In this document: positions 1-64,000 of the stretch, one piece after another
Position numbering within the stretch: position 1 is the first letter of the stretch
How the letters are laid out: the number at the start of each line of letters is the position of its first letter
Source: an uncultured bacterium
Lineage (GTDB): Bacteria > Babelota > Babeliae > Babelales > Vermiphilaceae
Direction of reading: 5' to 3'
NCBI GenBank assembly: GCA_963707655.1
Contig: OY970172.1
Location: forward strand, 960,001-1,024,000
Length of the DNA stretch: 64,000 nucleotides
Translations under genes and position numbers: made by a program
The notes under the pieces: generated by a model
Databases searched by the model: none
What the model was told of the DNA's origin: nothing
What the model saw: only the letters and a program-made list of their open reading frames with translations

Positions 1-1543
1 CGGCAACTTGAATAAGTTTTTGTAGCGTGGTTTCTCCCGCATTATACACAGGAAAGTTCATGTTCAAATCGGCCCACAAGATGCCGACTAACGTAACTTT
101 GGGAAAGTGATAGCCTTTAGTAATGGTCTGCGTTCCCACCAACATATCAATTTTTCCGTTTTGAAAATCGCTCACGGTTTGTTGCCACTGCTTTTTTTTC
201 AGCGATGTATCAAGATCGGCGCGGGCAATGCGTGCCTGGGGGAATAATTTTTCTAAAATCATAACCGCTTGTTGCGTCCCTATCCCCTTTTTTATAAATT
301 GATCGCTCTTTTGTTTGCAGGAATGGCATGTTGATGGTAGCTGCATCTGATACGTACAATAGTGGCATGTCAGCGAATCATCTTCATGCAGAGTTAAGCT
401 TACCGAGCAGGACGGGCAACCAAAAATAAAGCTGCAGTTTTTGCATTGTACAAAAAAACTATAGCCGCGCCGATTGATAAAAATAATCGTCTGCTCTTTT
501 TTTGCCAACCTATCTTTTATTGCCTGTTCTAATTCTCTACTGATCCAGAAGCTTCTCCGTTCTTTTTTATCGGTAAGCAGCACTGTTTTTATTTCAGGAA
601 AAGCGCCGGCAAATCTTTTTTTCAATTCAAAAAGATGCCAGCCCTTGGTTTTCACTTGGTGCAAAGAGCTGATAGATGGTGTGGCAGATCCGAGCAATAA
701 AGGGATGTTGTGTAGATAGGCACGCAAAATAGCCGCTTCTTTGGTATTTATTTTTGGATGTTTTTTTTCTTGATAACCGGTATCATGCTCTTCATCAATA
801 ATAATAATGCCTAGGTTGGACACCGGTAGCAAAATAGGCAAATGCACACCAATGATAAGCATCGGTTTTTGTTCCATGAGCTGTTGCCATAAAATGCGCT
901 TTTCTTTTGGTGTTGTTGCCGAGTGAAAGCTGCAAAGGGTTATCGTAGAGGGTAGTTGCGCGCGTAAGAGTTTTTCAAATTGCAGCGCAAGTGTAACCTC
1001 AGGCAAAAGAAAAATTGCTGTTTTATGCTGCGCAATAGTCTCTATGATGAGCTGTTTATATACTTCTGTTTTGCCCGAACCGGTAACGCCATGCAAAAGC
1101 GTTGGTGTATAGGCGGGGGCGCCAATGCGCGGTAGGAGAAAATTGCATACGGCCTGCTGTTCATTGGTAAGCATGGGTATCTGGTGAGAGCTCTCTGGTC
1201 GACTGGCAATCGTCTCGCTATCAATTTCTTTTTGCGCTAAAAAATGACGAATGCGTTTAATAAAATGAATAGGGTCAACGCAATAATAGGCAGCCAATTG
1301 ATTAATAAAGGGAAGGTATTTGGCATCTGCAGGAAGAAGTTCAAGAGCAATCGCGTGTTTGATGGCAAAAGTAATGTGCGCCGGTTTTTCTGCATATTCT
1401 CCAATGACCCAGCCGCTTTGTTTTTGTTGCCTTAACGGAACGGTGACCAATGCGCCTTTTAAGCTGGCTTGTGGCCAATCTGAGGGAACTTGATACAGTA
1501 ATGGTTCGGGAAATCCGTTGAGTAATTTGACTTGTATAAACAT
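1..1543 (-). CDS. priA: Primosomal protein N' (PriA), 5' part; continues beyond window start
   Basis: Manual translation from ATG at 1543 (MFIQVKLLNGFPEPLLY...). Contains Walker A HGVTGSGKTEVY, IIIDEEHD, GSATPS, INRRGYS, Cys-rich CxxC Zn motifs and LVGTQTITKGYHFP. Absent from the ORF track because the stop lies outside the window. Confidence 0.93.
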   Translation of the reverse strand, partial: MFIQVKLLNGFPEPLLYQVPSDWPQASLKGALVTVPLRQQKQSGWVIGEYAEKPAHITFAIKHAIALELLPADAKYLPFINQLAAYYCVDPIHFIKRIRHFLAQKEIDSETIASRPESSHQIPMLTNEQQAVCNFLLPRIGAPAYTPTLLHGVTGSGKTEVYKQLIIETIAQHKTAIFLLPEVTLALQFEKLLRAQLPSTITLCSFHSATTPKEKRILWQQLMEQKPMLIIGVHLPILLPVSNLGIIIIDEEHDTGYQEKKHPKINTKEAAILRAYLHNIPLLLGSATPSISSLHQVKTKGWHLFELKKRFAGAFPEIKTVLLTDKKERRSFWISRELEQAIKDRLAKKEQTIIFINRRGYSFFVQCKNCSFIFGCPSCSVSLTLHEDDSLTCHYCTYQMQLPSTCHSCKQKSDQFIKKGIGTQQAVMILEKLFPQARIARADLDTSLKKKQWQQTVSDFQNGKIDMLVGTQTITKGYHFPKVTLVGILWADLNMNFPVYNAGETTLQKLIQVA

Positions 1544-1610
1544 GGCATCAGCATAGCAGAATATCCTGATCTGTGATACGATGAAATAGATTTTTTAAGA
1601 AAGGTATCTT

Positions 1611-4334
1611 GTGCAATTTGACCCAAAAAAAACAGTTTTTCTCATTGATGGCTCCTCATTTTTATATCGTGCATATTATGGCCTGCGTCCCTTGCATACG
1701 CCACAAGGTGAACCGGTGCAAGCTGTCTATGCTTTTTGTCGCATGATAAAAAAAATAACTGATACCTTTAAACCCACCCATATTGCCTTGGTTTGGGATA
1801 GTAAGGGCAAAACAACGCGCCATGAAATGTATAGCGAATATAAAGCAACTCGTCAGGCACCGCCAAGCGATCTTTTTATTCAAAAAGAGCATGTCATCGA
1901 ATTTGCAAACTTAATTGGCATGCGCCAGGCTAGCCAGGTCGGCATCGAAGCTGATGATATTATGTATTCTTTGGCGCAAGAAAATAAAAAAGATGGCAGC
2001 ACTGTTGTCTTTATCACCGCCGATAAAGACATGGGGCAGGCGCTTGATGCGCAGACCGTGATGTTTGATCCTTTTAAAGATCAGATTATTGATGTACCGG
2101 CATTTAAAGAGAAAATGGGCTTTGCTGTTGAAAAATTGCCTTTTTACTTTGCTTTGCTGGGTGATAGCTCAGATAATATTCCCGGTGTGCATGGCATAGG
2201 GAAAAAGGGAGCACTCGACTTGGTAACTCAGTTTGATTCACTTGAAGATTTATATGCCAATCTTGATAAAGTAGCAAAAGTACGTACTCGACAAATGCTT
2301 GAAGAACAAAAAGAAAATGCTTTTTTGAGTAAAAAACTCTTTTTACTGCAATACCACCCAACCGGCTTGAGTAAAGAAGATCTTTCTTTTGATAAAAAAA
2401 ATTGGAAAAACGCGCAGCCTTTGTTTGCAAAGCTCAATTTTACCAGCTTACTCAAAGATATTGCCCAGGAAGATATTTTTTCGCATATCCCTGATAAAAA
2501 AGTAGTGAAAAAACTGGAGCAATATAATTTCCAAGCAATAACTACCACCCAACAACTGACAGCGCTGTGTGAGCTGCTCAAAGCAAAACCCGCTTTCGCG
2601 CTCGATACAGAGACCGATGGCCTCGGGGCGCTGCGGGTAAATTTGGTTGGCCTCTCATTCTGTGTTGAAGAAGGCACCGCCTACTATATTCCCTGTGGAC
2701 ATAAAACTGATGAACAGCAATTGCCGTGGGCTGAAATTTCTGCCGCGTTAAAGCCAATTTTAGAAGATCGCACGATTGGCAAATACCTGCATAATGCAAA
2801 ATTTGATCAACTGGTACTCTATGCTCATGGCATACGCGTACAGGGCCCAATTTTTGACACCATGGTGGCGGCAAAATTGGTTATCAAGGATTGGCAACGC
2901 GCCGGATTGAAAGAGCTTTCAGAGCATTATTTTAATGAGCCAATGTTAACGTATGAAGAAGTAGTAAAATTTAACAAGTACAAAGATTTTTCTTATGTTC
3001 CTTTAGGCCTAGCAACTGAATATGCTGCTGCAGATGCTCATCAAACTTTTAAGCTAAAAACGGCAGTAGAAAATGATTTAAAAAATGAAGGGCTGCTCAC
3101 CCTCTATAAAGAACTAGAAGAGCCCATTGCGCAGATTCTTTTTGCTATGGAGGCTGAGGGAATTGCGCTTGATGTGCCATTTTTGCAACAACTTGATGTA
3201 AAAGTAATTGCTGACTTGGAGCGCATAGAACAAGATATTTTGACTTTGGTCGGCGAAAAACATCACAACATTAACCTTAATTCGCCTCGCCAAATTGAAC
3301 AATTATTATTTACCGATTTGGGATTGCCGCCACAAAAAAAGAGCGCCAAAGGCACTGGTTATTCCACTGATCAGGAAGTTCTCGAGACGTTATCGCATTT
3401 GCATCCGGTACCGGGATTAATTTTAAAATATCGCGAACTTGCCAAACTTAAAAGCACCTACATTGATGCCTTGCCAACGTACGTGAATCCAAAAGATGGC
3501 CGCGTGCATACGACCTTTAACCAAATTGCGGTGGCGACGGGGCGCTTGGCCAGTTCAGAGCCAAATTTGCAAAATATCCCCACCAATACTTCAGGCTATG
3601 GCATTGCGATACGAGAAGCTTTTAAGGCCGAACCGGGGCATCTCTTTTTATCGGCAGATTATTCACAAATTGAGCTGCGCGTTTTGGCTCACCTTTCCGG
3701 TGACACGGCTTTGGTTAATGCCTTTTTGCAAGGGCATGATATTCACGCAGAAACAGCCGCCCGTTTATTTGAGGTGCCTTTGTCTCAGGTGACGAGTGAA
3801 CAGCGGCAACTGGGCAAGCGTATTAATTTTAGTATTTTGTATGGACTCACACCCTACGGACTCTCCAAGGACTTGGGTATTAGTTTTAAAGACGCAAAGG
3901 TGTATATTGAGCGCTATTTTCAACAATATCCGGGGGTTCAGGCGTGGATGGATCAGATTATTATTGATACCAAGCATCATGGCTATGTAACCACTCATTG
4001 GGGTCGCCGGCGCTATGTTCCCGCTATTTACGAGCGCAATAGACCGCTGTATGAAGAGGCCTGCCGTGTTGCTATCAACACAGTAGCACAGGGAACCGCT
4101 GCTGAAATTATGAAATTTGGCATGATTAATCTGAGCAATGAATTAGAAAAATCTGGCCTTAAGGCAAAAATGATTCTTCAAATCCATGACGAATTACTTA
4201 TTTCAGTTCCCCGAGAAGAACAGCAAGCGACTGAAGCGCTGGTTGAGCGAGTGCTTGAGGGCGTAGTGACCTGGAGCGTACCTATGCAGGTGAATATCCG
4301 CTTTGGTGCCAACTGGCGAGAGGTGACCAAGTGA
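1611..4334 (+). CDS. polA: DNA polymerase I
   Basis: 5'-3' exonuclease (LIDGSSFLYRAYY), 3'-5' exonuclease (DTET, HNAKFD), polymerase motifs ADYSQIELRVLAH, LQIHDEL. Confidence 0.98.
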   Translation: MQFDPKKTVFLIDGSSFLYRAYYGLRPLHTPQGEPVQAVYAFCRMIKKITDTFKPTHIALVWDSKGKTTRHEMYSEYKATRQAPPSDLFIQKEHVIEFANLIGMRQASQVGIEADDIMYSLAQENKKDGSTVVFITADKDMGQALDAQTVMFDPFKDQIIDVPAFKEKMGFAVEKLPFYFALLGDSSDNIPGVHGIGKKGALDLVTQFDSLEDLYANLDKVAKVRTRQMLEEQKENAFLSKKLFLLQYHPTGLSKEDLSFDKKNWKNAQPLFAKLNFTSLLKDIAQEDIFSHIPDKKVVKKLEQYNFQAITTTQQLTALCELLKAKPAFALDTETDGLGALRVNLVGLSFCVEEGTAYYIPCGHKTDEQQLPWAEISAALKPILEDRTIGKYLHNAKFDQLVLYAHGIRVQGPIFDTMVAAKLVIKDWQRAGLKELSEHYFNEPMLTYEEVVKFNKYKDFSYVPLGLATEYAAADAHQTFKLKTAVENDLKNEGLLTLYKELEEPIAQILFAMEAEGIALDVPFLQQLDVKVIADLERIEQDILTLVGEKHHNINLNSPRQIEQLLFTDLGLPPQKKSAKGTGYSTDQEVLETLSHLHPVPGLILKYRELAKLKSTYIDALPTYVNPKDGRVHTTFNQIAVATGRLASSEPNLQNIPTNTSGYGIAIREAFKAEPGHLFLSADYSQIELRVLAHLSGDTALVNAFLQGHDIHAETAARLFEVPLSQVTSEQRQLGKRINFSILYGLTPYGLSKDLGISFKDAKVYIERYFQQYPGVQAWMDQIIIDTKHHGYVTTHWGRRRYVPAIYERNRPLYEEACRVAINTVAQGTAAEIMKFGMINLSNELEKSGLKAKMILQIHDELLISVPREEQQATEALVERVLEGVVTWSVPMQVNIRFGANWREVTK

Positions 4335-4779
4335 GGGTGAGATTGTCATGAAAAAATCGCCTTATAAACTGTTTTCACCATAACCTCAAAAGTTATTAAT
4401 ACATCAATAACGCTTATTTTCCATTTATATATATTCTATTATGAATGTTTTTAATAAATCGACAACTCTATTACATGGGTAATTGTTTCTACATGAAATA
4501 ATATAGAAATAGAGAAGGGCTTTGTCCCTGCTTTCTCAGATAGTTTTGCCGCTTTGTTTGGTTATGCCATGATTATGAAGCCATAAGGATAGAAAAACCT
4601 GAGTAAATTCTCCTTTCGTCCTATTGATTTAATATTGACTTTTTTGGCAGGCAAGCCATACTAATACCTGTACATTATCTGAATAATGCTACAAATCTTT
4701 TAGGTACATCTTCTCTGTTTCATGAGAGATAACCCAAAAACAAGCACATTATACATTTTGTTTTTTACAAGGATTAACG

Positions 4780-5034
4780 ATGGCAACGAGTAAATCTGGT
4801 GGTAGTACGTCCAATGGCCGGGAAAGTCAAAGCAAACGGCTAGGTGTAAAGATTTTTGATGGTCACCGCGTTCAAGGTGGCGAGATTATTGTTCGTCAAC
4901 GTGGTACTCGTATTCATCCGGGCAAGGGTGTTGGTCGCGGTAGCGATGATACTTTGTTCGCTGAAGGCGCGGGCGTTATTAAATTTCATTGGGGACGCAA
5001 AGGCCGTAAGCACGTTTCTGTCGTCGCTCAATAA
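4780..5034 (+). CDS. rpmA: 50S ribosomal protein L27
   Basis: [18 protein letters not shown]...IIVRQRGT...[10 protein letters not shown]. Confidence 0.97.
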
Positions 5035-5134
5035 CGATTATCGCACAATCAATCTATCTTCTATAAATACATAATAAAAAGGTTTTTGACAGGCAAGGGG
5101 TTATAAACCCTCTGTTTTGTTGATTAGGAGTATT

Positions 5135-6028
5135 ATGATCAATTTTTTGAAATATCAATGGCTCGTTTTTGCAAGCTCAATTGCTTTGTTGTTGGGTGGC
5201 GTAGGTTTTTACTTTTATAAAGTAAGCATGTACGGTTCTGCTTTTAATTACAGCGTTGAATTTACTGGTGGAACACAATTTATTTTAAAGTTTGCTTCAC
5301 CTGTAGGGGCCACTGATCTTAAGGAAATAATTGAAAAAGCCGGTTGGTCCGGTGTAGCAATACGCCAATTCTCCGACCGTGATGATGAGATGATTGTCCG
5401 CGTTAAAGAGTTCTCGAACGATGCCAAAGGTCTTTCAGAAAAAATCCGTAATGAAGTGCAAGCAAAACTAGGGCAAGAAAACTCTGTTACCATTTTGCAA
5501 AGCGAAGGGGTTGGCGCTGCTGTGGGCGCTGAGTTGCGTTGGCAATCAGTCCGCGCTGTGTTGATCACTCTACTTCTTTTGCTTATTTATATTGCCGTAA
5601 GATTTTGGTCATTTGGGTTTGCGCTTGGTGCCGTTGTAGCTTTATTCCATGATGCGCTGGCAATGCTTCTTGTTCTCATGATTTTTAATCGTGAGATTTC
5701 TCCCTATGTTATCGTAGCCATTCTGGCCGTGCTTGGTTATTCGATTAACGATACGATTGTTATTTTCTCTCAGATACGCACAAATCTGCATAAAATGCGC
5801 GGAGCCTCCTTACACAAAATTGTAAACGATACCCTTAATCAAACATTGCGTCGCACCATTTTGACTAGTGTGTCAACGATGTTAGCAGTTGGAGCTCTAT
5901 TCATTTTTGGTGGAGAAGCGTTAAGAGATACTTCTTTGACTTTGCTGGTTGGTATATTATTTGGTACATTCTCTTCCATTTACATAGCAAGTCCTATTAT
6001 GATGTTATTGTATAAAGAACAAAAATAA
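5135..6028 (+). CDS. secF: Protein translocase subunit SecF
   Basis: VEFTGGT, ALFHD, GYSINDTIVIF, QTLRRTILTS, GTFSSIYIA; AGGAG RBS before ATG 5135. Confidence 0.95.
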   Translation: MINFLKYQWLVFASSIALLLGGVGFYFYKVSMYGSAFNYSVEFTGGTQFILKFASPVGATDLKEIIEKAGWSGVAIRQFSDRDDEMIVRVKEFSNDAKGLSEKIRNEVQAKLGQENSVTILQSEGVGAAVGAELRWQSVRAVLITLLLLLIYIAVRFWSFGFALGAVVALFHDALAMLLVLMIFNREISPYVIVAILAVLGYSINDTIVIFSQIRTNLHKMRGASLHKIVNDTLNQTLRRTILTSVSTMLAVGALFIFGGEALRDTSLTLLVGILFGTFSSIYIASPIMMLLYKEQK

Positions 6029-6137
6029 CCCTCCCTTTTACCCTTCCTCATGACATTGCTCATTCATCTATTTAAAGACATTGAGCAGGGTTGCTTGAGG
6101 AATAGAGTAAAGAGTTTGTACTATTTCCATTAAAAAC

Positions 6138-6321
6138 ATGGCTTGTTCGCCGGATCTTTATGCGAAGTATGGGAGGAGAGCAGGACTTTGAAATTTTTAT
6201 AGCCCTACTACGCCAAGGCTTCGAAGGGCATACTTCGCTTAGTGCTATCAATTTCAATGTATTATTAAGTGCTTCCGTTAAAGAAGTTGGCCTGCCGTAT
6301 GAAGCTTTAGCGAAATATGGG
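6138..6321. repeat. Cluster of three REP-like hairpin repeats (stem-CTTCGCYAARGCTTCG-stem family)
   Basis: Units at 6138-6173 (- strand), 6202-6229 (+) and 6288-6321 (-) resemble the units at 28382-28415, 46372-46495 and 57446-57479. Confidence 0.7.
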
Positions 6322-6505
6322 TTATGAGCCTTGAATAACACTCGTTTTTTGTGGGCAATGCAGCCAGTTAGTTTTGATCACTTCGACTGTTAGCAATCTC
6401 AATGGCATAGTTTTTATACCTATTAAAAGTCAAAAAAATGCTATTTTCTACAAGGAATTTTTTAATGTTAATACTATTTTCTCTTTCTTTTCAAAGGAGC
6501 TTTTG

Positions 6506-8158
6506 ATGAGCGCTCAAGATCCAAGAGTAGTTCAAGCAAAATTGCATGACCCCAAAGATGAACCAAATACTAGGGATACTGAGTTGACTAGTCATCAGCG
6601 TAATTTTGATGATGCGCCTCCTGTTCATGATGATGTGCGCGAACTAGAGCAAGCACCTGCACAAAAAGCAGAACCGGCTGGAGCTCCCCAGCAAGAACGC
6701 AGAGCGCGTCGCCAGCCTTATCCGTCAAACAGATCAAACCCTCGATACCGCGATCGTCATGCGCAACACAATAGCCCGCCGCGTGACTCCGCTGAACCGT
6801 ACGATGCAGATGCAGCAAGAGAAATGCGTGAGCAACGTGCCGACCAGCAAGATCATCAAAAGCCGATTGAACCACGCAAGATAGCGTTGGAAACTCTCTC
6901 TTTGACCGAGCTTAATGTCTATGCGCGCCGTTTAGGCATCGTAGGCGCTGTATTGATGAACAAAGATGAACTGATTAAAAAAATTAAATTTGTTGAAGCG
7001 CATCCCGATATTGAAATTGAAGTTGAGGGGGTATTGGAAAAATTACCGGATGGCTTTGGCTTCTTGCGTTCATCAAAGTTTGATTATGTTTCCGGTCCGG
7101 ATGATGTGTATGTGTCACCGTCACAAATTAGACGTTTCAATTTAAGAACGGGTGATACGGTTACTGGCGTTATTCGTAAGCCAAAAGATGGAGAAAAATA
7201 TTTTGCTCTATTGAAAATCACGCGAGTAAATTTCTCCGAAGCATCATTAACAGAAGATCGTCTTAACTTTGATCGCCTCTCTCCACAACATCCACTGAAG
7301 AAATTTAATCTTGAGTATGATCCAGCCGTAATTTCTACGCGCGTTATGGATCTTTTTACCCCAATTGGTAAAGGTCAACGTGGTCTTATCGTTGCACAGC
7401 CAAAAGTGGGTAAAACAGTGTTACTCAAAGAGACGGCACAGGCCATTATAGCCAATCATCCTGAAGTATTCTTAATCGTTTTACTCATCGATGAGCGCCC
7501 AGAAGAAGTTGCCGACATGCGTCGCACAGTCAAAGGCACAACGGCTGAGGTCATTAGCTCTACCTTTGACGAATCAGCTGAGCGCCACGTGCAAGTTGCA
7601 GAAGTTGTTCTTGAAAAGGCAAAGCGTCTGGTTGAAGCGGGCAAAGATGTGGTAATCATTCTTGATTCTCTCACTCGTCTGGCTCGTGCATATAACACCA
7701 TTGCGCCTGCATCGGGTAAAATACTTACCGGTGGTATTGACGCAAATGCATTGCAGCGACCAAAACGTTTCTTTGGTGCGGCAAGAAATACAGAAGAAGG
7801 TGGATCGCTTACGATTCTTGCTTCCGCGTTGATTGATACTGGTTCTCGTATGGATGAAGTAATCTATGAAGAGTTTAAAGGTACCGGTAACATGGAAATG
7901 CACATGACCCGCAAACTGGCAAACCGTCGTGTTTATCCGGCGTTTGATCTCCTTGTCTCGGGAACTCGCCGCGATGAATTATTGCAAACCGAAGAAGACC
8001 TGAACAAAGTATGGGTAATGCAAAAATTCCTTGCTACCATGAATGCAATTGAGGGCATGGAATTCCTTATCGATAAGATGAAGAAACACAAAACAAATGT
8101 TGAATTTCTTGAATCGATCAATAAGAAAACTACCGCAACAAATGGTAACGGCAATTAG
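6506..8158 (+). CDS. rho: Transcription termination factor Rho with a long N-terminal low-complexity extension
   Basis: [70 protein letters not shown] before ATG 6506. Confidence 0.97.
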
Positions 8159-8181
8159 TTAATACCAGTCAATTTTATTAT

Positions 8182-8219
8182 TAAGGCCATATCATTCTTT
8201 TGATATGGCCTTAGTTTTT
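8182..8219 (+). terminator. Intrinsic terminator after rho (possibly bidirectional)
   Basis: Perfect 13-bp stem TAAGGCCATATCA/TGATATGGCCTTA followed by a T-run, between convergent rho and tsaD. Confidence 0.8.
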
Positions 8220-8319
8220 CTTGTACTACTTATTTGCGATATAACACCAGCCGCCATAGCAAAAGACTAAATGTGCGCCCTGGGAGCAGCTGGAATATCT
8301 TTTTTGAACGTTATATTGT

Positions 8320-9339
8320 TTATTTTAATATGTCTAAATCTAGATCTGAATACTCACCCTTCAACGCTTTGTAATTACCCACAAAAGCGATCATAGCCCC
8401 GTTGTCGGTGCAATAAGCGGGAGACGGTGTAAAAAAGGGAAGCGCAAGTTTTTGCGTTAATGCGGTGAGCTGAGCTTTAATGTATTTGTTGCAGGCAACG
8501 CCACCAACAAAGGTAACTGCTTTAATTTCTGGATGACGCTGATGCGCGAGCATAATTTTATTTTTAAAAACATCGGTAATGGCCACCAAGAGCGAGCTGG
8601 CCACTTGTTGTTTAAAAAGCAGATCATCAGTTTTTAAGAATTTTTTTGCTTTCATATCATAAGCGCCGCGGGCTACCAGATCGTAAAGCACAGCGGTCTT
8701 TAGACCTGAAAAACTGAAGTCTATTGCCTTGCTATTTCCACGCGTGTAGCTGAAAAAATCTTTAAATTCAGCTTGAGCTGCAAGTTTTTCTATTATCGGG
8801 CCGCCTGGATAGCCAAGATTAAGCAGCTTTGCTATTTTATCAAAAGCTTCTCCTGCCGCGTCATCCAATGTTTCTCCCAGCAATTCGTATTTACCAAAAT
8901 CATGTACAATATACATGCTCGTGTGCCCGCCTGATGCAGTAATGCACAAATGGGGAAAGGGAACTTTGTTATCTATGCATGCGGAGAAAATGTGTCCTTC
9001 AAGATGATTAACGCCAATAAGTTTAATGTTGCGTGCAAGCGCAATTGCTTTTGCAAAACAGACTCCAACAAGTAATGAGCCGGGCAGTCCCGGTTTGCTT
9101 GTCACTGCAATGGCAGTAATATCATCGAGCGTAAGCTTCGCGTGCTGCAATGTTTCCTGCACAATGCCATTAATCTTTTCAAGATGAGAACGAGAGGCTA
9201 TTTCAGGAATAACGCCACCAAATTCTGTATGCAACGCAATTTGGGAAAAAAGAAAGTTGGCTAAAATTCCTTTTTCCTGATGATAGATTGCTGCTGCGGT
9301 TTCATCGCATGAAGACTCAATGCCAAGAATAATATTCAT
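8320..9339 (-). CDS. tsaD: tRNA N6-threonylcarbamoyladenosine transferase TsaD
   Basis: ILGIESSCDET, GGVIPEIASRSH, HLEGH, SGGHT, DDAAGEAFDK, FSFSGLKTA, CTDNGAMIA. Confidence 0.97.
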   Translation of the reverse strand: MNIILGIESSCDETAAAIYHQEKGILANFLFSQIALHTEFGGVIPEIASRSHLEKINGIVQETLQHAKLTLDDITAIAVTSKPGLPGSLLVGVCFAKAIALARNIKLIGVNHLEGHIFSACIDNKVPFPHLCITASGGHTSMYIVHDFGKYELLGETLDDAAGEAFDKIAKLLNLGYPGGPIIEKLAAQAEFKDFFSYTRGNSKAIDFSFSGLKTAVLYDLVARGAYDMKAKKFLKTDDLLFKQQVASSLLVAITDVFKNKIMLAHQRHPEIKAVTFVGGVACNKYIKAQLTALTQKLALPFFTPSPAYCTDNGAMIAFVGNYKALKGEYSDLDLDILK

Positions 9340-9346
9340 AATTATT

Positions 9347-10030
9347 TTAAATTTCCGGAGCAATAATAATAGTTTTTAACGCTAGATCTTGCCTTACTTT
9401 TTGTTTAATTGAGCTGTGAAGCGCATTGTAATCTACCGATGAAAGGAGCGCCTGAATGGCTTGATCATGCAATTGGCTATCAGAACCGGCCAAAGTAAGC
9501 ACGTCTTCTTTGATGTAAATTTTGGGAAGCTCAAGCTCGTTACCGCCACGCACCTTTTCAACAAAATCGGGATTGCAACAGACAATAATTGTTTCATCGG
9601 GTATGCGGCTGTTATGCTGAGGCAACAGAGTATTTTTTACTCGCCACGATGATTTTTTTTCATTTTTTTCATAGGTATCAATTAATTCAAGAACATAAAA
9701 CTTATAGGGCCAGTCAGGCAAAGCTTTAAAGTGTTTGATGGTATTGTTCTCTGTTTTCTCAAATCCTATTGCACGGCAATCAATCACGAGCAAATAGAAC
9801 AAGCTGTGGCCACGATTTTGTGATAAAGAAAAAGAGACACGTTTGCCTTCCTGATCAACCTCGGTATTTATCTTTTTCCCACAAGAATAGATACATATAT
9901 CTTCCATTGTTTGAATTGTTTTGGGGAATTGAACAGAGCCAACAAGAAATGTTTTATCACGGTAGGCTGCGTTGGAAGCTGTGGAAAATAAAGAGCCGAT
10001 TAAACAAAAAAATATAATTAATGTTTTCAT
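9347..10030 (-). CDS. Hypothetical exported protein
   Basis: 227-aa ORF with signal-peptide-like N-terminus and GAGG RBS; co-oriented just upstream of tsaD. Confidence 0.75.
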   Translation of the reverse strand: MKTLIIFFCLIGSLFSTASNAAYRDKTFLVGSVQFPKTIQTMEDICIYSCGKKINTEVDQEGKRVSFSLSQNRGHSLFYLLVIDCRAIGFEKTENNTIKHFKALPDWPYKFYVLELIDTYEKNEKKSSWRVKNTLLPQHNSRIPDETIIVCCNPDFVEKVRGGNELELPKIYIKEDVLTLAGSDSQLHDQAIQALLSSVDYNALHSSIKQKVRQDLALKTIIIAPEI

Positions 10031-10175
10031 ATAAGAGGTTCCTTTTTGTAATATTTGTTTGCCTGTAGCCAGAATAGCTCAAATCATTTTATTTTTCAAA
10101 AGAATTGCTTTATTGCATGCTTAGTTACTCTTTGCTACACTTTTTCATATCAAAAATTCTATTTTTAAAGATTTT

Positions 10176-10634
10176 ATGAAAATTATAACACAAAATAAAA
10201 AAGCATTTCATGATTATGAAATCCTCGACACTCTCGAGACCGGGATCGTTTTGACGGGCGACGAGGTTAAATCAATTCGCGCCGGGCACGCTTCCTTGAT
10301 TGGGGCGTTTGCCAATATTCATGACGGTGAGTTGTTCATTATCAACATGCAAATCACCCCTTACGAAAAAGCATATAGACAAAATGAAGAGCAATCGAGG
10401 CGGAGCCGTAAGCTACTTGTCCATCGCAAAGAACTGTCTCGTTTGGTGGGAGAAGTTTCATCAAAAGGGGTAACTCTGGTGCCTCTGAAACTTTATTTAA
10501 ATGACCGCAATCTTATAAAGGTCTCCGTTGGATTGGCCAAACATAAAAAAGCGGCCAACAAGAAACAGGCTCTCAAAGAGCGGGATATTAAACGAGAAAC
10601 CTCACGAGAAATAAAAGATAAATACAAGTTTTAA
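10176..10634 (+). CDS. smpB: SsrA-binding protein SmpB
   Basis: NKKAFHDY, GIVLTGDEVKSIR, RKLLVHRKE, LVPLKLY; adjacent to tmRNA. Confidence 0.97.
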   Translation: MKIITQNKKAFHDYEILDTLETGIVLTGDEVKSIRAGHASLIGAFANIHDGELFIINMQITPYEKAYRQNEEQSRRSRKLLVHRKELSRLVGEVSSKGVTLVPLKLYLNDRNLIKVSVGLAKHKKAANKKQALKERDIKRETSREIKDKYKF

Positions 10635-10722
10635 TGGGGTTTTTCCCATTCATTAGGCCTCTGTTGGCTTAGAACTCAATAATAGGTATACTATATGTAT
10701 AGTCTTTGAAATTAAATTATGT

Positions 10723-11091
10723 GGGGGCGTATTTGGCTTCGACGTGTTACCGAGAATGGCAAGAGCATGCCGAGCGTTAACTGAGTGCTCGTAAAACAAT
10801 TGGTTAAAACAAAAGTGCAAACAGCACAATGGGCTTCGGCCCAGCAGCAATAGCTTAAGGGCATTGCTGTCTTGACAAGAAGACGTGTCTATCAGTTTTT
10901 TTGTCACGTATTAATCAGATAGAACTTTCAGACCAGGGTTTATCGAGGCGTAGTCTGTTAGTATCACGAAACGGTCGGGCATACATGATCCTGTCTTTGG
11001 GGTTGTGTGTCTGTATAAGCAAAGACTAAGCATGAAGCGCTTTCTGTTCAACGTAGGGCGGACATGGGTTCGACTCCCATCGCCTCCACCA
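10723..11091 (+). ncRNA. ssrA: tmRNA; predicted tag (A)ANSTMGFGPAAIA* at 10817-10858
   Basis: 5' GGGGGCG...GGCTTCGAC and 3' GGGTTCGACTCCCATCGCCTCCACCA form a tRNA-Ala-like acceptor (G-U pair) and T arm; internal tag ORF begins GCA AAC and ends Ala-TAA; follows smpB. Confidence 0.95.
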
Positions 11092-11314
11092 TACTTCGTA
11101 TGGCGAGCCACATAATTCAATTCATTTTTCTCTTCTATTCACTTCATTTATTCTCATCATGCCCCGAGTGCAGGGGGCAAACAGCGTTACTATTTGAAGC
11201 TTTTTACTTTTTATCATATGCTTACAAAGATCCTATAGGAAAACTACTCATTTTTAATAGTTTCCTCATTTCAATATGTACCAGACCTGTTAATTACGCT
11301 AAGGTATCTTGCTT

Positions 11315-13639
11315 ATGAAGCTCTCGTTAGTATGGCTCTTCGATCATATAAATGCTGATTGGAAGAGTGTTGATGTTCAAAAATTGGTGGCAGAATTTAA
11401 TAAAAAAACTGCCGAAATAGAAAATTTTTATGAAGTGAACATTGATCTGAGCCAATTTACTCTTGCGACCGCAAAATCGGCTACTTCTGATAGCATCACG
11501 GCATACTCAACTGAGTGGCGCAAAGATCTTACTCTTCCTGCAAGAACTGATGTTAAATCCGGGTTGCATTACCTGGTAAAGAAAAATAAAGATGATTTTA
11601 GCTGGGCAAAGTCAACCGACTTTGGCGCGCACAAAGAATACATATTGCCCGCCTTTGCCGCAGATGAAACAACCTTGAGCGGTGATTGGAAAAATTCATT
11701 CCAAGCGCGCGATTGGATTATAGAAGTTGATAACAAATCAATCAACCACCGCCCCGATCTATGGAGCCATCGCGGCATTGCGCGTGAAGTAGCAGCGATT
11801 TTTGGTTTCACTCTCAAACCGTTAGAAGAATTTCTTGCTCAACATCCGGTCAATGAATATAAATCATCAGTCTCTGCTCAAGAAAGTGGTTCATTTGCCA
11901 TTTCTATTAATGACCCGGCTTTGTGCCGACGCTTTGCCGGCCTTAAGCTGGACGCTGTAACCAATCAATCATCATCGCTGCTGATCGCTCAGCATTTAAT
12001 CCGTCTTGACAGCAAAGTGATCGATGCCATTGTTGATGTTACCAATTACGTAATGTTTGATATAGGGCAACCGCTGCATGCGTTTGATGCAGAGAAAATT
12101 TCTCATAATGCGATTCAAGTTCGTCTGGCAAAAGACAAAGAAAAAATTGTTCTTTTAGATGGTCAGACCGTTGAGCTCACGCCACAAGATATGGTTATTG
12201 CTGATGATATACAACCATTGGCTGTTGCGGGTATTATGGGCGGCGCATCGAGTGCTGTTTCTCTTGCAACAAAATCTATTTTTCTTGAATCGGCTAATTT
12301 TGACCCGGCAATGATTCGTAAAACAGCTGCTCACATTAAACGGCGAACAGAAGCTTCTACCCGCTTTGAAAAAAATTTGGATCCTCACAATAATGTTGTT
12401 GGTATTTTGCGTTTTCTTTCTCTTATTAAAAAAATAAAGTTAGATGCCACAGCAGTTGGCCCCATTAGTTCATTGGGCGCATTACCTTCTGCCACTGTTG
12501 TTACTCTGGAGCGCAGCTTTATTGAGCGCTGCTTGGGAATAGCGCTTGCTAATGATTTTATTATCACCACCTTAGAAAAACTTGATTTTAAGGTGAGTGT
12601 TGATGGTGATCGCTATACCGTAACGGTACCAACATGGCGCGCAACCAAAGATGTTTCGCTTCCCGAAGATATAGTAGAGGAAGTTGGACGCTTTTTTGGG
12701 TATGAAAATATGCCGACGCAGTTGCCGCGCCGTTTTATGACACCTTTTGATCTCCATTCGGTAGATCGAACCAGACTGCTCAAGCAGTTTATGGCGCAGA
12801 CTGCGCGTATGCATGAAGTGTATAATTACGCATTGCATGACGAAGCCTTTTTGCGCATGATTGAATGGCACCCCGATGCAGCAATTTCAGTCGTGAATCC
12901 CGTTTCCGAGAATTGGCGCTTGTTAGTTACTTCACTCATTCCCGGATTATTAAAAAATGTGTACGACAACAGCTCTGAATATGAGCAGCTGCGCTTTTTC
13001 GAATGGGGCCGCACATGGCAACTTGAGAGTGATATTCCAAAGGAACGCAAAAAATTATCAGGTATTATGGTGAATAAATCTGCCAATGCCATGAATTTTT
13101 ATGAAATAAAAGATTATCTTACCATTCTGTTTAATGCATTGAACGTGCGTGTTGAATGGGAGCAGCTTGCTGCTCATGAGCATCCTTGGTTTGAACCTTA
13201 TCAAACCGCGGCCATTAAGTATGCAGGGGTCTGCATCGGCGTGATGGGCAAGCTTAAAAGCTCACTTTTAAATAAAATTGTTACGGGAGAAGGGTATGCG
13301 TTTGAGCTCGAAGGAGACTTTCTTCTTGAGTATCGACACGAGATGAAAAAAATTATCATCCCTTCAAAATATCCCGTTGTTGAGCGAGACATCAGCATGT
13401 TGGTTAAAGATTCAATGACTGTTGCACAGATTTCATCACTCATTGCCAAGGCTGATTCGCGCATTATTTCAGTAGAGTTGCGCGATCTGTTTAAAAAGCA
13501 AGAATGGATTGATCAGCGCTCTCTTACCTTTAGGTTTGTAATCAGTGATCATGAAAAAACATTGAGTAAAGAAGAAACAGAAGAGATCGGCAACCGTGCA
13601 ATTGCAGAACTGACAAAGCATGGTGCGGTTATACGATGA
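11315..13639 (+). CDS. pheT: Phenylalanine--tRNA ligase beta subunit
   Basis: HRPDLWSHRGIAREVAA, VDVTNYVM, GQPLHAFD, LESANF, EDIVEEVGR, C-terminal FDX-ACB domain (YPVVERDIS). Confidence 0.95.
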   Translation: MKLSLVWLFDHINADWKSVDVQKLVAEFNKKTAEIENFYEVNIDLSQFTLATAKSATSDSITAYSTEWRKDLTLPARTDVKSGLHYLVKKNKDDFSWAKSTDFGAHKEYILPAFAADETTLSGDWKNSFQARDWIIEVDNKSINHRPDLWSHRGIAREVAAIFGFTLKPLEEFLAQHPVNEYKSSVSAQESGSFAISINDPALCRRFAGLKLDAVTNQSSSLLIAQHLIRLDSKVIDAIVDVTNYVMFDIGQPLHAFDAEKISHNAIQVRLAKDKEKIVLLDGQTVELTPQDMVIADDIQPLAVAGIMGGASSAVSLATKSIFLESANFDPAMIRKTAAHIKRRTEASTRFEKNLDPHNNVVGILRFLSLIKKIKLDATAVGPISSLGALPSATVVTLERSFIERCLGIALANDFIITTLEKLDFKVSVDGDRYTVTVPTWRATKDVSLPEDIVEEVGRFFGYENMPTQLPRRFMTPFDLHSVDRTRLLKQFMAQTARMHEVYNYALHDEAFLRMIEWHPDAAISVVNPVSENWRLLVTSLIPGLLKNVYDNSSEYEQLRFFEWGRTWQLESDIPKERKKLSGIMVNKSANAMNFYEIKDYLTILFNALNVRVEWEQLAAHEHPWFEPYQTAAIKYAGVCIGVMGKLKSSLLNKIVTGEGYAFELEGDFLLEYRHEMKKIIIPSKYPVVERDISMLVKDSMTVAQISSLIAKADSRIISVELRDLFKKQEWIDQRSLTFRFVISDHEKTLSKEETEEIGNRAIAELTKHGAVIR

Positions 13640-14097
13640 TAAAAAAGTTCTATTGGGTTCCCTATTGTCTGATTCTTCTGTGCTTAACGATGCTAGATCG
13701 CTGTACGAAACAATATGCGGTAAAAGCTTTTGCTATTCCTCTCAAGATTAACTCGCTGCTTTCTTTTGAATTGGTGTTTAATCGAGGAATTTCTTGGGGT
13801 CTGTTTGGTTCGAATAATGAATTTTTATTTGCCGTGCTCAACGTTCTTATTATTTTGTTCCTCGTCTTTTTTATTGTATACATTAAGCAGCGTTATCAGC
13901 ACAAGCAATCTGTTTTTGCCGAACTTCTGGTAATGTGCGGTGCACTATCTAATGTGTGCGATCGCTTTTATTATCAAGGGGTTATTGATTTTATTGTCCT
14001 CTCTCTTGGCTCGTGGTCATGGCCCGTATTTAATTTGGCAGATGTTTTTATTGTTGCAGGCATAGGAATGATGTTTTTACGCGGTTACCGTTCATGA
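13636..14097 (+). CDS. lspA: Lipoprotein signal peptidase
   Basis: NRGISWG, GALSNVCDR, GVIDFI, WPVFNLAD. Confidence 0.93.
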   Translation: MIKKFYWVPYCLILLCLTMLDRCTKQYAVKAFAIPLKINSLLSFELVFNRGISWGLFGSNNEFLFAVLNVLIILFLVFFIVYIKQRYQHKQSVFAELLVMCGALSNVCDRFYYQGVIDFIVLSLGSWSWPVFNLADVFIVAGIGMMFLRGYRS

Positions 14098-14561
14098 GAT
14101 CAGTATGGCTTTCTCTGGCAACACTGGGCCCAATCGGTCATTTGCCTGCACCTGGCAGTTGTGCAAGCTTGCTCACATTGGCATTGGTTTATTTTTTGCA
14201 AGTAATGCATGTAGATCCCACAACCTATCTGATAATTCTTGGCAGTGGTATTGTACTTGGCTGGTTCATTATTAAAAAAGCATTGGCAGCTCTTGATAGA
14301 TCAGATGACCCGTCAGAGATTGTTTTTGATGAAGTATTGGGCTGTTTGCTGACCTTCTGGGCTATTCCATTCTCGGCCTATACATTAATTATAGGTTTTA
14401 TTATTTTTCGCATTCTTGATATTACCAAAGGGTTGGGCGTAGCTTCTTTTGAAATCTTTTTTGGCGCCTGGGGAATTATTTTAGATGATTTGGCGGCAGG
14501 GCTTTTGAGCAATATATTTTTACACGTTATAATTTTCTTTTTACATGATTATCTTATCTAA
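14094..14561 (+). CDS. pgpA: Phosphatidylglycerophosphatase A
   Basis: APGS, DPSEIVFDEVLG, FRILDITK, GIILDDLAAG. Confidence 0.9.
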   Translation: MRSVWLSLATLGPIGHLPAPGSCASLLTLALVYFLQVMHVDPTTYLIILGSGIVLGWFIIKKALAALDRSDDPSEIVFDEVLGCLLTFWAIPFSAYTLIIGFIIFRILDITKGLGVASFEIFFGAWGIILDDLAAGLLSNIFLHVIIFFLHDYLI

Positions 14562-15255
14562 ATATCCATCTATAAGAGAATTACGCTATTACATACAAAG
14601 CGTATGGGCCGCTTGTTATCATGTCGTGCTGGCACTTGTTGCACCTCCTTTTTGTGCCTCTTGCAAAAAATTTCTATCTGAGCGTGTGCCATTGTGCACT
14701 TCTTGTGTTGCTCAGATTCACCCCATTACCACAAAAACTATTGTGGTGACCGCGAGCTGCCAGATGAAGGTATTTGCAATTACTGCATATCGCGATCCCT
14801 TGCAAGCATTAATAGTGGCTAAGCGACACAGTAACATTGCCTCAGCGGCACAATTGGGGGAATTAATCTGGCACATGACTGATTTACGTAATATTCATTT
14901 TGATTATCTGGTTCCCGTGCCGCTGCACTGGCGGCGGTATGCGCAGCGGGGCTATAATCAGACTGAAGAGATAGCACACATTATTGCCAAGCGTAGTGGT
15001 AAGCCAATGGTTGCTGCTTTAAAGCGTGTAAAGAAAACAGATTTTCAATCGCGCCTGACGCATGATAAACGTTTTGATAATGTAAAAGAGGCATTCGCTT
15101 TGAATACAACAGATCATGCGATGTTTAAAGATAAAACAATAGTTTTAGTTGATGATGTAATGACATCGGGCGCAACATTAATTGCTGCCGCCCGTCAATT
15201 ACGATTATTAAAGCCAAAAGAAATTATTTCGGTAGTCGCTTGTAGAGTAATTTGA
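14545..15255 (+). CDS. comF: ComF-family protein (zinc ribbon + phosphoribosyltransferase fold)
   Basis: CASC/CTSC, VPVPLH, RGYNQ, LVDDVMTSGAT; start codon uncertain. Confidence 0.88.
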   Translation: MIILSKYPSIRELRYYIQSVWAACYHVVLALVAPPFCASCKKFLSERVPLCTSCVAQIHPITTKTIVVTASCQMKVFAITAYRDPLQALIVAKRHSNIASAAQLGELIWHMTDLRNIHFDYLVPVPLHWRRYAQRGYNQTEEIAHIIAKRSGKPMVAALKRVKKTDFQSRLTHDKRFDNVKEAFALNTTDHAMFKDKTIVLVDDVMTSGATLIAAARQLRLLKPKEIISVVACRVI

Positions 15256-15257
15256 TT

Positions 15258-15929
15258 TTACTGCAGTCCGTCGAGACTCTCCTGGATTTTTTCTAAGCAT
15301 TCTTTTGCTGCTGCAACCAATATGGGGGGTAGTAATTGTTCTTTTTCGTTGCTTTTAATAAGACTTACAATGGTCCTTGTATCTTCATCATGCATGGCGG
15401 CCAATAACGCTTCCCCTCTTGTTACAGAGGTATGTAGTTGTGCCAGCAAGGGATTTGCGGCTAATTGATCTTGCAGCGACGGCTGAGTTGCCGGCTCTGC
15501 AACAGGTTGGCCCAAAGCAGTATGAATGGTACGGCCCTGGGTGGTTAAAAACTTTGTCATGAGATTCATCATGAGCGGGTGTATGTTACCCATATTTGCT
15601 TGATGAGCAGCCACAACTTCATCAGTATTTTTTGCTCTTATTTGTGCCATGATGTAATAAGCAGCATACGATTCTCTTTTGCAGACGCGGAACAAATCAT
15701 CTTCGAATGTTGTAGTTGTCAGAATTTCATTTATGTCTTTTTCTCTTATGAATGTTTCAATTCTCGTGAACAAGTCATTATTTGAAGGGTCCACTACATA
15801 TGACCGAGGATCTGTTTGTTTGCTCAACCAATTGACGCCCCCCTGTATGCCTTTTTGTATCATATCCATTGGCAAAGCAGTTGTTGCGTTTAAAGACACT
15901 AAGCACATTGCATATGTTGAAAATTTCAT
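15258..15929 (-). CDS. Hypothetical exported protein
   Basis: Long ORF with signal-peptide-like start MKFSTYAMCLVSLNATTALP. Confidence 0.7.
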   Translation of the reverse strand: MKFSTYAMCLVSLNATTALPMDMIQKGIQGGVNWLSKQTDPRSYVVDPSNNDLFTRIETFIREKDINEILTTTTFEDDLFRVCKRESYAAYYIMAQIRAKNTDEVVAAHQANMGNIHPLMMNLMTKFLTTQGRTIHTALGQPVAEPATQPSLQDQLAANPLLAQLHTSVTRGEALLAAMHDEDTRTIVSLIKSNEKEQLLPPILVAAAKECLEKIQESLDGLQ

Positions 15930-16105
15930 AAAAATGTCCTTCATAGAAGAAGATATAAAAATTTATCCTATTGTAATACATCAATGATGCTAAATCAATG
16001 ATCTTTCGCCCTTTAATTGCTCGTAAATGACGATCTTGTAGCAACTTTTATTATGTGCTAACCTAAACAAAATTTTGGTATCATTTATTTAAAAGAGGGC
16101 ATTGT

Positions 16106-17212
16106 ATGAAAAATACAGCATCGTTATCTGTTGGGTTATTGTTACTCGGTAGCTTGGTATTATTACCCGGTTGCGGTTTGTTAGATTTAATAACAGGCAA
16201 AAAAGAAGATGCGCAGCAGGTAGAAACTGCTCCCCAAGATGAAGCCTCTGCTTCTGATGAAAGTGCTTCGTGCCCGGTGAACAATACGCTGAATGGCTCT
16301 TCATCTGATACTGATGTTTTGGCAACCATGAACGGCAAAGCAATAATTACTACCGCCATGTTTGAGGCCGAATTTAACAAAGTGCTTGAAAAAAATCCTC
16401 AAGTGAAGCAATTTTTAGCTCTTATGCCTGACATAGAAGAGAAATTTATTGAAAACATGGTGAATCAAAAGATTATTGATCGCTACATTACTGAACATAA
16501 ACTTGATCAGTCTCCTTCTTATAAAGCAGAATTGGAAGGAATGGTTAATGAATTGAAGCAGATGTTGAATATGGAAGTTTTTGGTCGCCAATTTACCGTT
16601 AATGTTGCTGATGCTGAAATTCGTAAATTTTATGAAGAACATAAAGCAGAAATTCCTGAATTACTTATTTCTTATGGCGGAACCAATGTTATGGGTGTCT
16701 CCTTTGATAGCCAAGCAGACGCACAGGCATTTATGGACAAAGTGAAGGATGCAAGCAAGCAGTTTGAAAGAATGGCGAATGAAGCAGGATTCAAAGCCAA
16801 TTTCAGAGACTTTAAATTGGTTAATGCTCATAGCGTTGCCATTGATCCAACCGTTCGCACCAAAATTGTCACTATAAAAACATTCCCTACTGTTGATATG
16901 GTGCAGGGCGCAGATAAAAAATATTGGGTTCTTAATGCCATTTCTCAGGAAGAGCCAAAATATAAGCAATTTGATGAAGTTAAAGAGCTGCTTAAGCCGG
17001 TCATCGAACGTGAAAAGCAAGTAGTGAGAATGCAGGATGAATACAAGAAACTGATGCAAGAATATAACATTGAGATAAATAAAGAGCACTTTGCCAAAAA
17101 GCAGGGTGAAAAGAGCAAATCTAATGTTATGGAGCAATTCATGCAACAGGAAGAAGCAAGTTCACAAAAGCCCGTTCCCGGGAAAAAAGCATCGAGCGCA
17201 CAGGTTGCGTAA
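16106..17212 (+). CDS. PrsA/SurA-like chaperone (parvulin-related) lipoprotein
   Basis: Lipobox LLPGC, VLATMNGKAIT, EIRKFYEEHK, FDEVK pattern of PrsA/PpiD-type foldases. Confidence 0.7.
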   Translation: MKNTASLSVGLLLLGSLVLLPGCGLLDLITGKKEDAQQVETAPQDEASASDESASCPVNNTLNGSSSDTDVLATMNGKAIITTAMFEAEFNKVLEKNPQVKQFLALMPDIEEKFIENMVNQKIIDRYITEHKLDQSPSYKAELEGMVNELKQMLNMEVFGRQFTVNVADAEIRKFYEEHKAEIPELLISYGGTNVMGVSFDSQADAQAFMDKVKDASKQFERMANEAGFKANFRDFKLVNAHSVAIDPTVRTKIVTIKTFPTVDMVQGADKKYWVLNAISQEEPKYKQFDEVKELLKPVIEREKQVVRMQDEYKKLMQEYNIEINKEHFAKKQGEKSKSNVMEQFMQQEEASSQKPVPGKKASSAQVA

Positions 17213-17247
17213 GGGCAATAGAGATAACTATTAGTTGTGCTATAATG

Positions 17248-17283
17248 AATAGGAAGTTTACCGTAAGTAAACTTCCTATTTTA
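17248..17283 (+). terminator. Strong hairpin / intrinsic terminator between the two chaperone-like genes
   Basis: Perfect 14-bp stem AATAGGAAGTTTAC/GTAAACTTCCTATT ending in T-run. Confidence 0.65.
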
Positions 17284-17314
17284 CATTAGAAAATATTTTT
17301 TACGGGATACGTTT

Positions 17315-18148
17315 ATGAAGAAAATAGCAATAACACTCGGTTTAATGGCATCTTGTTGCTTAATGGCCAAGACCGATATGATAGTGGTTGACCGGATCGA
17401 AGCTGTTGTCTTGGGGCCGGTGCGTAATGATGTTATTACCCTTTCAGATGCAAGGCGGCCGGGCATTGACGGAAGATCCCGCACCGCTAATGATATTGTC
17501 AACACGCGTAAAATATATCAAATTGCAGAAGTGCAGCATCTGGTTAATGATGAAGGCGCAGAAAAAAGCCTGAAAGTATTGCAACGGGACAACAATCTTT
17601 CAAACGATGCCCTTGACGCAATGTTTTTAGAAACGGGCTACAGCCCTGCAGATGGTCGGGAAGAATTTAAAATGTTGAATGGCGTGAGCAGCGCTATCAG
17701 CATGAATGTAACAAGCAAGACCATGGTTTCTGAGCAAGACATTCTTGACCAATACAATAAAGCACCAGAAATGCTTGAAGAGTCTTATTGCCTCAAGCGG
17801 GCAGAAGTTGCCCTTGCACAAGCGGATTCAGCCGTAGATCTTAGAACTCAGCTGAAAGAGCGTACTTTTAAGCCTGTCTGGAGCTCAGAATATTGGATTG
17901 ATCGCTCTGAGATTGATACTGAAAAAGCCTTTATTTTTGATATGTCAAAAGGGCAACTGCGTATCGATAAAAATAGAAATTCTTATGAACTCCTGCGTCT
18001 TGTTGATAAAAAAGAGGTGCGTCCGGCCCCGCTTGATAAAGATCGCCGCGCTGCCATTGAAAACGAATTGCACCAGAAAAAATTTATTGAAGAAATGAGA
18101 GCATTTAATGAAACAGTTGATGAAGAAGTCGCCGTTTTGCGATTTTAA
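17315..18148 (+). CDS. SurA N-terminal-like exported protein
   Basis: Signal peptide followed by VVDRIEAVV...DVITLSD, resembling the SurA N-terminus; otherwise divergent. Confidence 0.6.
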   Translation: MKKIAITLGLMASCCLMAKTDMIVVDRIEAVVLGPVRNDVITLSDARRPGIDGRSRTANDIVNTRKIYQIAEVQHLVNDEGAEKSLKVLQRDNNLSNDALDAMFLETGYSPADGREEFKMLNGVSSAISMNVTSKTMVSEQDILDQYNKAPEMLEESYCLKRAEVALAQADSAVDLRTQLKERTFKPVWSSEYWIDRSEIDTEKAFIFDMSKGQLRIDKNRNSYELLRLVDKKEVRPAPLDKDRRAAIENELHQKKFIEEMRAFNETVDEEVAVLRF

Positions 18149-19395
18149 TTATCAATCGGGTCATTTGATTGCTGCGCTTCTTGGCTGAGCAATAAAGTTT
18201 TTTCAATCAATATGTCTTTACGCTCTTTCAGCTCCGGCTTGTTATCAAAGTAAGTAGCGAGCATTGTTTCAAAATCCATATCAACATTCATAAGAACGCG
18301 TCTTTCGCGCAGACTCGGCTTGCGTACGGGAATGATTCCCACAATGTACCAGGCAGCAGCGCATGCACGTTGCACTTCTGTTAATGATACCGTGTCTTTT
18401 GTATCGGGCGGCACATGATACACAATTTTGATGACCGCATCGGTAATATCATATTTTTTAATCTCGCAAAGGACTTGTTCGGTTTGATTTTTTTCTGCGG
18501 TAAGCTGAAGCTCAATTTGTATAAAAGGGCGGGTGGGCACGGTAATAAATTCGTGGCTCGCCTTTCCTTTTTCAGGTATTGAAACAACACAAAATCCTTT
18601 TTCTTCTTTGCGTTCGCCAAAGTCGATTCGCTCGATAGAACCAGAATAAACAATAGCCGGATACCCATTAGGATTTAAGTTTTGATACCGATGCAAATGA
18701 CCCAGACCAACATAATCAAATATAGGCAATGCCAATTGTGATGGTAGCAGAAGAGGATCGGTGCCATAAATTGCCCGCTTTTCCGATCCGGAAAAAATTC
18801 CTGAACTCACCGTCAAATGGGCTGCCAGGACCGCCGGCATAGTAGGATCTATTTTGCTGGCAAGATCTTTAATAATCTCTGCCACCGCTTTTGAAATATA
18901 TTCAGTAATTTGGCTCGCTGATTTATGTGCGTGCCTATTACTGATAGCAAGTGTATTGCGCGTTGGCCAGGGAATGCCAACAATGGCTATCGGACCGTTT
19001 TTTGTTTGCAAGATAAAAGGAGTGGTGTCCGGCTTTGCAATAACATGAAATCCTGAAAGGGGCAGTTCATTGAAAAGATCGAGCGTGTGGGCTTTACCAA
19101 AACTTAAAGGGTTATCATGGTTACCTATGATCAGCACAATAGGAATTTTTTTCTCATACAGGCGAAAAAAAGATTTAAGTAATAATTTTTGTTGCGTCGG
19201 GCTCGGTGTTGTGGTTTTGTATGCATCTCCGGAAAATAAAAAGAAATCAACATCATGCTCAATAGCATAGTCTATACAGATGTTAAATGCTTTTTCAAAA
19301 TCCAAAAGACGGGAGTGGATACCCGTCTTTGGATCAATGTGACCGTAATTTTCCATGCCGAAATGTATATCGGCGGTGTGTACAAATCGAATCAT
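18145..19395 (-). CDS. sbcD: SbcD/Mre11-family metallophosphoesterase nuclease
   Basis: HTADIHFG, GDAY, GNHD, DYVGLGHLH, YSGSIERIDFGE. Confidence 0.92.
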   Translation of the reverse strand: MIRFVHTADIHFGMENYGHIDPKTGIHSRLLDFEKAFNICIDYAIEHDVDFFLFSGDAYKTTTPSPTQQKLLLKSFFRLYEKKIPIVLIIGNHDNPLSFGKAHTLDLFNELPLSGFHVIAKPDTTPFILQTKNGPIAIVGIPWPTRNTLAISNRHAHKSASQITEYISKAVAEIIKDLASKIDPTMPAVLAAHLTVSSGIFSGSEKRAIYGTDPLLLPSQLALPIFDYVGLGHLHRYQNLNPNGYPAIVYSGSIERIDFGERKEEKGFCVVSIPEKGKASHEFITVPTRPFIQIELQLTAEKNQTEQVLCEIKKYDITDAVIKIVYHVPPDTKDTVSLTEVQRACAAAWYIVGIIPVRKPSLRERRVLMNVDMDFETMLATYFDNKPELKERKDILIEKTLLLSQEAQQSNDPIDN

Positions 19396-20864
19396 AAATT
19401 GTCAGGCGTATTTGTGTTGTTGTTGGTTTTTATGGCACCTGCAAAAAACAGCTGTTCATCAGCCTGCTCAAGCACTCCTTCAGTAATTGGCGATACCATG
19501 AATTTATCTACGTAGCCTTCTTTATTGATTTGGCGAGAGCGGCCAATGGCAAGTGATCCTGCGCTCACATCGTGAGTGATGACAGATCCGGCAGCGGTGA
19601 AGGCTTGTTTTCCTATGGTCAACGGAGCCACCAGTGTGTTGTTGCTGCCAATATAAGCAGCGTCACCAACTACTGTTTTATTTTTGCTCACCCCATTGTG
19701 ATTGCAAAATATGGTTCCTGCGCCTACATTCACTCGTGATCCAAGGTGCGCGTTACCTATATAGGCTAAATGCTTGGCCTTACTATAATCACCGATTACG
19801 CTTTCTTTTACTTCTACAAAGTTGCCTATGACTGCATTGTTTCCGATGGTTGCCGAGTTGCGCACATGCGCAAATGGACCAATGCTCGCATTGCTGCCAA
19901 TAGATGAATCGCTCAAAACACAAAAAGGATGAATAACAACGTTGTCGCCGACTGTCATATTGCTGAGCGAAGATGATTCGTGGATAGCGCTGTTATTACC
20001 AATTTTTGTTCCGGCAAGAAGATGTACGCCTGAGCCTATAGAACTGCCGGCACCAATGGTTACATCAAGATCGATATGCACATTTTGCGCGACTGAAAAA
20101 CGTACCCCTTTTTCCATCCATTCTTTGATAATTTCAGATCGTTTAATCTGTTCAGCGGCCCAGAGTTCTTGCAAGGTGTTGATGCCGCGGACCAGATCGA
20201 AAGGAGCGGTGGTAGTGACAACAGTATTGTTGTTATTGCTGGCAATCTTTATCAGATCGGTAATATAAAATTCATTGCATTTTTCATTTGCTTTTATTTT
20301 GGCACAGCTTTCTTCTAAGAAGCTGCGCTTCGCCAAGTAAATTCCTGCGTTAATGCAGCAATGCTCATGGGGATCAAGAGTAAAATCTTTTGCTTCAATA
20401 ATCTCAATGCCGCTCTCTTTTTTTATTACTCTGCCATAACTGTGGTTGGGATCTACCAAATGTGCAGAGACAAAACTAATGTCGGCATTATTTGTTTTAT
20501 GTTTGTCATACAGTTCTTGAATTATGCTCTCTGAGATTAATGGCATATCGCCATTCATAATCAAAATGTGTTCTTTGTTCCAGGTTGGCTTTGTGCACCA
20601 CAAAGCGTGCCCTGTTCCTTTTTGTTCTTCCTGAACCACAAATTGAACCGTGTCATTGTGCGCATGCTGTACCGCTTCCTGAATTATTTCTTTTTGGTAG
20701 CCAACGACAAGTGTAGTGGGAACATTCATCTGGGCGAGTAGCTTGGTTTGATAAAGAAGCATTTTTTGCCCGCATATTTTTTCGACGAGTTTTGTTTTTC
20801 CTGTTTTAAAACGTGTCGATTTTCCCGCAGCCAGCACGATCGCTTGTATTTTTTCAAGAGCCAT
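19392..20864 (-). CDS. glmU: Bifunctional UDP-GlcNAc pyrophosphorylase/acetyltransferase GlmU
   Basis: LAAGKSTR, QKGTGHA, NGDMPL, EFYITD, hexapeptide repeats, GNFVEVK, KAKHLAYIG. Confidence 0.95.
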   Translation of the reverse strand: MALEKIQAIVLAAGKSTRFKTGKTKLVEKICGQKMLLYQTKLLAQMNVPTTLVVGYQKEIIQEAVQHAHNDTVQFVVQEEQKGTGHALWCTKPTWNKEHILIMNGDMPLISESIIQELYDKHKTNNADISFVSAHLVDPNHSYGRVIKKESGIEIIEAKDFTLDPHEHCCINAGIYLAKRSFLEESCAKIKANEKCNEFYITDLIKIASNNNNTVVTTTAPFDLVRGINTLQELWAAEQIKRSEIIKEWMEKGVRFSVAQNVHIDLDVTIGAGSSIGSGVHLLAGTKIGNNSAIHESSSLSNMTVGDNVVIHPFCVLSDSSIGSNASIGPFAHVRNSATIGNNAVIGNFVEVKESVIGDYSKAKHLAYIGNAHLGSRVNVGAGTIFCNHNGVSKNKTVVGDAAYIGSNNTLVAPLTIGKQAFTAAGSVITHDVSAGSLAIGRSRQINKEGYVDKFMVSPITEGVLEQADEQLFFAGAIKTNNNTNTPDNL

Positions 20865-21195
20865 AAAATATCTCCCTGTTCATACACTAATACTTTGATT
20901 TTTCATTATTCGTTTCATTAAAGAAGAGCAAAAAAATTTTAGCAATAAATGCTGGCTAAGTCCATAATAGATGAGGGAGGGGGTGTTGTTGCACAATAAA
21001 TCTCTTAAAATTACTCATGAGATGATCTATTTGTTTTATCATCCCCGCCCCCTGTTTTTTGTACTGAGTCGCCCAGGCTACCCTATTTTTTGTTGACATT
21101 TTCAATTTGAATTTTTTATTATTATATTAATGAATAAATATGGCCAAAAAATCAAGCAAATGAAAATGATTTATATAGAATACGAGGAAGATGCC

Positions 21196-22152
21196 ATGAT
21201 CAAATATGTATTAATTTTTGTTTTGTTATTTTTTAGCCAAGCCCAGCTATATGTAGCAGAAATACCGTCTTCATCATCAGATACTGTTTCGGAAGAAAGC
21301 GCTGTTGGCTGGGGTCAATGGCTTTCAGGCTTCTTGCCTTCTTTCGGCAATTTATATGCGTGGATAGCTTCATGGCGCGATACGCGTACTGCCGAGCAGC
21401 AAGAGCAAGATAATGCTACCAACAGCAACCGATTTGATCGACAGGTGGAAAACATTGATGCGTTGGCAACCCATGCTGAAGAAGAACATGCGCAAGCGCG
21501 AGCAAATATAGCTGCTAACGTTAATCTTCAGGAAACCAGAGATAGATTGCAAAGATATATCGCCTCACTTGAAGGTGCGCGTAGAAGCCTCTCATTATTG
21601 CAAGTGCGACTCTCACCTGATTATGTCAAAGAGGCCGCAGAAGGTATGGTAAAAAACTTTAGTCTTATAAAGGGCTTTAATCCTTTGGATGTGTATACTT
21701 ATTTGGCTCGGCAATTTACCGACTTGGGTGTTGTTAACACCGAGTTACCGAGTGAAGAAGCATTAGCAAAGCTTTCATTTACGCAAAGAGAAAAAGCAGT
21801 AAAAGAAAGATTTATAGAACAAGGAAAGATCATTCAGGAAGCTTTTTCGGCTGAACAAATTTATAACAATATAAACAGGCTCATTAATGATCAAGAAAAA
21901 ATGGGACAAGGAAATTCAGAAGAAACTAAAAAATTACGTCAGGTTCTATATTTATTCCAAGATCCGGCATCTAAAGAGCAATTTGACGCATTTTTAAAAG
22001 GGGATCAACAAGATGGTTTATTTTCCTTGAAGATTGAAGATCCTACAGGAGAAAAAATAGCGCAGGTCCAAGCACTTAATGATCGCCTGCTTATTAAGGC
22101 GGAGCTTCAACAAGACATACGAGATATTGATAAAAAATTGAAGCCACAATAG
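21196..22152 (+). CDS. Hypothetical exported, coiled-coil-rich protein
   Basis: GAGG RBS before ATG 21196; signal peptide MIKYVLIFVLLFFSQA. Confidence 0.7.
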   Translation: MIKYVLIFVLLFFSQAQLYVAEIPSSSSDTVSEESAVGWGQWLSGFLPSFGNLYAWIASWRDTRTAEQQEQDNATNSNRFDRQVENIDALATHAEEEHAQARANIAANVNLQETRDRLQRYIASLEGARRSLSLLQVRLSPDYVKEAAEGMVKNFSLIKGFNPLDVYTYLARQFTDLGVVNTELPSEEALAKLSFTQREKAVKERFIEQGKIIQEAFSAEQIYNNINRLINDQEKMGQGNSEETKKLRQVLYLFQDPASKEQFDAFLKGDQQDGLFSLKIEDPTGEKIAQVQALNDRLLIKAELQQDIRDIDKKLKPQ

Positions 22153-22220
22153 TTCTTTTTAAACATTCATATATACTCCTAACAACTAAGCCGAACCACT
22201 CCTATTTGAGGGAAAAATGT

Positions 22221-22850
22221 ATGAATACAACAGTAATCAAGCCGCAGCAGTCTTCAGCAAAAACTCACGATGAGCTGATTTTGGTTATTAAAAGAAGCTT
22301 GTTATTTTCGCAACATTCTTGGCAGGGTCTTTATGCCAATTCTATGCAGGAGTATATTGACCTCATTCAACAGCACCAGGAATTTTTACCTCGTTCATTG
22401 ATGGAGCAAGATCCTGATTATAAACAAATTATTCCCTACATTATTTTTCGCCATGATGGCTCTTACTTTGTGATGCAACGTAAATCAACGACCACAGAAC
22501 AGCGACTTAAAAACAAATACACCATTGGCATTGGTGGTCATATGCGCCAGGAAGACATGCTTAATGGAGCCTCGCTTTTTGATTGGGCAAGACGAGAATT
22601 TTATGAAGAAGTGGCTTATTCCAGCCCTTTTACGTTCACCCCGCTGGGTATTATTAACGATGATTCAACTGAGGTGGGAAAAGTCCACCTTGGCCTTGTT
22701 TTGCTCGTTGAAGGGAGCTCTGATCAGATAAAAGTAAAATCTGAGCTTAAAAGTGGCCAGCTTATGACCCCACAGCTTATAACTAGTAGTTATTATGAGC
22801 ATATGGAAACATGGAGTCAAATCGCATTTTCCTTTATAAACAGCTTATAA
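22221..22850 (+). CDS. Predicted NUDIX-family phosphoesterase
   Basis: EQDPDYKQIIPY, GIGGHM, RREFYEE, GIINDD, VGKVHLG. Confidence 0.85.
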   Translation: MNTTVIKPQQSSAKTHDELILVIKRSLLFSQHSWQGLYANSMQEYIDLIQQHQEFLPRSLMEQDPDYKQIIPYIIFRHDGSYFVMQRKSTTTEQRLKNKYTIGIGGHMRQEDMLNGASLFDWARREFYEEVAYSSPFTFTPLGIINDDSTEVGKVHLGLVLLVEGSSDQIKVKSELKSGQLMTPQLITSSYYEHMETWSQIAFSFINSL

Positions 22851-22932
22851 TAAGCAATGCATTGAAAACGTACCCCGCCTGCCCCTATACTAAAAAGTAG
22901 GAAATTCGCATCCATGACAAGAGGGGAAGTTT

Positions 22933-24252
22933 ATGGTCCATGCTACGAGGTTCAGATATTTTATTATTGCTATGGTGAGCTTATATATACATCACGTTAT
23001 ATATCAAGACAGTTATGAAGCACAGTCTCTCAACTATAATATAGAGACTGATGCAATGGTAACGTCAACCGCGGCTGATGAAGTTTGGCTCACTGTTTTT
23101 GTTCATGGCACTATAGTCTTGCATCCTCGCTTTTTACTTGAAAATATTCCTGCTCTCAAGCATGACAAGGCCGATCAGACTCTGTATGGTCAAGTGCTTC
23201 ATGATAGCCGCTCAACACCGCTCCTTCTTCAAAATCAGGCAATACAACAACTAGGATTACAAAAAATTAATGAGCCGTTTAATCAGCGTGGCAATACTGC
23301 GGGGGCTCTGGCCTATATTCTGCAAGAATTGCAATATTCAAGCGATTCTAGCCATAAAACATGCAACTATTATTATACATTTGGATGGTCAGGATTGATA
23401 AGCGAATCAACGCGCGAACAAGCTGGTGCCGATTTGTACCATGAATTGGGACAAGAGATAGCAGCATATGAGGCAAAAGGAATAAGCCCTAAAATTCGTG
23501 TTATTGGTTACAGTCATGGTGGCAGTGTCTGCTTAAACATTGCTCGTGCAGCAACCGATGAAAAATGGCACATAGATGAACTTATTTTGCTGGGTGCACC
23601 GATACAACCGACAACAGATTATCTTATAGCCAGTCCACTATTTAAAAAAAGTTATATTATCTTTTCTCATGGGGACAGCGTGCAAATGCATGATTTCTTC
23701 TCCCCCCACTTTTCACGCCGCTACTTTAAAGGGGATGAATGTTTTGAATTGCCAGACAATCTTACGCAGATCCAGCTCCGTATGGCAAAAAATATCTCTC
23801 ATGAGTATTCCACTGCGCCACGCGAGCACAGCTTTTTCTACCGACGCGCGCTCTCTCCCGGCCACATTGAATTATGGTTTTTTGGATGGACGCCAAATTA
23901 TTATCGCAAGCGTTACCCTTTGTATCCGTTACCTACGGTTGCTTTCATTCCCTACATAGTCAAACAAGTACAGCAGCACGTAGTCGATCATAATCCGGCA
24001 CGACCGTTAATAGTAACAATTGCTCCTGATCAAGAGATAATGTCTATCGCGTTACACGAAAAAGACAAATGTCCGACTATTGTTCCTTTTGTTTGTACAG
24101 ACATGGTTGATTCATTGGCGCAAACCATGCTTGCCGATTATAAACCACATAATTACAAAAAAGCGTACTATCAAGAAAGAGATAAAATCATAAAAGAATC
24201 AATTAAAAGGCATATGCAAAAAAGACCAACGGCTGCATGCACTTTTGAGTGA
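22933..24252 (+). CDS. Alpha/beta-hydrolase-like exported protein
   Basis: VFVHGT, FGWSG, nucleophile elbow GYSHGG, LILLGAP; paralogue of the genes at 30297-33497. Confidence 0.75.
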   Translation: MVHATRFRYFIIAMVSLYIHHVIYQDSYEAQSLNYNIETDAMVTSTAADEVWLTVFVHGTIVLHPRFLLENIPALKHDKADQTLYGQVLHDSRSTPLLLQNQAIQQLGLQKINEPFNQRGNTAGALAYILQELQYSSDSSHKTCNYYYTFGWSGLISESTREQAGADLYHELGQEIAAYEAKGISPKIRVIGYSHGGSVCLNIARAATDEKWHIDELILLGAPIQPTTDYLIASPLFKKSYIIFSHGDSVQMHDFFSPHFSRRYFKGDECFELPDNLTQIQLRMAKNISHEYSTAPREHSFFYRRALSPGHIELWFFGWTPNYYRKRYPLYPLPTVAFIPYIVKQVQQHVVDHNPARPLIVTIAPDQEIMSIALHEKDKCPTIVPFVCTDMVDSLAQTMLADYKPHNYKKAYYQERDKIIKESIKRHMQKRPTAACTFE

Positions 24253-24314
24253 TTTGGCATCCATTCTGTAGTAGAGTGGCTGCAATTTATCTCTCTATTG
24301 AAGAAAGGAATGCA

Positions 24315-24722
24315 ATGAAAAAAATTATTGTAGCGGTTGCGTTATTGAGCTCTCTGAGATTAGCGCATGGTTCGGAAGAATCACCTGATAACTACGCTCT
24401 TTTTCGCCAGACGGGTGATGTACAATATCTCGAGATAGAAATAAAAGCACAGCAAGATAGACGTTTATTGCTGCACAGCTCCAAAAATGTTTTGGAGTAT
24501 TTAAGCGCCGGCGATAGGAATTGTGCGCCGATAGCTCCTGATCTATTATCAAATCAAGCAGCTCTGGACACAGCCTTTGATTTTCTTAGAAGAAAGAGTT
24601 GCAATATCCGCGAAGCTCTCTTATCAAATTATGAGGCAATAGGACATACACAGGGCTTTGAAACGGCATTGAATGTCCATATAGATCTAGCTCAAGCGCG
24701 TGCAGAAGGCCAAAATCAGTAA
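24315..24722 (+). CDS. Hypothetical exported protein
   Basis: AAGGA RBS, signal peptide MKKIIVAVALLSSLRLAHG. Confidence 0.65.
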   Translation: MKKIIVAVALLSSLRLAHGSEESPDNYALFRQTGDVQYLEIEIKAQQDRRLLLHSSKNVLEYLSAGDRNCAPIAPDLLSNQAALDTAFDFLRRKSCNIREALLSNYEAIGHTQGFETALNVHIDLAQARAEGQNQ

Positions 24723-24751
24723 CTGCCATATCAGAGTAAAGCAAGGAATAC

Positions 24752-25063
24752 ATGAAAATAATTATTTCAAAATCATTCTTTTAAGCTCGTTTACATTCCC
24801 TACCTCCCCGTGCACAACTCTATATTCAATGCTGGATACAATATGAAAGCATGGACATGAAGCAAGCAATGGCTTCATATTGTGACGATATCAACGTATG
24901 TGAAGAGAAACTAGCGATTCATATGATTAATTTTTATCATGCAGCATTATCCGCTGCGCAGAAAGAGGAATTTTTACTATTACTTGCAAATGCCGATACA
25001 CGGAACAAGTTCCTTAGTGAATCGCTTCATAAGCGCCTTCACATTCAAGGGTTATATAAATAA
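24752..25063 (+). pseudogene. Hypothetical gene interrupted by in-frame TAA at codon 11 (24782-24784)
   Basis: AAGGA RBS and ATG 24752 are in frame with the ORF at 24851-25063, with a single intervening stop. Confidence 0.45.
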
Positions 25064-25091
25064 CTCTTTAAAAATAACCGGTCATATGCAA

Positions 25092-25883
25092 TTATTCACT
25101 TTTTATTTTTATCTTGTCCCAAATGGCAAGAAAATCGGTCATTGTTAATTGCTGAGCGCGCAAAGCGAGCATTTCATGAGAAAGAGAAGAGGTATCAAAA
25201 TTGCTTTGTACCAGATTGTTTTTAAGGGTGCGACGCGGTTGATGAAAGAGAATCTTAATAAATTTCCAAAAATCCTGTTCATCGCGAATCGGTTGCACAT
25301 CTGGTTTTGGCTTAAAATATAAAAGGCGAGAATAGACTTTTGGTGGCGGGAGAAACGCACCGGGTGGTACTTTGTTCAGAAGTTGCAGCTCAAAAAAATG
25401 TTGGAAGAATAGTGATGAATACCCATATCCGCGACCGTGAGTTTTCACAATTTTCTGTGCAACCTCTTCTTGTATCATCACCACTCCTTCTTGCAACACG
25501 TGTCTATTTTGTTGTAAAAGATGCAAGATCGGAAACGTTATCTGATACGGGAGATTGGCCAACAATACCCATGGTTTATGCGGCTCGAGTTGAGAAAAAT
25601 TAAGTTGTAAAATATCTTGTAAATAAACCGTTAGTCGCGCATCTTTTATCCCGTTGCGCACATAATTTGCCCATTCATTATCAATTTCAAAGGCCCACAG
25701 ACGAGCTATTGGTGATTTTAAAATTTCCCGCGTAAGCACGCCATCACCAACGCCAATTTCAAAAACTGACGATTCAGACGTTAAATGTACATGATCGATC
25801 ATATGACGAGCAACAGATTCATCACGTAAAAAATGTTGTCCAAATTTTTTTTTAATTAAAATACCGTCAGAAAAAGATGCCAC
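25092..25883 (-). CDS. rsmA: 16S rRNA dimethyladenosine transferase RsmA/KsgA
   Basis: KKFGQHFL, EIGVGDG, ANLPYQIT, MIQEEVA, FLPPPKV; GTG start. Confidence 0.95.
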   Translation of the reverse strand: MASFSDGILIKKKFGQHFLRDESVARHMIDHVHLTSESSVFEIGVGDGVLTREILKSPIARLWAFEIDNEWANYVRNGIKDARLTVYLQDILQLNFSQLEPHKPWVLLANLPYQITFPILHLLQQNRHVLQEGVVMIQEEVAQKIVKTHGRGYGYSSLFFQHFFELQLLNKVPPGAFLPPPKVYSRLLYFKPKPDVQPIRDEQDFWKFIKILFHQPRRTLKNNLVQSNFDTSSLSHEMLALRAQQLTMTDFLAIWDKIKIKSE

Positions 25884-25902
25884 GCGGGAAATTCCTTATA
25901 TT

Positions 25903-26946
25903 TTATTCCATTAACGCTTCTTTAAAGAAGTCATAATTTTCAAGTACACGTCCAATGCCATTAACTACACAAAAAAGAGGATCTTCAGCGATTTGCACCG
26001 GCAACCCCGTCTCTTTAGAAATCAAGCGATCAAGTCCTTTAAGCATTGATCCGCCTCCTGCCATCATGATTCCTTTATCAACCAAGTCTGATGATAGTTC
26101 CGGTGGTGTATTTTCAAGAGCAACGCGCACCACATCAATAATAGATGCTACGGTTTCCAGCAATGCCTCGTTTACTTCACCGCTGGTGATGGTGATCGTT
26201 TTAGGAACGCCTGAAACTAAATCGCGCCCTTTTACTTCCATGTTTTGTTTTTCAAGGTTTTGATCCAGAAGCGCTGATCCGATTTCAATTTTGATCACTT
26301 CTGCTGTACGCTCGCCAATCAATAAATTGTATTTGCGTTTCACATATTGCACAATTGCGCGATCCATCTCATCGCCGCCAACGCGCACCGATCGACAAAA
26401 CACTACTGATTTGAGCGATATCACCGCAACTTCTGTAGTCCCGCCGCCGATGTCGACAATCATGCTGCCTGCAGGCTCCTGCACTGGTAATCCAGCGCCG
26501 ATTGCAGCTGCCATTGGCTCAATAATAGTGCGTACAAAACGGGCACCCGCTTGTTTGGCTGAATCAGTTACCGCGCGCTTTTCAACTTGGGTAATTCCAG
26601 AAGGAACACCTATAATCATGCGAGGGCGAATTAAGGTATTGCGATCGTTGTGAACAACCTTAATAAAATAACGAAGCATGCTTTCAGTCAATTCAAAGTT
26701 GGCAATCACCCCGTCGCGCATTGGCCTACAGGCAATAATGCTTTCCGGTGTTTTCCCCAACATCTCTTTGGCTGCTTTACCGGCTGCAAGCACAATATTG
26801 CTATTAGCGCGAACTGCCACTACGGATGGTTCATTAAGAACGATCCCTTTACCACGCACGTAGACAACGGTGTTTGCCGTGCCTAAATCAATTGCCATAT
26901 CGTTAGACAAAAGACCCTTAAATAATTTTGCCGGAAAAAACTTCAT
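25903..26946 (-). CDS. mreB: Rod shape-determining protein MreB
   Basis: IDLGTANT, NEPSVVA, EPMAAAIGAG, VDIGGGTTE. Confidence 0.98.
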   Translation of the reverse strand: MKFFPAKLFKGLLSNDMAIDLGTANTVVYVRGKGIVLNEPSVVAVRANSNIVLAAGKAAKEMLGKTPESIIACRPMRDGVIANFELTESMLRYFIKVVHNDRNTLIRPRMIIGVPSGITQVEKRAVTDSAKQAGARFVRTIIEPMAAAIGAGLPVQEPAGSMIVDIGGGTTEVAVISLKSVVFCRSVRVGGDEMDRAIVQYVKRKYNLLIGERTAEVIKIEIGSALLDQNLEKQNMEVKGRDLVSGVPKTITITSGEVNEALLETVASIIDVVRVALENTPPELSSDLVDKGIMMAGGGSMLKGLDRLISKETGLPVQIAEDPLFCVVNGIGRVLENYDFFKEALME

Positions 26947-26987
26947 CCTTTTCCTTGTTGCTATGATTGGTTAAGACTTTTTTTATT

Positions 26988-28292
26988 TCAGAAAGCAAAC
27001 TCTACTGCTAGAGAAATTTTGTGCGTTTTTGGAACATTATGTGCTGCGATAAATGCAACCGGCAGATCCCAATTCAATTCCACAATAGGTGCAAAGCGAT
27101 GGCACGAATTCACTTTACCAAAATCATAAAAAACATTAAATGAAAAATCTTCCATGACCCATGATGATTTAAAATCACCGGTTAACATATCATTTTTTGG
27201 CGCATTCGCTAAAGCACACGGTTCGCTCGAATTGTCTTGGCCATGAGCCATAATGGTATATTGAATTCCCATGCCTAATCCCTCGCGCATGTTTTCTATG
27301 CGAAAGTAGGGGTAAAATGCACCGAAAAGACCCGGATCAATGTATGCTGTGCCGGTGGTAATACCAAAAAGTGGCGACCACACTTTATTCACGGTTTCCG
27401 TGTTTGTTTGCATAGTATTGTTTTCCACAGTTTGCACTTGAATGGTCTCTGGCGTTATTAAGGGAAAACGCACGAATCGGCGCCGTGCAAAGCGTTTGCT
27501 CAAACGTGCGAGATAACCTACTTTCCAGTCTTCTCTAATTTCAAATTCACCATCGGCGCTTACATATGCGCCATAAAAACCGTTACCGCCAAAAGGAATC
27601 GAGGCGGGATTGTTAACTTCACGCACTTGCCCTGCCGGTAACAATGCGCCCAAGCGCACTCCCAAGTTGATTGTTCTCATTTTATAAGCATAACAACGGG
27701 TCCAGTCAAAACGCATATATACGTCCAAGTCTCCCATGCCCATGTTGGAAGAATGACCGCAAGAGAGCTGGGCCAGTGAGAACATTTCACGGCGCGCTTC
27801 ATCAAGGGCTACTGCTTGTTCAGCTGTAATGGCGCCGCTTGAGTTATTTGCATTGAGAGCATAGAAGATGCTTGAATTGATGCGCATCATCGCCCAATCA
27901 AAACCAATGCCCCAATGTTTTGTAATGCCAAATAATCCGCGAAAGCCAAAACCCTCAACTTGAAATTTGCCATTTAAATCCCATGGTATTTTGCTCACGT
28001 CTTGAAAATCAAGCGGCAAAGGATTGGGAAGACCGGCTGCGACGAAACCCTGTGCCATTACTGCCTGATCAAAAGCGCCAAATATGAGCGGGATTCCCCC
28101 TTCATCGCCATCGGTCAAAAATGCTTCTTTAGCGGTAGCAAAAAAAAGATCGCAGGAACAGTGGTACGGATATTCTGCGATATACATGTAGGGCTTTTGA
28201 ATTAATGGCATGAACTGATTATCAAACACCATGCTTGATATGCTCTGCATTAAGAATAAGTTAATTAAAAAAATTACTATGCGTTTTATCAT
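26988..28292 (-). CDS. Hypothetical exported protein, possibly an outer-membrane beta-barrel
   Basis: Signal peptide, Gly/aromatic-rich alternating segments, C-terminal LAVEFAF. Confidence 0.6.
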   Translation of the reverse strand: MIKRIVIFLINLFLMQSISSMVFDNQFMPLIQKPYMYIAEYPYHCSCDLFFATAKEAFLTDGDEGGIPLIFGAFDQAVMAQGFVAAGLPNPLPLDFQDVSKIPWDLNGKFQVEGFGFRGLFGITKHWGIGFDWAMMRINSSIFYALNANNSSGAITAEQAVALDEARREMFSLAQLSCGHSSNMGMGDLDVYMRFDWTRCYAYKMRTINLGVRLGALLPAGQVREVNNPASIPFGGNGFYGAYVSADGEFEIREDWKVGYLARLSKRFARRRFVRFPLITPETIQVQTVENNTMQTNTETVNKVWSPLFGITTGTAYIDPGLFGAFYPYFRIENMREGLGMGIQYTIMAHGQDNSSEPCALANAPKNDMLTGDFKSSWVMEDFSFNVFYDFGKVNSCHRFAPIVELNWDLPVAFIAAHNVPKTHKISLAVEFAF

Positions 28293-28412
28293 TATTAACC
28301 CGTTTTTTTGCTCGTAGATTTTCGCTTCTTGTTGTCAATTTCAATTTATACTTTTAAGTGCGGGCCTTTCCGCAGAAGAAATGGCTCTGCCAGCCGGAGC
28401 CTTGGCGTAGGC

Positions 28413-28505
28413 TGGAGGAGAGAGGGGGATTCGAACCCCCGATCCCGTTATTCACGAGATAACCGCTTTCGAGGCGGCCGCTTTCGACCACTCAGCCATC
28501 TCTCC
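28413..28505 (-). tRNA. tRNA-Ser(CGA)
   Basis: GGAGAGA acceptor, anticodon arm GCCGC-CT-CGA-AA-GCGGT, long variable arm, GGTTCGAATCC, encoded CCA; discriminator reads U. Confidence 0.95.
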
Positions 28506-28688
28506 ACATAAGCAACATGCACATTATCACGCCTTTATCATAACCAATTTTGATTTTTTTTAAAGAGTGATATTGTTGCGGAAGAAAATTTAAAATTTGT
28601 ATTCATGCAAGATGGGGAAAATAGGAGTAAGTCCAGTTGCTTTTACTCTTGTTCATTTTAGAAAAAACTAATTCAAACAAAAAAATTA

Positions 28689-28717
28689 GGGGAGGATGTT
28701 TTTTTGACATCCTCCCC
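28689..28717. terminator. Intrinsic terminator downstream of the SPFH gene
   Basis: 11-bp stem GGGGAGGATGT/ACATCCTCCCC with A/T runs on both sides. Confidence 0.75.
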
Positions 28718-28730
28718 ATTTTTTATTCTT

Positions 28731-29687
28731 TTATTTTTCAAATATTTTTTTGATTGCCGCTGCCGGACCCATCAATGAGCTTGCTTCATAAGGCAAGATA
28801 ATCATCTTATCATCCTTGCCTTTAGTCATCTCAGGTAATACTTTCATGTATTCCATCGCGATTAAGTATGATAATGGGTCTCCATTTGGTACTGAGTGCT
28901 GAATCATTTTAATTGCTTGTGCTTCTGCTTCGGCAACTTTTAGACGAGATTCTGCTTCACCTTGTGCGCGTAAAATGCTCGATTCCTGTACCCCTTCAGC
29001 TTCAAGAATTGCTGCGCGCTTTTTACCTTCTGCTTCCAAGATTGCGGCACGGCGATCGCGCTCGGCACGCATCTGTTTTTCCATTGCATTGCGAATGTCT
29101 GCAGGCGGATTAACCTCTTGCAGTTCAACACGATTCACCTTAACGCCCCATTTATCAGTTGCTTCATCAAGGATGAGTCGTAATTTTTCATTAATCGCAT
29201 CGCGAGAGACAAGCGATTCGTCAAGATCCAAAGAGCCAATTACATTACGCAAAGTGGTCTGTGTCAATTTTTCAATCGCCTCAGGCAAGTTTGAAACTTC
29301 ATACACTGCTGCGCGTGGATCGGTTATTTGGTAATAGAGCAATGCGTTGATTTCCATGGTTACGTTGTCTTTGGTAATCACATTTTGCTTGGGAAAATCG
29401 TAGACAGATTCACGCAAATCTATACGACTCAAGATATGCGTGTAGCGGTGATAACGACGGCCATCAACATCACTTTTTACATAACTCCATACTACTTGGC
29501 GCGCAGAATCAACAAAAGGGGTTACAAAATGTATGCCGGGAGTCAAGATGCGGTCAAACTTACCCAAACGCTCAATGACCACGGTCTCCGCCTGACGCAC
29601 CATCACTATTGCTTTGGCTACAAAAATAAGCAGAAAAAGCACTGCTACCGCAAAAAATATAAAGAAAATAATAGTCATATCAATCAT
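28731..29687 (-). CDS. SPFH/stomatin-like (QmcA/paraslipin-type) membrane protein
   Basis: VIERLGKF, QNVITKDNV, LRNVIG, WGVKVNRVEL, QMRAERDRRA; AAGGAG RBS. Confidence 0.93.
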   Translation of the reverse strand: MIDMTIIFFIFFAVAVLFLLIFVAKAIVMVRQAETVVIERLGKFDRILTPGIHFVTPFVDSARQVVWSYVKSDVDGRRYHRYTHILSRIDLRESVYDFPKQNVITKDNVTMEINALLYYQITDPRAAVYEVSNLPEAIEKLTQTTLRNVIGSLDLDESLVSRDAINEKLRLILDEATDKWGVKVNRVELQEVNPPADIRNAMEKQMRAERDRRAAILEAEGKKRAAILEAEGVQESSILRAQGEAESRLKVAEAEAQAIKMIQHSVPNGDPLSYLIAMEYMKVLPEMTKGKDDKMIILPYEASSLMGPAAAIKKIFEK

Positions 29688-29712
29688 GAAACAACTCCTT
29701 GATATAAAAAAA

Positions 29713-30144
29713 TTAATCAATTGATTTAATAATTAGGTGGGCGCCTCGCACCTGCACCACCAACACCACGGTTCCTGCTGAAAATGATTCATCATGTAAT
29801 GAGCGGGCGGTCCAGATTTCACCATTTACTCTCACCTGTCCCGTTGCAGGAGGAGTAATGGCTTCTGTTACCAGGGCCCTTTGTCCTTCGAGCGCATAGG
29901 CATTGGTGCGTGTGTCGGTGTGCTGTGCGCGCTTAATAAACAAATTGAGCGCACCAAAAGCAACACAGGATCCGATTAAAAAAATGATGCATTGTGCCGA
30001 CAAAGAAAATTCTGTATAGGCGAGCAATGCACTTAACAAGCTTGATAGACAAAATGAAAGAAAGAAAAAAAGATTAGGGTTACCCGCTTCAAGAATCAAG
30101 AAGACAAAGGCTGTGATGAGCCAAAAAAATACTGTTATCATCAT
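29713..30144 (-). CDS. NfeD-family protein
   Basis: Hydrophobic N-terminus, GQVRVNGEIWTARS OB-fold; typical partner of SPFH genes; AGGAGG RBS. Confidence 0.88.
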   Translation of the reverse strand: MMITVFFWLITAFVFLILEAGNPNLFFFLSFCLSSLLSALLAYTEFSLSAQCIIFLIGSCVAFGALNLFIKRAQHTDTRTNAYALEGQRALVTEAITPPATGQVRVNGEIWTARSLHDESFSAGTVVLVVQVRGAHLIIKSID

Positions 30145-30296
30145 GACGCCTCCTGTGTAGCGTAAATTACGAATTTGTTTTAACAATTTTAGCAAAAAAC
30201 AACATTCTTTCAATCAGAGATATTTAATTATTGCATAATCACTCTTCAATAAGTTATCACCTAAATATGAAGCTGCTTTAAAAAGGGTGGGGTAAT

Positions 30297-31268
30297 ATGA
30301 AGAGATTCATTATACATCTTGCGGTTCCTCTTGCAATTGCCCTTATGCTGCCCGGATGTCGACTTGAGCGCAACGCGGTGCGTCGTGTCTGCATTACTCA
30401 AAAACAAGATCAACTTTCGCAAAGCCTTGATATTGATGCGAGCAAATCCCTATTTGCCGAGCAAAAAGGAGCGCGTTGCATCACTATCTGGATACATGGC
30501 ACACAGCTTTTTGCGCAAAAAACGTTTCAAGCTCTTTTTAATGAACAAGCGCAACTCAAGCACTTTGCCACACTCCCTTCAGACTGTGATTTAAGAACTA
30601 TCGCAGACATTCTTATTCACAGTGCTCCGCGCACCTTTATTGCTGATGATTTTTATATATTCGGCTGGTCGGGGCTTCTCAGCTTCGCCGCACGCGACGA
30701 AGCGGCAAAAAGCTTGTATCGCGAAATACAACGCTTGCAAATGGAATATTGCGTTGCCTATGGCTATCAACCGTATATACGCCTGATCACCCATAGCCAC
30801 GGCGGAAATGTTGCGCTCAATATGGCAAAATTGAGCCCTCCCAATGGCCCACATTTCTATATTGACCAGCTCATTTTATTAGCCTGCCCGGTACAAGAGC
30901 ACACGAAACATGATATTAATCATCAAATTTTTAAACAAAGTTACTCGCTGTATTCACGACTTGATCTCATGCAGATTATCGATCCGCAAGGGCTCTATGG
31001 ACCTGAGGGGTTGTGGCGCAGCGCCTTCTTATCGGAGCGCCGTTTTCCCTCGGATCAACGGGTGCACCAAATAAAAATCAAAATGCATAAAAGGGCCATT
31101 ACCCATCATGAGTTCATTTTGCCGGCTTTCTTGGAGCAGCTTGCTATTGTTATCAATGAGATTGATATCTGGCAGCAACAAAAATCATTCAATATCCACA
31201 AAAATAAAGAAATTCGCCATCTTATTTCTATTGGAACAGGATCGCCCAGAGCTCGCAGCATAGGCTAG
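30297..31268 (+). CDS. Alpha/beta-hydrolase-like lipoprotein (paralogue 1)
   Basis: Lipobox MLPGC; IWIHGT, FGWSG, THSHGGN, LACPVQ, DPQG. Confidence 0.8.
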   Translation: MKRFIIHLAVPLAIALMLPGCRLERNAVRRVCITQKQDQLSQSLDIDASKSLFAEQKGARCITIWIHGTQLFAQKTFQALFNEQAQLKHFATLPSDCDLRTIADILIHSAPRTFIADDFYIFGWSGLLSFAARDEAAKSLYREIQRLQMEYCVAYGYQPYIRLITHSHGGNVALNMAKLSPPNGPHFYIDQLILLACPVQEHTKHDINHQIFKQSYSLYSRLDLMQIIDPQGLYGPEGLWRSAFLSERRFPSDQRVHQIKIKMHKRAITHHEFILPAFLEQLAIVINEIDIWQQQKSFNIHKNKEIRHLISIGTGSPRARSIG

Positions 31269-31327
31269 AAATTGCATTTTTCTTACTCCTCTATATACTA
31301 ATACATAATAATCATAGGGAGTTTATT

Positions 31328-32320
31328 ATGAAAATGTTTTCTGTTAGAAATGTTGTGGGTTTGTCGCTCACCGTATCAATGCTTATTGTCTTGGGGGGCT
31401 GCAAAAATCCTCTGAGAAAAGACCTCTTGAGGCAACCTCAAACTACTCTTGATAGCAGCGTTGCTGAGGCGGTAGAGGTGGCAAAAATAGCCCCTGAAGT
31501 CACGATTTGGATTCATGGCACCACGCTTACCCCAAAGGCAGTCATGCCAAACTTTTTTCATCGAAAAGCGGGTCTTAACCCGGCAATCATCTATGAAGAG
31601 CGGTACCATCTACGCAAAATAGCCAATGCTTTTGACACTCAAGACCAGGAGCTTTTTCCACTTGAGCATTTTTATATATTCGGCTGGAACGGCAAACTTA
31701 ATTTTGAAGAGCGCAAAAAAGCAGCGCAGGAGCTTTGCTATGAGCTCATGAATCTGCATGATTTTTATCGGGAAAAATATGATATTGCGCCGCGAATACG
31801 CATTATTACTCACAGTCATGGGGGCAATGTTGCCCTGAACTTGGCCAAAGTAAAAGAGAAGAATCACGATTTCGTGGTATCGGAACTTATCATGCTCGCC
31901 TGCCCTGTGCAAGCAGAAACAATGCATCTGGTAAATGACCCGCTCTTTAAAAAAGTTTACTCTTTTTACTCCGAGAGCGATTTGATTCAAGTTATTGACC
32001 CGCAAGGGTTATATCATAACACGGTCCCGGCGAACGGGCTCTTTTCAAAGAGACTGTTTCCGCAATACCCACAAGTACATCAAATAAAAACAAAACTGGG
32101 CAACCGTGGACTGGCTCATATTGAATTTCTTATGATTAAATTTTTGCGTCACATGCCCACCATTATGAAAGAAATTGCTGAGAATCACGGTGACCAAAAT
32201 AACTTCCTGTCCGTTTCAATACAAACAAAAAAAATTGGAGCCTTTCACCGGCACCATGCGAGTAAGATCATAGTAACCGACGAATGGCAGCAACAATCGC
32301 CGAAGCATCAATCTGCTTAA
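31328..32320 (+). CDS. Alpha/beta-hydrolase-like lipoprotein (paralogue 2)
   Basis: Lipobox LGGC; same motifs as paralogue 1. Confidence 0.8.
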   Translation: MKMFSVRNVVGLSLTVSMLIVLGGCKNPLRKDLLRQPQTTLDSSVAEAVEVAKIAPEVTIWIHGTTLTPKAVMPNFFHRKAGLNPAIIYEERYHLRKIANAFDTQDQELFPLEHFYIFGWNGKLNFEERKKAAQELCYELMNLHDFYREKYDIAPRIRIITHSHGGNVALNLAKVKEKNHDFVVSELIMLACPVQAETMHLVNDPLFKKVYSFYSESDLIQVIDPQGLYHNTVPANGLFSKRLFPQYPQVHQIKTKLGNRGLAHIEFLMIKFLRHMPTIMKEIAENHGDQNNFLSVSIQTKKIGAFHRHHASKIIVTDEWQQQSPKHQSA

Positions 32321-32386
32321 ACGCAAGAAGTTCACTAGATTTTTGCCTGAGCGGGCAAGCTTGTTAACTGCTAAACATTCAATAAT
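32268..32386 (-). pseudogene. Relic of a transketolase 3' end
   Basis: Translates with one frameshift to IIECLAVNKLARSGK/SSELLAFKQIDASAIVAAIRRLL*, versus tkt SVECLAVSMLPRSGKAAELLAFEHIDAAAIVAAVHKLE*. Confidence 0.85.
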
Positions 32387-32462
32387 GCACAACATGAGCT
32401 AAAAACTAGCATTCATTTTACTTTTTATATAATAATACAGAGTAATTACTGAGGAGTTTGTT

Positions 32463-33497
32463 ATGAAAATGTTTTCTTATAAAAACTTTACCAGTCTATT
32501 GCTCGCTGTTTTGGTGCTCATTCTCTTGGTCGGCTGCAAAGGTCCCCTGAAAAATAACATCTTAGGACAGCCGCAGACCACTCTTGATACTACTGCCGAA
32601 TTAGTACAATCGACAAAAATACCCACGGAAGTCACGGTGTGGGTTCATGGAACCGCTCTGGTTCCGCAGATTATGCCAAATTTTTTTTATCGCAAACAGG
32701 GCTTCCACTCTGCACTCATCTATGAAGGGCGGTATCACCTGCGCAAAATCGTCAATAGCTTGCACGCTCAGGCTCCTGAGCTTTTCCCCCTTGAGCATTT
32801 TTATATTTTTGGCTGGAACGGCAAACTTAATTTTGAAGAAAGAAGAAAAGCAGCGCAAGAGCTCTATTATGAACTTATGAATCTTCACGATCTTTATCGC
32901 GAAAAATGTGGGGTTGCGCCGCGAATTAAAATGATTACCCACAGCCACGGCGGTAATGTTGCCCTTAATTTGGCAAAAGTAAAAGAGAAGAATCAGGATT
33001 TTGTGATATCGGAATTAATCATGCTTGCCTGCCCCGTGCAGGCAGAAACAATGCATCTGGTGAGTGATCCACTTTTTAAAAAGATCTACTCGTTTTATTC
33101 AGAAAGCGATTTAATTCAAATTATTGATCCCCAGGGACTTTATCACAACAAAATGACAGCGCATGGGTTATTTTCAAGTCGACTGTTTCCACAGTATTCA
33201 CATGTGTGCCAAATTAAAAGCAGACTGGGGAATCGTGGGCTGGCTCATATCGATTTTCTTCTGATGAGATTCATTAGCAATATGCCCGCCATCATGAAAG
33301 AACTTGCCCAAAGACAGAAGACTGATCAAAGCGGTTTTTATGCACTTTCAATACCAACAAGAAAAAACGGGCCATTTCATAGACGCAAAGTAAATAAATT
33401 TACTCTAGCTTGTGAACAGCTGCCACAATCGCCGCGGCATCAATGTGCTCAAACGCTAGCAGCTCGGCAGCCTTGCCCGAGCGGGGTAGCATGCTGA
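32463..33497 (+). CDS. Alpha/beta-hydrolase-like lipoprotein (paralogue 3)
   Basis: Lipobox LVGC; highly similar to paralogue 2; 3' end overlaps tkt by 98 bp. Confidence 0.8.
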   Translation: MKMFSYKNFTSLLLAVLVLILLVGCKGPLKNNILGQPQTTLDTTAELVQSTKIPTEVTVWVHGTALVPQIMPNFFYRKQGFHSALIYEGRYHLRKIVNSLHAQAPELFPLEHFYIFGWNGKLNFEERRKAAQELYYELMNLHDLYREKCGVAPRIKMITHSHGGNVALNLAKVKEKNQDFVISELIMLACPVQAETMHLVSDPLFKKIYSFYSESDLIQIIDPQGLYHNKMTAHGLFSSRLFPQYSHVCQIKSRLGNRGLAHIDFLLMRFISNMPAIMKELAQRQKTDQSGFYALSIPTRKNGPFHRRKVNKFTLACEQLPQSPRHQCAQTLAARQPCPSGVAC

Positions 33498-35283
33498 CAG
33501 CCAAGCATTCAACAGAAATATTGGTGTCTTTGAGCGCGTATACTACCGCCTGTCCCAGACCACCTTCCAGGTAATGGTCTTCAACAGTGATAATACGTGA
33601 ACCGGCCTGTGCAGCAACTTTTTTTATTGTTTCACCGTCGAGTGGCTTGATGCTATATAAATCAATCACGGCGACTGCTATTCCTTGTGCGGCCAATTGG
33701 GCATATGCTTTTAATGCTTCAAAAAGAGTTACTCCTGCACCGATAATGCAGGCCTTGTCCTGTTCGCTTTGACGCAGTACCTTGCAACCGCCAATAACAA
33801 AATTTTCGCTCTCATCGTAGAGCACAGGGGTATCCATGCGTGTTGTTCGCAGATAGGAAATGCCCTGGTTATATTCTACCATGCATGTCACCAAGCGGGC
33901 GGTGCTCACCGCATCTGCCGGATATAAAATTGCCGAGCCGGGCACGGTGCGCATAAATGCAATGTCTTCCAGCGCCATCTGCGAAGGGCCATCTTCACCA
34001 ATAGAAACTCCCGCATGTGAGCCCACCAAGCGTAATTTTGATTGGCCAATTGCAGCCATTCTGATCTGGTCGGCTGCACGACTAAAAAATGCACCGAATG
34101 TTGAAATAAATGGCACGGCGCCACGCTTTTCAAAACCAACCCCCATGTCTACCATGTTCTGCTCAGCAATAAAACATTGCACAAAACGTTCGGGAAATTT
34201 TTCTTCAAAAATATCGGCAAATGTTGAATTGGCAACATCTCCGTCCAAAGCAACAATTTTTTTGCACGCTGTTCCCAATAGAGCCAATGTTTTGCCATAT
34301 GCTTTGCGCGTGGCGATCATTTCATTTTTTCTGTAGCCGGGCGTCGGCAACTGAAATCCTACACATCCATGTTCTTCTACTGCATCGGGTGAAGGGGGTA
34401 ATTCTTGCTGCAACTTAACGGTGTCCGGATTAAACGAGGCAGCAAAATGAAAAAATCCCTTCAGTTGAGTCAAGATGCCGGGTAGTTCATCTTTTTTAAA
34501 TGCTTTGCCATGATAACCTTGTTTGTCGGCAACTTCAGGAACCCCATAGCCTTTTATTGTCTTGGCGATGATAACGGTTGGATGGGAGTGTTCAAGCGCT
34601 TCTCGCGCTTTATCAAGAGCAGACATAATTTGTTGCATGTCATGACCATCGATCACTAAGGATTTCCATCCAAAAGCAGTAAACTTATCTGCGTAACGCT
34701 GTGCATGGTGAGCGTGCATTGTTTCGCTGCTTTGGCCCAGTCTATTGCAATCAATGATAGCTACCAAGTTATGTAATTTATAAAATGCGGCCAATTCTGC
34801 TGCTTCCCAGACAGAGCCTTCAGCAATTTCCCCATCTCCCAATAATACATAGGTAGTAAAAGGAATTTTGAAGCGATTTGAATAAAGGGCCATACCGGCA
34901 CCAATAGAAAGGCCGTTGCCCAATGATCCCGTTGCGGCTTCCGTGTAGGGAAAGCGGGGGGTAGGATGCCCCTCAAGGGGAGAATTAAATGTTCTGTATC
35001 CCATTAATTCATCTTTAGGGAACGCGCCTGCTTCTGCCCAGGCTGCGTATAAAAGAGGGGCCGCATGCCCTTTTGATAGAATAAAGCGATCATTAGTGGG
35101 GCAATTAAAGTTGGCCGGGTTGTAGCGCATCGCATAAAAAAAAAGCGCTGAAATTAGATCAGCGGCTGAAAGACAGGAAGTTGGATGGCCGGAACCGGCT
35201 TCGCTTGTCACCTGCAATGAAGAAACGCGAAGTTTGTACGCCTTATGTTCTAAAACATTTCTGATCTGATGCTTATTAGGCAT
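33400..35283 (-). CDS. tkt: Transketolase
   Basis: SGHPTSC, DRFILSKGHAAP, TGSLGNG, TPP motif GDGEIAEG...N, GEDGPSQ. Confidence 0.95.
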   Translation of the reverse strand: MPNKHQIRNVLEHKAYKLRVSSLQVTSEAGSGHPTSCLSAADLISALFFYAMRYNPANFNCPTNDRFILSKGHAAPLLYAAWAEAGAFPKDELMGYRTFNSPLEGHPTPRFPYTEAATGSLGNGLSIGAGMALYSNRFKIPFTTYVLLGDGEIAEGSVWEAAELAAFYKLHNLVAIIDCNRLGQSSETMHAHHAQRYADKFTAFGWKSLVIDGHDMQQIMSALDKAREALEHSHPTVIIAKTIKGYGVPEVADKQGYHGKAFKKDELPGILTQLKGFFHFAASFNPDTVKLQQELPPSPDAVEEHGCVGFQLPTPGYRKNEMIATRKAYGKTLALLGTACKKIVALDGDVANSTFADIFEEKFPERFVQCFIAEQNMVDMGVGFEKRGAVPFISTFGAFFSRAADQIRMAAIGQSKLRLVGSHAGVSIGEDGPSQMALEDIAFMRTVPGSAILYPADAVSTARLVTCMVEYNQGISYLRTTRMDTPVLYDESENFVIGGCKVLRQSEQDKACIIGAGVTLFEALKAYAQLAAQGIAVAVIDLYSIKPLDGETIKKVAAQAGSRIITVEDHYLEGGLGQAVVYALKDTNISVECLAVSMLPRSGKAAELLAFEHIDAAAIVAAVHKLE

Positions 35284-35394
35284 TACGTATCACCTTTTTT
35301 AATGGCACAATAAAAATCTATTAAATATTGTTTTCACGCTAGCAATAGATCAGCAAAATTGCAAGATGCGGTGTGTGGCCAAGAGATGGCATTA

Positions 35395-35760
35395 TTATAA
35401 GGTTAACCTGCGGCTTCTGCCACTATGTTTTGGTTTCGATCGGTTTGGTATAGGTTGTTTCGCTTGCTTTTTTTCACGCATAGAAAAAATCAGATAGCTA
35501 TATTCCATTTTGTTATAGTGAAATGCTTCAGGGTTGTTTTTTATAGCTGCATCACCCATGTTGGCATACCAAAACGTCAAGGCATTGATCTGTTCGATTG
35601 AAATGTTCCTTTTTCTGTGCTCAGACACAAACTCACTCACTACAATTTGTGGGTCCGTGTTTTTAAAATAGTCCTGTGCTGCGCGAAAGTCTTCGTCATC
35701 CATAGCATAAATGTTAACAAAACAGAAAACGGGAAGGAGGAGTATTACATACCATTTCAT
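35395..35760 (-). CDS. Hypothetical exported protein
   Basis: Signal peptide MKWYVILLLPVFCFVNIYA; basic C-terminal tail. Confidence 0.6.
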   Translation of the reverse strand: MKWYVILLLPVFCFVNIYAMDDEDFRAAQDYFKNTDPQIVVSEFVSEHRKRNISIEQINALTFWYANMGDAAIKNNPEAFHYNKMEYSYLIFSMREKKQAKQPIPNRSKPKHSGRSRRLTL

Positions 35761-36005
35761 GAAAAAAACCTTATGTATAAGACTTCAGCGAATGAATGAA
35801 AAATCTGTCAAAACCTTACGTTTGAATAAGAAAGACTCCGATTCTGCTCATTACTCAAAAAAAGTCTTTTATATTCGAGCAAAAGAATAATTTACCCAAC
35901 CTCGCTGTTCTTGTCCATTCCTGAAATAAGAACGAGGACAAATATTGAGATGAAATTAATAATAGTCTATACTATCCAAATATCATCTTATTTTGACTTA
36001 TCTTT

Positions 36006-36082
36006 GTGCCCGTAGCTCAGCTGGATAGAGCGACAGACTTCTAATCTGTAGGTCGTAGGTTCGACTCCTACCGGGCACACCA
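36006..36082 (+). tRNA. tRNA-Arg(TCT); integration target
   Basis: GTGCCCG acceptor, anticodon arm ACAGA-CT-TCT-AA-TCTGT, GGTTCGACTCC, encoded CCA. Confidence 0.97.
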
Positions 36083-37537
36083 CTTTCCAGTTTTTACTGT
36101 TTCCAATATCTCATTAAATACCGGTTTCAGCTGTATATCGAGCTTTTCATCTTTATAAGAGCAGTTCGAAACTAGAATATTGATCAATCGGCGTTTTTGT
36201 TCCGCATCTTGCTTTTGAAACAGTACAATCGCCTTTCTTGAGAGTTCTAAGACCAGATTCGCATTTTCAAGATAATTCTTATCGGCTCTTTGAAGCGCCA
36301 GAAGCTTTAAAGCTAAACGCTCTTTTTCTTCTATCCATTTTGATGCATGAGACTGCCAGAATTCTTCACTAATTTTTTTATCAATTTTATCCAGATATGC
36401 TTGATCGATTCTGTTCTGAAGAAATTTTATTTGTCGCTCTGTTTGTTGAACCAGCTTATTATGATAATCAACCTTTTCCTTTAAGCTCGATCGAAGACTC
36501 TCCATAATGATTTCCCGAGCTTGCTCTGAAATAGCTATATTTCTTAATATCCCCTCAAGCTGCGTTTCAAGAATCTCTTGCTTCAAATAAACCTGCTGAC
36601 AGTTGCCTTTATGACCGGTACATCTGTAGTAGATATATTTCTCTTTTTTTATTTCGGCAGTTAAAGAACAACCGCATATACCGCATCTGATTAAATTGGT
36701 ATAAGGAAATAGGCCTTTTCTTGATTTGTTTTTGTATGGATTCTTAAGCATTGTCTGAACTTTATGAAATAGCTCCTTACTCACAATAGCTTCATGAGAG
36801 GCATTTTCATACCGTTTCCCTCTCCAAGAAAAAACCCCGGTATAGAAATCATTTTTTAAAATGATTTCTACATTGCTGCTGTAAAAATTTTTACCATTTC
36901 TATAGATCATGCCATCAGCAAGCATCTTTTTGCGTAAATTGAGTAAAGAGTAAGATCCTGTTGCATATAATTCAAACATTTTCTTAATGAATAGTGCAGC
37001 ATCAGGGTCAACAACGATAACCTTTTTACCATCAACTTTGGCATTCAAATAACCATAAGGAGCAATCGATGGGTAAGTTCCCTGAGCAGCTTTTTCCTGC
37101 ATACCCTTTTTCACTTCTTCTGAGAGATTATCGATGTAATTTTTGGCCATCAAGGCCTTGATGCCAAAAATGAATTTTTCATTAGAGCGAGATTCTCGGC
37201 TTAGAGTAGAGTTTTCTTTCACAAGGTGAATTGTAATATCCGTTTGTGAAGTCAACTTATCAATTAAAGCATAATCAGACATGTTACGTGTAAGTCGATC
37301 TGTTTTTTCAACAAGAATGTGTTTTATGGACTGATCTTCATGAATAAGATTCAGCATTTTGTTGAACTGTGTACGCCCGGTCTTTTTTGCAGTTTCAACA
37401 TCAGTAAATTTCCCCACAACCGTATAGCCATTCTTTAGGGCATACTCATTCAAGATCTTGAGTTGGGCGGGTATGGAAAACCCTTCGGCTTCTTGGTCTT
37501 TAGAGGAAACTCGAGCATAAATGAGCGCTTTGTTCAT
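36068..37537 (-). CDS. Large serine recombinase (integrase)
   Basis: Catalytic YARVSS, DRLTR, recombinase domain PYGY, Zn ribbon CGICG/YYRC, coiled coil; stop codon lies inside the tRNA. Confidence 0.95.
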   Translation of the reverse strand: MNKALIYARVSSKDQEAEGFSIPAQLKILNEYALKNGYTVVGKFTDVETAKKTGRTQFNKMLNLIHEDQSIKHILVEKTDRLTRNMSDYALIDKLTSQTDITIHLVKENSTLSRESRSNEKFIFGIKALMAKNYIDNLSEEVKKGMQEKAAQGTYPSIAPYGYLNAKVDGKKVIVVDPDAALFIKKMFELYATGSYSLLNLRKKMLADGMIYRNGKNFYSSNVEIILKNDFYTGVFSWRGKRYENASHEAIVSKELFHKVQTMLKNPYKNKSRKGLFPYTNLIRCGICGCSLTAEIKKEKYIYYRCTGHKGNCQQVYLKQEILETQLEGILRNIAISEQAREIIMESLRSSLKEKVDYHNKLVQQTERQIKFLQNRIDQAYLDKIDKKISEEFWQSHASKWIEEKERLALKLLALQRADKNYLENANLVLELSRKAIVLFQKQDAEQKRRLINILVSNCSYKDEKLDIQLKPVFNEILETVKTGKWCAR

Positions 37538-37548
37538 AGCTGTATACC

Positions 37549-37716
37549 TTATTTGCTCAAAATTCCTATTTTTTTGTCCTCTTCCAGGTGGTTTTTGATC
37601 GCTTCAACCACCAATTCCTTCATAGTTTTACCTTTAATGGCGGCAAAAGCTTTAAACTTTTTATGGTCTTCTTCAGGGATATCAATGGTAATTCGAGATA
37701 AATTTTGTTTTTGCAT
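37549..37716 (-). CDS. Small ribbon-helix-helix (ParG/CopG-like) DNA-binding protein, 55 aa
   Basis: Manual translation MQKQNLSRITIDIPEEDHKKFKAFAAIKGKTMKELVVEAIKNHLEEDKKIGILSK; ends 11 bp before the LSR start; below the ORF-track cutoff. Confidence 0.8.
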   Translation of the reverse strand: MQKQNLSRITIDIPEEDHKKFKAFAAIKGKTMKELVVEAIKNHLEEDKKIGILSK

Positions 37717-37800
37717 AAAAAAATCCAATATTTACGAGACATTTTAATAGCTAATGATACAATAAAGATATAAAGAAATAAAGAAATACTTGGGGGTTTT

Positions 37801-38664
37801 GTGAATATATTCAGATATATATCGAATTTATTTGATAAGGGCGTCAATTTAAAGCCCTCTATTGAGAAAAAAATCACTATCAATAATGAACCTGATTCTA
37901 AAGAGACACGCAAAAAGAGTGCTCAAAGGGTCAGAAATATCTATGATCCCTTGTCTACCAAGCCTTATAAGCTAAGTCGTAGCAAAATAGAGCTTTTCAT
38001 GCGTTGTAAGCGTTGTTTTTATATTGATCGTCGATTAGGAGTTGGGCATCCTGACGGATATCCATTTTCTCTAAATATTGCAGTCGATGAACTTTTGAAA
38101 AAAGAATTCGATATTTTTCGTCTAGAACAAAAGCCGCACCCTCTCTGCCTCGAAAATAATGTAAATGCGATTCCATTTAAGCACGAAAACTTAGAAAGCT
38201 GGCGTAAATCGCTCCATGAGGGCGTTCAATACCATGTTCCTAATACAAATCTTCTCATCCATGGTGGCCTTGATGATGTTTGGATTAATCAGGATACTGG
38301 TGAACTTCTAGTCGTTGATTACAAAGCTACCTCAAAAAACGGAGAAATAACTCTAGATGCCGATTGGCAAATTGGTTATAAGCGCCAAGCTGAAATCTAT
38401 CAGTGGCTTTTACGTAAAAATGACTTCACGGTATCTAATACTGCCTATTTTGTTTACTGCAATGGTAAAAAAGACATGCCACTGTTTGATAAAAAACTGC
38501 ACTTTGAGGTTACCTTACTGCCTTATGTAGGGAACGATTCGTGGGTGGAAGAAGCAGTTAATGGAGCTTACAGATGTCTTCAAACTAACACTATCCCTGC
38601 AGCAGAAAAGTCATGTGACTATTGTCAGTATTGGAACGGTGTCACTAACCACTTAATAAAATAA
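37801..38664 (+). CDS. PD-(D/E)XK nuclease (RecB/Cas4-like)
   Basis: LSRSKI..CKRCFY, GGLDDVW, VVDYKAT, QAEIYQWLL, C-terminal CDYC. Confidence 0.85.
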   Translation: MNIFRYISNLFDKGVNLKPSIEKKITINNEPDSKETRKKSAQRVRNIYDPLSTKPYKLSRSKIELFMRCKRCFYIDRRLGVGHPDGYPFSLNIAVDELLKKEFDIFRLEQKPHPLCLENNVNAIPFKHENLESWRKSLHEGVQYHVPNTNLLIHGGLDDVWINQDTGELLVVDYKATSKNGEITLDADWQIGYKRQAEIYQWLLRKNDFTVSNTAYFVYCNGKKDMPLFDKKLHFEVTLLPYVGNDSWVEEAVNGAYRCLQTNTIPAAEKSCDYCQYWNGVTNHLIK

Positions 38665-38699
38665 CCATCAAATTTAAAAGATGTATTGATAAAGTAAAT

Positions 38700-41600
38700 A
38701 TGATCTCTCCAAAACACCTCAAAGCTACTTATTTTTCCTCAAAAGGACTATTTCATAACCTTTCTAGCTTTACAAGCTTGGAAAATCGGATAGCCAATCT
38801 TCCTGAAATTGAACGTGGAGATGCCTTTGAAGTCTTTGCTGAGGCCTATCTCAAAACCCAATCCCTTCATCAAGTCGAGGAGATATGGCCAGAAAAGTCG
38901 CTGCCTCAAAGTCTACGTGAATTACTTAATATTCCTTCTGACGCTGGTATCGATGGGGTTTTTAAGACATCTTCTGGTCATTATAAGGCTTACCAGGTTA
39001 AGTTTAGGTCGAACAGAGGCTCTCTAAGCTGGGGTGGTGATAGTTTGGGTAATTTCTTTGGTCAGGCTGATAGAGTGAGTGAGCGAATACTTTTTACCAA
39101 TTCAATGGATTTATCCGATCTAGCTGCCTCTCGCGTCAATTTTTATTCTATCAAGGGGAATGAGCTAGATTGCCTTGAGCCTTCAGATTTTAAAACCATA
39201 GAAGATTGGCTTAAAACGGGAGTTGCTCGACGAGAAAGGCTAAAGCCCAAAGACCATCAGCAACAAGCTATAAATGCGATTATAGATGAACTTAGCGTAA
39301 AAGATCGAACGACGGCTATTATGGCGTGCGGAACTGGCAAAACCCTTGTCGCGCTTAGAGCTGCTGAAAAACTTCAAGCCAAGACGATCCTGGTTCTGTT
39401 GCCATCACTTGCCTTAATAAGGCAGACGCTTCATGATTGGGCGCGGGATCATGGCTGGGAGAAATTTCACTTTTTATGTGTTTGTTCTGACCATACTGTC
39501 GTTAATGATGAAAGCGAAATGATCTTGTTTCAGCGAGATTTAGATTTTGCTGTTACAACTCAACCGGAAGAAATTGCAGCTTTTCTCAACAATGGTAATG
39601 TAGCGCCTAAAATTATATTTTCTACCTATCAATCCTGTCGAATGGTAGCCCAAGCGATGCCAGGCAATTTTGCTTTTGATCTAGCTATTTTTGATGAAGC
39701 ACATAAAACAGCTTCTCGTTTGGCGACAAATCATGCTTTTGCGTTAAGCGAAAACAATATTGCAATCAAGAAGAGATTATTTTTAACTGCAACACCCCGA
39801 CACTATAACATTGATGTAAAAGACAAGTTTGGGGATAACCAGCTAGTTTTTTCGATGGATGATGAGACTATTTATGGCCGTGTCGTGTATAAACTTTCAT
39901 TTAGAGCTGCCGTTGAGCAGGGCCTCATCTGTGATTACAAAGTACTTATCTCCGTAATCACCTCTGATATGTTGAATCGCGAGCTGCTTAAGCGTGGCGA
40001 GGTATTGATTGATGGTGATATCATCAAGGCGCAACGCATTGCAAATATTTTAGCGATACAAAATGCCGTAGAACAATATGGCGTTAAGCGAATCTTCTCC
40101 TTCCATAGTTCGATATCAGCGGCTAAATCATTTACCGCTAAAACCAATGAAGGCGTAGGCGCATACCTGACTGATTTCGCGACGATGCATGTGAGCGGTG
40201 AGATGTCGTCAAGCAAGCGAGATGCTATTTTGAGTGAATTTCGCGATGCAGAGAAGGCACTAATTTCAAACGCTCGTTGTTTAACTGAGGGTGTAAACGT
40301 ACCAGCAGTTGACATGGTTGTTTTTGTTTCACCTAAGAGAAGTAAAGTTGATATTGCACAGGCTGCCGGTCGTGCAATGCGTAAGCATCCAGGCAAAGAG
40401 CGTGGCTATATTTTGATCCCATTATTCATGCAAGACGCAGGACAAGAAGAGCTAGAGCAGGCGCTTGCAAAAACAAAATTTGATACAGTCTGGGACGTGC
40501 TTCAGGCAATGTGCGAACAGGATGAGAGTTTAGTGGAAATTATCGCTAAGCTCAGAGAAGCTCGTGGCAGGATACTTGGTGTTAATGATAGTAGGCTGAG
40601 GGAGCGCGTAGAGATACTTGGACCAGAACTCGCCTTAAAGAGCTTGCGTGATGCAATTACAACAAGGATGATTGATAGGCTTGGTTTATCTTGGGATGAA
40701 AGATTTGGACAACTGGTTAGATTTAAAGAAGAGAGTGGCCATTGTTTGGTCCCTAATCGATATCCAGAAAATCCTGGTCTTGGGCAATGGGTACAAAAAA
40801 ATCGATGGGATTACAAAAAAAATGCGCTGGGATCTGAGCGTATTAAAAGATTAAACGAGATAAATTTTGCGTGGGATTATGAGGAGGCAATATGGAATAC
40901 ACGATACTTAGATCTTTGTCATTTTCAACAAATTAACGGTCATTGTAATGTGCCTCGTAATTATCATGATAGGCAGTTGGAATATTGGGTAGGCACTCAG
41001 CGAGTTTCCTATAAAAAAGGTAAGTTATCCAGTATTCAGATAAAACAGTTAGAAAAAATAGGGTTTGTCTGGGATTGTATTGAGGAAAACTGGCATAGCA
41101 ACTATTCGATGCTCGCTGAATTCAAACAAAAAAATGGTCATTTTGTCGTTCCAAAAGATACGCGCGAGAATAAGCAATTAGCTACTTGGGTTTCTGCTCA
41201 GAGAAAACTTCAGAAAAAAGGTAATCTATCTTCAGAAAAAATTTATTTACTTGAACAAATTAACTTTATGTGGGATCCGGTAAAGGCAATCCTCGAGGAG
41301 AGATTTTCCCAAATACTAAGTTTTTTTGAAAAAAATGGACACTGTAATGTTCCCGACAGCTATGACGAGATAGTTCCTGGATTGTGTTCCTGGCTTCGGT
41401 CTAGAAGAAATTTATATCGGAAAAATTTGCTAGATATTGATCAGATAAAACGCCTAGAGGAAATGAAAATTAAGTGGGACCCTTTTGATGCTAATTGGGA
41501 AGAGCAATTCGAAGCTTTAGTTCTTTACAAGTCGAAGAACGGCCATACCTCTGTGTCTAAAAAATATCATGAAAGCCCATCTTTGGGATTATGGGTGTTA

Positions 41601-43160
41601 CGTCAACGATCAAAATATCGTGAGGGAAGCCTAGCAAAAGAACGCGTTGAGCGACTAAATAGCTTGGGCTTCGAGTGGGAATTGCCTAAATTAAAAAAGG
41701 ACGTTGTAGCACAAGAAAGAAAGTCATATTCTGAGATTTGGGAAGAAAGATTTATCTTGTTGCAGCAATATAGAGATATCCATAATCATTGTAATGTACC
41801 TCAAAATTATCAAGATAAATCGCTTGCCATGTGGGTTGGAACGCTGCGTACACTCTATAACAAAAGGAGTCCACGACTTTCGGCTGAAAAAATCAAGAAG
41901 CTTGATGCCATTGGATTCGACTGGGAGCCTACGACATCTCAGTGGGAAAATATGTTCTTAAAATTGCGTGAATTTAAACGCGTTTACGGACATTGTAATG
42001 TGCCGAGAAGCCAACGGCTTCTTGCTACATGGGTGGGCGTGCAACGTAAGCAGCATAAGAAAAATAGCATGATCCCTACCCGCATAAGTAGATTGAATGA
42101 AATCGGTTTTATATGGGACGTTAAAAAAGAATACTGGCATAAAATGTTTCATGAATTAAAGAAATTTATTGAAATTAATGGGCACTGTAATGTTTTTAGA
42201 ACAGGCAAGCTGGGCAATTGGGTTGCAAACCAGAGAGGTAATTATAAACGAGGAACGTTACCGTCTGCTCAAATTAACAAACTTAATGAAATAAATTTTG
42301 TTTTTGTCCCCTATGCTACAGCTTGGGAGAAAAATTATAGTGATTTATGCCTGTTTGTTAGGGAAAATGGGCATTGCATAATTACGTCTGAAACCCTTGT
42401 GAGTTCCCCACTCCTTACTTGGGCTCATAACCAACGTTCTGATTACAAAAATGGGAACCTATTCATAGAACAAATTAAAAAACTTAATGATATTGGTTTT
42501 GTTTGGGATTTCTTGGCTTATAAATGGGAAAAAAACTTTGAGGAGTTGCTGAAATTCAAAAGTGTTCATGGGCATTGCAACGTTCCTGGTAAGTTCAAAG
42601 AAAACATTTCCTTATCTCATTTCGTTGTTGCACTTCGTAAAAATTATAAAAAGGGAATTTTGTCTAAAGAACAGGTTAAACGGCTAAATGATCTCGGCTT
42701 TATTTGGGATGTTTTAGAAGAGCAATGGGAAAAGAAATATCAAGACTTAATCAAGTTCCATGAAATTTATAGCCACTGCAATGTTCCAAATGATTATAGT
42801 GATCAAGGGTTACTCTCTTGGATAAAAAATCAACGTACTTATAAAAAATTAGGCAAGTTATCTCCAGAGCGAGTTTGCAAACTAGATGCAATTGGGTTTG
42901 TTTGGTATGTATTAGATACTTCTTGGGATGATGCATTTACAGCTTTATGTTTATTTAAGAACACTTATGGGCACACTAAAGTTCCTGCAACGCGCGTTAT
43001 TAACAATATTGCTTTAGGTAATTGGGTCAGAACGCAACGTGCAGCTCATCAAAATAATAAGCTTACTAAAGAACGTTTTGAAAAATTACAGAGCATAGAT
43101 TTTTCTTGGGCCATTATGGCACGATCTCAAAAACAAACATCCAAACTATCTATGGAGTAG
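38700..43160 (+). CDS. Restriction-endonuclease-like domain + SF2 (DEAH) helicase + 12 helicase-associated (HA) repeats
   Basis: N-terminal GDAFE..DAGIDG..YQVKF; MACGTGKT, STYQS, DEAH, TATP, LTEGVNVP, QAAGRAMR; twelve W..........GHCNVP...WV..QR...L..IGFVW units. Confidence 0.9.
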   Translation: MISPKHLKATYFSSKGLFHNLSSFTSLENRIANLPEIERGDAFEVFAEAYLKTQSLHQVEEIWPEKSLPQSLRELLNIPSDAGIDGVFKTSSGHYKAYQVKFRSNRGSLSWGGDSLGNFFGQADRVSERILFTNSMDLSDLAASRVNFYSIKGNELDCLEPSDFKTIEDWLKTGVARRERLKPKDHQQQAINAIIDELSVKDRTTAIMACGTGKTLVALRAAEKLQAKTILVLLPSLALIRQTLHDWARDHGWEKFHFLCVCSDHTVVNDESEMILFQRDLDFAVTTQPEEIAAFLNNGNVAPKIIFSTYQSCRMVAQAMPGNFAFDLAIFDEAHKTASRLATNHAFALSENNIAIKKRLFLTATPRHYNIDVKDKFGDNQLVFSMDDETIYGRVVYKLSFRAAVEQGLICDYKVLISVITSDMLNRELLKRGEVLIDGDIIKAQRIANILAIQNAVEQYGVKRIFSFHSSISAAKSFTAKTNEGVGAYLTDFATMHVSGEMSSSKRDAILSEFRDAEKALISNARCLTEGVNVPAVDMVVFVSPKRSKVDIAQAAGRAMRKHPGKERGYILIPLFMQDAGQEELEQALAKTKFDTVWDVLQAMCEQDESLVEIIAKLREARGRILGVNDSRLRERVEILGPELALKSLRDAITTRMIDRLGLSWDERFGQLVRFKEESGHCLVPNRYPENPGLGQWVQKNRWDYKKNALGSERIKRLNEINFAWDYEEAIWNTRYLDLCHFQQINGHCNVPRNYHDRQLEYWVGTQRVSYKKGKLSSIQIKQLEKIGFVWDCIEENWHSNYSMLAEFKQKNGHFVVPKDTRENKQLATWVSAQRKLQKKGNLSSEKIYLLEQINFMWDPVKAILEERFSQILSFFEKNGHCNVPDSYDEIVPGLCSWLRSRRNLYRKNLLDIDQIKRLEEMKIKWDPFDANWEEQFEALVLYKSKNGHTSVSKKYHESPSLGLWVLRQRSKYREGSLAKERVERLNSLGFEWELPKLKKDVVAQERKSYSEIWEERFILLQQYRDIHNHCNVPQNYQDKSLAMWVGTLRTLYNKRSPRLSAEKIKKLDAIGFDWEPTTSQWENMFLKLREFKRVYGHCNVPRSQRLLATWVGVQRKQHKKNSMIPTRISRLNEIGFIWDVKKEYWHKMFHELKKFIEINGHCNVFRTGKLGNWVANQRGNYKRGTLPSAQINKLNEINFVFVPYATAWEKNYSDLCLFVRENGHCIITSETLVSSPLLTWAHNQRSDYKNGNLFIEQIKKLNDIGFVWDFLAYKWEKNFEELLKFKSVHGHCNVPGKFKENISLSHFVVALRKNYKKGILSKEQVKRLNDLGFIWDVLEEQWEKKYQDLIKFHEIYSHCNVPNDYSDQGLLSWIKNQRTYKKLGKLSPERVCKLDAIGFVWYVLDTSWDDAFTALCLFKNTYGHTKVPATRVINNIALGNWVRTQRAAHQNNKLTKERFEKLQSIDFSWAIMARSQKQTSKLSME

Positions 43161-44228
43161 TTTTTTAAGCGCAACAATTTCTTCTGGCGCTAAATCGAAT
43201 TCTTTGTTTTTATCTAATGATCTCATTATTTCTCCCTGCCTATATTCATCTACGCTGCCATAGCTGGTGAATGTTGTTAATGGATTATTATGACCTATAT
43301 TTTGACTCCATACCTTAAATTCTTCAGGAGTTTTGCACAACTTGTAACCTAATTGAGCTACGGTGTGACGAAATGAATGCGGATTGTAGTAGGTTAGTCC
43401 AGCATTGTGAAATGCCTCTTCTATCACTTTTCTCAATGATGTAGTTGATTTCCATGGAGTCGAACCAAGCAGCGTCCTGCTGAATTTATCATTAGCGCCC
43501 AGTGACAATGCGGTACAAGGAAATAATGGAGCTTCATCATCAAATAGCTTTTCCTTCTTTAAGAAATTTACCCACTCAATGAAGATTTGCTTAAGGAAAT
43601 CGCCTACAGGAAAAAAGTAGGTAATAATCATCTTGCTGTTTTTTGTTTTTACCTCGTCCGGACGTTGCTCTATGCGTTGCTCGTCCAAAAGTATGTGCTT
43701 AAGTTTGAATGAAGCTACTGCCTGAATTCTTGCGCCACTAATGGCCATAAAAGCTATGAGAGCACGGTTCCTTTTTTGAATCTCAGTTTCTGCCGGCATG
43801 CTTTTTACCACATGTTCTATTTGTTCCAAGGTAGGGTAACGTTTAGGTTTTTGAGTTCTTGCTATTCTGATGTCTTTATCTTGTAATTTGAAATACGCAA
43901 TTTCACATGAGCGTATTCTGCTTCTGTACCCAGGCTGCGTCACCAGCCACTTGAAAAAGTCACTTAGGCTTCTTGTGGCATGTAGCAGGTAGGTTTTACT
44001 GACAAGCGTTTCCGTGCGTTTTGATTTCTTTTGCATAAGATGTTTTTTGAATCCGATAGCGTCATTCTTGTTAAATAACTTGAAGCTTTTAAAGCCTGTG
44101 TATTCCTCATAAATATACAGGTAATTTTGGATGTTAATAGCAGTTGAGCTGCTCTTGCCATTAGCCTCCTTTTCCCATTCCAAATACTTACGTTTAATTC
44201 GTTCGTTTTCAGCGTTATATTTGATCAT
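43146..44228 (-). CDS. Tyrosine recombinase
   Basis: GARIQA, KTK, HSFRH, IGH, TFTSYG catalytic set. Confidence 0.9.
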   Translation of the reverse strand: MIKYNAENERIKRKYLEWEKEANGKSSSTAINIQNYLYIYEEYTGFKSFKLFNKNDAIGFKKHLMQKKSKRTETLVSKTYLLHATRSLSDFFKWLVTQPGYRSRIRSCEIAYFKLQDKDIRIARTQKPKRYPTLEQIEHVVKSMPAETEIQKRNRALIAFMAISGARIQAVASFKLKHILLDEQRIEQRPDEVKTKNSKMIITYFFPVGDFLKQIFIEWVNFLKKEKLFDDEAPLFPCTALSLGANDKFSRTLLGSTPWKSTTSLRKVIEEAFHNAGLTYYNPHSFRHTVAQLGYKLCKTPEEFKVWSQNIGHNNPLTTFTSYGSVDEYRQGEIMRSLDKNKEFDLAPEEIVALKKLLHR

Positions 44229-44240
44229 TTTAGTCTCCTT

Positions 44241-44732
44241 TTATTTGATGGTGGTAGCGGGGGTGTTGTCACACTCTATTAAATTTTTTTGCTCTAGCCC
44301 TTCTATATGGAAAATTTTCGTAAAGGTATCTATTTTTGAAGGCGATATTGTTCTATTGATGCTCGATCCACATATCTCACATATACCAACGAGATTTGTT
44401 CGTTTATTGTTATGGTGAATACGGACTTTGTTATCTTTGGTGTACCTTGCCTTCTGGCATTTGCAGCAGAACAATTGGTTTTCAGCGCAAGGTTTTTTTC
44501 TGCCAGCATTTCTTACACTTAGAAAGTCGATTAAATCTTGTCCCCATATCAAGTACGGTAGTTGATCATCTATTTTCTTGAGCCCCGTCTTTAACCAGTC
44601 GCTAATGGTACCTTTATCAACCTTGAGAAGCTCTTTGATCTCTTCTATGGAATAGGAGTTTGCGCTTCTGATGATTCTTGTATTAAATCTTTTCCGAAAC
44701 TTCTTTACGTTTTTCTGCTTTTTCTTGTACAT
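44241..44732 (-). CDS. Helix-turn-helix protein with C-terminal zinc ribbon
   Basis: YSIEEIKELLKVDKGTISDWLKTGL (excisionase-like HTH); CCKC and CEICG. Confidence 0.75.
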   Translation of the reverse strand: MYKKKQKNVKKFRKRFNTRIIRSANSYSIEEIKELLKVDKGTISDWLKTGLKKIDDQLPYLIWGQDLIDFLSVRNAGRKKPCAENQLFCCKCQKARYTKDNKVRIHHNNKRTNLVGICEICGSSINRTISPSKIDTFTKIFHIEGLEQKNLIECDNTPATTIK

Positions 44733-44863
44733 CTTTCATATCCCACTCGAGCAATAAATCAAAAAGATCAATTAATGGCTGGATATCAGATTTGATTTCT
44801 AGCCTATCTCCTTGCTGAGTTATGCTTTGCTTTTTTATGTCCATCGGTACTACTCAACAAAAT

Positions 44864-45136
44864 TTAGAATGCGCTATTAATGATTGCTTCATATTTGCGT
44901 ATGACAACATCTTCAATTGCTGTCGCAATCTCTTTGTTGATAGGATGAAAAATGGGCATACTACTGTTTAATGTTTTTCGAGTTGGGTAGGTCAACCTAT
45001 AACCACCTTGTGGGCGTGTATATATTCCTATGGAAGCAAAATAAAATAAGCTATCGAACGTGAAGCTTGCAAACGCTACAAGGCCGTCCTTTGGCTTGAG
45101 TGGAATTATTTGTATTTCTGATACCTTGTCTTTCAT
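44864..45136 (-). CDS. SpoVG-family nucleic-acid-binding protein
   Basis: GLVAFASFTFD...YPTRK...IFHPINKE pattern. Confidence 0.75.
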   Translation of the reverse strand: MKDKVSEIQIIPLKPKDGLVAFASFTFDSLFYFASIGIYTRPQGGYRLTYPTRKTLNSSMPIFHPINKEIATAIEDVVIRKYEAIINSAF

Positions 45137-45218
45137 AATCTTTACCTTTTGGGTTAAGGGTTAAGCTTTAACTGAAGACAAGGTAATAAAAAGGGTTCGG
45201 GCCCGGCTGGGCCCAGAA

Positions 45219-46235
45219 TTAACAGAGATATTTTGGATTAATTTGAACAGTATCATCCTTGATAAGAAGAAATTCTGGATGACCCAACTTGGCTACATTC
45301 TTGTTTATGCTACGACAAATCTCATAAATATCCGGACCTTCCTTTGCGTGATCGTTGTTCATAATCTTTTCGCTAATAGTTTCAAATTTTAAGGCTCTTT
45401 TTTTGATAAAGCTGTCGCCAGGAATTAGCATTTTCAAAACGATACGCGAATCACTATTTTTTTTGAAATTCGTTGATCCATCATTAATTTTAAGCTTGCC
45501 ATTATTAGGGTCATAAGAAATTGTGTATTTCACTTTTTCTTGAGTTACAGCTAATTGCCTCTCAAAAAAATCAATCGTATATCTTAAAATACGATTCATA
45601 TGAACTCGCAAATCAGGAATATTTTCTTTCTTTAGTTCTTGCTTGCCTTGACCATAATTGATATAGATGCGTGCTAGCTTATCCCAGCTATACCAAATGC
45701 GAGTTTGTTGAATATCTTCAAGGCGATTTTTTTCGCTATTCCACAAATAGAAACTTGGTGTAAAAATACATTCTTGCACTCTCCCTTCTTCATCTAAAAC
45801 TGCGCTTTTTTTGAGAAGACATTTTGCCTCTTTCGAGTGATTTTCTGCCAATGACCAAACAAAATCTCTTAATATTCTGTATTTAGCTATCATAGGATTA
45901 CTAATTGCCGCCATGTTGCTATCGCGATATAGTTCGAAAGCAAAAACATCATTGAATATAGGGTGGTAGTTTTTGCCATATTTTTTTGTTTGGTAATCCC
46001 TATATTCATAATATGCCAACTCCATTTCATATTCTGCTGCTTCCGTTAGATCTTGTAATAGCTGAGCATTATTTTTTGCTTCCCCGAGTATTTTTGTATT
46101 TATATGCCCCAGGTCGACATTTTTATCGTACTCAGCCATAAAGTCATAGATGAGCAACCCAAATAAGTTAGGATCATCGATCTGATTATTGCAGAGTGAT
46201 TGTAGTTTATTAACATTAGACTGGTTTTGTTGCAT
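45219..46235 (-). CDS. Hypothetical protein with possible C-terminal winged-helix domain
   Basis: 338-aa ORF with GAGG RBS; C-terminal IYEICRSINKNV...VQINPKY resembles a wHTH. Confidence 0.65.
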   Translation of the reverse strand: MQQNQSNVNKLQSLCNNQIDDPNLFGLLIYDFMAEYDKNVDLGHINTKILGEAKNNAQLLQDLTEAAEYEMELAYYEYRDYQTKKYGKNYHPIFNDVFAFELYRDSNMAAISNPMIAKYRILRDFVWSLAENHSKEAKCLLKKSAVLDEEGRVQECIFTPSFYLWNSEKNRLEDIQQTRIWYSWDKLARIYINYGQGKQELKKENIPDLRVHMNRILRYTIDFFERQLAVTQEKVKYTISYDPNNGKLKINDGSTNFKKNSDSRIVLKMLIPGDSFIKKRALKFETISEKIMNNDHAKEGPDIYEICRSINKNVAKLGHPEFLLIKDDTVQINPKYLC

Positions 46236-46339
46236 CTTCTTTACCTCTTAAAATACGTTTTTTATATTCTAATCGGTAAAAGTAGATTCTCTAAGCAAAA
46301 AGTACCTGTTCTATCGCATTTATGTTAGTCTGTTCGAAG

Positions 46340-46374
46340 GTAAAAGTTCTAAAATAGTCCGATAGGGCACACCA
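46340..46374 (+). other. att junction 1 (P arm + tRNA 3' core)
   Basis: GTAAAAGTTCTAAAATAGTCCGATA-GGGCACACCA. Confidence 0.9.
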
Positions 46375-46584
46375 GCCTTCGCTTATTAGTCGCCAAGGCT
46401 ATGGCGGACAGGCCGGGGGCAAGATAGAGCTCGGCGAAAGCCTGAAGAAGCTCGTGAGAGCGAAGACAGGCAAGCTTCGTCTGGCTGCCGCCAGCAACTT
46501 TTTCACCCATTCTTTGCATCTTCATAAATCCTTGGTATATCTACTAAGACTTTTTTTATAGGAATCTGACCTTTAGGGAGAACT
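46372..46584 (+). repeat. Unit leader: nested hairpin repeats + conserved 5' region of the toxin gene (copy 1 of 4)
   Basis: Near-identical copies at 49337-49551 and 52190-52404; shorter copy at 54687-54864; each ends GGGAGAACT-ATG. Confidence 0.92.
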
Positions 46585-48489
46585 ATGAAGATTATCATTC
46601 TGATCAGTATCTTACTACAAATAGTGGCTATCCAAGCGGTATATCCCAATCGAGAGTTGACGACAAACTGGGATACCTCAACGCGAAATCGAGGCATATC
46701 ACAAAATAGTCTTGCTAAGATGAACCGTGCTCAATATATAAAAAATATTGCCGGTATCAACAGCCATTCTTCTTTCACTCCCTCTCACATTACATCCGGA
46801 ACACCTGCATACACGATGCTGCATGAGCCGCACAAATGCGCATCGTGGCAGGGGAGTGACTATTGGAATGCAATTGTCCAGGCATTCGGGCTTAAAGCAT
46901 CAATAGACAAGAATTATTATATTCCGTTCGGACTGCGTGAGTATGGCTATACTAGTGATTCACAGATTTTGTATATTCATGACGACAATATAATCCGCAT
47001 TATGCAGCAGGGGAAACTTTATGATTACGACAATTTCTGGTGCTTTATTAGCCAGTTTGATTCGTATGAATCAACACTGTTGCAACTGTTTAACAATGGC
47101 ACGCAGCGCAGCCAGCTTTCTCAAAAAGCGCGGCAGAAAATGCAACAAGAATGCACTCGCATTACTGAAAAACAACTGACAAAAGAGCGGGAGCAACAGC
47201 AGCGGTATCAGGAAGAATCGGTACGAAAACATTTTCAAGGAGAGCTTCCAGTAATTGAAGATTCAGTTGATGAGCAACAAGAATTGCATGATATTGCCCA
47301 TACATATAATTTGCATAACAAAAATCATTATGAAACGCGTCTGGCTGCCCTTGAAGATGTGGTAAGTAATAGCAGATATACCCGTGACGTGTACACTCTC
47401 GATGATGATGTGATAAGGATTCTGTCACAATCAGAATGCGATGCCAAACAATATACGACCAATTATGGCAATCAATTGCAGCAAGTCATTCACCGTGAAT
47501 GCATCGATATTGTCTCGCAAACAGCGCAACTCTCTGTCCGCTCTCCTCTTTATGATTATAAAAATTCATTAGCTAATTTTACCGATTCGGCGCGTTCATA
47601 TAACCAGGAAGGCTCATCTGGCAAAGCGATGCAAATCAATGATTTTTGCTATGCATTGCTCGATTATGGCTCAGCCATTGTTGAGGGCATTGCCTGCGGT
47701 GTCATTGGTGCAGCCAAAGATATGATTAACCATCCAGTTCAAACAGCATTGTGCGTGGTGGCCAGTGAATATGTGTTGGCCTATCAATTACTTAAAGTCA
47801 CCACCAACCTTGCCTCCATCGGTATATGCTATGCCTTTGATAAAGAAGCCGGCGCGCAACAATGGCATGATTATATTGAGCCAATAACGAATGTGATCAG
47901 CGCTATCAACAATAAAGAGGTAACGCTGCGAAACGGCATTAAAGGAGTTGTTGCCGTTGGCACCGGCATATATGCGCAAGGCAAGATGCTGAAAGGTCTA
48001 AACTCTTTTTATAGCACAACAAAAGCAAAGGCTTTTGAGTTTGTCAAAAACAATCCGTTGGTAACTCCGACTGAATATATGTCCACTCCTGAGGGAGTAT
48101 TATTTAAGGCTATACGCAATGCTCAAGAAGGATTGAATGATATTTCAGGAGAGGTTAAATCAGCATTAGATGGTATCAAAAATGACTTGAAGATGCGTTT
48201 CGAACAGCGAAGCTTGCAGCACATGTTTAGTCGGCATGCAAAGGATTTTGGAATATGCAAAGCGTGGAACAAGGCCACAGCCGTCGAGTTTGAAAAAATA
48301 ATTTTTGACCACATAAACACTGTTCACCCGATTAAAGGTACTTATCGTGGTGTACAAGAGGTTTTGCATTATTTTGATAAAAACAGCGGCCTTAATGTTA
48401 TGACGGATAAGGCCGGATCTCTTATTGGCGGATGGAAGTTAAGTGAAGATCAAATTAAATATCTCTTGTCGACTGGAGCGCTAAAATAA
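46585..48489 (+). CDS. Polymorphic toxin 1: signal peptide, conserved core, colicin D-like tRNase C-terminus
   Basis: C-terminus LQHMFSRHAKDFGI...GTYRG...HYFDKNSGLNV...GGWKL matches the colicin D nuclease pattern (KHAGDFGI, GTYR, SGWK). Confidence 0.85.
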   Translation: MKIIILISILLQIVAIQAVYPNRELTTNWDTSTRNRGISQNSLAKMNRAQYIKNIAGINSHSSFTPSHITSGTPAYTMLHEPHKCASWQGSDYWNAIVQAFGLKASIDKNYYIPFGLREYGYTSDSQILYIHDDNIIRIMQQGKLYDYDNFWCFISQFDSYESTLLQLFNNGTQRSQLSQKARQKMQQECTRITEKQLTKEREQQQRYQEESVRKHFQGELPVIEDSVDEQQELHDIAHTYNLHNKNHYETRLAALEDVVSNSRYTRDVYTLDDDVIRILSQSECDAKQYTTNYGNQLQQVIHRECIDIVSQTAQLSVRSPLYDYKNSLANFTDSARSYNQEGSSGKAMQINDFCYALLDYGSAIVEGIACGVIGAAKDMINHPVQTALCVVASEYVLAYQLLKVTTNLASIGICYAFDKEAGAQQWHDYIEPITNVISAINNKEVTLRNGIKGVVAVGTGIYAQGKMLKGLNSFYSTTKAKAFEFVKNNPLVTPTEYMSTPEGVLFKAIRNAQEGLNDISGEVKSALDGIKNDLKMRFEQRSLQHMFSRHAKDFGICKAWNKATAVEFEKIIFDHINTVHPIKGTYRGVQEVLHYFDKNSGLNVMTDKAGSLIGGWKLSEDQIKYLLSTGALK

Positions 48490-48490
48490 C

Positions 48491-48961
48491 ATGCCTGAAT
48501 ACTTTGACATCTCACTTATCATCGGAAAAAGTGAACTACAAAAACAGCAATTACAGGATTTTTTATTACACACCTTTAATCTACACGAAGAAGAAAACGA
48601 TAGCCTTCGCAATGAAATTTCAGCATTCAAAAATGTTATTCTTACCATCTATGAATCAGAGGAAATTAATTTTATAGAGTTTGGTATAAGTATTCCGAAA
48701 TGTGTTTTTCATAAAAAATCATTTGATAGAGAGTTTAATCCTATTGATTTATTTATTACGCGTTGTCTGAAAGAATGCAAATTCATTCGATTCGCTTTAT
48801 GTAGTTATGAAATGAATGCATACTATATCGGCAAATTACAAAGAATTGAAGATTTCACCCCGCTTTTTTTAGCGCATTTTCCTATCACTTACTCAAAAGA
48901 CCTGCACAATGAGTCATTTTCAAAAATAATTAATACAACGGCGCAGGACATTTTTGTTTAA
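48491..48961 (+). CDS. Candidate immunity protein for toxin 1
   Basis: Starts 1 bp after the toxin stop; small and acidic; positional inference. Confidence 0.7.
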   Translation: MPEYFDISLIIGKSELQKQQLQDFLLHTFNLHEEENDSLRNEISAFKNVILTIYESEEINFIEFGISIPKCVFHKKSFDREFNPIDLFITRCLKECKFIRFALCSYEMNAYYIGKLQRIEDFTPLFLAHFPITYSKDLHNESFSKIINTTAQDIFV

Positions 48962-49002
48962 TGTGTTCAATAAAATGGTTGCTTATGTAGCGAGGTAAGG
49001 CC

Positions 49003-49209
49003 ATGCAAAATAGATTAACGAATGAAGAAGCTTTTAATTCCATGAGGCTTTTTTTGGAAGAATATTACAAACGAACATCATCCGATGATATTGGTTCGCT
49101 GTTGGGGGATTTAATTCTTTTAGCAGACCAAACAACAGCAGATCCAGCCGCTTGGGAAGATTGGATGGACTGCGTTAAAAAAGTTAAAGAGAAAGAATAT
49201 CCATTGTGA
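49003..49209 (+). CDS. Small acidic protein, probable orphan immunity protein
   Basis: GAGG RBS; EEAFNSMRLFLEEYY...ADPAAWEDW. Confidence 0.6.
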   Translation: MQNRLTNEEAFNSMRLFLEEYYKRTSSDDIGSLLGDLILLADQTTADPAAWEDWMDCVKKVKEKEYPL

Positions 49210-49304
49210 TGGAGGCATTTTTGAAGAGCATCTGTATTTAGTAGCTTTAGATACCTATCGCAAAAAGTATTTGCTTAATCTGACTTATGCTCAAGTCTTC
49301 ATAA

Positions 49305-49339
49305 CAAAAGTTGCTGAAATAGTCCGATAGGGCACACCA
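49305..49339 (+). other. att junction 2
   Basis: CAAAAGTTGCTGAAATAGTCCGATA-GGGCACACCA. Confidence 0.9.
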
Positions 49340-49551
49340 CTCTTCGTTTATTCCGCCGTCGCCAAGGCTATGGCGGACAGGCCGGGGGCAAGATAGAGCT
49401 CGGCGAAAGCCTGAAGAAGCTCGTGAGAGCGAAGACAGGCAAGCTTCGTCTGGCTGCCGCCAGCAACTTTTTTACCCATTCTTTGCATCTTCATAAATCC
49501 TTGGTATATCTACTAAGACTTTTTCCAGGAATCTAACTTTCAGGGAGAACT

Positions 49552-51483
49552 ATGAAGATTATTATTTTGATCGGCATTCTACTACAATCAGCAGCTATCC
49601 AAGCCGTGTATCCCACTAGAGAGTTAACAACAAACTGGGATATCTCAACGCGAAGTCGCGGCATATCACAAAATAGTCTTGATCACATGAACCGTCCTCA
49701 ATATGTAAAGGGCATTGCCTGCCTTGACCAGTGTCATGCGAAGCGCGACTCTGCGCGACCATCTTCTATACTTTTCACTAATCCAAAACAATGTGCTTAT
49801 TGGACATCATCTGATTATTATGCCGCTCTAGCCCATGACTATGGCATACCAATTACCATTGAAAACGCAGGGAGCATAGCAGAAGAGTTGCGTTATTACC
49901 ATTGCCCTCATGATCAAAGAAATTTTTTGTATATCCCCGAATACGTCATTACCAATATTATGCATCAAGAGAAGCTGTACGCTCATAAAAATTTCATCGA
50001 TTTTATAAAAAAATTTGATTGGTATGAGGATGAGTTATTGGCTCTGCATGATAAAGTTATGCACAGACACGATTCTTGGAAGTCATTTTTTAAAAAGAAG
50101 TTTTCAGATCAGGTGATAGCTGCACTAGTATCTGAGCGCAATCGAATTGTTAACGCAAGAAGAGACAAAAGAAAGCGCGAAGTTGAAGCCACCGTCATAA
50201 AAAATAATTTTCAAAGCGAGTTACCTGGCATCCAAGGGATGGTCAATGAGCAACAAGAGTTGCATGAGATTGCCAATACATATAACTTGCATAACAAAAA
50301 TCATTATGAAACTCGTCTGGCCGCGCTTGAAGATGTTTTGAACAGCAGAAGCTGCACGCAGCAATCGTACAGCTTCAACAATGATGCATTGACCTTGCTT
50401 TCACAAGTAGGGTGCAGTGCTGAACAGTATAAAACCAATTGCGGCAATCAACTGCAGCAGGTTATTCACCGTGAATGCATCGATATTGTCTCACAGGCAG
50501 CGCAACTTTCTGTGCATTCTCCCCTCTATGATTATAAAAATTCATTAGTTAATTTTACCGATTCGGCTCGTTCATATAATCAGGAAGGCTCGTCTGGCAG
50601 AGCGATGCAAATCAATGATTTTTGCTATGCATTACTCGATTATGGCTCGGCCATTGTTGAGGGCATTGCCTGTGGTGTCATTGGCGCAGCCAAAGATATG
50701 ATTAACCATCCAGTTCAGACAGCGCTGTGCGTAGTGGCCGGTGAATATGTGTTGGCCTATCAATTGCTTAAAGTCACCACTAACCTTGCCTCCATCGGAA
50801 TATCCTATGCCTTTGATAAAGAAGCCGGCGCGCAACAATGGCATGATTACATTGAGCCAATAACGAGCGTGATCAGCGCCATTACCAACAAAGAAATAAC
50901 CCTGCGTGACGGGATTAAAGGAGCAGTCGCTCTTGGCACCGGTATGTATGCGCAAGGCAAGATGCTTAAAGGACTGAACTCTTTTTACAATACAACAAAA
51001 ACAAAAGCTCTTGAATTCGTTAAAAATAATCCTTTGGCAACTCCTGCCGAATACATGACTACTTCTGACGGGGTATTGTTTAAAGCAACACAAGAGTCTT
51101 TATGCAATAAGTCTCAAAAGAACATCGAAAGTCATTTTAAGCAAGAAGTAGGTCAAACACAGACGTCGCTAGGTAGGCCTGCTTATTCTCTTCCTGCCAA
51201 GGTTGAACAAGCAATAGCATATGCCACAAATGATACAAAATTAAAACATTTTTTTGTTAACGAAATGCACGGATTTGAGCCATTGCTTGAGAAAATGAAT
51301 GGTGATCAAAAAAAACTTATCAGAGAAATCGTAAATGCCTTAACCAGAAACGCAATATTACCTACAGCTGGAGAATTCAAAAATATTCCGGTCAGCCTTG
51401 ATGGACAAGTTATACATGTTAGAGGTTTTGTGCATAATGACATTATTAAAATTGGTACTATGTTCATTCCAGAAGGAAAATAA
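49552..51483 (+). CDS. Polymorphic toxin 2 (intact); putative RNase C-terminus
   Basis: Same signal peptide and core as toxin 1; different CT after EGVLFK-like junction (KLKHFF..MHG...VRGFVHNDIIKIGTMFIP). Confidence 0.8.
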   Translation: MKIIILIGILLQSAAIQAVYPTRELTTNWDISTRSRGISQNSLDHMNRPQYVKGIACLDQCHAKRDSARPSSILFTNPKQCAYWTSSDYYAALAHDYGIPITIENAGSIAEELRYYHCPHDQRNFLYIPEYVITNIMHQEKLYAHKNFIDFIKKFDWYEDELLALHDKVMHRHDSWKSFFKKKFSDQVIAALVSERNRIVNARRDKRKREVEATVIKNNFQSELPGIQGMVNEQQELHEIANTYNLHNKNHYETRLAALEDVLNSRSCTQQSYSFNNDALTLLSQVGCSAEQYKTNCGNQLQQVIHRECIDIVSQAAQLSVHSPLYDYKNSLVNFTDSARSYNQEGSSGRAMQINDFCYALLDYGSAIVEGIACGVIGAAKDMINHPVQTALCVVAGEYVLAYQLLKVTTNLASIGISYAFDKEAGAQQWHDYIEPITSVISAITNKEITLRDGIKGAVALGTGMYAQGKMLKGLNSFYNTTKTKALEFVKNNPLATPAEYMTTSDGVLFKATQESLCNKSQKNIESHFKQEVGQTQTSLGRPAYSLPAKVEQAIAYATNDTKLKHFFVNEMHGFEPLLEKMNGDQKKLIREIVNALTRNAILPTAGEFKNIPVSLDGQVIHVRGFVHNDIIKIGTMFIPEGK

Positions 51484-51485
51484 AT

Positions 51486-52040
51486 ATGCATTGGAAACAG
51501 AAGCTTGGAACGCTGGAGAAACAGAAAAAATGGGATGCTGCCATAGAATTAATGATCCATGTTATTGATGAGAATTCTGGGTCTATAGATCCGTATATTT
51601 ATATGAATTATTTACTTATGAATCTTTTGGTAGAAGAAGATTATGACAATGATAAATATAGCTATTACAAATTATTAATAAAAAAATATTTTGACGAATC
51701 TTATGCTAAATTTTCTGATAATGCTGAGTATCTTTTTTTCACTGCTTCCACCGCTCTAATGTCTGAGTGGCATTTTGATATTGATGTAAAAGATTATGAT
51801 GCAATGTTTAAAAAAGCTCTAGTCTTAGAACCCGATAATCTTCTTTATCAAGACTATTATTACACTATGCTAGATAAAACTATCCCAAGCAATAAAAAGG
51901 CCGCAGTAGAATATGCAAAAAAAATACTGGAACCAAAGTCTTCTATTCAAATAATATTGAATTCCAAAGGCGCTATAGGAGAACGCCTTTTGGGATTAAT
52001 GACAAATTGGAGCTTAAGGATTCTTGGCATGAAGCCTTGA
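51486..52040 (+). CDS. Candidate immunity protein for toxin 2
   Basis: Starts 2 bp after the toxin stop; helical; paralogue of 56795-57355, which follows the paralogous CT. Confidence 0.78.
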   Translation: MHWKQKLGTLEKQKKWDAAIELMIHVIDENSGSIDPYIYMNYLLMNLLVEEDYDNDKYSYYKLLIKKYFDESYAKFSDNAEYLFFTASTALMSEWHFDIDVKDYDAMFKKALVLEPDNLLYQDYYYTMLDKTIPSNKKAAVEYAKKILEPKSSIQIILNSKGAIGERLLGLMTNWSLRILGMKP

Positions 52041-52157
52041 GGCTCTTCCAAGCACACCTTAACAAAGTATATAGGGATAAAATATCCTTGATGGCTTTTT
52101 TGCTAATGACCAATATCACCCAAAGACCATATTGCCAAAACTAACGAATTGTCCACA

Positions 52158-52192
52158 GAGAAGTTGCTGAAATAGACCGATAGGGCACACCA
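52158..52192 (+). other. att junction 3
   Basis: GAGAAGTTGCTGAAATAGACCGATA-GGGCACACCA. Confidence 0.9.
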
Positions 52193-52404
52193 CTCTTCGT
52201 TTATTCCGCCGTCGCCAAGGCTATGGCGGACAGGCTGGGGGCAAGATAGAGCTCGGCGAAAGCCTGAAGAAGCTCGTGAGAGCGAAGACAGGCAAGCTTC
52301 GTCTGGCTGCCGCCAGCAACTTTTTTACCCATTCTTTGCATCTTCATAAATCCTTGGTATATCTACTAAGACTTTTTCCAGGAATCTAACTTTCAGGGAG
52401 AACT

Positions 52405-54303
52405 ATGAAGATTATTATTTTGATCGGCATTCTACTACAATCAGCAGCTATCCAAGCCGTGTATCCCACTAGAGAGTTAACAACAAACTGGGATATCTCA
52501 ACGCGAAGTCGCGGCATATCACAAAATAGTCTTGATCACATGAACCGTCCTTAATATGTAAAGGGCATTGCCTGCCTTGACCAGTGTCATGCGAAGCGCG
52601 ACTCTGCGCGACCATCTTCTATACTTTTCACTAATCCAAAACAATGTGCTTATTGGACATCATCTGATTATTATGCCGCTCTAGCCCATGACTATGGCAT
52701 ACCAATTACCATTGAAAACGCAGGGAGCATAGCAGAAGAGTTGCGTTATTACCATTGCCCTCATGATCAAAGAAATTTTTTGTATATCCCCGAATACGTC
52801 ATTACCAATATTATGCATCAAGAGAAGCTGTACGCTCATAAAAATTTCATCGATTTTATAAAAAAATTTGATTGGTATGAGGATGAGTTATTGGCTCTGC
52901 ATGATAAAGTTATGCACAGACACGATTCTTGGAAGTCATTTTTTAAAAAGAAGTTTTCAGATCAGGTGATAGCTGCACTAGTATCTGAGCGCAATCGAAT
53001 TGTTAACGCAAGAAGAGACAAAAGAAAGCGCGAAGTTGAAGCCACCGTCATAAAAAATAATTTTCAAAGCGAGTTACTTGGCATCCAAGGGATGGTCAAT
53101 GAGCAACAAGAGTTGCATGAGATTGCCAATACATATAACTTGCATAACAAAAATCATTATGAAACTCGTCTGGCCGCGCTTGAAGATGTTTTGAACAGCA
53201 GAAGCTGCACGCAGCAATCGTACAGCTTCAACAATGATGCATTGACCTTGCTTTCACAAGTAGGGTGCAGTGCTGAACAGTATAAAACTAATTATGGTAA
53301 TCAATTGCAGCAAGTCATTCACCGTGAATGCATCGATATTGTCTCACAGGCAGCGCAACTTTCTGTGCATTCTCCCCTCTATGATTATAAAAATTCATTA
53401 GTTAATTTTACCGATTCGGCTCGTTCATATAATCAGGAAGGCTCGTCTGGCAGAGCGATGCAAATCAATGATTTTTGCTATGCATTACTCGATTATGGCT
53501 CGGCCATTGTTGAGGGCATTGCCTGTGGTGTCATTGGCGCAGCCAAAGATATGATTAACCATCCAGTTCAGACAGCGCTGTGCGTAGTGGCCGGTGAATA
53601 TGTGTTGGCCTATCAATTGCTTAAAGTCACGACTAACCTTGCCTCCATCGGAATATCCTATGCCTTTGATAAAGAAGCTGGCGAGCAGCAATGGCATGAA
53701 TATATTGAGCCGATAACGAGCGTGATCAGCGCTATCAAAAACAAAGAGCTGACTCTGCGAGATGGCATTAAAGGAGCCGTCACCCTTGGCACCGGTATGT
53801 ATGCGCAAGGCAAGATGCTTAAAGGTCTGAATTCTTTTTACAACACGACAAAAGCAAAAGCTCTTGAATTCGCTAAAAATAATCCGTTGGTCACTCCTTT
53901 TGAGTATATGACCACTCAAGAGGGAGTGTTGTTTAAGGTTACCGATAAAACAAGTAAAACTGGTCCTTGGCAACAAAATGATATCGAATGGATTCCTTAT
54001 GGCCACAAGCACATTGCTAGTAAAAAAATGAGTTGGAAAGATATTCTTCAATTCACAAAAAATGGCCCTGCCAAATATAAACCAGAAATTAATGTTGAAC
54101 TCTTAGAAACAATGGCATGGCAAAAGGGAACAATGATTCCTGGTAAGAACTGGAAAATTTATCAATGTGAAGACATAATTGGTGCAAACAATGGCATTGA
54201 AACTAACTTTATGATAGTAAAAAATAGTATGGCTACAATTCATGGACATCCAATAACCCCGCAAGAATTTAAACAATACATGAATATGATAGGAAAATTA
54301 TGA
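52405..54303 (+). pseudogene. Polymorphic toxin 3, nonsense mutation at codon 50
   Basis: ATG 52405 matches the copy 2 start; CAA->TAA at 52552-52554; rest of frame open; distinct CT (GHKH...GPAKYK...IHGHPIT). Confidence 0.85.
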
Positions 54304-54614
54304 AACTTAATATAAACCTGAATAATGGGATTATTGTCTATGATGAATTTAATATTGATCCCAATCTCCCGCTAAAAGATCAAATTATGGAATTGCAAGA
54401 AGATCTTCTACAAATACAATATGATAATAATGTAGTTATTGACGTTGGATGGTATCCTGAACTTGATCCATCCGGAAGCTTTATTATTAATATAATAAAA
54501 GATTCTGATTGGTCTCATCCTATATATAAAAAAACAGTTAAATTAAAAAATATTGTTGCTGAACTACAAAAAGCAATTGATTTGGCTCTCACATTAAATG
54601 GTCGATCTATCTAA
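54300..54614 (+). CDS. Candidate immunity protein for toxin 3
   Basis: ATGA overlap with toxin stop; acidic; EDLLQ...DVGWYP motif. Confidence 0.78.
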   Translation: MKLNINLNNGIIVYDEFNIDPNLPLKDQIMELQEDLLQIQYDNNVVIDVGWYPELDPSGSFIINIIKDSDWSHPIYKKTVKLKNIVAELQKAIDLALTLNGRSI

Positions 54615-54654
54615 ACACAATTTCTTGACCTGATTGAGAACATCAGCTTCAAAA

Positions 54655-54689
54655 GAAAAGTTGCTGAAATAGACCGATAGGGCACACCA
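54655..54689 (+). other. att junction 4
   Basis: GAAAAGTTGCTGAAATAGACCGATA-GGGCACACCA. Confidence 0.9.
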
Positions 54690-54864
54690 GCCTTCGCTTA
54701 TTCCGTTGTCGCCAAGGCTATGGCTGACATGGCCGGGCAAGAGAAGACTCGGCAAGCTTCGTCTGGCTGCCGCCAGCAACTTTTTTACCCATTCTTTGCA
54801 TCTTCATAAATCCTTGGTATATCTACTAAGACTTTTTCCAGGAATCTAACTTTCAGGGAGAACT

Positions 54865-56788
54865 ATGAAGATTATTATTTTGATCGGCATTCTACTACAA
54901 TCAGCAGCTATCCCAAGCCGTGTATCCCACTAGAGAGTTAACAACAAACTGGGATATCTCAACGCGAAATCGCGGCATATCACAAAATAGTCTTGATCAC
55001 ATGAACCGTCCTCAATATGTAAAGGGCATTGCCTGCCTTGACCAGTGTCATGCGAAGCGCGACTCTGCGCGACCATCTTCTATACTTTTCACTAATCCAA
55101 AACAATGTGCTTATTGGACATCATCTGATTATTATGCCGCTCTAGCCCATGACTATGGCATACCAATTACCATTGAAAACGCAGGGAGCATAGCAGAAGA
55201 GTTGCGTTATTACCATTGCCCTCATGATCAAAGAAATTTTTTGTATATCCCCGAATACGTCATTACCAATATTATGCATCAAGAGAAGCTGTACGCTCAT
55301 AAAAATTTCATCGATTTTATAAAAAAATTTGATTGGTATGAGGATGAGTTATTGGCTCTGCATGATAAAGTTATGCACAGACACGATTCTTGGAAGTCAT
55401 TTTTTAAAAAGAAGTTTTCAGATCAGGTGATAGCTGCACTAGTATCTGAGCGCAATCGAATTGTTAACGCAAGAAGAGACAAAAGAAAGCGCGAAGTTGA
55501 AGCCACCGTCATAAAAAATAATTTTCAAAGCGAGTTACCTGGCATCCAAGGGATGGTCAATGAGCAACAAGAGTTGCATGAGATTGCCAATACATATAAC
55601 TTGCATAACAAAAATCATTATGAAACTCGTCTGGCCGCGCTTGAAGATGTTTTGAACAGCAGAAGCTACACGCAGCAATCGTACAGCTTCAACAATGATG
55701 CATTGACCTTGCTTTCACAAGTAGGGTGCAGTGCTGAACAGTATAAAACTAATTATGGTAATCAATTGCAGCAAGTCATTCACCGTGAATGCATCGATAT
55801 TGTCTCACAGGCAGCGCAACTTTCTGTGCATTCTCCCCTCTATGATTATAAAAATTCATTAGTTAATTTCACCGATTCGGCGCGTTCATATAATCAAGAA
55901 GGCCTGTCTGGCAGAGCGATACAAATCAATGACTTTTGCTACGCATTACTCGATTATGGCTCAGCCATTGTTGAGGGCATTGCCTGTGGTGTCATTGGCG
56001 CAGCCAAAGATATGCTTAACCATCCAGTTCAAACAGCGCTGTGCGTAGTGGCCGGTGAATATGTGTTGGCCTATCAATTGCTTAAAGTCACCACCAACCT
56101 TGTATCTATTGGCATAAGCTATGCTTTTGATAAAGAAGCTGGGGCGCAACAGTGGCATGAATATATTGAACCAATCACCAATGTTATAAGCGCCATTACC
56201 AACAAAAAATTGTCCCTGCGTGACGGCTTTAAAGGAGCCGCCGCCCTTGGCACCGGTATGTATGCGCAAGGCAAGATGCTTAAACGACTGAACTCTTTTT
56301 ACAATACAACAAAAACAAAAGCTCTTGAATTCGTTAAAAATAATCCTTTGGCAACTCCTGCCGAATACATGACTACTTCTGACGGGGTATTGTTTAAAGC
56401 AACACAAGAGTCTTTATGCAATAAGTCTCAAAAAGACATCGAAAGTTATTTTAAACAAGAAGTACCGCAAGGCCAGTCAAACTTGCCTACTTATTCTCTT
56501 CCATCTAAGATTGAACAAGCCGTAAAATATGCTACAACCAATGAAAAACTTGAATATTTTTTTAAAAAAGAAATGCATGGGCTTGAGCCATTGCTAAAAA
56601 CAATGGATAACAACAAAGAAAAAGTTGTTCGTGAAGTTATCGGGTTGTTGTCAATTAACAATGATATGCCTAGATTTGGTAAGTTTGATGGAATACCTAT
56701 AAATATAAATGGATATATTGTTCATGCACGGGGATTTGTTCATGATGATGTTATTAAACTTGGCACTATCTTTATTCCGCAAGGGTAA
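54865..56788 (+). pseudogene. Polymorphic toxin 4, +1 frameshift in the signal peptide
   Basis: ATG 54865; GCTATCCCAAGCC here versus GCTATCCAAGCC in copies 2 and 3 (extra C at ~54912-54914); CT paralogous to toxin 2. Confidence 0.85.
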
Positions 56789-56794
56789 ATAACT

Positions 56795-57355
56795 ATGTCT
56801 TGGAAAGAGAAGCTTAGAACATTAGAGCGACAAAAAGAATGGGACGCTGCTATAGAACTAATGATCCATACCATTAATCACAACCCAGATGACATGGATG
56901 CATATATATATATGAATTATTTACTCATGAATCTTTTGGTAGAGGAAGATCATACTAGCATTGATGAAAACAAGTTTGCTTATTATGAAACGCTGACCAA
57001 GCATTACTTCGATGAGTCTTATGCTAAATTTTCAAATAATGCAGAATATCTTTTCTTCACTGCAACAACAGCTGTCATGTCTGAGTGGTTTTTTGGCATT
57101 GATGTGCCGGACTATGAAGCTATGTTTCAAAAAGCTATGCTTCTCGAGCCCAACAACCTCCTTTATCAAAGAATTTACTATATGGATCTTGATAAAACTA
57201 TCCCTGGTAATAAAAAGGCTGCAATGGAATATGCTAAAAAAATTTTAGATAAAGATTCTCCTATTCAAAAAACATTGAAGTCTAAAGGCGCTGTTGGCGC
57301 GTATTTGCTAGAATTGATGACAAATTCAAGTTTGGAGATGCTCGGCATGAAATAA
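56795..57355 (+). CDS. Candidate immunity protein for toxin 4
   Basis: Intact; shares WDAAIELMIH, YIYMNYLLMNLLVEED, YFDESYAKFS with 51486-52040. Confidence 0.78.
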   Translation: MSWKEKLRTLERQKEWDAAIELMIHTINHNPDDMDAYIYMNYLLMNLLVEEDHTSIDENKFAYYETLTKHYFDESYAKFSNNAEYLFFTATTAVMSEWFFGIDVPDYEAMFQKAMLLEPNNLLYQRIYYMDLDKTIPGNKKAAMEYAKKILDKDSPIQKTLKSKGAVGAYLLELMTNSSLEMLGMK

Positions 57356-57413
57356 CTAATAACTTGTAGCAAAAAGTATCTGCTGATCCTGATTCATGCT
57401 AATCTGGTCAAGT

Positions 57414-57448
57414 AAAAAGTTGCTGAAATAATCCGATAGGGTACACCA
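57414..57448 (+). other. att junction 5 (one mismatch in core)
   Basis: AAAAAGTTGCTGAAATAATCCGATA-GGGTACACCA. Confidence 0.85.
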
Positions 57449-57682
57449 GCTTTCGCTAAAGCTTCAGCTGGCAGACAGGTCGTCTGTACCATTGTAGAAA
57501 AACTTTAATAGTAAATAGCGAAGACGGTCCGAAGAAGCCGCGGGTATAGACGGACTTTTTCCAAAAAAGTAAATCTCTAGCAATTTTTGTCCGTAACTTA
57601 TTAGTCTTACATTGATCAGCAAGGTCACAAAACATCGGCATAATGAACCCTCACATTGTACTTGGATGAGGCATTGTGATCG

Positions 57683-58189
57683 ATGAAAAACTGGCAACAA
57701 CACTCTATACTTGAGGTCTTATGTATGTTGATACGCATTAATGCTTTTACCCAAAACCATAGTAATACAATACCTAAAAAATATACCTGTGATGGTGAAG
57801 GAATTTCCCCCGAAATTAGTTGGGATGAAGTACCAGAAAAAACAGAAAGCTTTGCGCTTATTATGGAAGGTCTTGATGTTCCCAATAGAAGCAATGCTTT
57901 GGTGTTATGGGTTATCTACAATATTCCTGGCGCTCTACGAACCATTGCCTCAAACTCTATTCCCGAACAAGCTAAAGTTGGCATTAATGATTTGGGGAAA
58001 AAGCGATATAGCGCCCCATGCCCAAAACCGGGACCGCATCCTCAAAAATATCAAATTACCTTATATGCTCTCGATACAACATTGATATTCTTGCCCGATG
58101 AGACAACAAAGGAAGATTTAGTGAAAGCCATGAAAAAGCATGTTTTGGCAACAGCAGAAAATATTGGTTTTTGTGAAAGACATGGATAA
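57683..58189 (+). CDS. YbhB/YbcL (PEBP) family protein
   Basis: IPKKYTCDGEGISP, SFALIM, WVIYNIP, YSAPCP, LYALD; usual DPD and HW motifs altered; start uncertain. Confidence 0.85.
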   Translation: MKNWQQHSILEVLCMLIRINAFTQNHSNTIPKKYTCDGEGISPEISWDEVPEKTESFALIMEGLDVPNRSNALVLWVIYNIPGALRTIASNSIPEQAKVGINDLGKKRYSAPCPKPGPHPQKYQITLYALDTTLIFLPDETTKEDLVKAMKKHVLATAENIGFCERHG

Positions 58190-58226
58190 ATTGCATCTAA
58201 GTTGAGAGTGCTAAGAAGGCTGTTGT

Positions 58227-58784
58227 TTACCTATTGGTATCCACTGAGTACCCAAAAGCTCTTAATATATCTTTGGTCTGAGTTTCTGGTGTAACATTAT
58301 CAATAATGTATACGATAATTCCTTGCTCATTAATCAAAAAAGATTTGCGCAACGCATAGAGGTTGCCCATTGCATGTTGATCAGTGCCATACATATGCGC
58401 GACTTCATGCTTCATATCTGATAATAAGATGAATGGGAGTCTTTCTTGTTCTTTAAATTTTTTGTGTGATTCAGGAGAATCATAGCTGACCCCAATGACT
58501 ACGATGTCATGTTGCTTGAACTGATCAAAAGAATTGCGCAACTCGCATGCCTCTTTCGTACAGCCCGGCGTTCCATCTTTTGGATAAAAATAGAGAACTA
58601 TTTTTCTGCCCTTGAATGAGGCAAGTGAGCGTGAAGCTCCTGTTTCATCAGGTAGGGTGAATAAAGGAGCCGCATCACCAACTTTAACTTTTTCAGCCGG
58701 TGTACGTTTGTATTTCCCCAACATAAAAATACAGGCTATTGCAATCAAGCCCAAGATAATGAGCGACATTAAAAGAGTATTCAT
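58227..58784 (-). CDS. bcp: BCP/PrxQ peroxiredoxin with N-terminal membrane anchor
   Basis: VLYFYPKDGTPGCTKEAC, GVSYD, LPFILLSD. Confidence 0.9.
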   Translation of the reverse strand: MNTLLMSLIILGLIAIACIFMLGKYKRTPAEKVKVGDAAPLFTLPDETGASRSLASFKGRKIVLYFYPKDGTPGCTKEACELRNSFDQFKQHDIVVIGVSYDSPESHKKFKEQERLPFILLSDMKHEVAHMYGTDQHAMGNLYALRKSFLINEQGIIVYIIDNVTPETQTKDILRAFGYSVDTNR

Positions 58785-59252
58785 ACTATTTTCCTCTGCA
58801 TCAGCTCAGCTATTTTTCAATATTTTCTTTAACTCATCTTACCAATGGTTTCTGTTTTTAAAAATGGTTCTCAAAGCAACTTTAATGGAAAGTTATAATT
58901 AAAATCAACAACATTCATAAGTATTTCATGGTTCGCAGGAACAATCATGAGAATCCGCAGAAATGATCACATATCTCTAGCAAGTAGTATTCGCCTGATG
59001 TCGAATAAATTAATATTTTTCTGTACAGAAGTTGGGTGAAATAAGCCGACAAATGCATAATAATCTGCGCAGAAATATCGAGTGACTTTTTTTGATTTCT
59101 GTGTGGGAACTATGAAGATTATTATCCTGAATTGAAGATTCTCTATATTGGCTTTTAAATGGCTGACAATTTTAGTGCGTTCATGGAAACTCTTTATTTT
59201 TCACTTCAAAAATATGTATAAGATATAAAATAATATTTATAGAGGAGTTTAC

Positions 59253-59807
59253 ATGAAAAAACAATTAGAAGGACTCAAAGTCGCGATCCTTTGCGATACC
59301 GGTTTTGAACAAAATGAAATGACAGAACCTAGAAAAGCATTAGATCAAGCCGGTGCTGAAACAGTGCTTGTTTCTCCTGTATATGGGAAAATAAGAGGCT
59401 GGATTGATGACCAATGGAGAGATGAATTTCCTGTCGACCTTGATTTGAATAATGCAAATCCAGATGATTATGATGCTCTACATCTTCCGGGTGGGGTAAT
59501 CAATCCTGATAAACTACGCAGATTTGAATCGGCAATTGCTTTTATTAAAGCATTTGTTGACGCTAAAAAACCAATCGCAGCCATTTGCCACGGGCCTTGG
59601 ACCCTCATTAATGCACATGGCGTGAAAGGAAAAACCCTCACTTCATGGCCCTCGATTAAAATCGATCTCGTCAATGCCGGTGCAAACTGGGTCGATAAGC
59701 CAGTGGTTAGAGATGGTCTTTTGGTAACGAGCAGATGGCCCGCAGATATAGCTGCATATAACCCCGTGATGATAGAAATGTTCGCGGAAGTACTAAAGAA
59801 AAAATAA
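59253..59807 (+). CDS. PfpI/DJ-1 family protein
   Basis: GFEQNE, LPGGVINPDKLR, AICHGPW, NAGANWVD, VTSR; GAGGAG RBS. Confidence 0.92.
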   Translation: MKKQLEGLKVAILCDTGFEQNEMTEPRKALDQAGAETVLVSPVYGKIRGWIDDQWRDEFPVDLDLNNANPDDYDALHLPGGVINPDKLRRFESAIAFIKAFVDAKKPIAAICHGPWTLINAHGVKGKTLTSWPSIKIDLVNAGANWVDKPVVRDGLLVTSRWPADIAAYNPVMIEMFAEVLKKK

Positions 59808-59869
59808 GAAAGATCATCACTAAAAGTATCGGCCCAACCTGACTCATGTTGACCTGATCACAATCACAA

Positions 59870-59928
59870 CAAAAGTTGCTCAAGTAGTGCGCACATAAGT
59901 GCCCCGATAATCCAATAGGGGCACACCA
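59870..59928 (+). other. att junction 6, degenerate, with internal inverted duplication
   Basis: CAAAAGTTGCTCAAGTAG...GTGCCCC-gataatccaata-GGGGCACACCA. Confidence 0.75.
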
Positions 59929-60030
59929 GTTCTCGCTAAGGCTTGCTATGTTCTCTGTATTATTGAACTTTGCGTAGCACTTCAGGAAAAATTATGAAAT
60001 TATTCAAACTGAGTTTGTTGATTGTGTTTA

Positions 60031-60339
60031 TTAACTGAGATATTTTTCAATATTTTGCTTCAACTCACTCTCCGGCATTTCTCCCAATGTTCTTCCCGTT
60101 TCTTTCTTATTTTTTATAAAAATAAAAGTAGGAAGAGAGACAACATTAAATTGCTCAGTGAGTTCGGGAAATTTATCAACATCAAACTCAGCGAACATAT
60201 ATTTTTGACCCAGCTCTTTTTCAAGCGCTTCAAAAATCGGTTTCATCTTTGCGCAGTGCGAGCACCACGTTGCAAATGCTTTTATAATAATTGGCTTAGC
60301 TGATTCTTTGACAGTATTTTGTATGAGTTGTGTAACCAT
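60031..60339 (-). CDS. Thioredoxin-family protein
   Basis: FATWCSHC, DVD, SLPTF; AAGGAG RBS. Confidence 0.85.
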   Translation of the reverse strand: MVTQLIQNTVKESAKPIIIKAFATWCSHCAKMKPIFEALEKELGQKYMFAEFDVDKFPELTEQFNVVSLPTFIFIKNKKETGRTLGEMPESELKQNIEKYLS

Positions 60340-61198
60340 TAAAATCTCCTTATTTTTCTTTAAGATCCAATCTAAAACTGAAGATCAATCATTCTTGCTG
60401 ATTGCCGGAAAGTTCCGCAAATCATGTAAGCGGTGGGAACTTTGGAGAAATTGGAATCTCGACTTCACGCAGAAGCGGATGCGTAACCTCTCTCACATTT
60501 TTAGTTTTAGCGCTCATTTTAATTCCTTATCTTCTTTAAAAATGAATTTTTATTGCGTGCATAAAGTCACTATTATTCACTTGTTATGAGTATTGTTACT
60601 ATTTAAAGCAAATGTTTATGCCCCAGGTCAAGAGCTTAATCGGCTATCGGCGATAAAGTTGAACAGCCGATCGAGCTGCATGGCACGACTGCATGAAACG
60701 TGTAAAAAAATTGAACGTAAGGAATACTTTGATAGTTTTTTTGGCTAAAGAATAATATTGCCTAAGGATCGTATTGCCAAAACTAACGAATTCTCTATAA
60801 AAGAGCTGCTGTACTCAATAGGAAAAATACAATAACCTACGGAGAAGTATTTTAATAGATAAGGCTGTTCTCTCTTTTAACCGCTCCGCTGCAAATCGAA
60901 TTGATAATATTAATCCATAATGCTAAAAGTATTTTTTTTCTAAAAAATAAGTCCTTTCATGACTTGCTCAGATTTAGACTAGCAAATTTATTTTTTTTTA
61001 ATATAATGATCAAAAAATTAGAATCTTGAGGCCTTTATAATTCCTAACATTTTAGGTTTTTAGTAGTTGAGCGTTATTAACAGAGCGCGCTGTATCTTTA
61101 CGATTAAACGCAGTGGTCTGTAATTTTTAAAAATCATGATCTTATAAATCATGAAAATTCATCATATTTAAAGACTTACTAATTAGGAATGTATACTT

Positions 61199-62863
61199 AT
61201 GATTTCCAAAAAAATATTCTGTGTAATTACTATTATGTGGTTCTTCCTTCAGGCAAGTGACCATGACAATGGGTCCGTTGAACATAAGAGTGCTAATATA
61301 GATCAATATCTAAATGAAATAAGTTCTGAACAAGAAGAAAAAACCCAAATATTAGAACATATATTAAACAATTCAGCTGGGACTTACATAGATCTAGGAA
61401 CCGGCGGGGATTCGATTTCTTATCTAATTAATAATATTCCCGATCACTTACCAGTCACGCTCATTGGATCTGACATTGATAGCACTATACTCAATGCTAT
61501 TCCACAAAGACATCAAGCAATAGTCCCTTATATGCGAAGTTGTGATACTAGTAAATTACAATGCAAATTGGTTCGAATGGATGCAACCAATATGTATCCA
61601 ATCAGCAATAACTCCATAGATGGCGTCTCAGCTTCAGCCTTAACACACGAGATTTTTTCTTATGTCCCTACTAAAAGTTCATTAGATCAATTTTTCATCG
61701 AATTGATAAGGGTTTTAAAAGAAGGCGGCGTTTTTGTTTATCGAGATCCAAAATGGGATAGTAATCCCGAACAAGATTGTTTGGTTATTTTAAAGGATAA
61801 ATTGGCGAAATTTTTTGCTGTTCTATTTATTCCACGTTTTCTTGACAGAAAATTTACGGAACGCACAGATTACAAAAACCAATGTATAAAGCCAACCCTT
61901 TATAACAATTCTCACTTTAGAATCAACTACTTTAACAAAGGACTTAATAAAAGTAAAAAATCAAAGATAGAGGATTTTATTAATGTTCCTTTAACAGACA
62001 TAGATTTCAGTAGAAATATTTCTATTGAAGCCCCTAGAGGATTTATTAGTGAAATTCAAAGACATTATATCCTTTTCCTAAAGAATGTTTTTTTAACGGA
62101 ATTGATTGATAAAAACTTCTTTGATCGAGAAATTATAAACATTGATAATTTGCCTCTGGAAGAAGGAGCTATATTTAGAAACTTCTTGCAAAGTCATCAC
62201 ATAGATGACAGTTTAATTTCTACCTCCGCAGATCTTTTTCAGAAGATACTTCAAGAGAAAAAGCGTTTCTATAATTTTTTAGAAAATGGGTTATGGTGTA
62301 AAATCACCGACATGGAAAAAGCGCATAAATTTTGCTCCCATTTGTATGCCAATGGCATTAATAAAAATGTCATATGTATTCAGGATAATCATCTATGGGC
62401 AGACGCAAAAATAGCAACTTTACTGTTTCAAGATTGTCAGAAAGGACTTTTTGAGTTTCTCGATCAGACAACATCTTCAATACCGGTGAATGCTCTAGAA
62501 TGGATGAAACGAGAAGGCGAAGAATACTATTTTTATAAGACAACCGATGAATTAATTACGTATATAGGTCAGCTCACCAAGTTCCATTTAAAAGGAACCG
62601 ACAAAGATGGGTATTTGTTGTGTCCCGTGAGCCCTAATCATGTCAAGACAATTTCTCGAAATTTATATAAAAACATAGTCCGCGCACATACTGAAGTAAT
62701 GGATATAGACGGTAACCAGGAAGATATAATTTTCGATAAAAATATAATTCATTTTAAGCTAATGAAAACATCCGATGCATTAGCAGTATATAAAGAGTTG
62801 TGTAAAAAAAATGATCATATTTTTGTTCAATTAAATCAATGGATTCAAAATGGCTTACGATGA
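61199..62863 (+). CDS. Class I SAM-dependent methyltransferase-domain protein with signal-peptide-like N-terminus
   Basis: IDLGTGG, GSDID, MDAT, HEIFSY, RVLKEGGVFVYRD; large uncharacterised C-terminal region. Confidence 0.75.
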   Translation: MISKKIFCVITIMWFFLQASDHDNGSVEHKSANIDQYLNEISSEQEEKTQILEHILNNSAGTYIDLGTGGDSISYLINNIPDHLPVTLIGSDIDSTILNAIPQRHQAIVPYMRSCDTSKLQCKLVRMDATNMYPISNNSIDGVSASALTHEIFSYVPTKSSLDQFFIELIRVLKEGGVFVYRDPKWDSNPEQDCLVILKDKLAKFFAVLFIPRFLDRKFTERTDYKNQCIKPTLYNNSHFRINYFNKGLNKSKKSKIEDFINVPLTDIDFSRNISIEAPRGFISEIQRHYILFLKNVFLTELIDKNFFDREIINIDNLPLEEGAIFRNFLQSHHIDDSLISTSADLFQKILQEKKRFYNFLENGLWCKITDMEKAHKFCSHLYANGINKNVICIQDNHLWADAKIATLLFQDCQKGLFEFLDQTTSSIPVNALEWMKREGEEYYFYKTTDELITYIGQLTKFHLKGTDKDGYLLCPVSPNHVKTISRNLYKNIVRAHTEVMDIDGNQEDIIFDKNIIHFKLMKTSDALAVYKELCKKNDHIFVQLNQWIQNGLR

Positions 62864-63356
62864 AATTTTAGATATAGTATCACCTCTTGATGAAGTGATC
62901 GGTCAAGAAAAAAGAAGCATTGTATACTCTCAAAAACTCTATTTTAGGGTTATTAACGCCTTTGTATGTAATTCACAAAAACAACTATGGATCCCACGTC
63001 GTCACCCAAACAAGAAATTATTTCCATTATTTCTGGATTGCAGTGTGGGAGGTCACGTTGCTGCAGGAGAAGATTACGATCATGCTTTTGTGCGCGAGAC
63101 AGCAGAAGAGTTGAATGTTGATATCGATACGATTCCATTTAAAAAAACCGCACGATTAACTCCAATCACTCATGGAACCTCTGCATTTATGTGGGTTTAT
63201 ATTATTTATTCTGATATTGCGCCTATGTTTAATAGAGATGATTTTGTTGAGTATTATTGGCTAAAACCCGAAGAAATAGTCCATCGTTTAGAAACTGGTG
63301 ATCAAGCCAAAAGTGACTTGCTGCCAATATTAAATGAAATTAAGGATAAATTATGA
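62850..63356 (+). CDS. NUDIX hydrolase (IDI/YfcD-like)
   Basis: RRHPNKKLFP, SVGGHVAAGE, RETAEEL. Confidence 0.88.
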   Translation: MAYDEILDIVSPLDEVIGQEKRSIVYSQKLYFRVINAFVCNSQKQLWIPRRHPNKKLFPLFLDCSVGGHVAAGEDYDHAFVRETAEELNVDIDTIPFKKTARLTPITHGTSAFMWVYIIYSDIAPMFNRDDFVEYYWLKPEEIVHRLETGDQAKSDLLPILNEIKDKL

Positions 63357-63997
63357 GATTTTTATTTGTTTTATTGATCTGTTCATTTATCAATGCAGAA
63401 CATTATGTTTTAATAGGTCCACCGGGATCCGGTAAAGGAACCTTCTCTCACAAGTTAGTACGAGAACAAGATTATTGCCAAATTTGTCCTGGAGATATAG
63501 TAAGAACTCATATAAAAAACGAGACTGAGCTCGGAAAAGTCATCAAGCCAATAGTGGAAAGCGGTGATTATATAAATGACGGAATAATTTACAAAATCAT
63601 TGAAGCCCAGATAACAGAATGCGTAAAAAACAAAATTTCATTCATTTTAGATGGCTTTCCGAGGCATGAAAACGGATATTTGTTCATTAAAGATCTTTTC
63701 AAACGATTAAATATTGAGGCTGAGATAACTTTCGTTCATTTTCTCGTTGATGACTCAACTTGCATTGAGAGAATATCCAATCGAGTTGTATGTTTTGAGT
63801 GTTATAATGTTTATAATCTAAAAACCAAGCGACCTTTGATTGAAATGACATGCGATGAGTGCTATAAGCCTTTGGAAATAAGGCTGGGGGATACGATTCA
63901 AAACACCAAAAAAAGATTGCTGTATTTTAGAGAAATTATCGAGCCAATAGTTGAATTGGCACAAAAAGATTTTAAGGTGCTTATCATACAAAGTTAG
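63353..63997 (+). CDS. Adenylate kinase-family nucleoside monophosphate kinase
   Basis: GPPGSGKGT, GDIVR, ILDGFPR, Zn lid CFEC/CDEC. Confidence 0.88.
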   Translation: MRFLFVLLICSFINAEHYVLIGPPGSGKGTFSHKLVREQDYCQICPGDIVRTHIKNETELGKVIKPIVESGDYINDGIIYKIIEAQITECVKNKISFILDGFPRHENGYLFIKDLFKRLNIEAEITFVHFLVDDSTCIERISNRVVCFECYNVYNLKTKRPLIEMTCDECYKPLEIRLGDTIQNTKKRLLYFREIIEPIVELAQKDFKVLIIQS

Positions 63998-64000
63998 TAA

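Follow-up and report, generated by a model that had tools for sequence, protein, structure and literature searches.

How did a row of five small gene units come to stand behind one integrative element at a tRNA gene, each unit closed by a copy of the last ten nucleotides of that tRNA, and what part did the neighbouring recombinase play? The locus lies in a 64,000-nucleotide stretch of DNA (the window) from a probable Babeliales member.

The integrative element and its repeated joints

The tRNA-Arg(TCT) gene occupies nt 36006–36082 of the forward strand, as identified by ARAGORN. Its last 10 nt, GGGCACACCA (nt 36073–36082), are the attL of a large serine recombinase (LSR) element and the core that is repeated downstream. 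Exact copies in the window start at nt 36073, 46365, 49330, 52183, 54680 and 59919, and a copy with one mismatch, GGGTACACCA, at nt 57439. This confirms the recurrence described in an initial annotation, five exact downstream copies and the imperfect one; the core-to-core spacings of 10292, 2965, 2853, 2497, 2759 and 2480 bp also match the coordinates. Matches to the 10-mer with at most one mismatch number nine against 1.55 expected, a count reached in 0 of 100 shuffles. The one-mismatch matches at nt 8919, on the minus strand, and at nt 42969, inside the helicase coding sequence, are unrelated. The exact 10-mer is found six times in the whole 1.09-Mb genome, every copy at the tRNA-Arg(TCT) locus.

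The LSR gene (nt 36068–37537, minus strand) shares 15 nt at its 3′ end with the 3′ end of the tRNA. It encodes 489 residues with Resolvase, Recombinase and Zn-ribbon domains (Pfam PF00239, 2.5e-27; PF07508, 5.5e-17; PF13408, 8.2e-09), and the protein also matches the integrase family phrog_95 (3.4e-78). The element-side right arm of attL, CTTTCCAGTTTTTACTG (nt 36083–36100, forward strand), fits the motif nTTTCYAGWTTT present at the attL of orthologous elements. The cargo on the forward strand is a Cas4-like PD-(D/E)XK nuclease (nt 37801–38664) and a 1486-residue helicase with 12 HA domains (nt 38700–43160). The backbone genes are all on the minus strand and encode a tyrosine integrase (nt 43146–44228), an HTH protein (nt 44241–44732), SpoVG (nt 44864–45136) and a 338-residue protein with no function assigned (nt 45219–46235). 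The attR at nt 46288–46374 of the forward strand consists of the extended arm, AAAGTTCTAAAATAGTCCGATA and the core. The element spans nt 36083–46374 (10.3 kb) and was integrated by a crossover on the left margin of the 10-nt core. The element's attL leaves the tRNA restored, and its attR joins the element arm and the core to the tRNA 3′ trailer. The rebuilt attP gives a dyad score of 13/24 (p about 0.16), six other elements score worse, and no significant dyad symmetry was found at the attR sites.

Six sites of arm plus core follow the tRNA in the same orientation, and two more lie at a second locus. The arm, AAAAGTTGCTGAAATAGWCCGATA, is embedded in about 90 nt of weaker homology and stands upstream of every core copy, as had been noted at the outset; the arm at nt 59919 is split by about 24 nt. 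At nt 60738–60825 (forward strand) there remains a coreless, decayed arm that is 77% like the arm of unit 2. Decay of the arm grows away from the tRNA, from the core mismatch at nt 57439 through the split arm at nt 59919 to the remnant at nt 60738.

Directly after four of the core copies comes a conserved leader. It was first taken for a hairpin leader belonging to the cassettes, yet it is a member of a genome-wide family of tRNA 3′ trailer repeats, its opening motif following 20 of the 38 tRNAs of the genome. Since the leader is a tRNA 3′ trailer repeat, the internal junctions are of the attR type, and the early suspicion that they are attR-like hybrids was correct. The conserved tRNA-trailer repeat is now described.

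Cargo of the five units

All five units run from core through tRNA-trailer-like leader and cargo to about 90 nt of LSR-element right-end sequence and the arm. Their features are on the forward strand unless stated. Unit 1 (nt 46375–49339) opens with a type-B tRNA-trailer leader (nt 46375–46584), followed by an intact toxin gene of 634 residues with a Colicin-D C-terminus (nt 46585–48489), an immunity candidate of 156 residues (nt 48491–48961), an ORF of 68 residues (nt 49003–49209), and arm and core (nt 49253–49339). Unit 2 (nt 49340–52192) begins with the leader and carries an intact toxin gene of 643 residues, the C-terminus of which has no Pfam match (nt 49552–51483), an immunity candidate of 184 residues (nt 51486–52040), and arm and core (nt 52096–52192).

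Unit 3 (nt 52193–54689) also begins with the leader. Its toxin gene (nt 52405–54303) has a TAA at codon 50 (nt 52552–52554) and is followed by an immunity candidate of 104 residues (nt 54300–54614) and by arm and core (nt 54603–54689). Unit 4 (nt 54690–57448) has a leader with a 38-nt deletion, a toxin gene (nt 54865–56788) with a +1 C frameshift at codon 17 (about nt 54913–54915), an immunity candidate of 186 residues related to that of unit 2 (nt 56795–57355), and arm and core (nt 57362–57448, with GGGTACACCA). Full-length toxin genes had been described at the outset; those of units 1 and 2 are intact, whereas those of units 3 and 4 are broken near the 5′ end. Unit 5 (nt 57449–59928) has the trailer-like start GCTTTCGCTAAAGCTTCAGCTGGCAG and no toxin. 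It encodes PEBP (nt 57683–58189), AhpC/TSA (nt 58227–58784, minus strand) and DJ-1/PfpI (nt 59253–59807), and ends with the interrupted arm and core (nt 59862–59928). A Pfam search of all unit ORFs found no recombinase in units 1 to 5 or at the second locus. Over about 1.6 kb, units 2–4 are 97–100% identical in their leaders and N-parts, and arms and C-terminus/immunity parts are 67–76% alike.

The toxins of the four units have a Sec signal, a conserved helical N-part of about 515 residues and a variable C-terminal toxin domain, and the alignment of the paralogs breaks after GVLFK. One C-terminus in the array is Colicin D-like, and that of the second locus is Ntox17. A small ORF lies downstream of each toxin; in units 2 and 4 related C-termini go with related downstream ORFs. 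The immunity candidates gave no match to the Pfam immunity families. One of Ntox21, Colicin_D, Ntox17, EndoU_bacteria and Ntox35 occurs in 26 of 62 homologs, and the remaining ones have no precomputed Pfam domain. With a conserved N-part and variable C-termini, the four are predicted members of one secreted polymorphic toxin family. In the sources searched all 62 homologs are unnamed or "hypothetical" save one automatic "thiaminase" label, and the family is now described. At toxin loci of other genera the family is mostly not att-associated: a tRNA lies within 7–12 kb in two of seven loci, and arm/core sites were found at none of the seven.

The orphan CT/immunity arrays of rhs, cdi and maf loci likewise stack variable C-terminal toxin/immunity modules in tandem and have a conserved N-part. 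As there, homologous recombination with an expressed copy could switch on silent ones. Unlike orphan ends, the silent copies here retain the whole N-terminal region, broken by one stop or one frameshift; recombinase sites separate the modules, and the toxin bears a Sec signal and has no detectable RHS, CdiA or MafB domain. Polymorphic toxin/immunity modules can therefore come as cassettes bounded by recombinase sites, beyond orphan ends behind a main gene.

Orthologous elements, a second array and near strains

At 12 orthologous LSR loci from 12 other genera (56–70% identity; one of them, G059, is an incomplete copy interrupted by an internal stop) the tRNA 3′ end adjoins the LSR 3′ end without exception. 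The targets are Arg-tct (five), Glu-ttc (four), Ala-ggc (two) and Arg-acg (one). Nine of these elements were followed over 20 kb; five end in AAGTTnnnnAAATAGTCCnnnA plus a 9–10-nt tRNA end, one further case being doubtful, and the attR consensus of the five is AAGTTnnnnAAATAGTCC plus the tRNA end. The attL motif nTTTCYAGWTTT is present in most of the nine, with G003 as the clear exception. Element-specific arms at attL and attR are thus conserved among orthologous elements. The unit arms match the consensus of the orthologous elements as well as the LSR element's own attR does. The proposal that arm and core are recombinase sites of the adjacent element family is borne out, since orthologous elements carry the same ends; judged by this likeness, the arm represents the half of the adjacent LSR's attachment site that the element contributes. 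Together attL, attR and rebuilt attP and attB make up a compact natural set for one LSR clade that has been retargeted to four tRNAs, Arg-tct, Arg-acg, Glu-ttc and Ala-ggc, useful for the study of how LSR site choice evolves.

Units without a toxin occur in relatives as well. Two attR sites in a row flank MepB and Cass2 in G024, and G005 holds a 2.8-kb remnant that has lost the LSR and kept both ends. The element of G077 carries a tyrosine integrase, SpoVG and a right-end gene of about 370 residues, and that of G050 carries SpoVG and a right-end gene of about 400 residues. The arm motif is found six times in the array genome, and checked arm/core sites elsewhere are two in G024 and one each in G050, G077 and G005. 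Other arm-motif matches among 79 other genomes are background, at most two each against 0–5 per strand in the control. The array is known from one genome, which has a second one: behind tRNA-Arg(tcg) and its trailer follow a ParDE/PhzF unit, arm/core, a toxin unit and again arm/core, with no recombinase found nearby. A toxin bank is accordingly not the rule, given the PEBP/AhpC/DJ-1 and ParDE/PhzF units here and MepB/Cass2 in relatives.

Near strains were compared through three short metagenome contigs, L069, L070 and L071 (93–96% identical), against G000. Different units flank the same arm/core joint. L069 and L070 differ in the C-terminus/immunity part upstream of a common unit and nowhere else. 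Differing neighbours at one joint and the presence of a second array uphold the modularity of the units claimed earlier. Positions 4–5 of the core read CA, CG or TG, and this variant tracks the right-hand unit in every comparison, which places the exchange within A|GGG. In public-run contigs of 150–585 nt at depth 2–7, neither excision circles nor empty sites nor variants in unit number were seen for the locus.

Formation of the array

The array probably arose by accretion, LSR elements having added recombinase-less cassettes at tRNA-Arg(TCT), with reshuffling by homologous recombination. A family of LSR-using integrative elements would have assembled a composite island there, its units being cassettes that the LSR may mobilise in cis or in trans, like SCC tandem cassettes and Dehalococcoides ssrA islands. 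By recombining attL with any attR downstream, the LSR would excise the element together with more or fewer of the proximal units, and it would insert new units at the tRNA-proximal end. Homologous recombination on the near-identical leader and N-terminal DNA of units 2–4 would homogenise the copies and delete between them. It could also give the silent toxin genes of units 3 and 4 an intact 5′ end; these may be a reserve of toxin ends, their immunity genes persisting. Recombinase action on the joints is what we infer, and the assumption that attR may react with attR or attB is taken from the Ccr enzymes. Canonical LSRs, to our knowledge, recombine only attP with attB, or attL with attR in the presence of a directionality factor. 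Accretion offers no explanation of how cargo came to lie between a tRNA trailer (left) and an element arm (right).

Streptococcal ICE and CIME reportedly undergo site-specific accretion of decayed, integrase-less, att-flanked elements that are mobilised in cis. The present locus would resemble them in the accretion of such elements at a tRNA or gene 3′ end, but they have tyrosine integrases, identical cores and attP-like internal joints, and the joints here are attR-like.

Judged from excerpts of the reports, the architecture is already known from Dehalococcoides ssrA islands and SCC tandem cassettes. The ssrA islands follow one another behind a tRNA-like gene and are each delimited by direct repeats of the gene's 3′ end; a conserved short motif stands directly before every repeat, and a CcrB-type large serine recombinase is encoded on the reverse strand beside attL (PMC3146451). 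Islands without an integration module are read there as cis-mobilisable and joined by accretion (McMurdie et al. 2011, PMC3146451). Tandem repeats, the motif before the repeat, the reverse-strand LSR at attL and integration-less units are common to both. The target here is a true tRNA (Arg; Glu and Ala in sister elements) and there tmRNA, the repeat is 10 nt instead of 20 nt, no second small serine recombinase is among the annotated genes of the LSR element, the cargo consists of polymorphic toxin/immunity modules instead of dehalogenases, and the host half of every joint belongs to a genome-wide family of tRNA-trailer repeats. In SCC/SCCmec of staphylococci, where resistance cassettes are stacked in a like manner, LSR sites bound contiguous cassettes behind the 3′ end of a conserved gene (Nat Commun 2024, PMC11470126). 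The recombinase is needed in one cassette only, and every cassette combination, recombinase-less ones included, leaves as circles (PMC11470126). Contiguous cassettes between LSR sites and a single recombinase-encoding unit are shared; the SCC target is rlmH, the enzymes are a CcrAB pair or CcrC, and circles were demonstrated there, whereas the present case is drawn from sequence. The array has the several same-orientation target-end repeats of both systems, each after a conserved element-side motif, and it has their recombinase-less units beside one encoding unit and strain-variable content joined at att repeats. On this reading LSR-driven cassette accretion also uses true tRNA targets and extends to Babeliales (Dependentiae), a little-studied group with small genomes to which the host probably belongs; a full-text literature search found no paper tying Dependentiae to polymorphic toxins or to these elements.

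It is possible, if unlikely, that homologous recombination did everything. A segment of attR, trailer, toxin and immunity gene would have been duplicated by unequal crossing-over and its C-terminus/immunity part then exchanged for foreign alleles, with the conserved N-terminal DNA as left-hand and arm/core/trailer as right-hand homology, the arms being passive and the LSR idle after its own integration. The near-identical 1.6 kb of units 2–4 is ample substrate, and one contig (run X1, depth 3.3) links unit 1 to unit 2 at a homologous position (47310 to 50287). The difference confined to the C-terminus/immunity part of L069 and L070 fits as well, as does a tandem toxin pair without arm/core sites in G010. 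However, this account fails to cover the arm/core sites that follow the last toxin unit and the toxin-less unit 5 and that flank the second-locus unit on either side, and it leaves aside that such sites also enclose units without a toxin, here and in G024. Nor does it explain why arms decay further the farther they lie from the tRNA, or why a core variant always tracks its right-hand neighbour; moreover, each C-terminus/immunity part owns a diverged element-end sequence of about 90 nt.

The LSR might also be, by analogy, the serine-recombinase counterpart of an integron, with attR-bearing circles reacting with the tRNA attB, which we find rather doubtful. The circle site would comprise element arm, tRNA end and tRNA trailer, and recombinase-less circles would undergo a site-conserving reaction, attR × attB giving attB + attR. 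The tRNA and a usable attB would therefore be regenerated at each insertion, and cassettes would accumulate with the newest beside the tRNA, until integration of the LSR element turned attB into attL and closed the array. The genome-wide trailers would be a common host half-site opening many tRNAs. An integron proper has a tyrosine recombinase IntI, attI, a Pc promoter, promoterless cassettes and attC inverted-repeat hairpins. Ordered small gene modules beside a recombinase, with repeated recombination sites in between, are common to both. The integron-like label nevertheless has to be dropped: the junctions have no IntI/attI/attC/Pc architecture, the enzyme associated with them is an LSR encoded within the mobile element and not on a fixed platform, and they consist of arm, tRNA end and trailer without attC hairpins. 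No common Pc serves the units, which have their own leaders, every toxin unit with its own terminator-like hairpin plus T-run and conserved upstream region.

Accretion by the LSR also has to be weighed against the tyrosine integrase (nt 43146–44228) as maker and user of the junctions, which is quite improbable. In NBU-type elements at tRNA 3′ ends the short identity is the overlap region of a tyrosine integrase, and the 10-nt identity would be the same here. A 10-nt core with an arm of about 90 nt resembles a tyrosine-integrase attP more than an LSR site of about 50 bp; the integrase gene is intact and comes with an excisionase-like ORF (weak HTH_17), and a homologous integrase occurs in the G077 element. 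Yet only one of four relatives' elements has it (G077; not G024, G003 or G050 at Pfam E ≤ 1e-4) with the same arm/core ends in all four, so that it is not the common factor, and an LSR adjoins attL at each of the 12 orthologous loci. A crossover at G67–G69 obliges the element to restore the tRNA, which accounts for the 10-nt identity.

A collapsed or expanded repeat in this metagenome-derived single-contig genome (88.6% complete by marker genes; present in soil, peat and wetland metagenomes) is barely credible, even though 1.6-kb near-identical repeats are poorly resolved by short reads, for a 311-nt contig, which may come from the source sample, spans the joint of units 2 and 3 (nt 52116–52426), every unit joins a unique C-terminus/immunity/arm part to the repeats, and the independent contigs L069 and L070 carry like joints of toxin, immunity gene, arm, core, leader and toxin.

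Repeats of the tRNA end and the arm of the LSR element

The tRNA-Arg(tct) gene is placed at 36006–36082 by ARAGORN. Its last ten bases, GGGCACACCA, constitute the core, and exact copies recur at 46365, 49330, 52183, 54680 and 59919, with a variant copy, GGGTACACCA, at 57439. When one mismatch is allowed, the core has 9 matches in the window versus 1.55 expected, and at least 9 were seen in 0 of 100 shuffles. The exact 10-mer is present in six copies in the whole genome (G000), every one at the tRNA-Arg(tct) locus. The gene prediction and the repeat count thus confirm the recurring decamer of the initial annotation, and the unit and element spacings proposed there follow from these coordinates. 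The sequence AAAAGTTGCTGAAATAGWCCGATA stands 5′ of every core copy except the tRNA's own, within about 90 nt of weaker homology (the arm), and a conserved leader lies 3′ of four core copies. A one-mismatch copy on the minus strand at 8919 is unrelated. The core-like GGGCACACTA at 42969, also with one mismatch, was considered as an internal element end and ruled out, as it lies within the coding sequence of the HA-domain helicase.

The large serine recombinase (LSR), encoded at 36068–37537 on the minus strand, has 489 residues, and the 3′ end of its gene overlaps the tRNA by 15 nt. The LSR element (36083–46374) also encodes a Cas4-like PD-(D/E)XK nuclease and a helicase of 1486 residues that bears 12 HA domains. 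Further products of the element are a tyrosine integrase, an HTH protein, SpoVG and a 338-residue protein. The first ~620 residues of the helicase, followed by the HA domains, resemble the helicase portion of restriction enzymes of type IIG/I (PADLOC, 2.4e-95). The nuclease and helicase (37801–43160) look like defence cargo. A second LSR of G000 (G000:C1:250758–252278), 32% identical, adjoins the tRNA-Asp 3′ end in the same converging layout; the end of that tRNA has no repeat of at least 8 nt within 37 kb, and the far end was not found.

A search of 80 genomes of the family at E ≤ 1e-30 gave LSR matches in 41, and 12 loci in 12 other genera are orthologs with 56–70% identity. At all 12 loci the 3′ end of the LSR gene lies directly against that of a tRNA, the target being Arg-tct at five, Glu-ttc at four, Ala-ggc at two and Arg-acg at one. 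Judged from these positions, the LSR element family targets tRNA 3′ ends. Within 20 kb of each of nine ortholog elements, AAGTTnnnnAAATAGTCCnnnA together with the last 9–10 nt of the element's own tRNA closes five (G077, G024, G003, G050 and G093); the end in G019 is doubtful, and an arm plus tRNA-end site was not found within 20 kb in G017, G007 and G080. The motif is identical behind Arg and Glu tRNAs, and therefore the arm is the element's own. The sequence nTTTCYAGWTTT follows the tRNA in most of the nine, G003 being the clear exception. Of the elements scanned in four relatives, only one was seen to have a tyrosine integrase; thus the LSR is the enzyme common to the elements. The extended arm of ~90 nt contains the GCAAAWAGTAYYTGYT motif, which G077 and G024 also have at their element ends; the unit ends therefore derive from the right ends of LSR elements.

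tRNA trailers, toxin units and other arrays

The 90 nt after each of the 38 tRNAs of G000 were surveyed. The motif NN[CT]TN[CT]G[CT] occurs at +1 after 20 of them (background 0.9% per position) and opens conserved structured repeats of ~100 nt, of two types. With nhmmer, these trailer repeats are almost confined to positions directly behind tRNAs and arm/core sites; examples in the window are 28320–28412 (minus strand, behind tRNA-Ser) and 46375–46500. The leader of unit 2 matches the tRNA-Tyr trailer at E = 1e-22, and trailer-like sequences also follow tRNA ends in the relatives G077, G024 and G005. The leader being a tRNA trailer, each junction has host-type sequence on its right, a tRNA end with its trailer. 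With the element arm on the left, the internal junctions of the window are, on their sequence, of attR type, as had been suspected.

Rfam applied to the leaders and one type-A trailer returned tRNA matches only, with no family for the trailer repeats. The leader folds no better than shuffles (z = −1.36), and a sigma-70 scan gave 44 sites versus 46.6 in shuffles, with no excess. In the toxin units the trailer ends after GCCAGCAAC and a T-run follows, making a terminator-like hairpin at 46481, 49450, 52303 and 54763; then comes conserved sequence ahead of the toxin start.

Units 1–4 each encode a protein of ~630 residues, of which the first ~515 are conserved and the last ~110 diverge sharply after GVLFK. 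A small ORF, the immunity candidate, lies directly 3′ of each toxin gene. The toxin N-terminus is signal-peptide-like when read by eye. The C-terminus of the unit 1 toxin is Colicin D (5.7e-22), and those of units 2 and 4 are related, as are their downstream ORFs; Pfam gave nothing above cut-offs for the C-termini of units 2–4 or any immunity candidate. On these features the toxins would fit the polymorphic-toxin pattern. The toxin genes were initially taken to be full-length, which holds for the intact genes of units 1 and 2; that of unit 3 has a TAA at codon 50 and that of unit 4 an extra C at codon 17. Unit 5 contains PEBP, AhpC and DJ-1.

The N-terminal part of the toxin belongs to no Pfam family. 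Its model (pLDDT 74.6) has no PDB match at E ≤ 0.001 and only sub-threshold leads in the Atlas (PT-TG, MafB, 0.82–0.84). Residues 369–421 (gene at 49552–51483), the most conserved stretch of this part, are Gly/Ala-rich, hydrophobic and helical, lie in a low-confidence region of the model, and may be a membrane-insertion segment. A scan of genome contigs with the toxin alignment gave 79 pattern matches, none of them confirmed. Two of 62 toxin homologs carry the NCBI name 'Candidatus Babeliales bacterium', and the host probably belongs to the Babeliales (Dependentiae).

Relatives carrying the toxin family with no att association, named in the initial annotation as evidence against its reading, are mostly what was found in other genera, with a nearby tRNA at 2 of 7 toxin loci and arms at 0 of 7; in near strains the unit order varies (see below). 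One toxin of G010 follows tRNA-Arg(cct), and a tandem toxin pair in the same genome follows an LSR element at tRNA-Glu. At about 8620–8880 on the minus strand of the locus L028 (G010:C1:55000–70000), tRNA-Arg(cct) is followed 125 nt later by a partial copy of itself, from anticodon stem to T arm; a trailer-like hairpin and GGGCATACCA come next, directly upstream of a toxin-family gene. In the locus L027 (G010:C1:758000–777999), a distant LSR (33% identity) at tRNA-Glu and then two tandem toxin/immunity pairs occupy 6761–17700. A C-terminal fragment is duplicated there (13541–13664 and 17516–17639, 90% alike), and the toxin pairs show no tRNA-end repeats.

A second array in G000, with no recombinase within 18 kb, lies behind tRNA-Arg(tcg). 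The tRNA is followed by a trailer, a 3.4-kb segment (two ORFs, RelB/ParE, PhzF) and an arm with GGGCGCACCA. Another trailer comes next, then a GIY-YIG ORF, the gene of a fifth toxin whose C-terminus is Ntox17, an immunity candidate and an arm with GGGTGCACCA. Remnant sequence from upstream of a toxin gene closes the array. The GIY-YIG ORF (L014 7722–8087; G000:C1:315721–316086) encodes a nuclease of 121 residues inside the trailer/leader of its toxin unit, with which it travels in two metagenome contigs (L069 and L070).

Elsewhere, MepB and a Cass2/GyrI-like gene of G024 are enclosed by two consecutive attR sites separated by 1.85 kb, and at tRNA-Arg(tct) of G005 lies a remnant of 2.8 kb with both ends preserved and no LSR. 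The arm motif has six copies in G000; checked arm/core sites elsewhere number two in G024 and one each in G050, G077 and G005, and the remaining matches among the 79 other genomes are at background level (controls 0–5 per strand). Two matches in G091 were false positives, lying in a coding repeat with no core after them. In the window, arm decay grows with distance from the tRNA, from the core mismatch at 57439 to the interrupted arm at 59919 and the remnant at 60738. The units of the array are recombinase-less and bounded by attR-type sites of the LSR family; the site-bounded array behind tRNA-Arg is confirmed as an observation.

Variation between strains and the mechanism of exchange

Three metagenome contigs of near strains (L069, L070 and L071) have 93–96% identity across shared parts. 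The order in L070 is Ntox17 C-terminus, immunity gene, arm, GGGCGCACCA, trailer, GIY-YIG and a toxin of the unit 2–4 type. L069 shares this right-hand unit, there preceded by a C-terminus/immunity part that G000 lacks. In L071, GGGCACACCA and a type-B trailer come after the PhzF-side arm, and next is a toxin whose C-terminus is Ntox21. Thus one and the same unit has different neighbours in different strains, and the switch in homology lies within the arm/core. As these joints read, units have been shuffled between strains at arm/core sites.

All comparisons show the core variant going with the unit on its right. In 3 of 3 contexts the GIY-YIG leader has GGGCGCACCA 5′ of it; core positions 4–5 after the PhzF arm are CG or CA according to its neighbour, and after the Ntox17 arm they are TG or CG. 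Arm and tRNA differ up to tRNA position 66. These two properties place the exchange within A|GGG, a position compatible with, and no proof of, the 2-bp crossover of a serine recombinase.

An empty site was sought in G001, of the same genus. The ortholog of the upstream gene is present there (75% amino acid identity) and the methyltransferase flank was not found; no tRNA lies within 18 kb, so that synteny is broken. PEBP is not syntenic in four relatives. Parts of the window are held in 20 public runs, at best 0.25–0.27 of sampled words. The four runs examined for circles and deletions gave contigs of 150–585 nt at depth 2–7 and two skipping joints, 47310 to 50287 (depth 3.3) and 52194 to 54780 (side 33); no circle or empty-site joint was seen in these short, low-depth contigs, which leave part of the window uncovered and say nothing of it.

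The LSR would move units in cis or in trans. Mobilisation by the LSR would leave the origin of units with a left trailer and a right arm unaccounted for, which speaks against it, and canonical LSRs are not known to recombine attR with either attR or attB. That no circle or empty site was seen counts against such mobilisation as well. The rebuilt attP has no significant symmetry, which also counts against an LSR mechanism: dyad symmetry, counted by eye as 14/25, was 13/24 in the shuffle test (p about 0.16) and was dropped as evidence, and six other elements score worse than the 13/24 of the window. Homologous recombination would homogenise units 2–4 through their 97–100% identical 5′ parts, and could also supply an intact 5′ end to silent copies.

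Work by Misiura et al. in 2013 reportedly concerns the flexibility of Ccr sites. The closest precedents, the Dehalococcoides ssrA islands (PMC3146451) and the tandem SCC cassettes (PMC11470126), have an architecture in common with the array, and CcrAB is described as excising every combination of SCC cassettes, recombinase-less ones included (PMC11470126). The array was initially called integron-like, which had to be abandoned: in contrast to an integron, it has no IntI, attI, Pc or attC, and each unit owns its leader. The interpretation given in the initial annotation, a toxin cassette bank, is partly supported. Literature searches found no paper linking Dependentiae to polymorphic toxins or to these LSR elements. 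Cassette accretion by LSRs is itself known; new is its probable occurrence with toxin/immunity cargo, at a tRNA site and in a little-studied lineage.

Two PhzF paralogs of 87% amino acid identity (G000:C1:314421–315356 and 1024669–1025481) adjoin the two arrays of G000. L071 carries the PhzF-A arm, a toxin unit, a unit 4-like immunity gene and then a PhzF-like 3′ end (4303–4483), an arrangement that hints at exchange between the two array loci. The G000 genome is a single contig of 1.09 Mb with 41% GC, 38 tRNAs and 88.6% completeness, and its relatives span many genera with genomes of 0.8–1.7 Mb (one of 2.4 Mb). Fragments of the window sequence are present in soil, peat, wetland and permafrost metagenomes.

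Follow-up and report, generated by a model that had tools for sequence, protein, structure and literature searches.

Organization of the island and its target tRNA gene

The window (the whole 64,000-nucleotide stretch of DNA analysed) contains a 10.3-kb mobile island of a parasitic Babeliae bacterium, which has inserted where a tRNA gene ends, via a site that lies within the island's recombinase gene (Table 1). The target is the only Arg(TCT) tRNA gene in the genome. Pfam comparison of the large serine recombinase (LSR) reveals the Resolvase (PF00239), Recombinase (PF07508) and zinc-ribbon (PF13408) domains, and the catalytic serine motif YARVSS is invariant in 12 aligned sequences. The 489-aa protein ends in WCAR followed by the stop codon, within the tRNA gene. 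Reading positions 46374 to 46291 in the LSR frame gives 27 residues and then a stop, and the circle assembled in silico carries an LSR ORF of 512 aa. The first-pass annotation had claimed that the integrase gene is split by its own att site and that the excised circle would encode a 512-aa LSR; the coordinates, the core repeat and the ORF bear out both claims. No joint of the island ends was found among the reads of four runs, an uninformative result given their fragmentary coverage; the read sets with matching DNA number five (shares 0.06-0.18), with no RNA set among those listed.

That annotation also described the T stem of the tRNA as the source of the stop codon, which is true of this locus but not as a designed or conserved feature: among 29 relatives integrated at tRNAs, only 17 reach a stop within 4 codons, and the other 12 run through 9-18 codons of antisense tRNA. 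The TAG within the tRNA is incidental. The single right-hand core that had been described is present at 46365, but it is the first of six. The five additional core-plus-tail copies, each with a related tail frame before the core, lie mostly between toxin cassettes. The window contains the core 10-mer 6 times, compared with 0.07 expected from shuffles, and the exact copies in the whole genome are also 6, all at the island locus.

Among the other island genes, the 55-aa ribbon-helix-helix-type ORF has a homologue next to the LSR gene at 9 of 29 loci, and its product is a possible autoregulator. The 163-aa ORF, probably encoding a DNA-binding protein, accompanies the tyrosine recombinase in 4 of the 5 loci having that recombinase. 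The most constant companion is the SpoVG-like gene (24 of 42 related loci), the product of which is a candidate directionality factor.

Table 1. Features of the island and its right flank (positions in the window).
Feature	Position	Strand	Remarks
tRNA-Arg(TCT), integration target	36006..36082	+	ARAGORN; gene intact despite integration
T-loop GTTC, putative zinc-ribbon-domain motif of attB half site	36059..36062	+	role suggested by attP/attB spacing rule (PMC11722253)
LSR, integrated form, 489 aa	36068..37537	-	ORF list, domains, homologue fold
attL identity block GGGCACACCA (tRNA 3' end with CCA)	36073..36082	+	antisense = LSR codons 486-488
Ribbon-helix-helix-type ORF, 55 aa, just upstream of LSR	37549..37716	-	ParD/ParG-like Pfam matches
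Cargo PD-(D/E)XK nuclease	37801..38664	+	
Cargo SF2 helicase, 12 helicase-associated repeats	38700..43160	+	
Tyrosine recombinase, 360 aa, accessory	43146..44228	-	
163-aa ORF	44241..44732	-	weak matches only
SpoVG-like protein	44864..45136	-	
338-aa ORF, island's last gene	45219..46235	-	no known family
Detached LSR 3' end: core + 24-codon tail + stop	46291..46374	-	ends Leu-Phe-Ala
GTTC in attP arm	46346..46349	+	T-loop motif copy shifted 5 bp
attR identity block GGGCACACCA, island right end	46365..46374	+	10-bp core repeat
Second core + tail, 30 aa, behind toxin-immunity cassette 1	49247..49339	-	core at 49330
Third core + tail, 29 aa	52103..52192	-	core at 52183
Fourth core + tail, 31 aa	54594..54689	-	core at 54680
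Fifth core + tail, 30 aa	57356..57448	-	core at 57439, one mismatch
Sixth core, degenerate tail carrying insertion	59822..59928	-	core at 59919

DNA signals of the attachment sites

In 29 of 30 loci, the LSR has its end at the CCA of the tRNA. The targets among the relatives are tRNA-Arg, Ala, Asn and Glu, and two distant relatives (L035 and L041) end in tmRNA. LSRs that target tRNA 3' ends would find targets in almost any bacterium, and a clade of such serine integrases contradicts the Islander statement that serine integrases are not known at tRNA genes (PMC4383910; papers cited by PMC number are represented here by excerpts). In a strict-pattern search of the 10-kb flanks of 57 distant loci, no attR was found.

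According to the spacing rule for LSRs, the outer motif lies 4-5 bp farther out in attP than in attB (PMC11722253). A comparison of 17 element pairs reveals that the T-loop motif recurs in the attR arms 5 bp farther from the core; in the one arm pair for which this is shown, the match peaks at 0.58 at shift +5 and nowhere else exceeds 0.33. The identity blocks are 9-12 bp long in 16 of the 17 pairs. A symmetry scan for the crossover dinucleotide yields values of 0.36-0.40 at four centres, none of which stands out. Tail codons 4-11 overlap the attP arm, and the first part of the tail thus doubles as attP DNA; the "LSDYF-RT" sequence, previously read as purely a protein motif, overlaps the attP DNA motif. 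Across lineages the GAAC motif is found in three different reading frames, which indicates that the tail sequences are unrelated between lineages.

Coding character and predicted structure of the tail

The tail is present in 11 of 120 LSR homologues, and natural tail-bearing homologues do exist away from tRNAs, where the first-pass annotation had proposed to look. Integrated forms account for 100 of the 120, so that chromosome-annotated LSR genes of this kind have the wrong C-terminus, which matters for LSR tool mining. At 16 DNA-defined attR sites, the tail frame is open in 13, compared with 3 and 1 for the other two frames. Among the 13 open nearest copies, that of L160 (8242 bp) does not resemble a tail, and its frame may be open by chance. 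The nearest attR copy of L141 is frameshifted, and some tails are short. The stop evidence is taken from this open-frame test, and the absence of stops (0) from a set of 16 tails was left unused, being circular because those tails were picked as open.

Beyond the DNA motif, the pN/pS of the tail is 0.69 (16 tails) or 0.64 (8 disjoint pairs), compared with 1.03 for column shuffles, and 0 of 2000 shuffles are as low as the tails. Purifying selection spans tail codons 12-26 and not merely the end. These sequence comparisons indicate that the tail is a real coding sequence under selection as a protein. The 56 C-terminal residues of one tail-bearing homologue, used as a search query, retrieved that sequence alone.

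The model of a 515-aa homologue (P0012) matches the SPbeta and Bxb1 integrases (for SPbeta, Foldseek E 5e-19, VIA Z 19.6, rmsd 11.2, 452 aligned), with long helices at 341-388 and 394-423 forming the coiled coil in the zinc-ribbon domain. Solved LSRs align mostly only to residue 476-484 of this model, and the tail starts at 489. The model thereby places the tail beyond the fold of solved LSRs and indicates that the integrated form keeps every conserved domain. AlphaFold2 predicts the tail as two helices, with a pLDDT of 94-95 to the last residue; the second helix is dispensable, because in some lineages the tail has only 13-18 residues. A complex prediction for the tail and the C-terminal domain weakly supports an interaction, with a score of 0.47 (best of 3 controls, 0.00), a contact agreement of at least 88% and a partner pLDDT of at least 67. 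Of 157 solved complexes 116 attain the score mark, as do 2 of 215 mismatches; scores up to 0.60 comprise only 18 of these solved complexes together with both mismatches, and split-gene halves tend to pass.

Possible functions of the tail and comparison with known systems

The reading tentatively preferred here, at somewhat less than an even chance, is that the tail may be a degradation tag that is encoded only on the circle and damps re-integration. Of 11 close natural tail forms, 7 end in Ala, compared with 3.9% Ala inside the same tails. Terminal Ala also occurs in 11 of the 24 tail forms defined by the motif and in 6 of 14 attR tails, compared with 9 of 112 tRNA read-through forms; among host ORFs the count is 45 of 617 (7%). 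When 86 complete C-termini are split on DNA only, Ala is terminal in 10 of 26 without a T-arm and in 3 of 60 with a T-arm. The corresponding counts are 8 of 11 and 1 of 10 in viral contigs; the excess is weak in metagenome contigs (2 of 15 and 2 of 50), where some missed tRNA forms fall in the class without a T-arm. Under a stricter DNA rule, only 5 complete attP-type cases are left, 2 of them with terminal Ala. The p-values of the Ala excess are overstated because the sequences are related, and about half of the tails end in residues other than Ala. Ala ends are present in all three frames of the GAAC-motif tails, and four different codons are used for Ala at tail codon 27. The end of the host tmRNA tag, read by eye, is Ala-Ala-Ile-Ala.

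The terminal-Ala excess, seen across frames, lends independent support to the earlier suggestion of a degron, but the choice of ClpXP as its reader does not hold. Neither ClpX nor ClpP was found in the host genome (one contig, 88.6% complete by markers), and no full-length ClpP match was found in 121 genomes of the phylum; ClpXP is accordingly rejected as the protease in this host, and the lack of a match to this classical reader of such tags counts against the tag reading. Lon, FtsH and Prc are found in the host genome.

In the proposed mechanism, the LSR would read the tRNA T-loop as the outer attB motif, with crossover within the last 10 tRNA bases. Integration would yield a complete LSR core with an arbitrary end of 3-18 residues, and excision would restore the 24-residue tail. 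The nonpolar, usually Ala, C-terminus resembles the tmRNA tag and could render the circle-encoded enzyme short-lived, with Lon or FtsH rather than ClpXP as the readers. The integrated island would thus make a stable recombinase for excision, together with a directionality factor that is perhaps the SpoVG-like protein, whereas the unstable recombinase of the excised circle would damp immediate re-integration. Lambda sib retroregulation is an analogue, to which the proposed control by the tail would be the protein-level counterpart. The question bears on the control of integration and excision in LSRs without a known directionality factor, and since the integrated and the excised DNA each encode a natural protein, the two differing by 24 residues, it is testable with one construct pair. 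An extension to the whole clade, which comprises 4,720 clusters at E 1e-30, is doubtful: its LSRs might read the universal tRNA T-loop as attB, with attP as a state sensor and a circle-only tag kept independently in at least three frames. At this locus, the six attR-type sites might offer a choice of right end, so that excision could gain or leave toxin-immunity cassettes and alter the LSR tail.

The ordered two-helix prediction counts against a free tag and fits a packed element better. A structural switch, which is rather unlikely, would have the tail helices dock on the zinc-ribbon/coiled-coil region, the tailed form favouring attP x attB and the tailless form favouring or permitting excision; there would be little need for a separate directionality factor, and operation would resemble that of Mx8 IntP. 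The complex score and the selection along codons 12-26 are consistent with such a switch, the zinc-ribbon/coiled-coil junction is where directionality factors bind (PMC11722253, PMC11795197), and the title of a work cited there suggests that the extreme C-terminus of SprA may act as a toggle. However, the tails in the three frames share no sequence, several lineages have tails of just 13-18 residues, and the complex prediction returned no interface that would place the tail at that junction.

An improbable alternative is that only the tailed LSR is active and the integrated form is crippled until the circle or a tandem neighbour provides a tail, in an SSV1-like manner. The authors of the dsiB study made such a proposal, with full function perhaps only on the circle or beside a neighbouring island (PMC3146451). 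The integrated ends are arbitrary (3-18 residues), and at the tandem junction of L150 a chromosome does carry a newer tail fused to the end of an older LSR. Nevertheless, no domain of solved LSRs is missing from the integrated form, most of the close matches of full length in the phylum are free of internal stops, and an active enzyme is required from the integrated state for excision. It is more improbable still that the tail is a space-saving accident, a tolerated filler constrained by the attP motif and the need for a stop codon alone; the overlap of codons 4-11 with the attP arm, the frameshifted L141 copy and the short tails would fit, but the pN/pS values beyond the DNA motif, the open frame and the terminal-Ala excess argue against it. 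The tyrosine recombinase, which lies inside the island and belongs to the class described for tRNA islands (PMC4383910), is rejected as the enzyme that made the att sites and has a negligible chance of being so, since only 5 of the 42 related loci contain it, while the end of the LSR lies at the CCA of the tRNA almost throughout, and since the short identity blocks and the 5-bp motif shift, an LSR signature, also speak against it.

Returning to the tag reading, integration of mycobacteriophage BPs strips a C-terminal degradation tag encoded past attP, and C-terminal tags are carried by both Rep and Int; in BPs, however, attP lies in the repressor gene, Int is tagged in both states and the proteases include ClpXP, whereas here attP lies in the recombinase gene (PMC3694055). 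The suicidal integrases of SSV1 and pTN3 likewise have the att site inside the integrase gene, which is split at a tRNA upon integration, but they are archaeal tyrosine recombinases left as two inactive pieces, whereas here the loss is confined to the last 24 residues, which lie beyond the conserved fold (PMC8371274). SSV1, put forward by the first-pass annotation, is not the closest analogue because the integrated LSR keeps every domain; Mx8 IntP and DsiB are closer. Canonical LSRs (SPbeta SprA, Bxb1, phiC31, A118/LI) have the same domain order, fold and 5-bp attP/attB motif shift, and the excerpts available do not describe any of their genes as extending across attP. The word "tRNA" does not occur in the main text of Durrant 2022. 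A search of the open-access literature found DsiB and no paper defining this tail.

The attP-in-integrase design has precedents in Mx8 IntP and in DsiB, an LSR noted in 2011. In the Dehalococcoides ssrA islands (McMurdie 2011, PMC3146451), the LSR gene lies on the opposite strand and, as here, overruns attL with its 3' end; the stop codon beyond the island and the tandem islands are further likenesses. That system differs in its tmRNA target, where the present one is tRNA-Arg, and in a second small serine recombinase, DsiA; no dsiA-parB-mom module is found among the island ORFs. In the excerpts of that work the tail is undefined, with neither a selection test nor an experiment, whereas here it is identified in natural proteins. 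In the Myxococcus phage integrase Mx8 IntP, attP also lies within int and integration creates a new C-terminus, which alters the activity without inactivating the enzyme; it is a tyrosine recombinase, and its altered end is not described as a degradation tag in the excerpts (PMC6070905, PMC4383910). The island LSR works like Mx8 IntP but is no member of that type, as its domains are those of a serine recombinase.

The split recombinase gene and its relatives

The gene of the large serine recombinase (LSR) of the tRNA-Arg(TCT) island is split by its own att site, as the first-pass annotation had proposed. The terminal 10 bases of the tRNA are found again at the right end of the island, and reading the minus strand from this second core in the LSR frame gives 27 residues before a stop; in silico fusion of the two cores extends the protein from 489 to 512 aa. 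The core 10-mer has six copies in the window, compared with 0.07 expected, and none was found in the remainder of the 1.09-Mb genome. The G+C content is 37.6% in the island and 41.3% in the genome, and the close homologues bearing names are assigned to Babeliae/Dependentiae. The feature is real and well supported, and the functions discussed below for the tail and the two LSR forms are putative, being deduced from sequence.

Coordinates of the features (window positions unless a host genome contig, G000:C1, is named)
Feature	Position	Strand	Remarks
LSR ORF	37537-36068	minus	489 aa; Resolvase, Recombinase, zinc-ribbon domains
tRNA-Arg(TCT)	36006-36082		contains last four LSR codons and stop
Right-hand core	46365-46374		
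Array of five units	46375-59928		bounded by attR-type cores
Additional cores	49330, 52183, 54680, 57439, 59919		
SpoVG-like gene	44864-45136		
Helicase, next to a nuclease	38700-43160		
HSHGG genes	30400-33500		
Host tmRNA	10723-11091		
Second LSR (L171)	G000:C1:250758-252203		
Second array (L170)	G000:C1:312098-318567		
FtsH match and second Lon-like gene	G000:C1:462393-464115 and 12619-14916		

In 29 of the 30 best loci of the phylum, that of the window included, the LSR terminates at a tRNA CCA (Arg, Ala, Asn or Glu); the Trp codon of the LSR is CCA read in antisense, and the residues after it derive from the acceptor stem. In the remaining locus (1/30), the LSR is cut by the contig end while reading a tail. 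The integrated C-terminus is arbitrary. Its stop lies within 4 codons in 17/29 loci and after 9-18 codons in the others, and the T-stem TAG emphasized in the first-pass annotation is therefore incidental.

The 120 protein homologues listed comprise 50 with short ends, 50 tRNA read-through forms, 9 broken or unclear sequences and 11, chosen by eye, with a tail like that of the window. The extension sought in LSRs away from tRNAs thus exists: one tailed gene with DNA context (L064) lies on a 9.8-kb contig without a tRNA. At another locus (L150), a newer tail adjoins an older LSR end, which is a tandem junction within a chromosome, and tailed genes therefore come from circles or tandem islands. 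In distant relatives from metagenomes and viral contigs (34-53% identity), the C-terminus is either a tail or the antisense of a tRNA or tmRNA. The tyrosine recombinase of the island was ruled out as the boundary-marking enzyme because it is present in just 5/42 related loci; the boundary is marked by the LSR. A second host LSR (L171; 486 aa, 31% identical) likewise ends in a tRNA, tRNA-Asp, with no 8-base core copy within 52 kb upstream.

The tail as coding sequence and as DNA site

An upstream core copy of at least 9 bases is present in 15 of the 39 related loci having an LSR end, and a tail-bearing 8-base copy in 2 more; no copy was found in the rest inside the DNA examined. At the 16 nearest copies (window included; at least 9 bases, chosen on DNA alone), the LSR frame is open for at least 20 codons in 13, one of which is not tail-like, whereas the other two frames are open in 3 and 1 and shuffles give 4.0 (maximum 10 in 2000 shuffles). 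Frequent in-frame stops in attP arms, named in the first-pass annotation as a refuting pattern, are not seen. In codons 12-26, which lie outside the att motif, the first, second and third codon positions show differences of 0.56, 0.45 and 0.69 (14 tails), and pN/pS is 0.69 (16 tails of length 26-31, those of 13-18 and 33-41 being excluded) or 0.64 (8 disjoint pairs), compared with 1.03 for column shuffles, 0/2000 of which are equally low. Judged by these patterns, the tail is protein-coding.

The tail is also partly a DNA site. Over 17 element pairs, the tRNA T-loop best matches the tail arm at a 5-bp shift (0.58; other shifts at most 0.33), and an inner motif aligns best without any shift (0.59; next best 0.42). 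Passages of PMC11722253 describe a zinc-ribbon motif displaced by 4-5 bp between attP and attB of LSRs. We infer that the T-loop is read by the LSR as an attB component and that the dipeptide conserved in the tail (Arg-Thr or Arg-Asn) is partly a by-product of the DNA site; in viral relatives, the same GAAC encodes Ser-Asn or Leu-Glu, i.e., the remaining two frames. A symmetry scan of the att sites singled out no crossover dinucleotide.

Possible functions of the tail and known systems

Ala is the last residue in 7/11 close tailed proteins, with internal Ala in their tails at 3.9%, as well as in 11/24 motif-defined tailed proteins (2-3 false picks among them) and 6/14 attR tails, compared with 9/112 tRNA read-through forms and 45/617 host ORFs. 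Splitting 105 distant loci by DNA alone, after excluding 12 that lack a C-terminus and 7 that lack a stop, gives 10/26 vs 3/60, comprising 8/11 vs 1/10 in viral contigs and just 2/15 vs 2/50 in metagenome contigs; a stricter DNA rule gives 2/5 vs 1/56. The terminal Ala is seen in all three reading frames. The tail may tentatively be regarded as a degron made only by the circle.

ClpXP, suggested in the first-pass annotation as a protease alongside Lon, is not supported, since neither ClpX nor ClpP was found in the host genome. The host encodes Lon, Prc and FtsH (the last matched as two pieces); tagged or nonpolar C-termini are substrates of Lon and FtsH, and Prc usually resides in the periplasm. 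The host tmRNA tag, read by eye, ends Ala-Ala-Ile-Ala. This tmRNA (Rfam match, 142 bits) was overlooked by ARAGORN, and it exists although a set of 121 genomes from the phylum yielded no ClpP match of full length, only 16 weak partial ones. The FtsH match spans two reading frames and the second Lon-like gene has internal stops, reflecting assembly errors or broken genes.

A docking switch is a rather unlikely alternative that is compatible with the circle-only degron, as both can hold. In the AlphaFold2 model of the natural tailed homologue P0012 (108-row alignment; pLDDT 93.8), the tail forms helices 489-498 and 506-514, and the predicted complex of tail and C-terminal domain scores 0.47 (best control 0.00), a weak support for which no interface was returned. 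For most solved LSRs, the alignment to this model stops at residue 476-484 (two rows extend to 495 and 498); the integrated form therefore retains the conserved fold, unlike the SSV1-type split integrases (PMC8371274), which are not the closest analogue. That the integrated form, with its conserved fold, is inactive is improbable.

According to portions of McMurdie 2011 (PMC3146451), overlap with attL is a constant feature of the LSR gene dsiB in tmRNA islands, and dsiB may be fully working only on the circle or next to another island; in those portions a tail is neither defined nor tested, whereas it is defined here. Excerpts on related systems describe attP within int and changed activity after integration for Mx8 IntP (PMC6070905), and removal of the repressor degron by integration for BPs (PMC3694055). 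Islander states that no serine integrases were known to target tRNA genes (PMC4383910). Literature searches confined to main texts found no published definition of this LSR tail: tRNA is absent from the main text of Durrant 2022, the TIGER/Islander announcement is silent on the tail, and the available parts of two further papers do not address it. An att site inside an integrase gene is of a known kind; the variant described here occurs in a tRNA-targeting LSR clade and comes with new evidence on LSR site reading and with a degron hypothesis that can be tested.

The downstream array and other genes

At each of the five additional cores 3' of the island, a tail comes before the core and a hairpin repeat, rather than an LSR end, comes after it. 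The repeat starts directly after the CCA of at least 16/38 host tRNA genes in a simple pattern search, and could represent either the right arm of attB or a miniature element mobilized by these LSRs. Polymorphic toxin genes, accompanied by probable immunity genes, occupy the first four intervals; their N-termini are common to all (80-97% identical in DNA), whereas their C-termini differ; one toxin has a Colicin D domain, the copies at 52405 and 54865 are frameshifted, and a stub lies at 59112. The remaining unit contains PEBP, peroxiredoxin and DJ-1 genes. In the second array (L170), two core-plus-tail sites follow tRNA-Arg(TCG), together with a toxin gene that shares 78% identity with that of the window; the array has no LSR. 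Terminal Ala has been lost from the array tails, in three of them by extension beyond it; these tails may be scars left by older islands, or alternative right ends that can still be used.

Within the island, the SpoVG-like gene is present in 24/42 related loci and is distinct from host spoVG (26% identity); its product is a candidate directionality factor or single-strand binding protein. The 1486-aa helicase, with 12 helicase-associated repeats, lies beside a PD-(D/E)XK nuclease, and the two are possible defence cargo. Elsewhere in the window, three tandem paralogous genes spaced ~1.0-1.1 kb apart share an HSHGG motif, from which we take them to be probable alpha/beta hydrolases.

Follow-up and report, generated by a model that had tools for sequence, protein, structure and literature searches.

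The closest described counterpart of the locus reported here is the set of ssrA-specific islands of Dehalococcoides, in which the 3' end of the gene for a serine integrase, DsiB, overlaps attL (McMurdie et al. 2011, PMC3146451). DsiB was proposed to reach full length in just two settings, on the circle or behind a neighbouring island that contributes the missing 3' fragment, and the islands stand in tandem with repeats of the target end between them, 15 of them without an integration module (PMC3146451). Both a split serine integrase and tandem islands that lack an integrase are therefore already on record, and our locus shares these traits. It differs in its target (the acceptor end of a tRNA-Arg(TCT) gene rather than the T-loop of the tmRNA, ssrA), in its cargo (polymorphic toxins rather than dehalogenases) and in showing no equivalent of the six-gene Dehalococcoides module, which includes a second recombinase. 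The passages of McMurdie et al. on the DsiB 3' fragment (PMC3146451) contain no analysis of it as a conserved, selected peptide.

Integrase-less units that are bounded by att sites, stacked behind an active element and movable with it are also known as CIMEs, in the framework of site-specific accretion (Guedon et al. 2017, PMC5704250). Unlike CIMEs as outlined there, the units here have a right site that also encodes an integrase tail and a left site made of the core and a host-type repeat, not a retained element end. The island model for tycheposons (Hackl et al., 10.1101/2020.12.28.424599) likewise includes growth at a tRNA end, capture of flanking DNA, later precise excision and a proximal-to-distal age gradient, but 910 of the 937 elements have tyrosine recombinases, and the portions of that account drawn on here mention no split integrase. 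An attP inside the integrase gene and a tRNA target are shared with Mx8 IntP (cited in PMC4383910) and the archaeal suicidal integrases (Badel et al. 2020, PMC7253208), for which hybrid integrases have been proposed to form via tandem insertion (PMC7253208, PMC4383910). The suicidal integrases of Mx8 and SSV are tyrosine recombinases, whereas the enzyme here is a large serine recombinase (LSR) that loses about 23 residues and keeps all three catalytic and DNA-binding domains intact; tandem insertions, common here, were not observed in the data set of Badel et al. as summarized in their article (PMC7253208). Prophage cassettes of Mycobacterium abscessus resemble our units in placing a toxin-immunity pair with a conserved N-terminus and variable tip beside attR (PMC8092301). 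As presented in that source, each is a lone cassette within a prophage, with WXG100 export, whereas here serial arrays bounded by integrase tails carry a different N-terminal domain. Nor is the array an integron: its sites are LSR att arms, not the cassette sites of an IntI tyrosine integrase. No description of a coupling between split LSR tails and a toxin array was found in the literature searched.

Resident recombinase and attachment site

The window analysed is a 64,000-nt stretch of a genome that consists of a single 1.09-Mb contig. A tRNA-Arg(TCT) gene (36006..36082, plus strand) is the integration target, and its last 10 nt (36073-36082) form the core common to every junction. The minus-strand gene that overlaps it (36068..37537) encodes 489 amino acids with Resolvase, Recombinase and zinc-ribbon domains in that order (Pfam PF00239, PF07508 and PF13408), identifying the product as an LSR in its integrated short form. 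The final codons of this form are the antisense of the tRNA 3' end (attL). The gene crosses the core and unsplit forms with a conserved C-terminus exist, placing attP inside the gene: on integration, a few tRNA-antisense codons replace a conserved ~23-residue tail, which stays at the far junction. Right of the core (the B' side), there is no conservation. A dyad scan of the att site gave weak maxima (0.36-0.42 versus ~0.25) at several axes; there is no clear dyad axis, and no crossover was assigned.

The element cargo (37801..44732) includes a PD-(D/E)XK nuclease, a helicase with HA repeats, a tyrosine recombinase that scores far under the curated cut-offs of the NCBIfam models matched, and a small HTH protein. 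Homologues of a second small serine recombinase, ParB and Mom were absent among the element genes scanned with Pfam. The same type of scan identified a SpoVG-like gene (44864..45136, minus strand), which recurs in related LSR elements, mostly 1-5 kb from the right arm. A promoter scan was at chance level (10 versus 9.4).

Toxin-immunity units

Arm 1 (46291..46374, minus strand), the P arm of the attR that belongs to the resident element, encodes a 27-codon end whose last residues are LFA. The leader after it (46375..46584, plus strand) consists of a dispersed post-tRNA palindromic repeat and a 3'-terminal remnant of a GIY-YIG-like gene. Each of arms 2-5, all of them orphan LSR tails on the minus strand, then closes one leader-toxin-immunity unit whose genes lie on the plus strand; these inter-arm toxin-immunity pairs were overlooked in the initial annotation. 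Toxin 1 (46585..48489, 634 aa) is intact and has a colicin D-like tip, the only recognised tip among the window toxins. It is followed by putative immunity gene 1 (156 aa, assigned by position) with a 68-aa ORF (48491..49209) and by arm 2 (49247..49339), a tail of another allele. Leader and toxin 2 (49340..51483; toxin 49552-51483, 643 aa, intact, tip of no Pfam family) precede putative immunity gene 2 (51486..52040, 184 aa) and arm 3 (52103..52192), the most divergent arm. In the third unit, the toxin (from 52405; with leader 52193..54303) has a premature stop near its 5' end, and putative immunity gene 3 (54300..54614, 104 aa) overlaps the far end of arm 4 (54594..54689). Toxin 4 (from 54865; with leader 54690..56788) has a frameshift near its 5' end and a tip of the same family as toxin 2. 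Putative immunity gene 4 (56795..57355, 186 aa) is 70% identical to immunity gene 2, and its stop abuts that of arm 5 (57356..57448).

Also overlooked were three decayed minus-strand arms inside the window and one just outside it. The first (58978..59050) is frameshifted, has lost its core and is followed by a toxin-start remnant at 59107-59130; the second (59820..59928), related to arm 5, keeps the core but has an insertion between core and tail; the third (60764..60811), related to arm 3, has lost its core and has its second copy just beyond the window. Their profile E-values of 0.03-2 are backed by their resemblance to arms 3 and 5 in direct comparison. Two more intact arms, likewise missed, lie at a tRNA-Arg(TCG) gene elsewhere in the genome, and arm 4 is 88% identical over 77 nt to an arm of the second tRNA-Arg array.

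A conserved N-terminus, interchangeable tips (colicin D, Ntox17, Ntox21, Ntox35 and EndoU within the toxin family) and a small gene directly 3' of the toxin that changes with the tip mark these genes as polymorphic toxins, and their toxin and immunity functions are putative assignments from this organization. The N-terminus is hydrophobic on inspection and had no family match in scans with family models; ESM Atlas leads for the toxin cluster were borderline (~0.9). Units 2-4 are 99-100% identical over most of their first kilobase and mosaic beyond. Decay increases with distance: toxins 1 and 2 are intact, toxins 3 and 4 broken (lesions that could be sequencing errors) and the distal arms decayed. 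The window units contain no integrase gene but keep the right P arm and both cores, and their left end is the post-tRNA repeat, not an element end. Such a repeat starts right of each of the five junctions; the automatic label for this side is crude, as junctions 2 and 3 were called 'other' despite 90% identity to junction 1.

Open frames and coding constraint in the arms

The initial annotation had described five open integrase-tail frames, and their translations, coordinates and lengths (27, 30, 29, 31 and 30 codons) are exact, as is the Q(V/I)LFA motif common to arms 1, 2 and 5. Because arms share 82-97% identity over their first 33 nt, the claim that these frames are open for coding reasons can be tested on codons 12-27 alone. 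All five frames were open in 0.25% of 20,000 shuffles of these codons, and the two other sense frames contain stops in 5/5 arms. A 33-nt DNA pattern, used as the sole criterion, picked 34 arms from this genome and its relatives; nt 34-78 contain no stop in 32 of them, compared to 9.9 +/- 2.6 in shuffles (maximum 19 in 2000), although the arms are related and their independence is thus overstated. Chance was rejected as an explanation of the open frames.

Evidence for selection on the encoded peptide depends on close comparisons. For the five window arms alone dN/dS is weak support (0.88, saturated), whereas five independent close pairs among 37 arms gave a pN/pS of 0.43 (Fisher p 0.0009). The pooled dN/dS of all arm pairs (0.70) was discarded as support: it was saturated, and the mirror antisense frame gave practically the same value (0.71). 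Codons 12-27 alone fit natural tails better than their own shuffles do (p 0.0002-0.027). Pure conservation of a DNA site was rejected as the cause of codons 12-27.

Tails of different LSR alleles

Among 120 listed LSR homologues, seven end in-frame in the arm tail type and four more in related tails. A tail profile built from 10 database proteins only recovers all 7 intact arms that the genome has, at E 3e-12 to 2e-5; the best genome match outside them is at E 0.41. Together with the fit of codons 12-27 and the close-pair pN/pS, these matches confirm at the sequence level that the arms are genuine C-terminal tails of tRNA-targeting LSRs with attP inside the gene. The tail varies together with the LSR body (Mantel rho 0.52, p 0.0006, 19 elements). 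Arm 1 lies closest to tails carried by the LSRs most similar to the resident enzyme, and arms 2-5 match others best. By these comparisons, arm 1 is the best fit to the resident element's own tail, and arms 2-5 are the decaying tails of other alleles.

The coding origin and the different alleles claimed in the initial annotation are thereby upheld. Several features argue against a maintained repertoire of five tails: arms 2 and 5 extend three residues beyond the usual LFA end, arm 4 terminates in the antisense of an immunity gene, and a length of 26-29 codons is kept in 10/27 non-first arms versus 7/7 LSR-linked first arms.

One of the seven homologues, P0082, has a match in the LSR encoded on a 9.8-kb contig (L092); its 127-nt terminal repeat and single core make this contig a probable free circle. 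A 338-aa gene had no likeness to its positional counterpart on this circle. No circle or junction read for an internal arm was seen; the only circular relative is this single-core contig, and public reads are sparse (at most 0.18 of sampled words in any run, with no RNA run listed; the short contigs from 4 runs contain no att joint and are uninformative either way). The arm pattern has 6 exact matches in the genome collection, all named Dependentiae/Babeliales or unclassified, and none in viral contigs. A same-genus genome had no LSR match, and its contig stops ~400 nt past the tRNA.

Growth of the island

The toxin arsenal was probably stacked up by successive related mobile elements behind tRNA-Arg. 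In the best model, which we consider reasonably probable, elements accrete in tandem at tRNA-Arg, units lacking an integrase are picked up and dropped off, and toxin tips are shuffled by homologous recombination. The locus would then be a tRNA-anchored additive island, built by an LSR family with attP inside the integrase gene. Because the sequence right of the core is unconserved, an occupied tRNA end would still be a target, and new elements would insert before old ones, giving an order from newest by the tRNA to oldest at the distal end. Excision at a more distant arm would take along the units in between, and later precise excision of the element would leave them in the new host. Homologous recombination at the conserved toxin N-termini could then mix tips, immunity genes and arms. 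Arms 2-5 would be mostly fossils that are still usable as attR sites, although their 4-6 differences from arm 1 in the first 33 nt might block the resident LSR. Read in this way, the tails serve as barcodes of past elements from which the order and origin of island layers can be reconstructed, and they link one integrase family to the growth of a polymorphic toxin array in a little-studied intracellular phylum.

Relatives provide comparable loci. A tRNA-Arg gene followed by short LSR-free cargo and then an arm occurs at eleven loci in relatives and in the second array of this genome; in the relatives, this cargo is varied, not one cassette type. Toxin-immunity units closed by an arm are also present at tRNA-Ala, -Glu, -Gln and -Asp, with three LSR subfamilies (L037, L041, L042, L044 and L048). 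In L042, an LSR is fused in frame to a foreign tail that closes a toxin-immunity unit; this tail comes from a subfamily 32-35% identical to the LSR, whose own tail type lies at the far junction. It is a natural instance of the proposal of McMurdie et al. (2011) that an integrase is completed by the 3' fragment of a neighbouring island.

The leading alternative, which we rate as unlikely, is that the array is a pure fossil record: the units would be right ends of separate tandem LSR elements that lost their integrase by deletion or by recombination of toxin N-termini, with arms 2-5 never reused and no tail swap here. LSR gene-end remnants come after the junctions of L055 and L056, and plain tandem insertion with deletion therefore also yields multi-arm loci. 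In L037 and L041, toxin-immunity genes lie inside the element beside the arm. The near-identical toxin N-termini of the window offer a recombination substrate, and orphan arms drift in length. Against it, none of the five window junctions has an LSR gene-end remnant and all start with the post-tRNA type repeat. Furthermore, the stretch of 101 nt that follows the tRNA in L048 is found again behind the next arm at 86% identity, the pattern predicted for a unit that travels together with its left flank, and in L042 the unit is situated between the tRNA and the LSR element.

A bolder extension of accretion with pick-up and drop-off, which we consider improbable, is that Dependentiae use tRNA-targeting split LSRs as a shuttle for polymorphic-toxin cassettes. 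The old tails would be live attR sites, the resident enzyme would leave with zero to four units, and the junction used would set the C-terminal tail on the free circle, possibly as a degradation or directionality tag. Cargo load would then be coupled to integrase behaviour.

Still less probable is a dedicated, integron-like cassette system in which units excise and insert alone via the LSR and the tails are a selected repertoire of C-termini. One unit layout does recur at five tRNA types. A natural foreign-tail LSR exists (L042), frames are still open, and the core keeps each fusion in frame. However, orphan arms decay, toxins 3 and 4 are broken, the LSR-free units of relatives have varied cargo, and shuffled sequences fold as well as the leaders do (z -0.08 to -1.39). 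Excision of a single unit would also require attR x attR recombination, a reaction that LSRs are not known to carry out as a rule.

A chimeric assembly, in which strain variants were joined via the ~1 kb of 99-100% identity among units 2-4 in an array unspanned by the sparse read evidence, is very improbable given a single-contig genome, units that differ in tip, immunity gene, arm and lesions, and two-toxin arrays with an arm between the toxins in L037 and L041, and it would leave the identity of the arms as LSR tails untouched.

Role of the tail

Under the accretion model with pick-up and drop-off, a foreign tail on the LSR would be a by-product of such events; a swap via excision at arms 2-5 would be in frame. 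The tail most likely tunes the free-circle enzyme through stability or direction, which is the weakest step of the model. In an AlphaFold2 prediction of a natural full-length LSR from a 12-sequence alignment, the tail has a pLDDT under 50; a single-sequence model was unusable. The locus pairs a single enzyme with five natural variants of tail and att site, making the role of the tail directly testable, and LSRs whose tRNA-end targets need no particular right flank may be useful tools.

Open frames in the att arms

The tail frames of arms 1 to 5 (minus strand, 46291-46374, 49247-49339, 52103-52192, 54594-54689, and 57356-57448) are present exactly as reported in the initial annotation. Each arm starts where the final 10 nt of tRNA-Arg(TCT) (36006-36082) are repeated, and the antisense of this tRNA also encodes the last codons of the 489-aa large serine recombinase (LSR; 36068-37537). 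Over their first 33 nt the arms share 82-97% identity, so the proposal that these open frames are protein-coding is testable at codons 12-27 only. Chance is a poor explanation there: all five frames are open in 0.25% of shuffling trials, and the remaining two sense frames are closed in all five arms. A 33-nt DNA pattern, built from the arms in the window plus five from relatives, has matches in 25/261 genomes of the order (seven in this genome, two or fewer in any other). Among arms picked with this pattern in the fetched loci, nt 34-78 are stop-free in 32/34, compared to 9.9 ± 2.6 expected, a contrast inflated by kinship. By its named homologues, the organism belongs to Dependentiae/Babeliales.

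The arms as LSR C-termini

The interpretation of the arms as fossil integrase tails is borne out by LSR homologues. Among the best 120 of 5,689, the majority terminate in tRNA antisense, seven continue in-frame into the tail type of the arms, and four continue into related tails. The LSR on a 9.8-kb contig (L092) matches one of these tailed homologues, P0082. That contig has a 127-nt terminal repeat, a single core (the tRNA-end sequence repeated at each junction), and no tRNA at the LSR gene end, and is most simply a free circle. A profile of 10 database tails (all 11 except P0100) recovers 7/7 intact arms in this genome (E values from 3e-12 to 2e-5), with the next match at 0.41. Codons 12-27 on their own also give a closer fit to natural tails than do shuffled versions of themselves (p = 0.0002 for each of arms 1 and 2, 0.0018 for arm 4, 0.0026 for arm 5, and 0.027 for arm 3). 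The predicted synonymous bias is not apparent among the five window arms, where the ratio is saturated (0.88), but it holds for close pairs among 37 arms (pN/pS 0.43, p = 0.0009; five independent pairs at least 70% identical).

Tail and enzyme body covary (rho = 0.52, p = 0.0006; 19 elements). Arm 1 is nearest to the tails of LSRs sharing 74% and 71% identity with the resident enzyme; the best-matching tails of arms 2-5 are different ones. Arm 1 is thus most likely the resident LSR's own tail, and arms 2-5 come from other alleles, in agreement with the earlier suggestion that each arm derives from a distinct element.

A terminal alanine is found in 7/11 natural full-length proteins, versus 7% of the long ORFs in this genome. 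This hints that the tail may be a C-terminal degradation tag, by analogy with ssrA-like tags, but it is a lead only, as the full-length proteins are related.

A length of 26-29 codons is kept by 7/7 LSR-linked first arms versus 10/27 other arms: orphan arms, which lack an LSR, are drifting in length. Arms 2 and 5 extend beyond the usual tail end, and arm 4 overlaps immunity gene 3 in antisense. Decayed arms are found beyond arm 5 at 58978, 59820, and 60764, with another past the window edge. The region from 57449 to 64000 has low GC content, with PBP, peroxiredoxin, PfpI, thioredoxin, and methyltransferase genes interspersed with the decayed arms, and probably represents older layers of the same island.

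Toxin-immunity units

Downstream of each of arms 1-4 come, in order, a leader of approximately 175-210 nt, a gene whose 620-640 aa product combines a conserved N-terminus with a variable tip, and a small gene, a putative immunity gene based on its position. The first toxin has a colicin D-like tip, and Ntox17, Ntox21, Ntox35, and EndoU are among the tips of 62 homologues, a variety that identifies a polymorphic toxin family. The leader resembles a dispersed, putatively REP-like repeat that lies 3' of other tRNAs, together with the final part of a putative GIY-YIG-like gene. Toxins 1 and 2 are intact. The reading frame is interrupted early on by a stop in toxin 3 and by a frameshift in toxin 4, and each of these lesions may be a sequencing error. 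Units 2-4 share 99-100% identity across most of their first kilobase but are mosaic further on, and one tip family is closed by two very different arms (3 and 5), a pattern that points to shuffling of the units by homologous recombination. Immunity gene 1 is separated from arm 2 by a 68-aa ORF (49003-49209) that has no Pfam match and is possibly an orphan immunity gene.

Related arrays and a foreign-tailed LSR

A second array in this genome (contig positions 312098-318567), at tRNA-Arg(TCG), has no LSR and consists of two intact arms and one toxin unit, encoding an Ntox17 toxin and a putative immunity protein; the GIY-YIG-like gene, a remnant in the leader of the window units, is intact there. 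Also present are genes that we assume to be RelE-like and PhzF-like.

In 11 of 30 relatives' loci with mapped arms, a tRNA-Arg is followed by 0.7-7 kb of LSR-free cargo and then an arm; an LSR gene-end remnant follows the junction in two (L055 and L056). The toxin N-terminus has matches in 41/151 genomes. Among 23 toxin-bearing loci listed, toxin-immunity pairs end in an arm in L037 (tRNA-Ala), L041 (Glu), L042 (Asp), L044 (Gln), and L048 (Glu); for most of the remainder no arm turned up, detection being crude for other LSR subfamilies.

L042 (9037 and 15188) is arranged as tRNA-Asp, leader, toxin, immunity gene, arm A in-frame with a full LSR, cargo, and arm B. Tails of this LSR's subfamily score 12-57 against arm B but -25 to 2 against arm A, which instead scores 35-40 against tails that accompany LSRs sharing only 32-35% identity with the L042 enzyme. 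By these scores, an LSR in unsplit form with a foreign tail, the tail lying at the end of a toxin-immunity unit, does exist in nature.

Proposed mechanism

The tRNA side, core, P arm, and LSR-end arm are conserved, while sequence to the right of attR is not. We propose that an occupied tRNA end stays open as a target and that arms near enough to arm 1 (27-29/33 nt) may act as attR. If the element excised at a distal arm, it would carry the units along and its enzyme would gain that arm's tail; were it later to excise at its own arm, the units would stay behind. Such pick-up and drop-off would explain the host-type leader at the start of each unit, the LSR-free arrays, and L042. Short contigs from four sparse public read sets showed no excision product. 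A real alternative, which probably operates as well, is tandem insertion with later deletion or with recombination between toxin N-termini. Up to five alternative C-termini for one LSR, as initially suggested, are possible, with L042 as the one natural precedent; the tail swap looks like a by-product and not a maintained switch.

McMurdie et al. (2011; PMC3146451) describe a serine integrase that overlaps attL, suggest that it is made whole only by circularization or by a neighbouring island, and report 15 tandem islands without an integrase. Island growth is covered by CIME accretion (PMC5704250) and the tycheposon model (10.1101/2020.12.28.424599), and split tyrosine integrases and hybrid formation by PMC7253208. 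In mycobacterial prophages, toxin cassettes adjoin attR (PMC8092301). PMC12884075 and PMC12286644 contribute nothing further to these comparisons. The 2014 Islander paper refers to tRNA genes as not known to be serine integrase targets (PMC4383910). In the titles and abstracts searched, mostly of openly accessible papers, we found no description of conserved LSR tails at tRNA arrays, nor, in a search of the same literature, a paper combining 'Dependentiae' and 'polymorphic toxin'. The distinctive part is a toxin-immunity array indexed by integrase tails.

Other features of the region

Related LSRs ending in tRNA antisense are common in metagenome and viral contigs (L091-L195), using tRNAs for Arg, Asn, Asp, Gln, Glu, Pro, Ile, His, Trp, Ala, and Leu. 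In L082 (4594-10561), an LSR gene end lies behind each of two tRNA-Arg(TCG) copies, which flank a toxin. A palindromic repeat (46375-46584 in the window; also, for example, 110950-111073 of the contig) lies directly 3' of tRNA ends and att cores across the order, sometimes with a GIY-YIG-like gene, and is possibly a small mobile element of its own.

A SpoVG-like gene (44864-45136) occurs in 11/78 related loci searched in which arms or LSRs belonging to these families are present, L092 among them; its product is a candidate directionality or regulatory factor. The LSR element also contains a tyrosine recombinase and a small HTH gene (43146-44732), a pair found in L031 as well. A 1486-aa helicase with 12 helicase-associated (HA) repeats adjoins a PD-(D/E)XK nuclease (38700-43160); this cargo, possibly defensive, is shared with the LSR element of L043. 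Four paralogous genes, three of them tandem (22933-24252 and 30297-33497), encode an HSHGG motif and are presumably lipase-like.

Follow-up and report, generated by a model that had tools for sequence, protein, structure and literature searches.

The 64,000-nucleotide stretch of DNA analysed here (the window) carries a tandem array of four toxin/immunity units between 46.3 and 57.5 kb. The first toxin gene, c1 (46585..48489, + strand; 634 aa), is intact and encodes signal-peptide-like residues 1-18; its candidate immunity gene (48491..48961, +; 156 aa) starts 1 nt past the toxin stop. Toxin gene c2 (49552..51483, +; 643 aa) is also intact and is followed by Imm2 (51486..52040, +; 184 aa), the putative cognate partner of its tail. 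The other two toxin genes are interrupted near the 5' end. Gene c3 (52405..54303, +; start codon ATG at 52405) is cut short at codon 50 by an in-frame TAA (52552-52554), and the Imm3 candidate (54300..54614, +; 104 aa) overlaps its stop by 4 nt. Gene c4 (54865..56788, +; ATG 54865) has an extra C near 54912 (atcccaagcc vs atccaagcc), which shifts the frame within the signal peptide and leaves an open frame of 622 aa from GTG 54920 onward; Imm4 (56795..57355, +; 186 aa) lies downstream and is 70-71% identical to Imm2. A sequence-only reading of this DNA had listed four paralogues of about 630-640 aa; the four paralogous units stand, but only two of the genes are intact. The extra C of c4 recurs in a contig of a second study (X2, record 13). 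No second sighting of the c3 TAA was obtained in the contigs X1, X2 and X3: X1 starts at 52556, X2 starts at 52553, and X3 has a C at the site and could derive from another copy. Two array copies are currently silenced by these 5' lesions, and with two of four broken the array may therefore be decaying. The 1.09-Mb genome gave six matches to the family, among them a fifth copy and, at 23% identity, a paralogue, both away from the array. The 5' parts of the copies were about 100% identical and identity fell toward the junction with the tail, a mosaic pattern; the array appears to evolve through duplication and recombination.

An upstream element precedes each toxin gene. In copy 1 (46288..46584, +), a 16-mer resembling a tRNA-Arg 3' end (46359-46374) is accompanied by a GC-rich trailer and by a terminator-like hairpin (46481-46494), and the last ~90 nt finish in AGGGAGAA, directly before the ATG. 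Copy 2 (49253..49551, +; 16-mer 49324-49339) showed a strong RNA fold (MFE -90.5 kcal/mol, z -4.38), and none of 200 shuffled sequences was as stable. Copy 3 lies at 52161..52404 (+; 16-mer 52177-52192), copy 4, with an internal deletion, at 54621..54864 (+; 16-mer 54674-54689), and a terminal partial element (57362..57455, +; 16-mer variant 57433-57448) closes the array. The 16-mer, which bounds every toxin cassette, resembles the 3' end ..TCCTACCGGGCACACCA of a tRNA-Arg (TCT) gene found by ARAGORN at 36006..36082 (+). The island between this tRNA and the array (36068..44228) encodes, according to Pfam, a serine recombinase (36068-37537, -), a PD-(D/E)XK nuclease (37801-38664, +), a helicase of 1486 aa with 12 HA stretches (38700-43160, +) and a tyrosine integrase (43146-44228, -).

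The toxins share one order of parts: a signal-peptide-like N-terminus, a variable N-domain, a conserved helical module of ~290 aa, the junction and the tail. The N-terminus MKIIILI.ILLQ..AIQA, proposed earlier as a signal peptide, was common to all four copies in the alignment and reached a Kyte-Doolittle 19-aa window mean of up to 1.99, the assessment being by eye and hydropathy. Residues ~20-225 showed 34-56% DNA identity between c1 and c2 (the N-domain of c2 spans ~aa 68-230), and residues ~225-515 formed the module, near-identical among copies (~aa 230-515 in c2). A ~300-aa core was described previously; the whole shared region is ~490 aa and has two parts. The segment GIACGVIGAAKDMINHPVQTALCVVA was invariant in 4/4 copies. 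The segment described as hydrophobic is only semi-hydrophobic: it includes charged residues (D, E, K and H), and its Kyte-Doolittle means are 1.25-1.41. The hairpin lies at aa 360-410 of c2 (50629-50781), and AF2 confidence was low exactly over it (aa 370-421). The junction follows the consensus NNPLxxPExYMxTPEGxLxK ([YF][LM]xTPEGxLxK family-wide) and lies at 48049-48108 in c1 (NNPLVTPTEYMSTPEGVLFK) and at 51025-51084 in c2. The abrupt end of homology after NPL.TP.EYM.T..GVLFK was seen in protein and in DNA, where identity across the junction dropped from 0.72-0.96 to 0.10-0.37 between c1 and c2 and from 0.72-1.00 to 0.38-0.47 between c2 and c3.

The tails are ~110-130 aa long (family median ~129 aa) and mutually unrelated in sequence. 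Alignment bore out the three types reported before: c1; c2 with c4, 55% identical to each other; and c3. CT1 (aa 544-626 of c1) is a colicin D tRNase domain (Colicin_D, PF11429; E 5.7e-22, 78.3 bits against the Pfam cut-off of 25). CT3 shares homology with a toxin of RNase fold, that of a T6SS Rhs protein from Salmonella bongori (E 3e-40 for the profile against residues 1425-1526 of PDB 8qjc_A), and the candidate residues H1437, K1458, H1515 and H1517, named in the excerpted preprint on that toxin, align to the conserved KH, AKY and HGH of CT3. According to the same excerpt, production of the S. bongori toxin needed co-expressed immunity. CT5 is Ntox17; CT2 (aa ~545-643 of c2) and CT4 are without a catalogued family, and CT2-type tails also occur on proteins with no detected copy of the conserved module. 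A toxin domain known to Pfam was present in 33 of 165 family proteins, in every case at the C-terminus (EndoU 11, Ntox17 9, Ntox21 8, Ntox35 2, Colicin_D 1, Cytotoxic 1, Ribonuclease 1), and the other 132 had a tail without an assigned family; 3 of 13 further locus proteins had such a domain (EndoU 2, Ntox21 1). Although the tails are unrelated in sequence, each one to which a name could be given is an RNase-type domain or one already known from polymorphic toxins: colicin D, EndoU, Ntox21, Ntox35, colicin-E3-type, barnase-type, Rhs-CT-type RNase or Ntox17. No cell-wall- or DNA-targeting tail was found among the named tails of the family.

In the array every tail type is followed by a gene of its own (48491-48961; 51486-52040 with 56795-57355; 54300-54614), as had been noted from the sequence, and Imm3 is paired with the CT3 type in locus L032 too. 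The downstream gene of c1 had no family match at all in Pfam, the colicin D immunity family included. Of 34 distinct toxins, 33 were followed by an ORF of at least 60 aa whose start lay between -34 and +101 nt relative to the toxin stop, and the tails of 33 toxins formed 14 clusters. Locus pairs with the same tail had the same downstream family in 27 cases and a different one in 8; for pairs with different tails the counts were 0 and 493. The downstream gene co-varies with tail type. The Imm2 family was found in 14/261 genomes, often in tandem. Models of the CT2-Imm2 complex gave ipSAE values of 0.56, 0.72 and 0.70 (median 0.70), against 0.02 for the best of three controls; the runs shared at least 82% of contacts, with a partner pLDDT of 83-85. 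The 0.70 mark is reached by 116/157 solved complexes and 2/215 mismatched pairs, a calibration that holds roughly for these small, self-made alignments (13 and 16 rows). In the model Imm2 sits over the conserved His, Arg and Thr of the CT2 tail. The modelling supports the predicted CT2-Imm2 binding.

Homologues were collected and their tails catalogued; the search returned 808 representative clusters at E<=1e-3, 547 at 1e-10 and 212 at 1e-30. With a family of 808 clusters the observation is therefore far beyond chance. An alignment of 29 family proteins showed the same architecture as the four window copies. The family was found in 97/261 genomes of the phylum (E<=1e-5) and in 72/189 of high quality, a tally that includes matches to a sub-domain in larger proteins that are possibly not toxins. 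Named relatives are Candidatus Dependentiae/Babeliales MAGs, one of which (L010 = G251) belongs to the same family as the window's genome; this fits the earlier suggestion that the host is an intracellular parasite of protists. The data point to a large protein family, absent from Pfam and NCBIfam, that is spread across the candidate phylum Dependentiae (order Babeliales).

A hydrophobic N-terminal window was present, by a crude test, in 99 of 122 near-full-length members. The window's genome encodes two GspD-type secretins and gave no match to the T6SS sheath (VipB), VirB4 or TolC-type OEP models. Excerpts of PMC4776705 report that every TM6 genome studied there has T2SS components and two gspD, and excerpts of PMC6561590 report Sec export, signal peptides on 44% of CDS, and vesicles for a cultured member.

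The architecture is MafB-like, as first proposed: signal peptide, conserved N-terminal region, switch point, variable toxin and cognate gene. In MafB of Neisseria (MAFB-N/DUF1020, PF06255), too, a signal peptide and a conserved lineage-specific N-domain are followed by an abrupt switch to variable toxins; the immunity gene comes directly after the toxin gene, and a genome has several such loci. According to PMC3482391 its export route past Sec is not established, and here too the route is a proposed one; EndoU, Ntox21, Ntox35 and Ntox17, listed with MafB-N in a table of that paper, are tail families in common. However, PF06255 was unmatched in the window proteins and 165 relatives, a ~240-nt tRNA-Arg-derived element takes the place of the upstream MafA-like lipoprotein gene, the N-terminal region is longer (~490 aa, two parts), and the distribution is phylum-wide instead of confined to a single genus. 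APD1/APD2 of Amoebophilus asiaticus, an intracellular bacterium of amoebae, and Microscilla-N, compared by their description in the same excerpts, also have a lineage-specific N-domain after a signal peptide and polymorphic C-termini. The APD proteins are described there with a lipobox and eukaryote-directed F-box, U-box and Otu domains, and their proposed mode is parallel deployment with no toxin/immunity cassettes, whereas the tails here are small and RNase-type, each with a co-varying downstream gene. Rhs and CdiA share with the present family a switch point marked by a conserved motif and, in 2/165 relatives, PT-HINT; unlike them, the family has no YD repeats, PAAR, TPS, filamentous haemagglutinin domains or VENN, and the genome no VipB match. 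Nuclease colicins and S-type bacteriocins are diffusible toxins in which uptake domains are joined to a small C-terminal RNase, and a tightly bound immunity protein from the next gene neutralises it; the present proteins may be built likewise, and CT1 is a colicin D domain. Whereas colicins are not known to carry a signal peptide and depend on lysis proteins for their release, the toxins here have a signal-peptide-like N-terminus, no match to colicin T or R domains in the N-terminal region and, for c1, a downstream gene that did not match the colicin D immunity family of Pfam.

We consider it probable that this tandem array consists of polymorphic toxin/immunity modules of a Dependentiae-wide family with an export-and-delivery mechanism, in which the N-terminal region may, by analogy, act as the delivery domain. 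The immunity protein would neutralise the RNase inside the producer cytoplasm; Sec would export the toxin, which could leave the periplasm via type II machinery or vesicles. The variable N-domain would bind a component of the target surface, the conserved helical module with its semi-hydrophobic hairpin would carry the small RNase across the target membrane, and the RNase would cut tRNA or rRNA within the target cytoplasm. The roles of N-domain and module are suggested by position, conservation and analogy. A swappable RNase tail with its own antidote gene is the classic layout of a bacterial-warfare toxin, here in a tiny-genome protist parasite. The family would add a new, lineage-wide case to the Sec/T2SS polymorphic toxins whose N-terminal domain is lineage-specific, as in MafB and APD1/2; the general kind, including a case from an amoeba endosymbiont, was described in 2012 (PMC3482391, excerpts).

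We infer the candidate target, either rival bacteria or the host, and likewise the export route. Within the toxin/immunity explanation, a competing strain of the same lineage in a shared protist host has a little better than an even chance of being the target, a reading in keeping with the tandem arrays of Imm2 homologues in several genomes and with the CT2-type tails on proteins with no detected module. The immunity gene does not prove a bacterial target, because any RNase made for export calls for an inhibitor inside the producing cell, whichever cell it is aimed at, as barnase needs barstar. The named tails, RNase families and Ntox17, would also suit a target in the eukaryotic cytoplasm, since none needs a bacterial cell wall or chromosome. 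Host-directed effectors, with exported RNases hitting protist cytoplasmic RNA to shut down translation or to free nucleotides for a host-dependent parasite, and the downstream proteins merely shielding the producer before export, are nevertheless an unlikely explanation. In its favour, Dependentiae live as obligate intracellular parasites. For C. destructans, excerpts of PMC6561590 put forward secreted nucleases as effectors that degrade the host, and those of PMC3482391 interpret APD1/APD2, whose layout is the same, as host effectors. However, tail types and immunity families co-diversify without a single cross-pairing, immunity paralogues lie in tandem, the tails are common to antibacterial systems (colicin D, the S. 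bongori toxin), and the APD effectors, as described, do not show the serial cassette pattern. A dual target, rival bacteria and host, may be compatible with these points.

It is improbable that the conserved region belongs, as a far-diverged member that sequence HMMs miss, to a pre-toxin or N-terminal domain already described (MafB-N, PT-TG or similar). A protein-language-model search placed PT-TG, EndoU and MafB clusters nearest, but only at scores of 0.82-0.84, a level also attained by shuffled proteins in one case out of three. Searches with the region yielded no match that accounts for it in Pfam or NCBIfam, for the window proteins and the 165 relatives alike, nor in PDB sequences, Foldseek and VIA-align; the PDB sequence search yielded nothing beyond a TPR-like hairpin at E 0.005-0.1. 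RHS, filamentous haemagglutinin, LXG, PAAR, VENN, MafB and PT-TG models matched none of the window proteins (the sequence-only reading had recognised no motif of the first five either) and none of the 165 relatives apart from PT-HINT in two; PT-TG gave no match in the window's genome at E<=10, and MafB-N is confined to Neisseria according to Zhang et al. (PMC3482391, excerpts). In those two relatives PT-HINT lies upstream of the module (P0104: HINT 97-172, module 424-772, Ntox21 788-845; and P0092), and the module appears to travel with the toxin.

Retention of the toxins in the producer envelope by the semi-hydrophobic hairpin, whether they then serve as surface toxins that depend on contact or as selfish addiction modules keeping the island stable, is equally doubtful: two moderately hydrophobic helices (aa 360-410), a lipobox-like LFITAC in the distant paralogue L006, the position of the cassettes in an accessory island beside recombinases and between tRNA-Arg-derived repeats, and the preference of Zhang et al. 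for surface anchoring of lineage-specific N-domains (PMC3482391, excerpts) speak for it, but hydropathy is below usual transmembrane values with charges inside the helices, an addiction module could do without a signal peptide and without an N-terminal region of 500 aa, and the family is phylum-wide in varied genomic contexts.

The toxin genes c1-c4 lay head to tail at 46.3-57.5 kb of the window, and each unit consisted of a non-coding element of about 240-300 nt, a gene of about 1.9 kb and a small downstream gene. The toxin genes of c1 (46585-48489, 634 aa) and c2 (49552-51483, 643 aa) were intact and were followed by small genes at 48491-48961 and 51486-52040, respectively. Four paralogues of about 630-640 aa had been noted in the sequence-only reading; four copies could indeed be aligned, but c3 and c4 were interrupted. 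The c3 gene (52405-54303, small gene 54300-54614) contained an in-frame TAA at 52552-52554, and the c4 gene (54865-56788, small gene 56795-57355) contained an extra C near 54912, within the signal-peptide codons. Both breaks were visible directly in the sequence, and only the open parts of c3 and c4 were used in the analyses. Thus, two of four full-length tandem copies were silenced at the 5' end, and the window held full-length tandem copies instead of any promoterless cassette made up of only a toxin tip and its immunity gene.

The breaks were checked using Logan contigs of the soil and peat metagenome runs X1, X2, X3, and X7, which were compared over 52350-55050; these four were used out of 20 listed runs, the other 16 having small shares. 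The extra C of c4 was found in a 182-nt contig of X2, which corresponded to 54751-54932 without gaps. Because X2 belongs to another study than X1, the best-matching run, the extra C has been seen twice. A contig of X1 without the extra C had the c2/c3-type upstream sequence and was therefore uninformative on c4. At position 52552 the X3 contig had a C, but this contig could come from another copy, and the contigs of X1 and X2 started at 52556 and 52553, past the start of the TAA, so these contigs speak neither for nor against the TAA.

Protein alignment of the four copies showed 54-58% identity to c1 and a mean column identity of 74%. The conserved columns ended at NNPL.TP.EYM.T..GVLFK in all four copies. 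At the DNA level, the upstream element and the sequence following it to about 50400 (c2 coordinates) were about 100% identical in c2, c3, and c4, and the identity fell off toward the junction and was gone beyond it, except between c2 and c4, whose tails and downstream genes were still 52-81% identical. The identity of c1 and c2 was 78-96% in the element before the gene and in the conserved region's 3' half, but 34-56% in the N-domain. The abrupt end of homology after NPL.TP.EYM.T..GVLFK, which had been read from the sequence alone, was thus borne out by the alignment and by the loss of DNA identity past the junction. A 68-aa ORF at 49003-49209, located after the small gene of c1 and before the element of c2, matched no family and may be an additional, orphan gene of the immunity type. 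At 59030-59135, 1.7 kb past the array, a degenerate element start, a ribosome-binding site and the toxin gene's first six codons (MKIIIL) were followed by a stop; this is the scar of a lost toxin unit.

The N-terminus of the toxins was shaped like a Sec signal peptide (MK, a hydrophobic run with a mean Kyte-Doolittle value of up to 1.99, and AIQA before VYP), and a crude hydropathy test for such an N-terminus was positive in 99 of 122 near-full-length relatives. The AlphaFold2 model of c2 had a mean pLDDT of 67.8; it was good over aa 68-370, of low confidence over aa 370-421 and 496-549, and at 70-85 in the tail. When modelled alone, the N-domain (aa 60-235) gave a pLDDT of 87.4 and formed an alpha/beta domain with a helix of about 50 residues at its end. 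The N-domain differed between copies within one genome, whereas the following helical module of about 290 aa (aa 225-515) was nearly invariant. Its aa 360-410, the most conserved stretch across the family, formed a hairpin of two helices with KDMINHP in between; the hydrophobic core segment noted earlier corresponds to this hairpin, although its hydropathy is only intermediate (Kyte-Doolittle 1.25-1.41). Of 165 collected proteins, 92 had the junction pattern [YFL][MLIV]xT[PSA][ED]G, and the sequence beyond it had a median length of 129 residues.

The tail of c1 (CT1) matched the Colicin D tRNase profile PF11429 over positions 2-83 of 84 (E 5.7e-22, 78.3 bits against a cut-off of 25). By this match CT1 is a full-length colicin D domain, and it is predicted to cleave tRNA. 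A profile built from the c3 tail (CT3) and eight relatives matched residues 1425-1526 of PDB entry 8qjc_A, the C-terminal toxin of a PAAR-linked Rhs protein of Salmonella bongori, with an E value of 3e-40. That toxin could be produced as a recombinant protein only with its immunity protein, and an RNase fold was predicted for it, with H1437, K1458, H1515, and H1517 at active-site positions (10.1101/2024.02.26.582050). The c3 tail keeps KH, AKY, and HGH in alignment with these four residues. CT3 is therefore, as judged by profile alignment, homologous to the S. bongori toxin across the whole domain, for which RNase activity is itself only predicted.

A Pfam toxin domain was found in 33 of the 165 family proteins and in none of the other 132. 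Seven domain families were represented, namely EndoU_bacteria (11), Ntox17 (9), Ntox21 (8), Ntox35 (2), Colicin_D (1), Cytotoxic of the colicin E3 type (1), and Ribonuclease of the barnase type (1). Three of 13 further locus proteins carried EndoU or Ntox21. In the family proteins the known toxin domains were found at the C-terminus only, and the tails of 33 toxins fell into 14 clusters. EndoU, Ntox21, and Ntox35 are listed as BECR-fold RNases by Zhang et al. (2012; PMC3482391). Ntox17 was not called an RNase here, because the description of it in that work is merely "mostly beta".

The downstream genes were compared with the tails in 34 distinct toxins from the window, its own genome and related loci, after removal of duplicates and of matches that stopped short of the junction. 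An adjacent ORF of at least 60 aa was present in 33 of the 34, starting -34 to +101 nt from the toxin stop. The tails fell into 14 clusters and the downstream genes into 17. Both clusters were shared in 27 locus pairs, the tail only in eight, the downstream family only in none, and neither in 493; kin are not independent in these counts, and no cross-pairing occurred. Relatives of Imm2, the candidate immunity gene downstream of c2, were found in 14 of 261 genomes, often in tandem, with three in a row in genome G213, two each in G199 and G101, and several in G200. At nine of 14 examined loci with an Imm2 homologue, the adjoining ORF had a stretch like CT2, the tail of c2, and in five of these nine the conserved module was undetected in the available sequence.

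Complex prediction of Imm2 with CT2 (aa 540-643) gave ipSAE values of 0.56, 0.72, and 0.70 (median 0.70), while the best of three controls gave 0.02. A score this high was attained in 116 of 157 solved complexes and in 2 of 215 mismatched pairs, a calibration that is rough only, own alignments having been used. The runs agreed in at least 82% of contacts, the pLDDT of the partner was 83-85, and the modelled interface included the nearly invariant residues H566, R624, G625, G635, and T636. Judged from gene pairing and from this model, the downstream genes behave as putative toxin-specific immunity genes.

A known family behind the conserved region was searched for with profiles and structures. 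Pfam and NCBIfam gave no match for the window proteins, except for the Colicin D tail of c1 and the Ntox17 tail of c5, the fifth copy elsewhere in the genome. In the 165 relatives all Pfam matches were C-terminal, except for PT-HINT, which was present in two of them (P0092 and P0104) upstream of the module. Rhs, CdiA, LXG, PAAR, and PT-VENN domains of Pfam were found neither in the window proteins nor in the relatives, in line with the absence of RHS, PAAR, LXG, and VENN motifs reported earlier. A language-model search of the Atlas placed PT-TG (0.84), EndoU, and MafB clusters in its leads-only range (0.82-0.84). The PT-TG and MafB leads were rejected, as HMMs gave no support: PT-TG (PF14449) had no match anywhere in the source genome at E <= 10, with a positive control in Bacillus subtilis, and MAFB-N/DUF1020 (PF06255) was unlisted both for the window proteins (hmmscan, E up to 0.1-1) and for the 165 relatives (1e-4). 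The best Foldseek E values against the PDB were 0.095 for the full model and 0.2 for the N-domain; Foldseek and VIA-align gave weak helical matches only for both models, which does not imply that the fold is new. Family profiles compared with PDB sequences gave nothing for the conserved region besides a TPR-like hairpin at E 0.005-0.13. These kinesin-light-chain-like TPR repeats (4y6w and 4y6c, against aa 300-350 approximately) were dismissed as a generic helical hairpin and not homology. The core thus matched no described toxin delivery family in Pfam, NCBIfam, PDB profiles or Foldseek.

Section 37 of Zhang et al. (2012; PMC3482391) describes polymorphic toxins exported by Sec and the type II secretion system (T2SS) that have a lineage-specific domain after the signal peptide, with MAFB-N of Neisseria, Microscilla-N, and APD1/APD2 of the amoeba symbiont Amoebophilus as examples, and predicts further such domains. 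The family studied here resembles polymorphic toxins in the sense of Zhang and Aravind (2012) in its conserved N-terminal region with interchangeable C-terminal toxin domains, and in a toxin-specific downstream gene, which from genes and model is predicted to confer immunity. In contrast to MafB, it had no PF06255 match and no mafA-like upstream gene; a same-strand ORF was found upstream of none of the four copies, where the repeated non-coding element of about 240-300 nt lay instead. Unlike APD1/APD2, it forms toxin/immunity cassettes. The family fits the Sec/T2SS kind of polymorphic toxin and, by hmmscan and gene context, falls outside MafB. The earlier proposal of a MafB-like architecture with a new domain holds for the general layout but not for PF06255, and a delivery role of that domain would follow by analogy. 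Three features supported the polymorphic-toxin reading itself: a modular build, tails of known toxin kinds, and neighbouring genes that pair with the tails. This is a large family of polymorphic toxins in Dependentiae that is absent from Pfam and NCBIfam, with tails of RNase type and cognate candidate genes for immunity.

The spread of the family was then examined. The source genome is a single contig of 1,091,075 bp, 88.6% complete by marker genes. Its c5 gene, at genome position 316142, ended in an Ntox17 tail (PF15524, E 4.3e-28) and was followed by a 131-aa ORF, and a 23%-identical paralogue at 698231 carried the lipobox-like sequence LFITAC and likewise had an ORF downstream. Relatives numbered 29 in a word-based search; when 1.84 billion representatives were searched in full with an HMM, the number of clusters was 808 at E <= 1e-3, 547 at 1e-10, and 212 at 1e-30. 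A pattern scan of species-representative genomes gave 10 loci from Candidatus Dependentiae, Candidatus Babeliales or unclassified metagenome-assembled genomes; one was labelled Pseudomonadota, and its genome, G200, belongs to the same family as that of the window. At E <= 1e-5 the family was matched in 97 of 261 genomes of the phylum and in 72 of 189 high-quality ones, many with several copies, a tally that takes in partial matches (model positions 150-375 approximately, inside proteins of 700-1500 aa). The first half of the module (the same model positions) also occurred in phylum proteins of 1000-2100 aa without other Pfam match. Long proteins of this kind were found at the related loci L043 and L045 and as P0049, P0050, P0089, P0092, and P0158, so the module is part of a wider superfamily.

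For export, the toxin would pass the inner membrane by Sec and then leave through type II machinery or in vesicles. The genome has two secretin genes, and VipB, VirB4, and OEP/TolC had no match in it. According to Yeoh et al. (PMC4776705), every TM6 genome studied has T2SS components and two copies of gspD, and for a cultured member Deeg et al. (PMC6561590) describe Sec export, signal peptides on 44% of coding sequences and budding vesicles. Target binding would then fall to the N-domain, and passage of the RNase across a membrane to the conserved module and its hairpin. Such a division of labour, recalling by analogy that of nuclease colicins, is suggested because the N-domain varies while the helical module is nearly invariant and stays joined to the toxin downstream of PT-HINT in the two long relatives P0092 and P0104.

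Since tail/immunity pairs co-diversify and immunity arrays are tandem, rival bacteria, presumably related strains in the same protist, are favoured as the target. The toxins may act on the protist host instead, as an RNase-dominated arsenal would work in eukaryotic cytoplasm too, and an exported RNase requires an inhibitor whatever its target. Dependentiae are ubiquitous, almost uncultured protist parasites with genomes of about 1 Mb. With five toxin genes of about 1.9 kb and their immunity genes in this genome, and the family in more than one third of phylum genomes, we argue that warfare among parasites sharing a host, or an attack on the host itself by RNases, makes up a large and so far unstudied share of their biology. 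Among the papers listed by full-text searches of main texts, none linked Dependentiae with polymorphic toxins, and the word "toxin" was absent from the comparative-genomics (PMC4776705) and isolate (PMC6561590) papers searched. The conserved module represents a large, well-sampled family (808 clusters) without known fold or function, and the family is a source of many uncharacterised toxin/immunity pairs such as CT2/Imm2.

The boundaries of the units were marked by a 16-mer, CCGATAGGGCACACCA, which with up to two mismatches had seven sites in the genome, all on the + strand. Five of them (46359-46374, 49324-49339, 52177-52192, 54674-54689, and 57433-57448) bounded the four units, and those at genome positions 315546 and 318552 bracketed c5. 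The 16-mer matches the 3' end of tRNA-Arg; tRNA-Arg(TCT) at 36006-36082 of the window ends in TCCTACCGGGCACACCA. The sequence past the 16-mer resembled the trailers of tRNA-Arg(TCG) at 312098 and tRNA-Arg(CCT) at 324311, which flank the c5 region. In genome G251 the two corresponding tRNA-Arg genes were neighbours and immediately preceded a toxin gene. Among 28 loci of other genomes, most with flanks of only 1.5 kb, three had tRNA-Arg genes.

Upstream of the array, 36006-46235 was an accessory island starting at tRNA-Arg(TCT), with a serine recombinase gene overlapping the tRNA 3' end. It was followed by genes for a PD-(D/E)XK nuclease, a 1486-aa helicase with 12 HA-domain stretches and a tyrosine integrase; a SpoVG-like gene and two ORFs (163 and 338 aa) without significant family match were also present. 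The whole region was flanked by ordinary housekeeping genes. From the tRNA-Arg-end repeats and the recombinase island it follows that the toxin units sit in tRNA-Arg-associated accessory islands, which suggests tRNA-Arg genes as the places where the cassettes originated or move.

The upstream element (49300-49560, with copies at 46.3, 52.2, and 54.6 kb) folded strongly (-90.5 kcal/mol, z -4.38), with a long-range stem AAAGTTGCTG...CAGCAACTTTTTT around GC-rich hairpins and a terminator-like hairpin. Rfam gave no family for it over 45000-58500 at E <= 1, and a partial copy was found at genome positions 110944-111073. With a divergent tyrosine integrase and structured repeats between cassettes, an integron-like array was considered and set aside: the inverted repeats AAAGTTGCTG/CAGCAAC misfit the attC core consensus, the integrase has a generic Phage_integrase match only, and a tRNA-Arg 3' end with its trailer accounts better for the repeats. 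A promoter-like TTGCAT..TGGTATATC had been seen by eye before the ATGs; the promoter scan did not support it, with 38 sites against 37.3 in shuffled sequence and none in the 90 nt before the ATGs.

A broader proposal joins two claims, that the conserved module, with its semi-hydrophobic hairpin and TPEG junction, is a new self-contained device for moving small RNases across membranes throughout Dependentiae, and that the units are mobile cassettes with tRNA-Arg-derived boundaries; taken together we consider them rather unlikely. In the short form the module would then act once Sec/T2SS export has taken place, in the giant proteins once PT-HINT has cleaved itself off, and tRNA-Arg genes would be collecting points of a toxin arsenal for competition inside protist cells. 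If the module does translocate RNases across membranes, it would represent a new protein-delivery principle.

The surroundings of c5 contained further accessory genes. No recombinase was found among nine ORFs scanned in the L067 region around c5, and mobility of that island was unsupported. A ParE-family toxin gene lay in the tRNA-Arg-flanked accessory region of c5 (L067 2391-2675, genome about 313.9 kb), together with a gene for an ankyrin/beta-propeller (DUF5122) protein. Between the left 16-mer and c5 lay a GIY-YIG nuclease gene (PF01541, E 2.1e-17; L005 1080-1445, genome about 315.7 kb), the 3' end of which extends into the upstream element common to the toxin copies.
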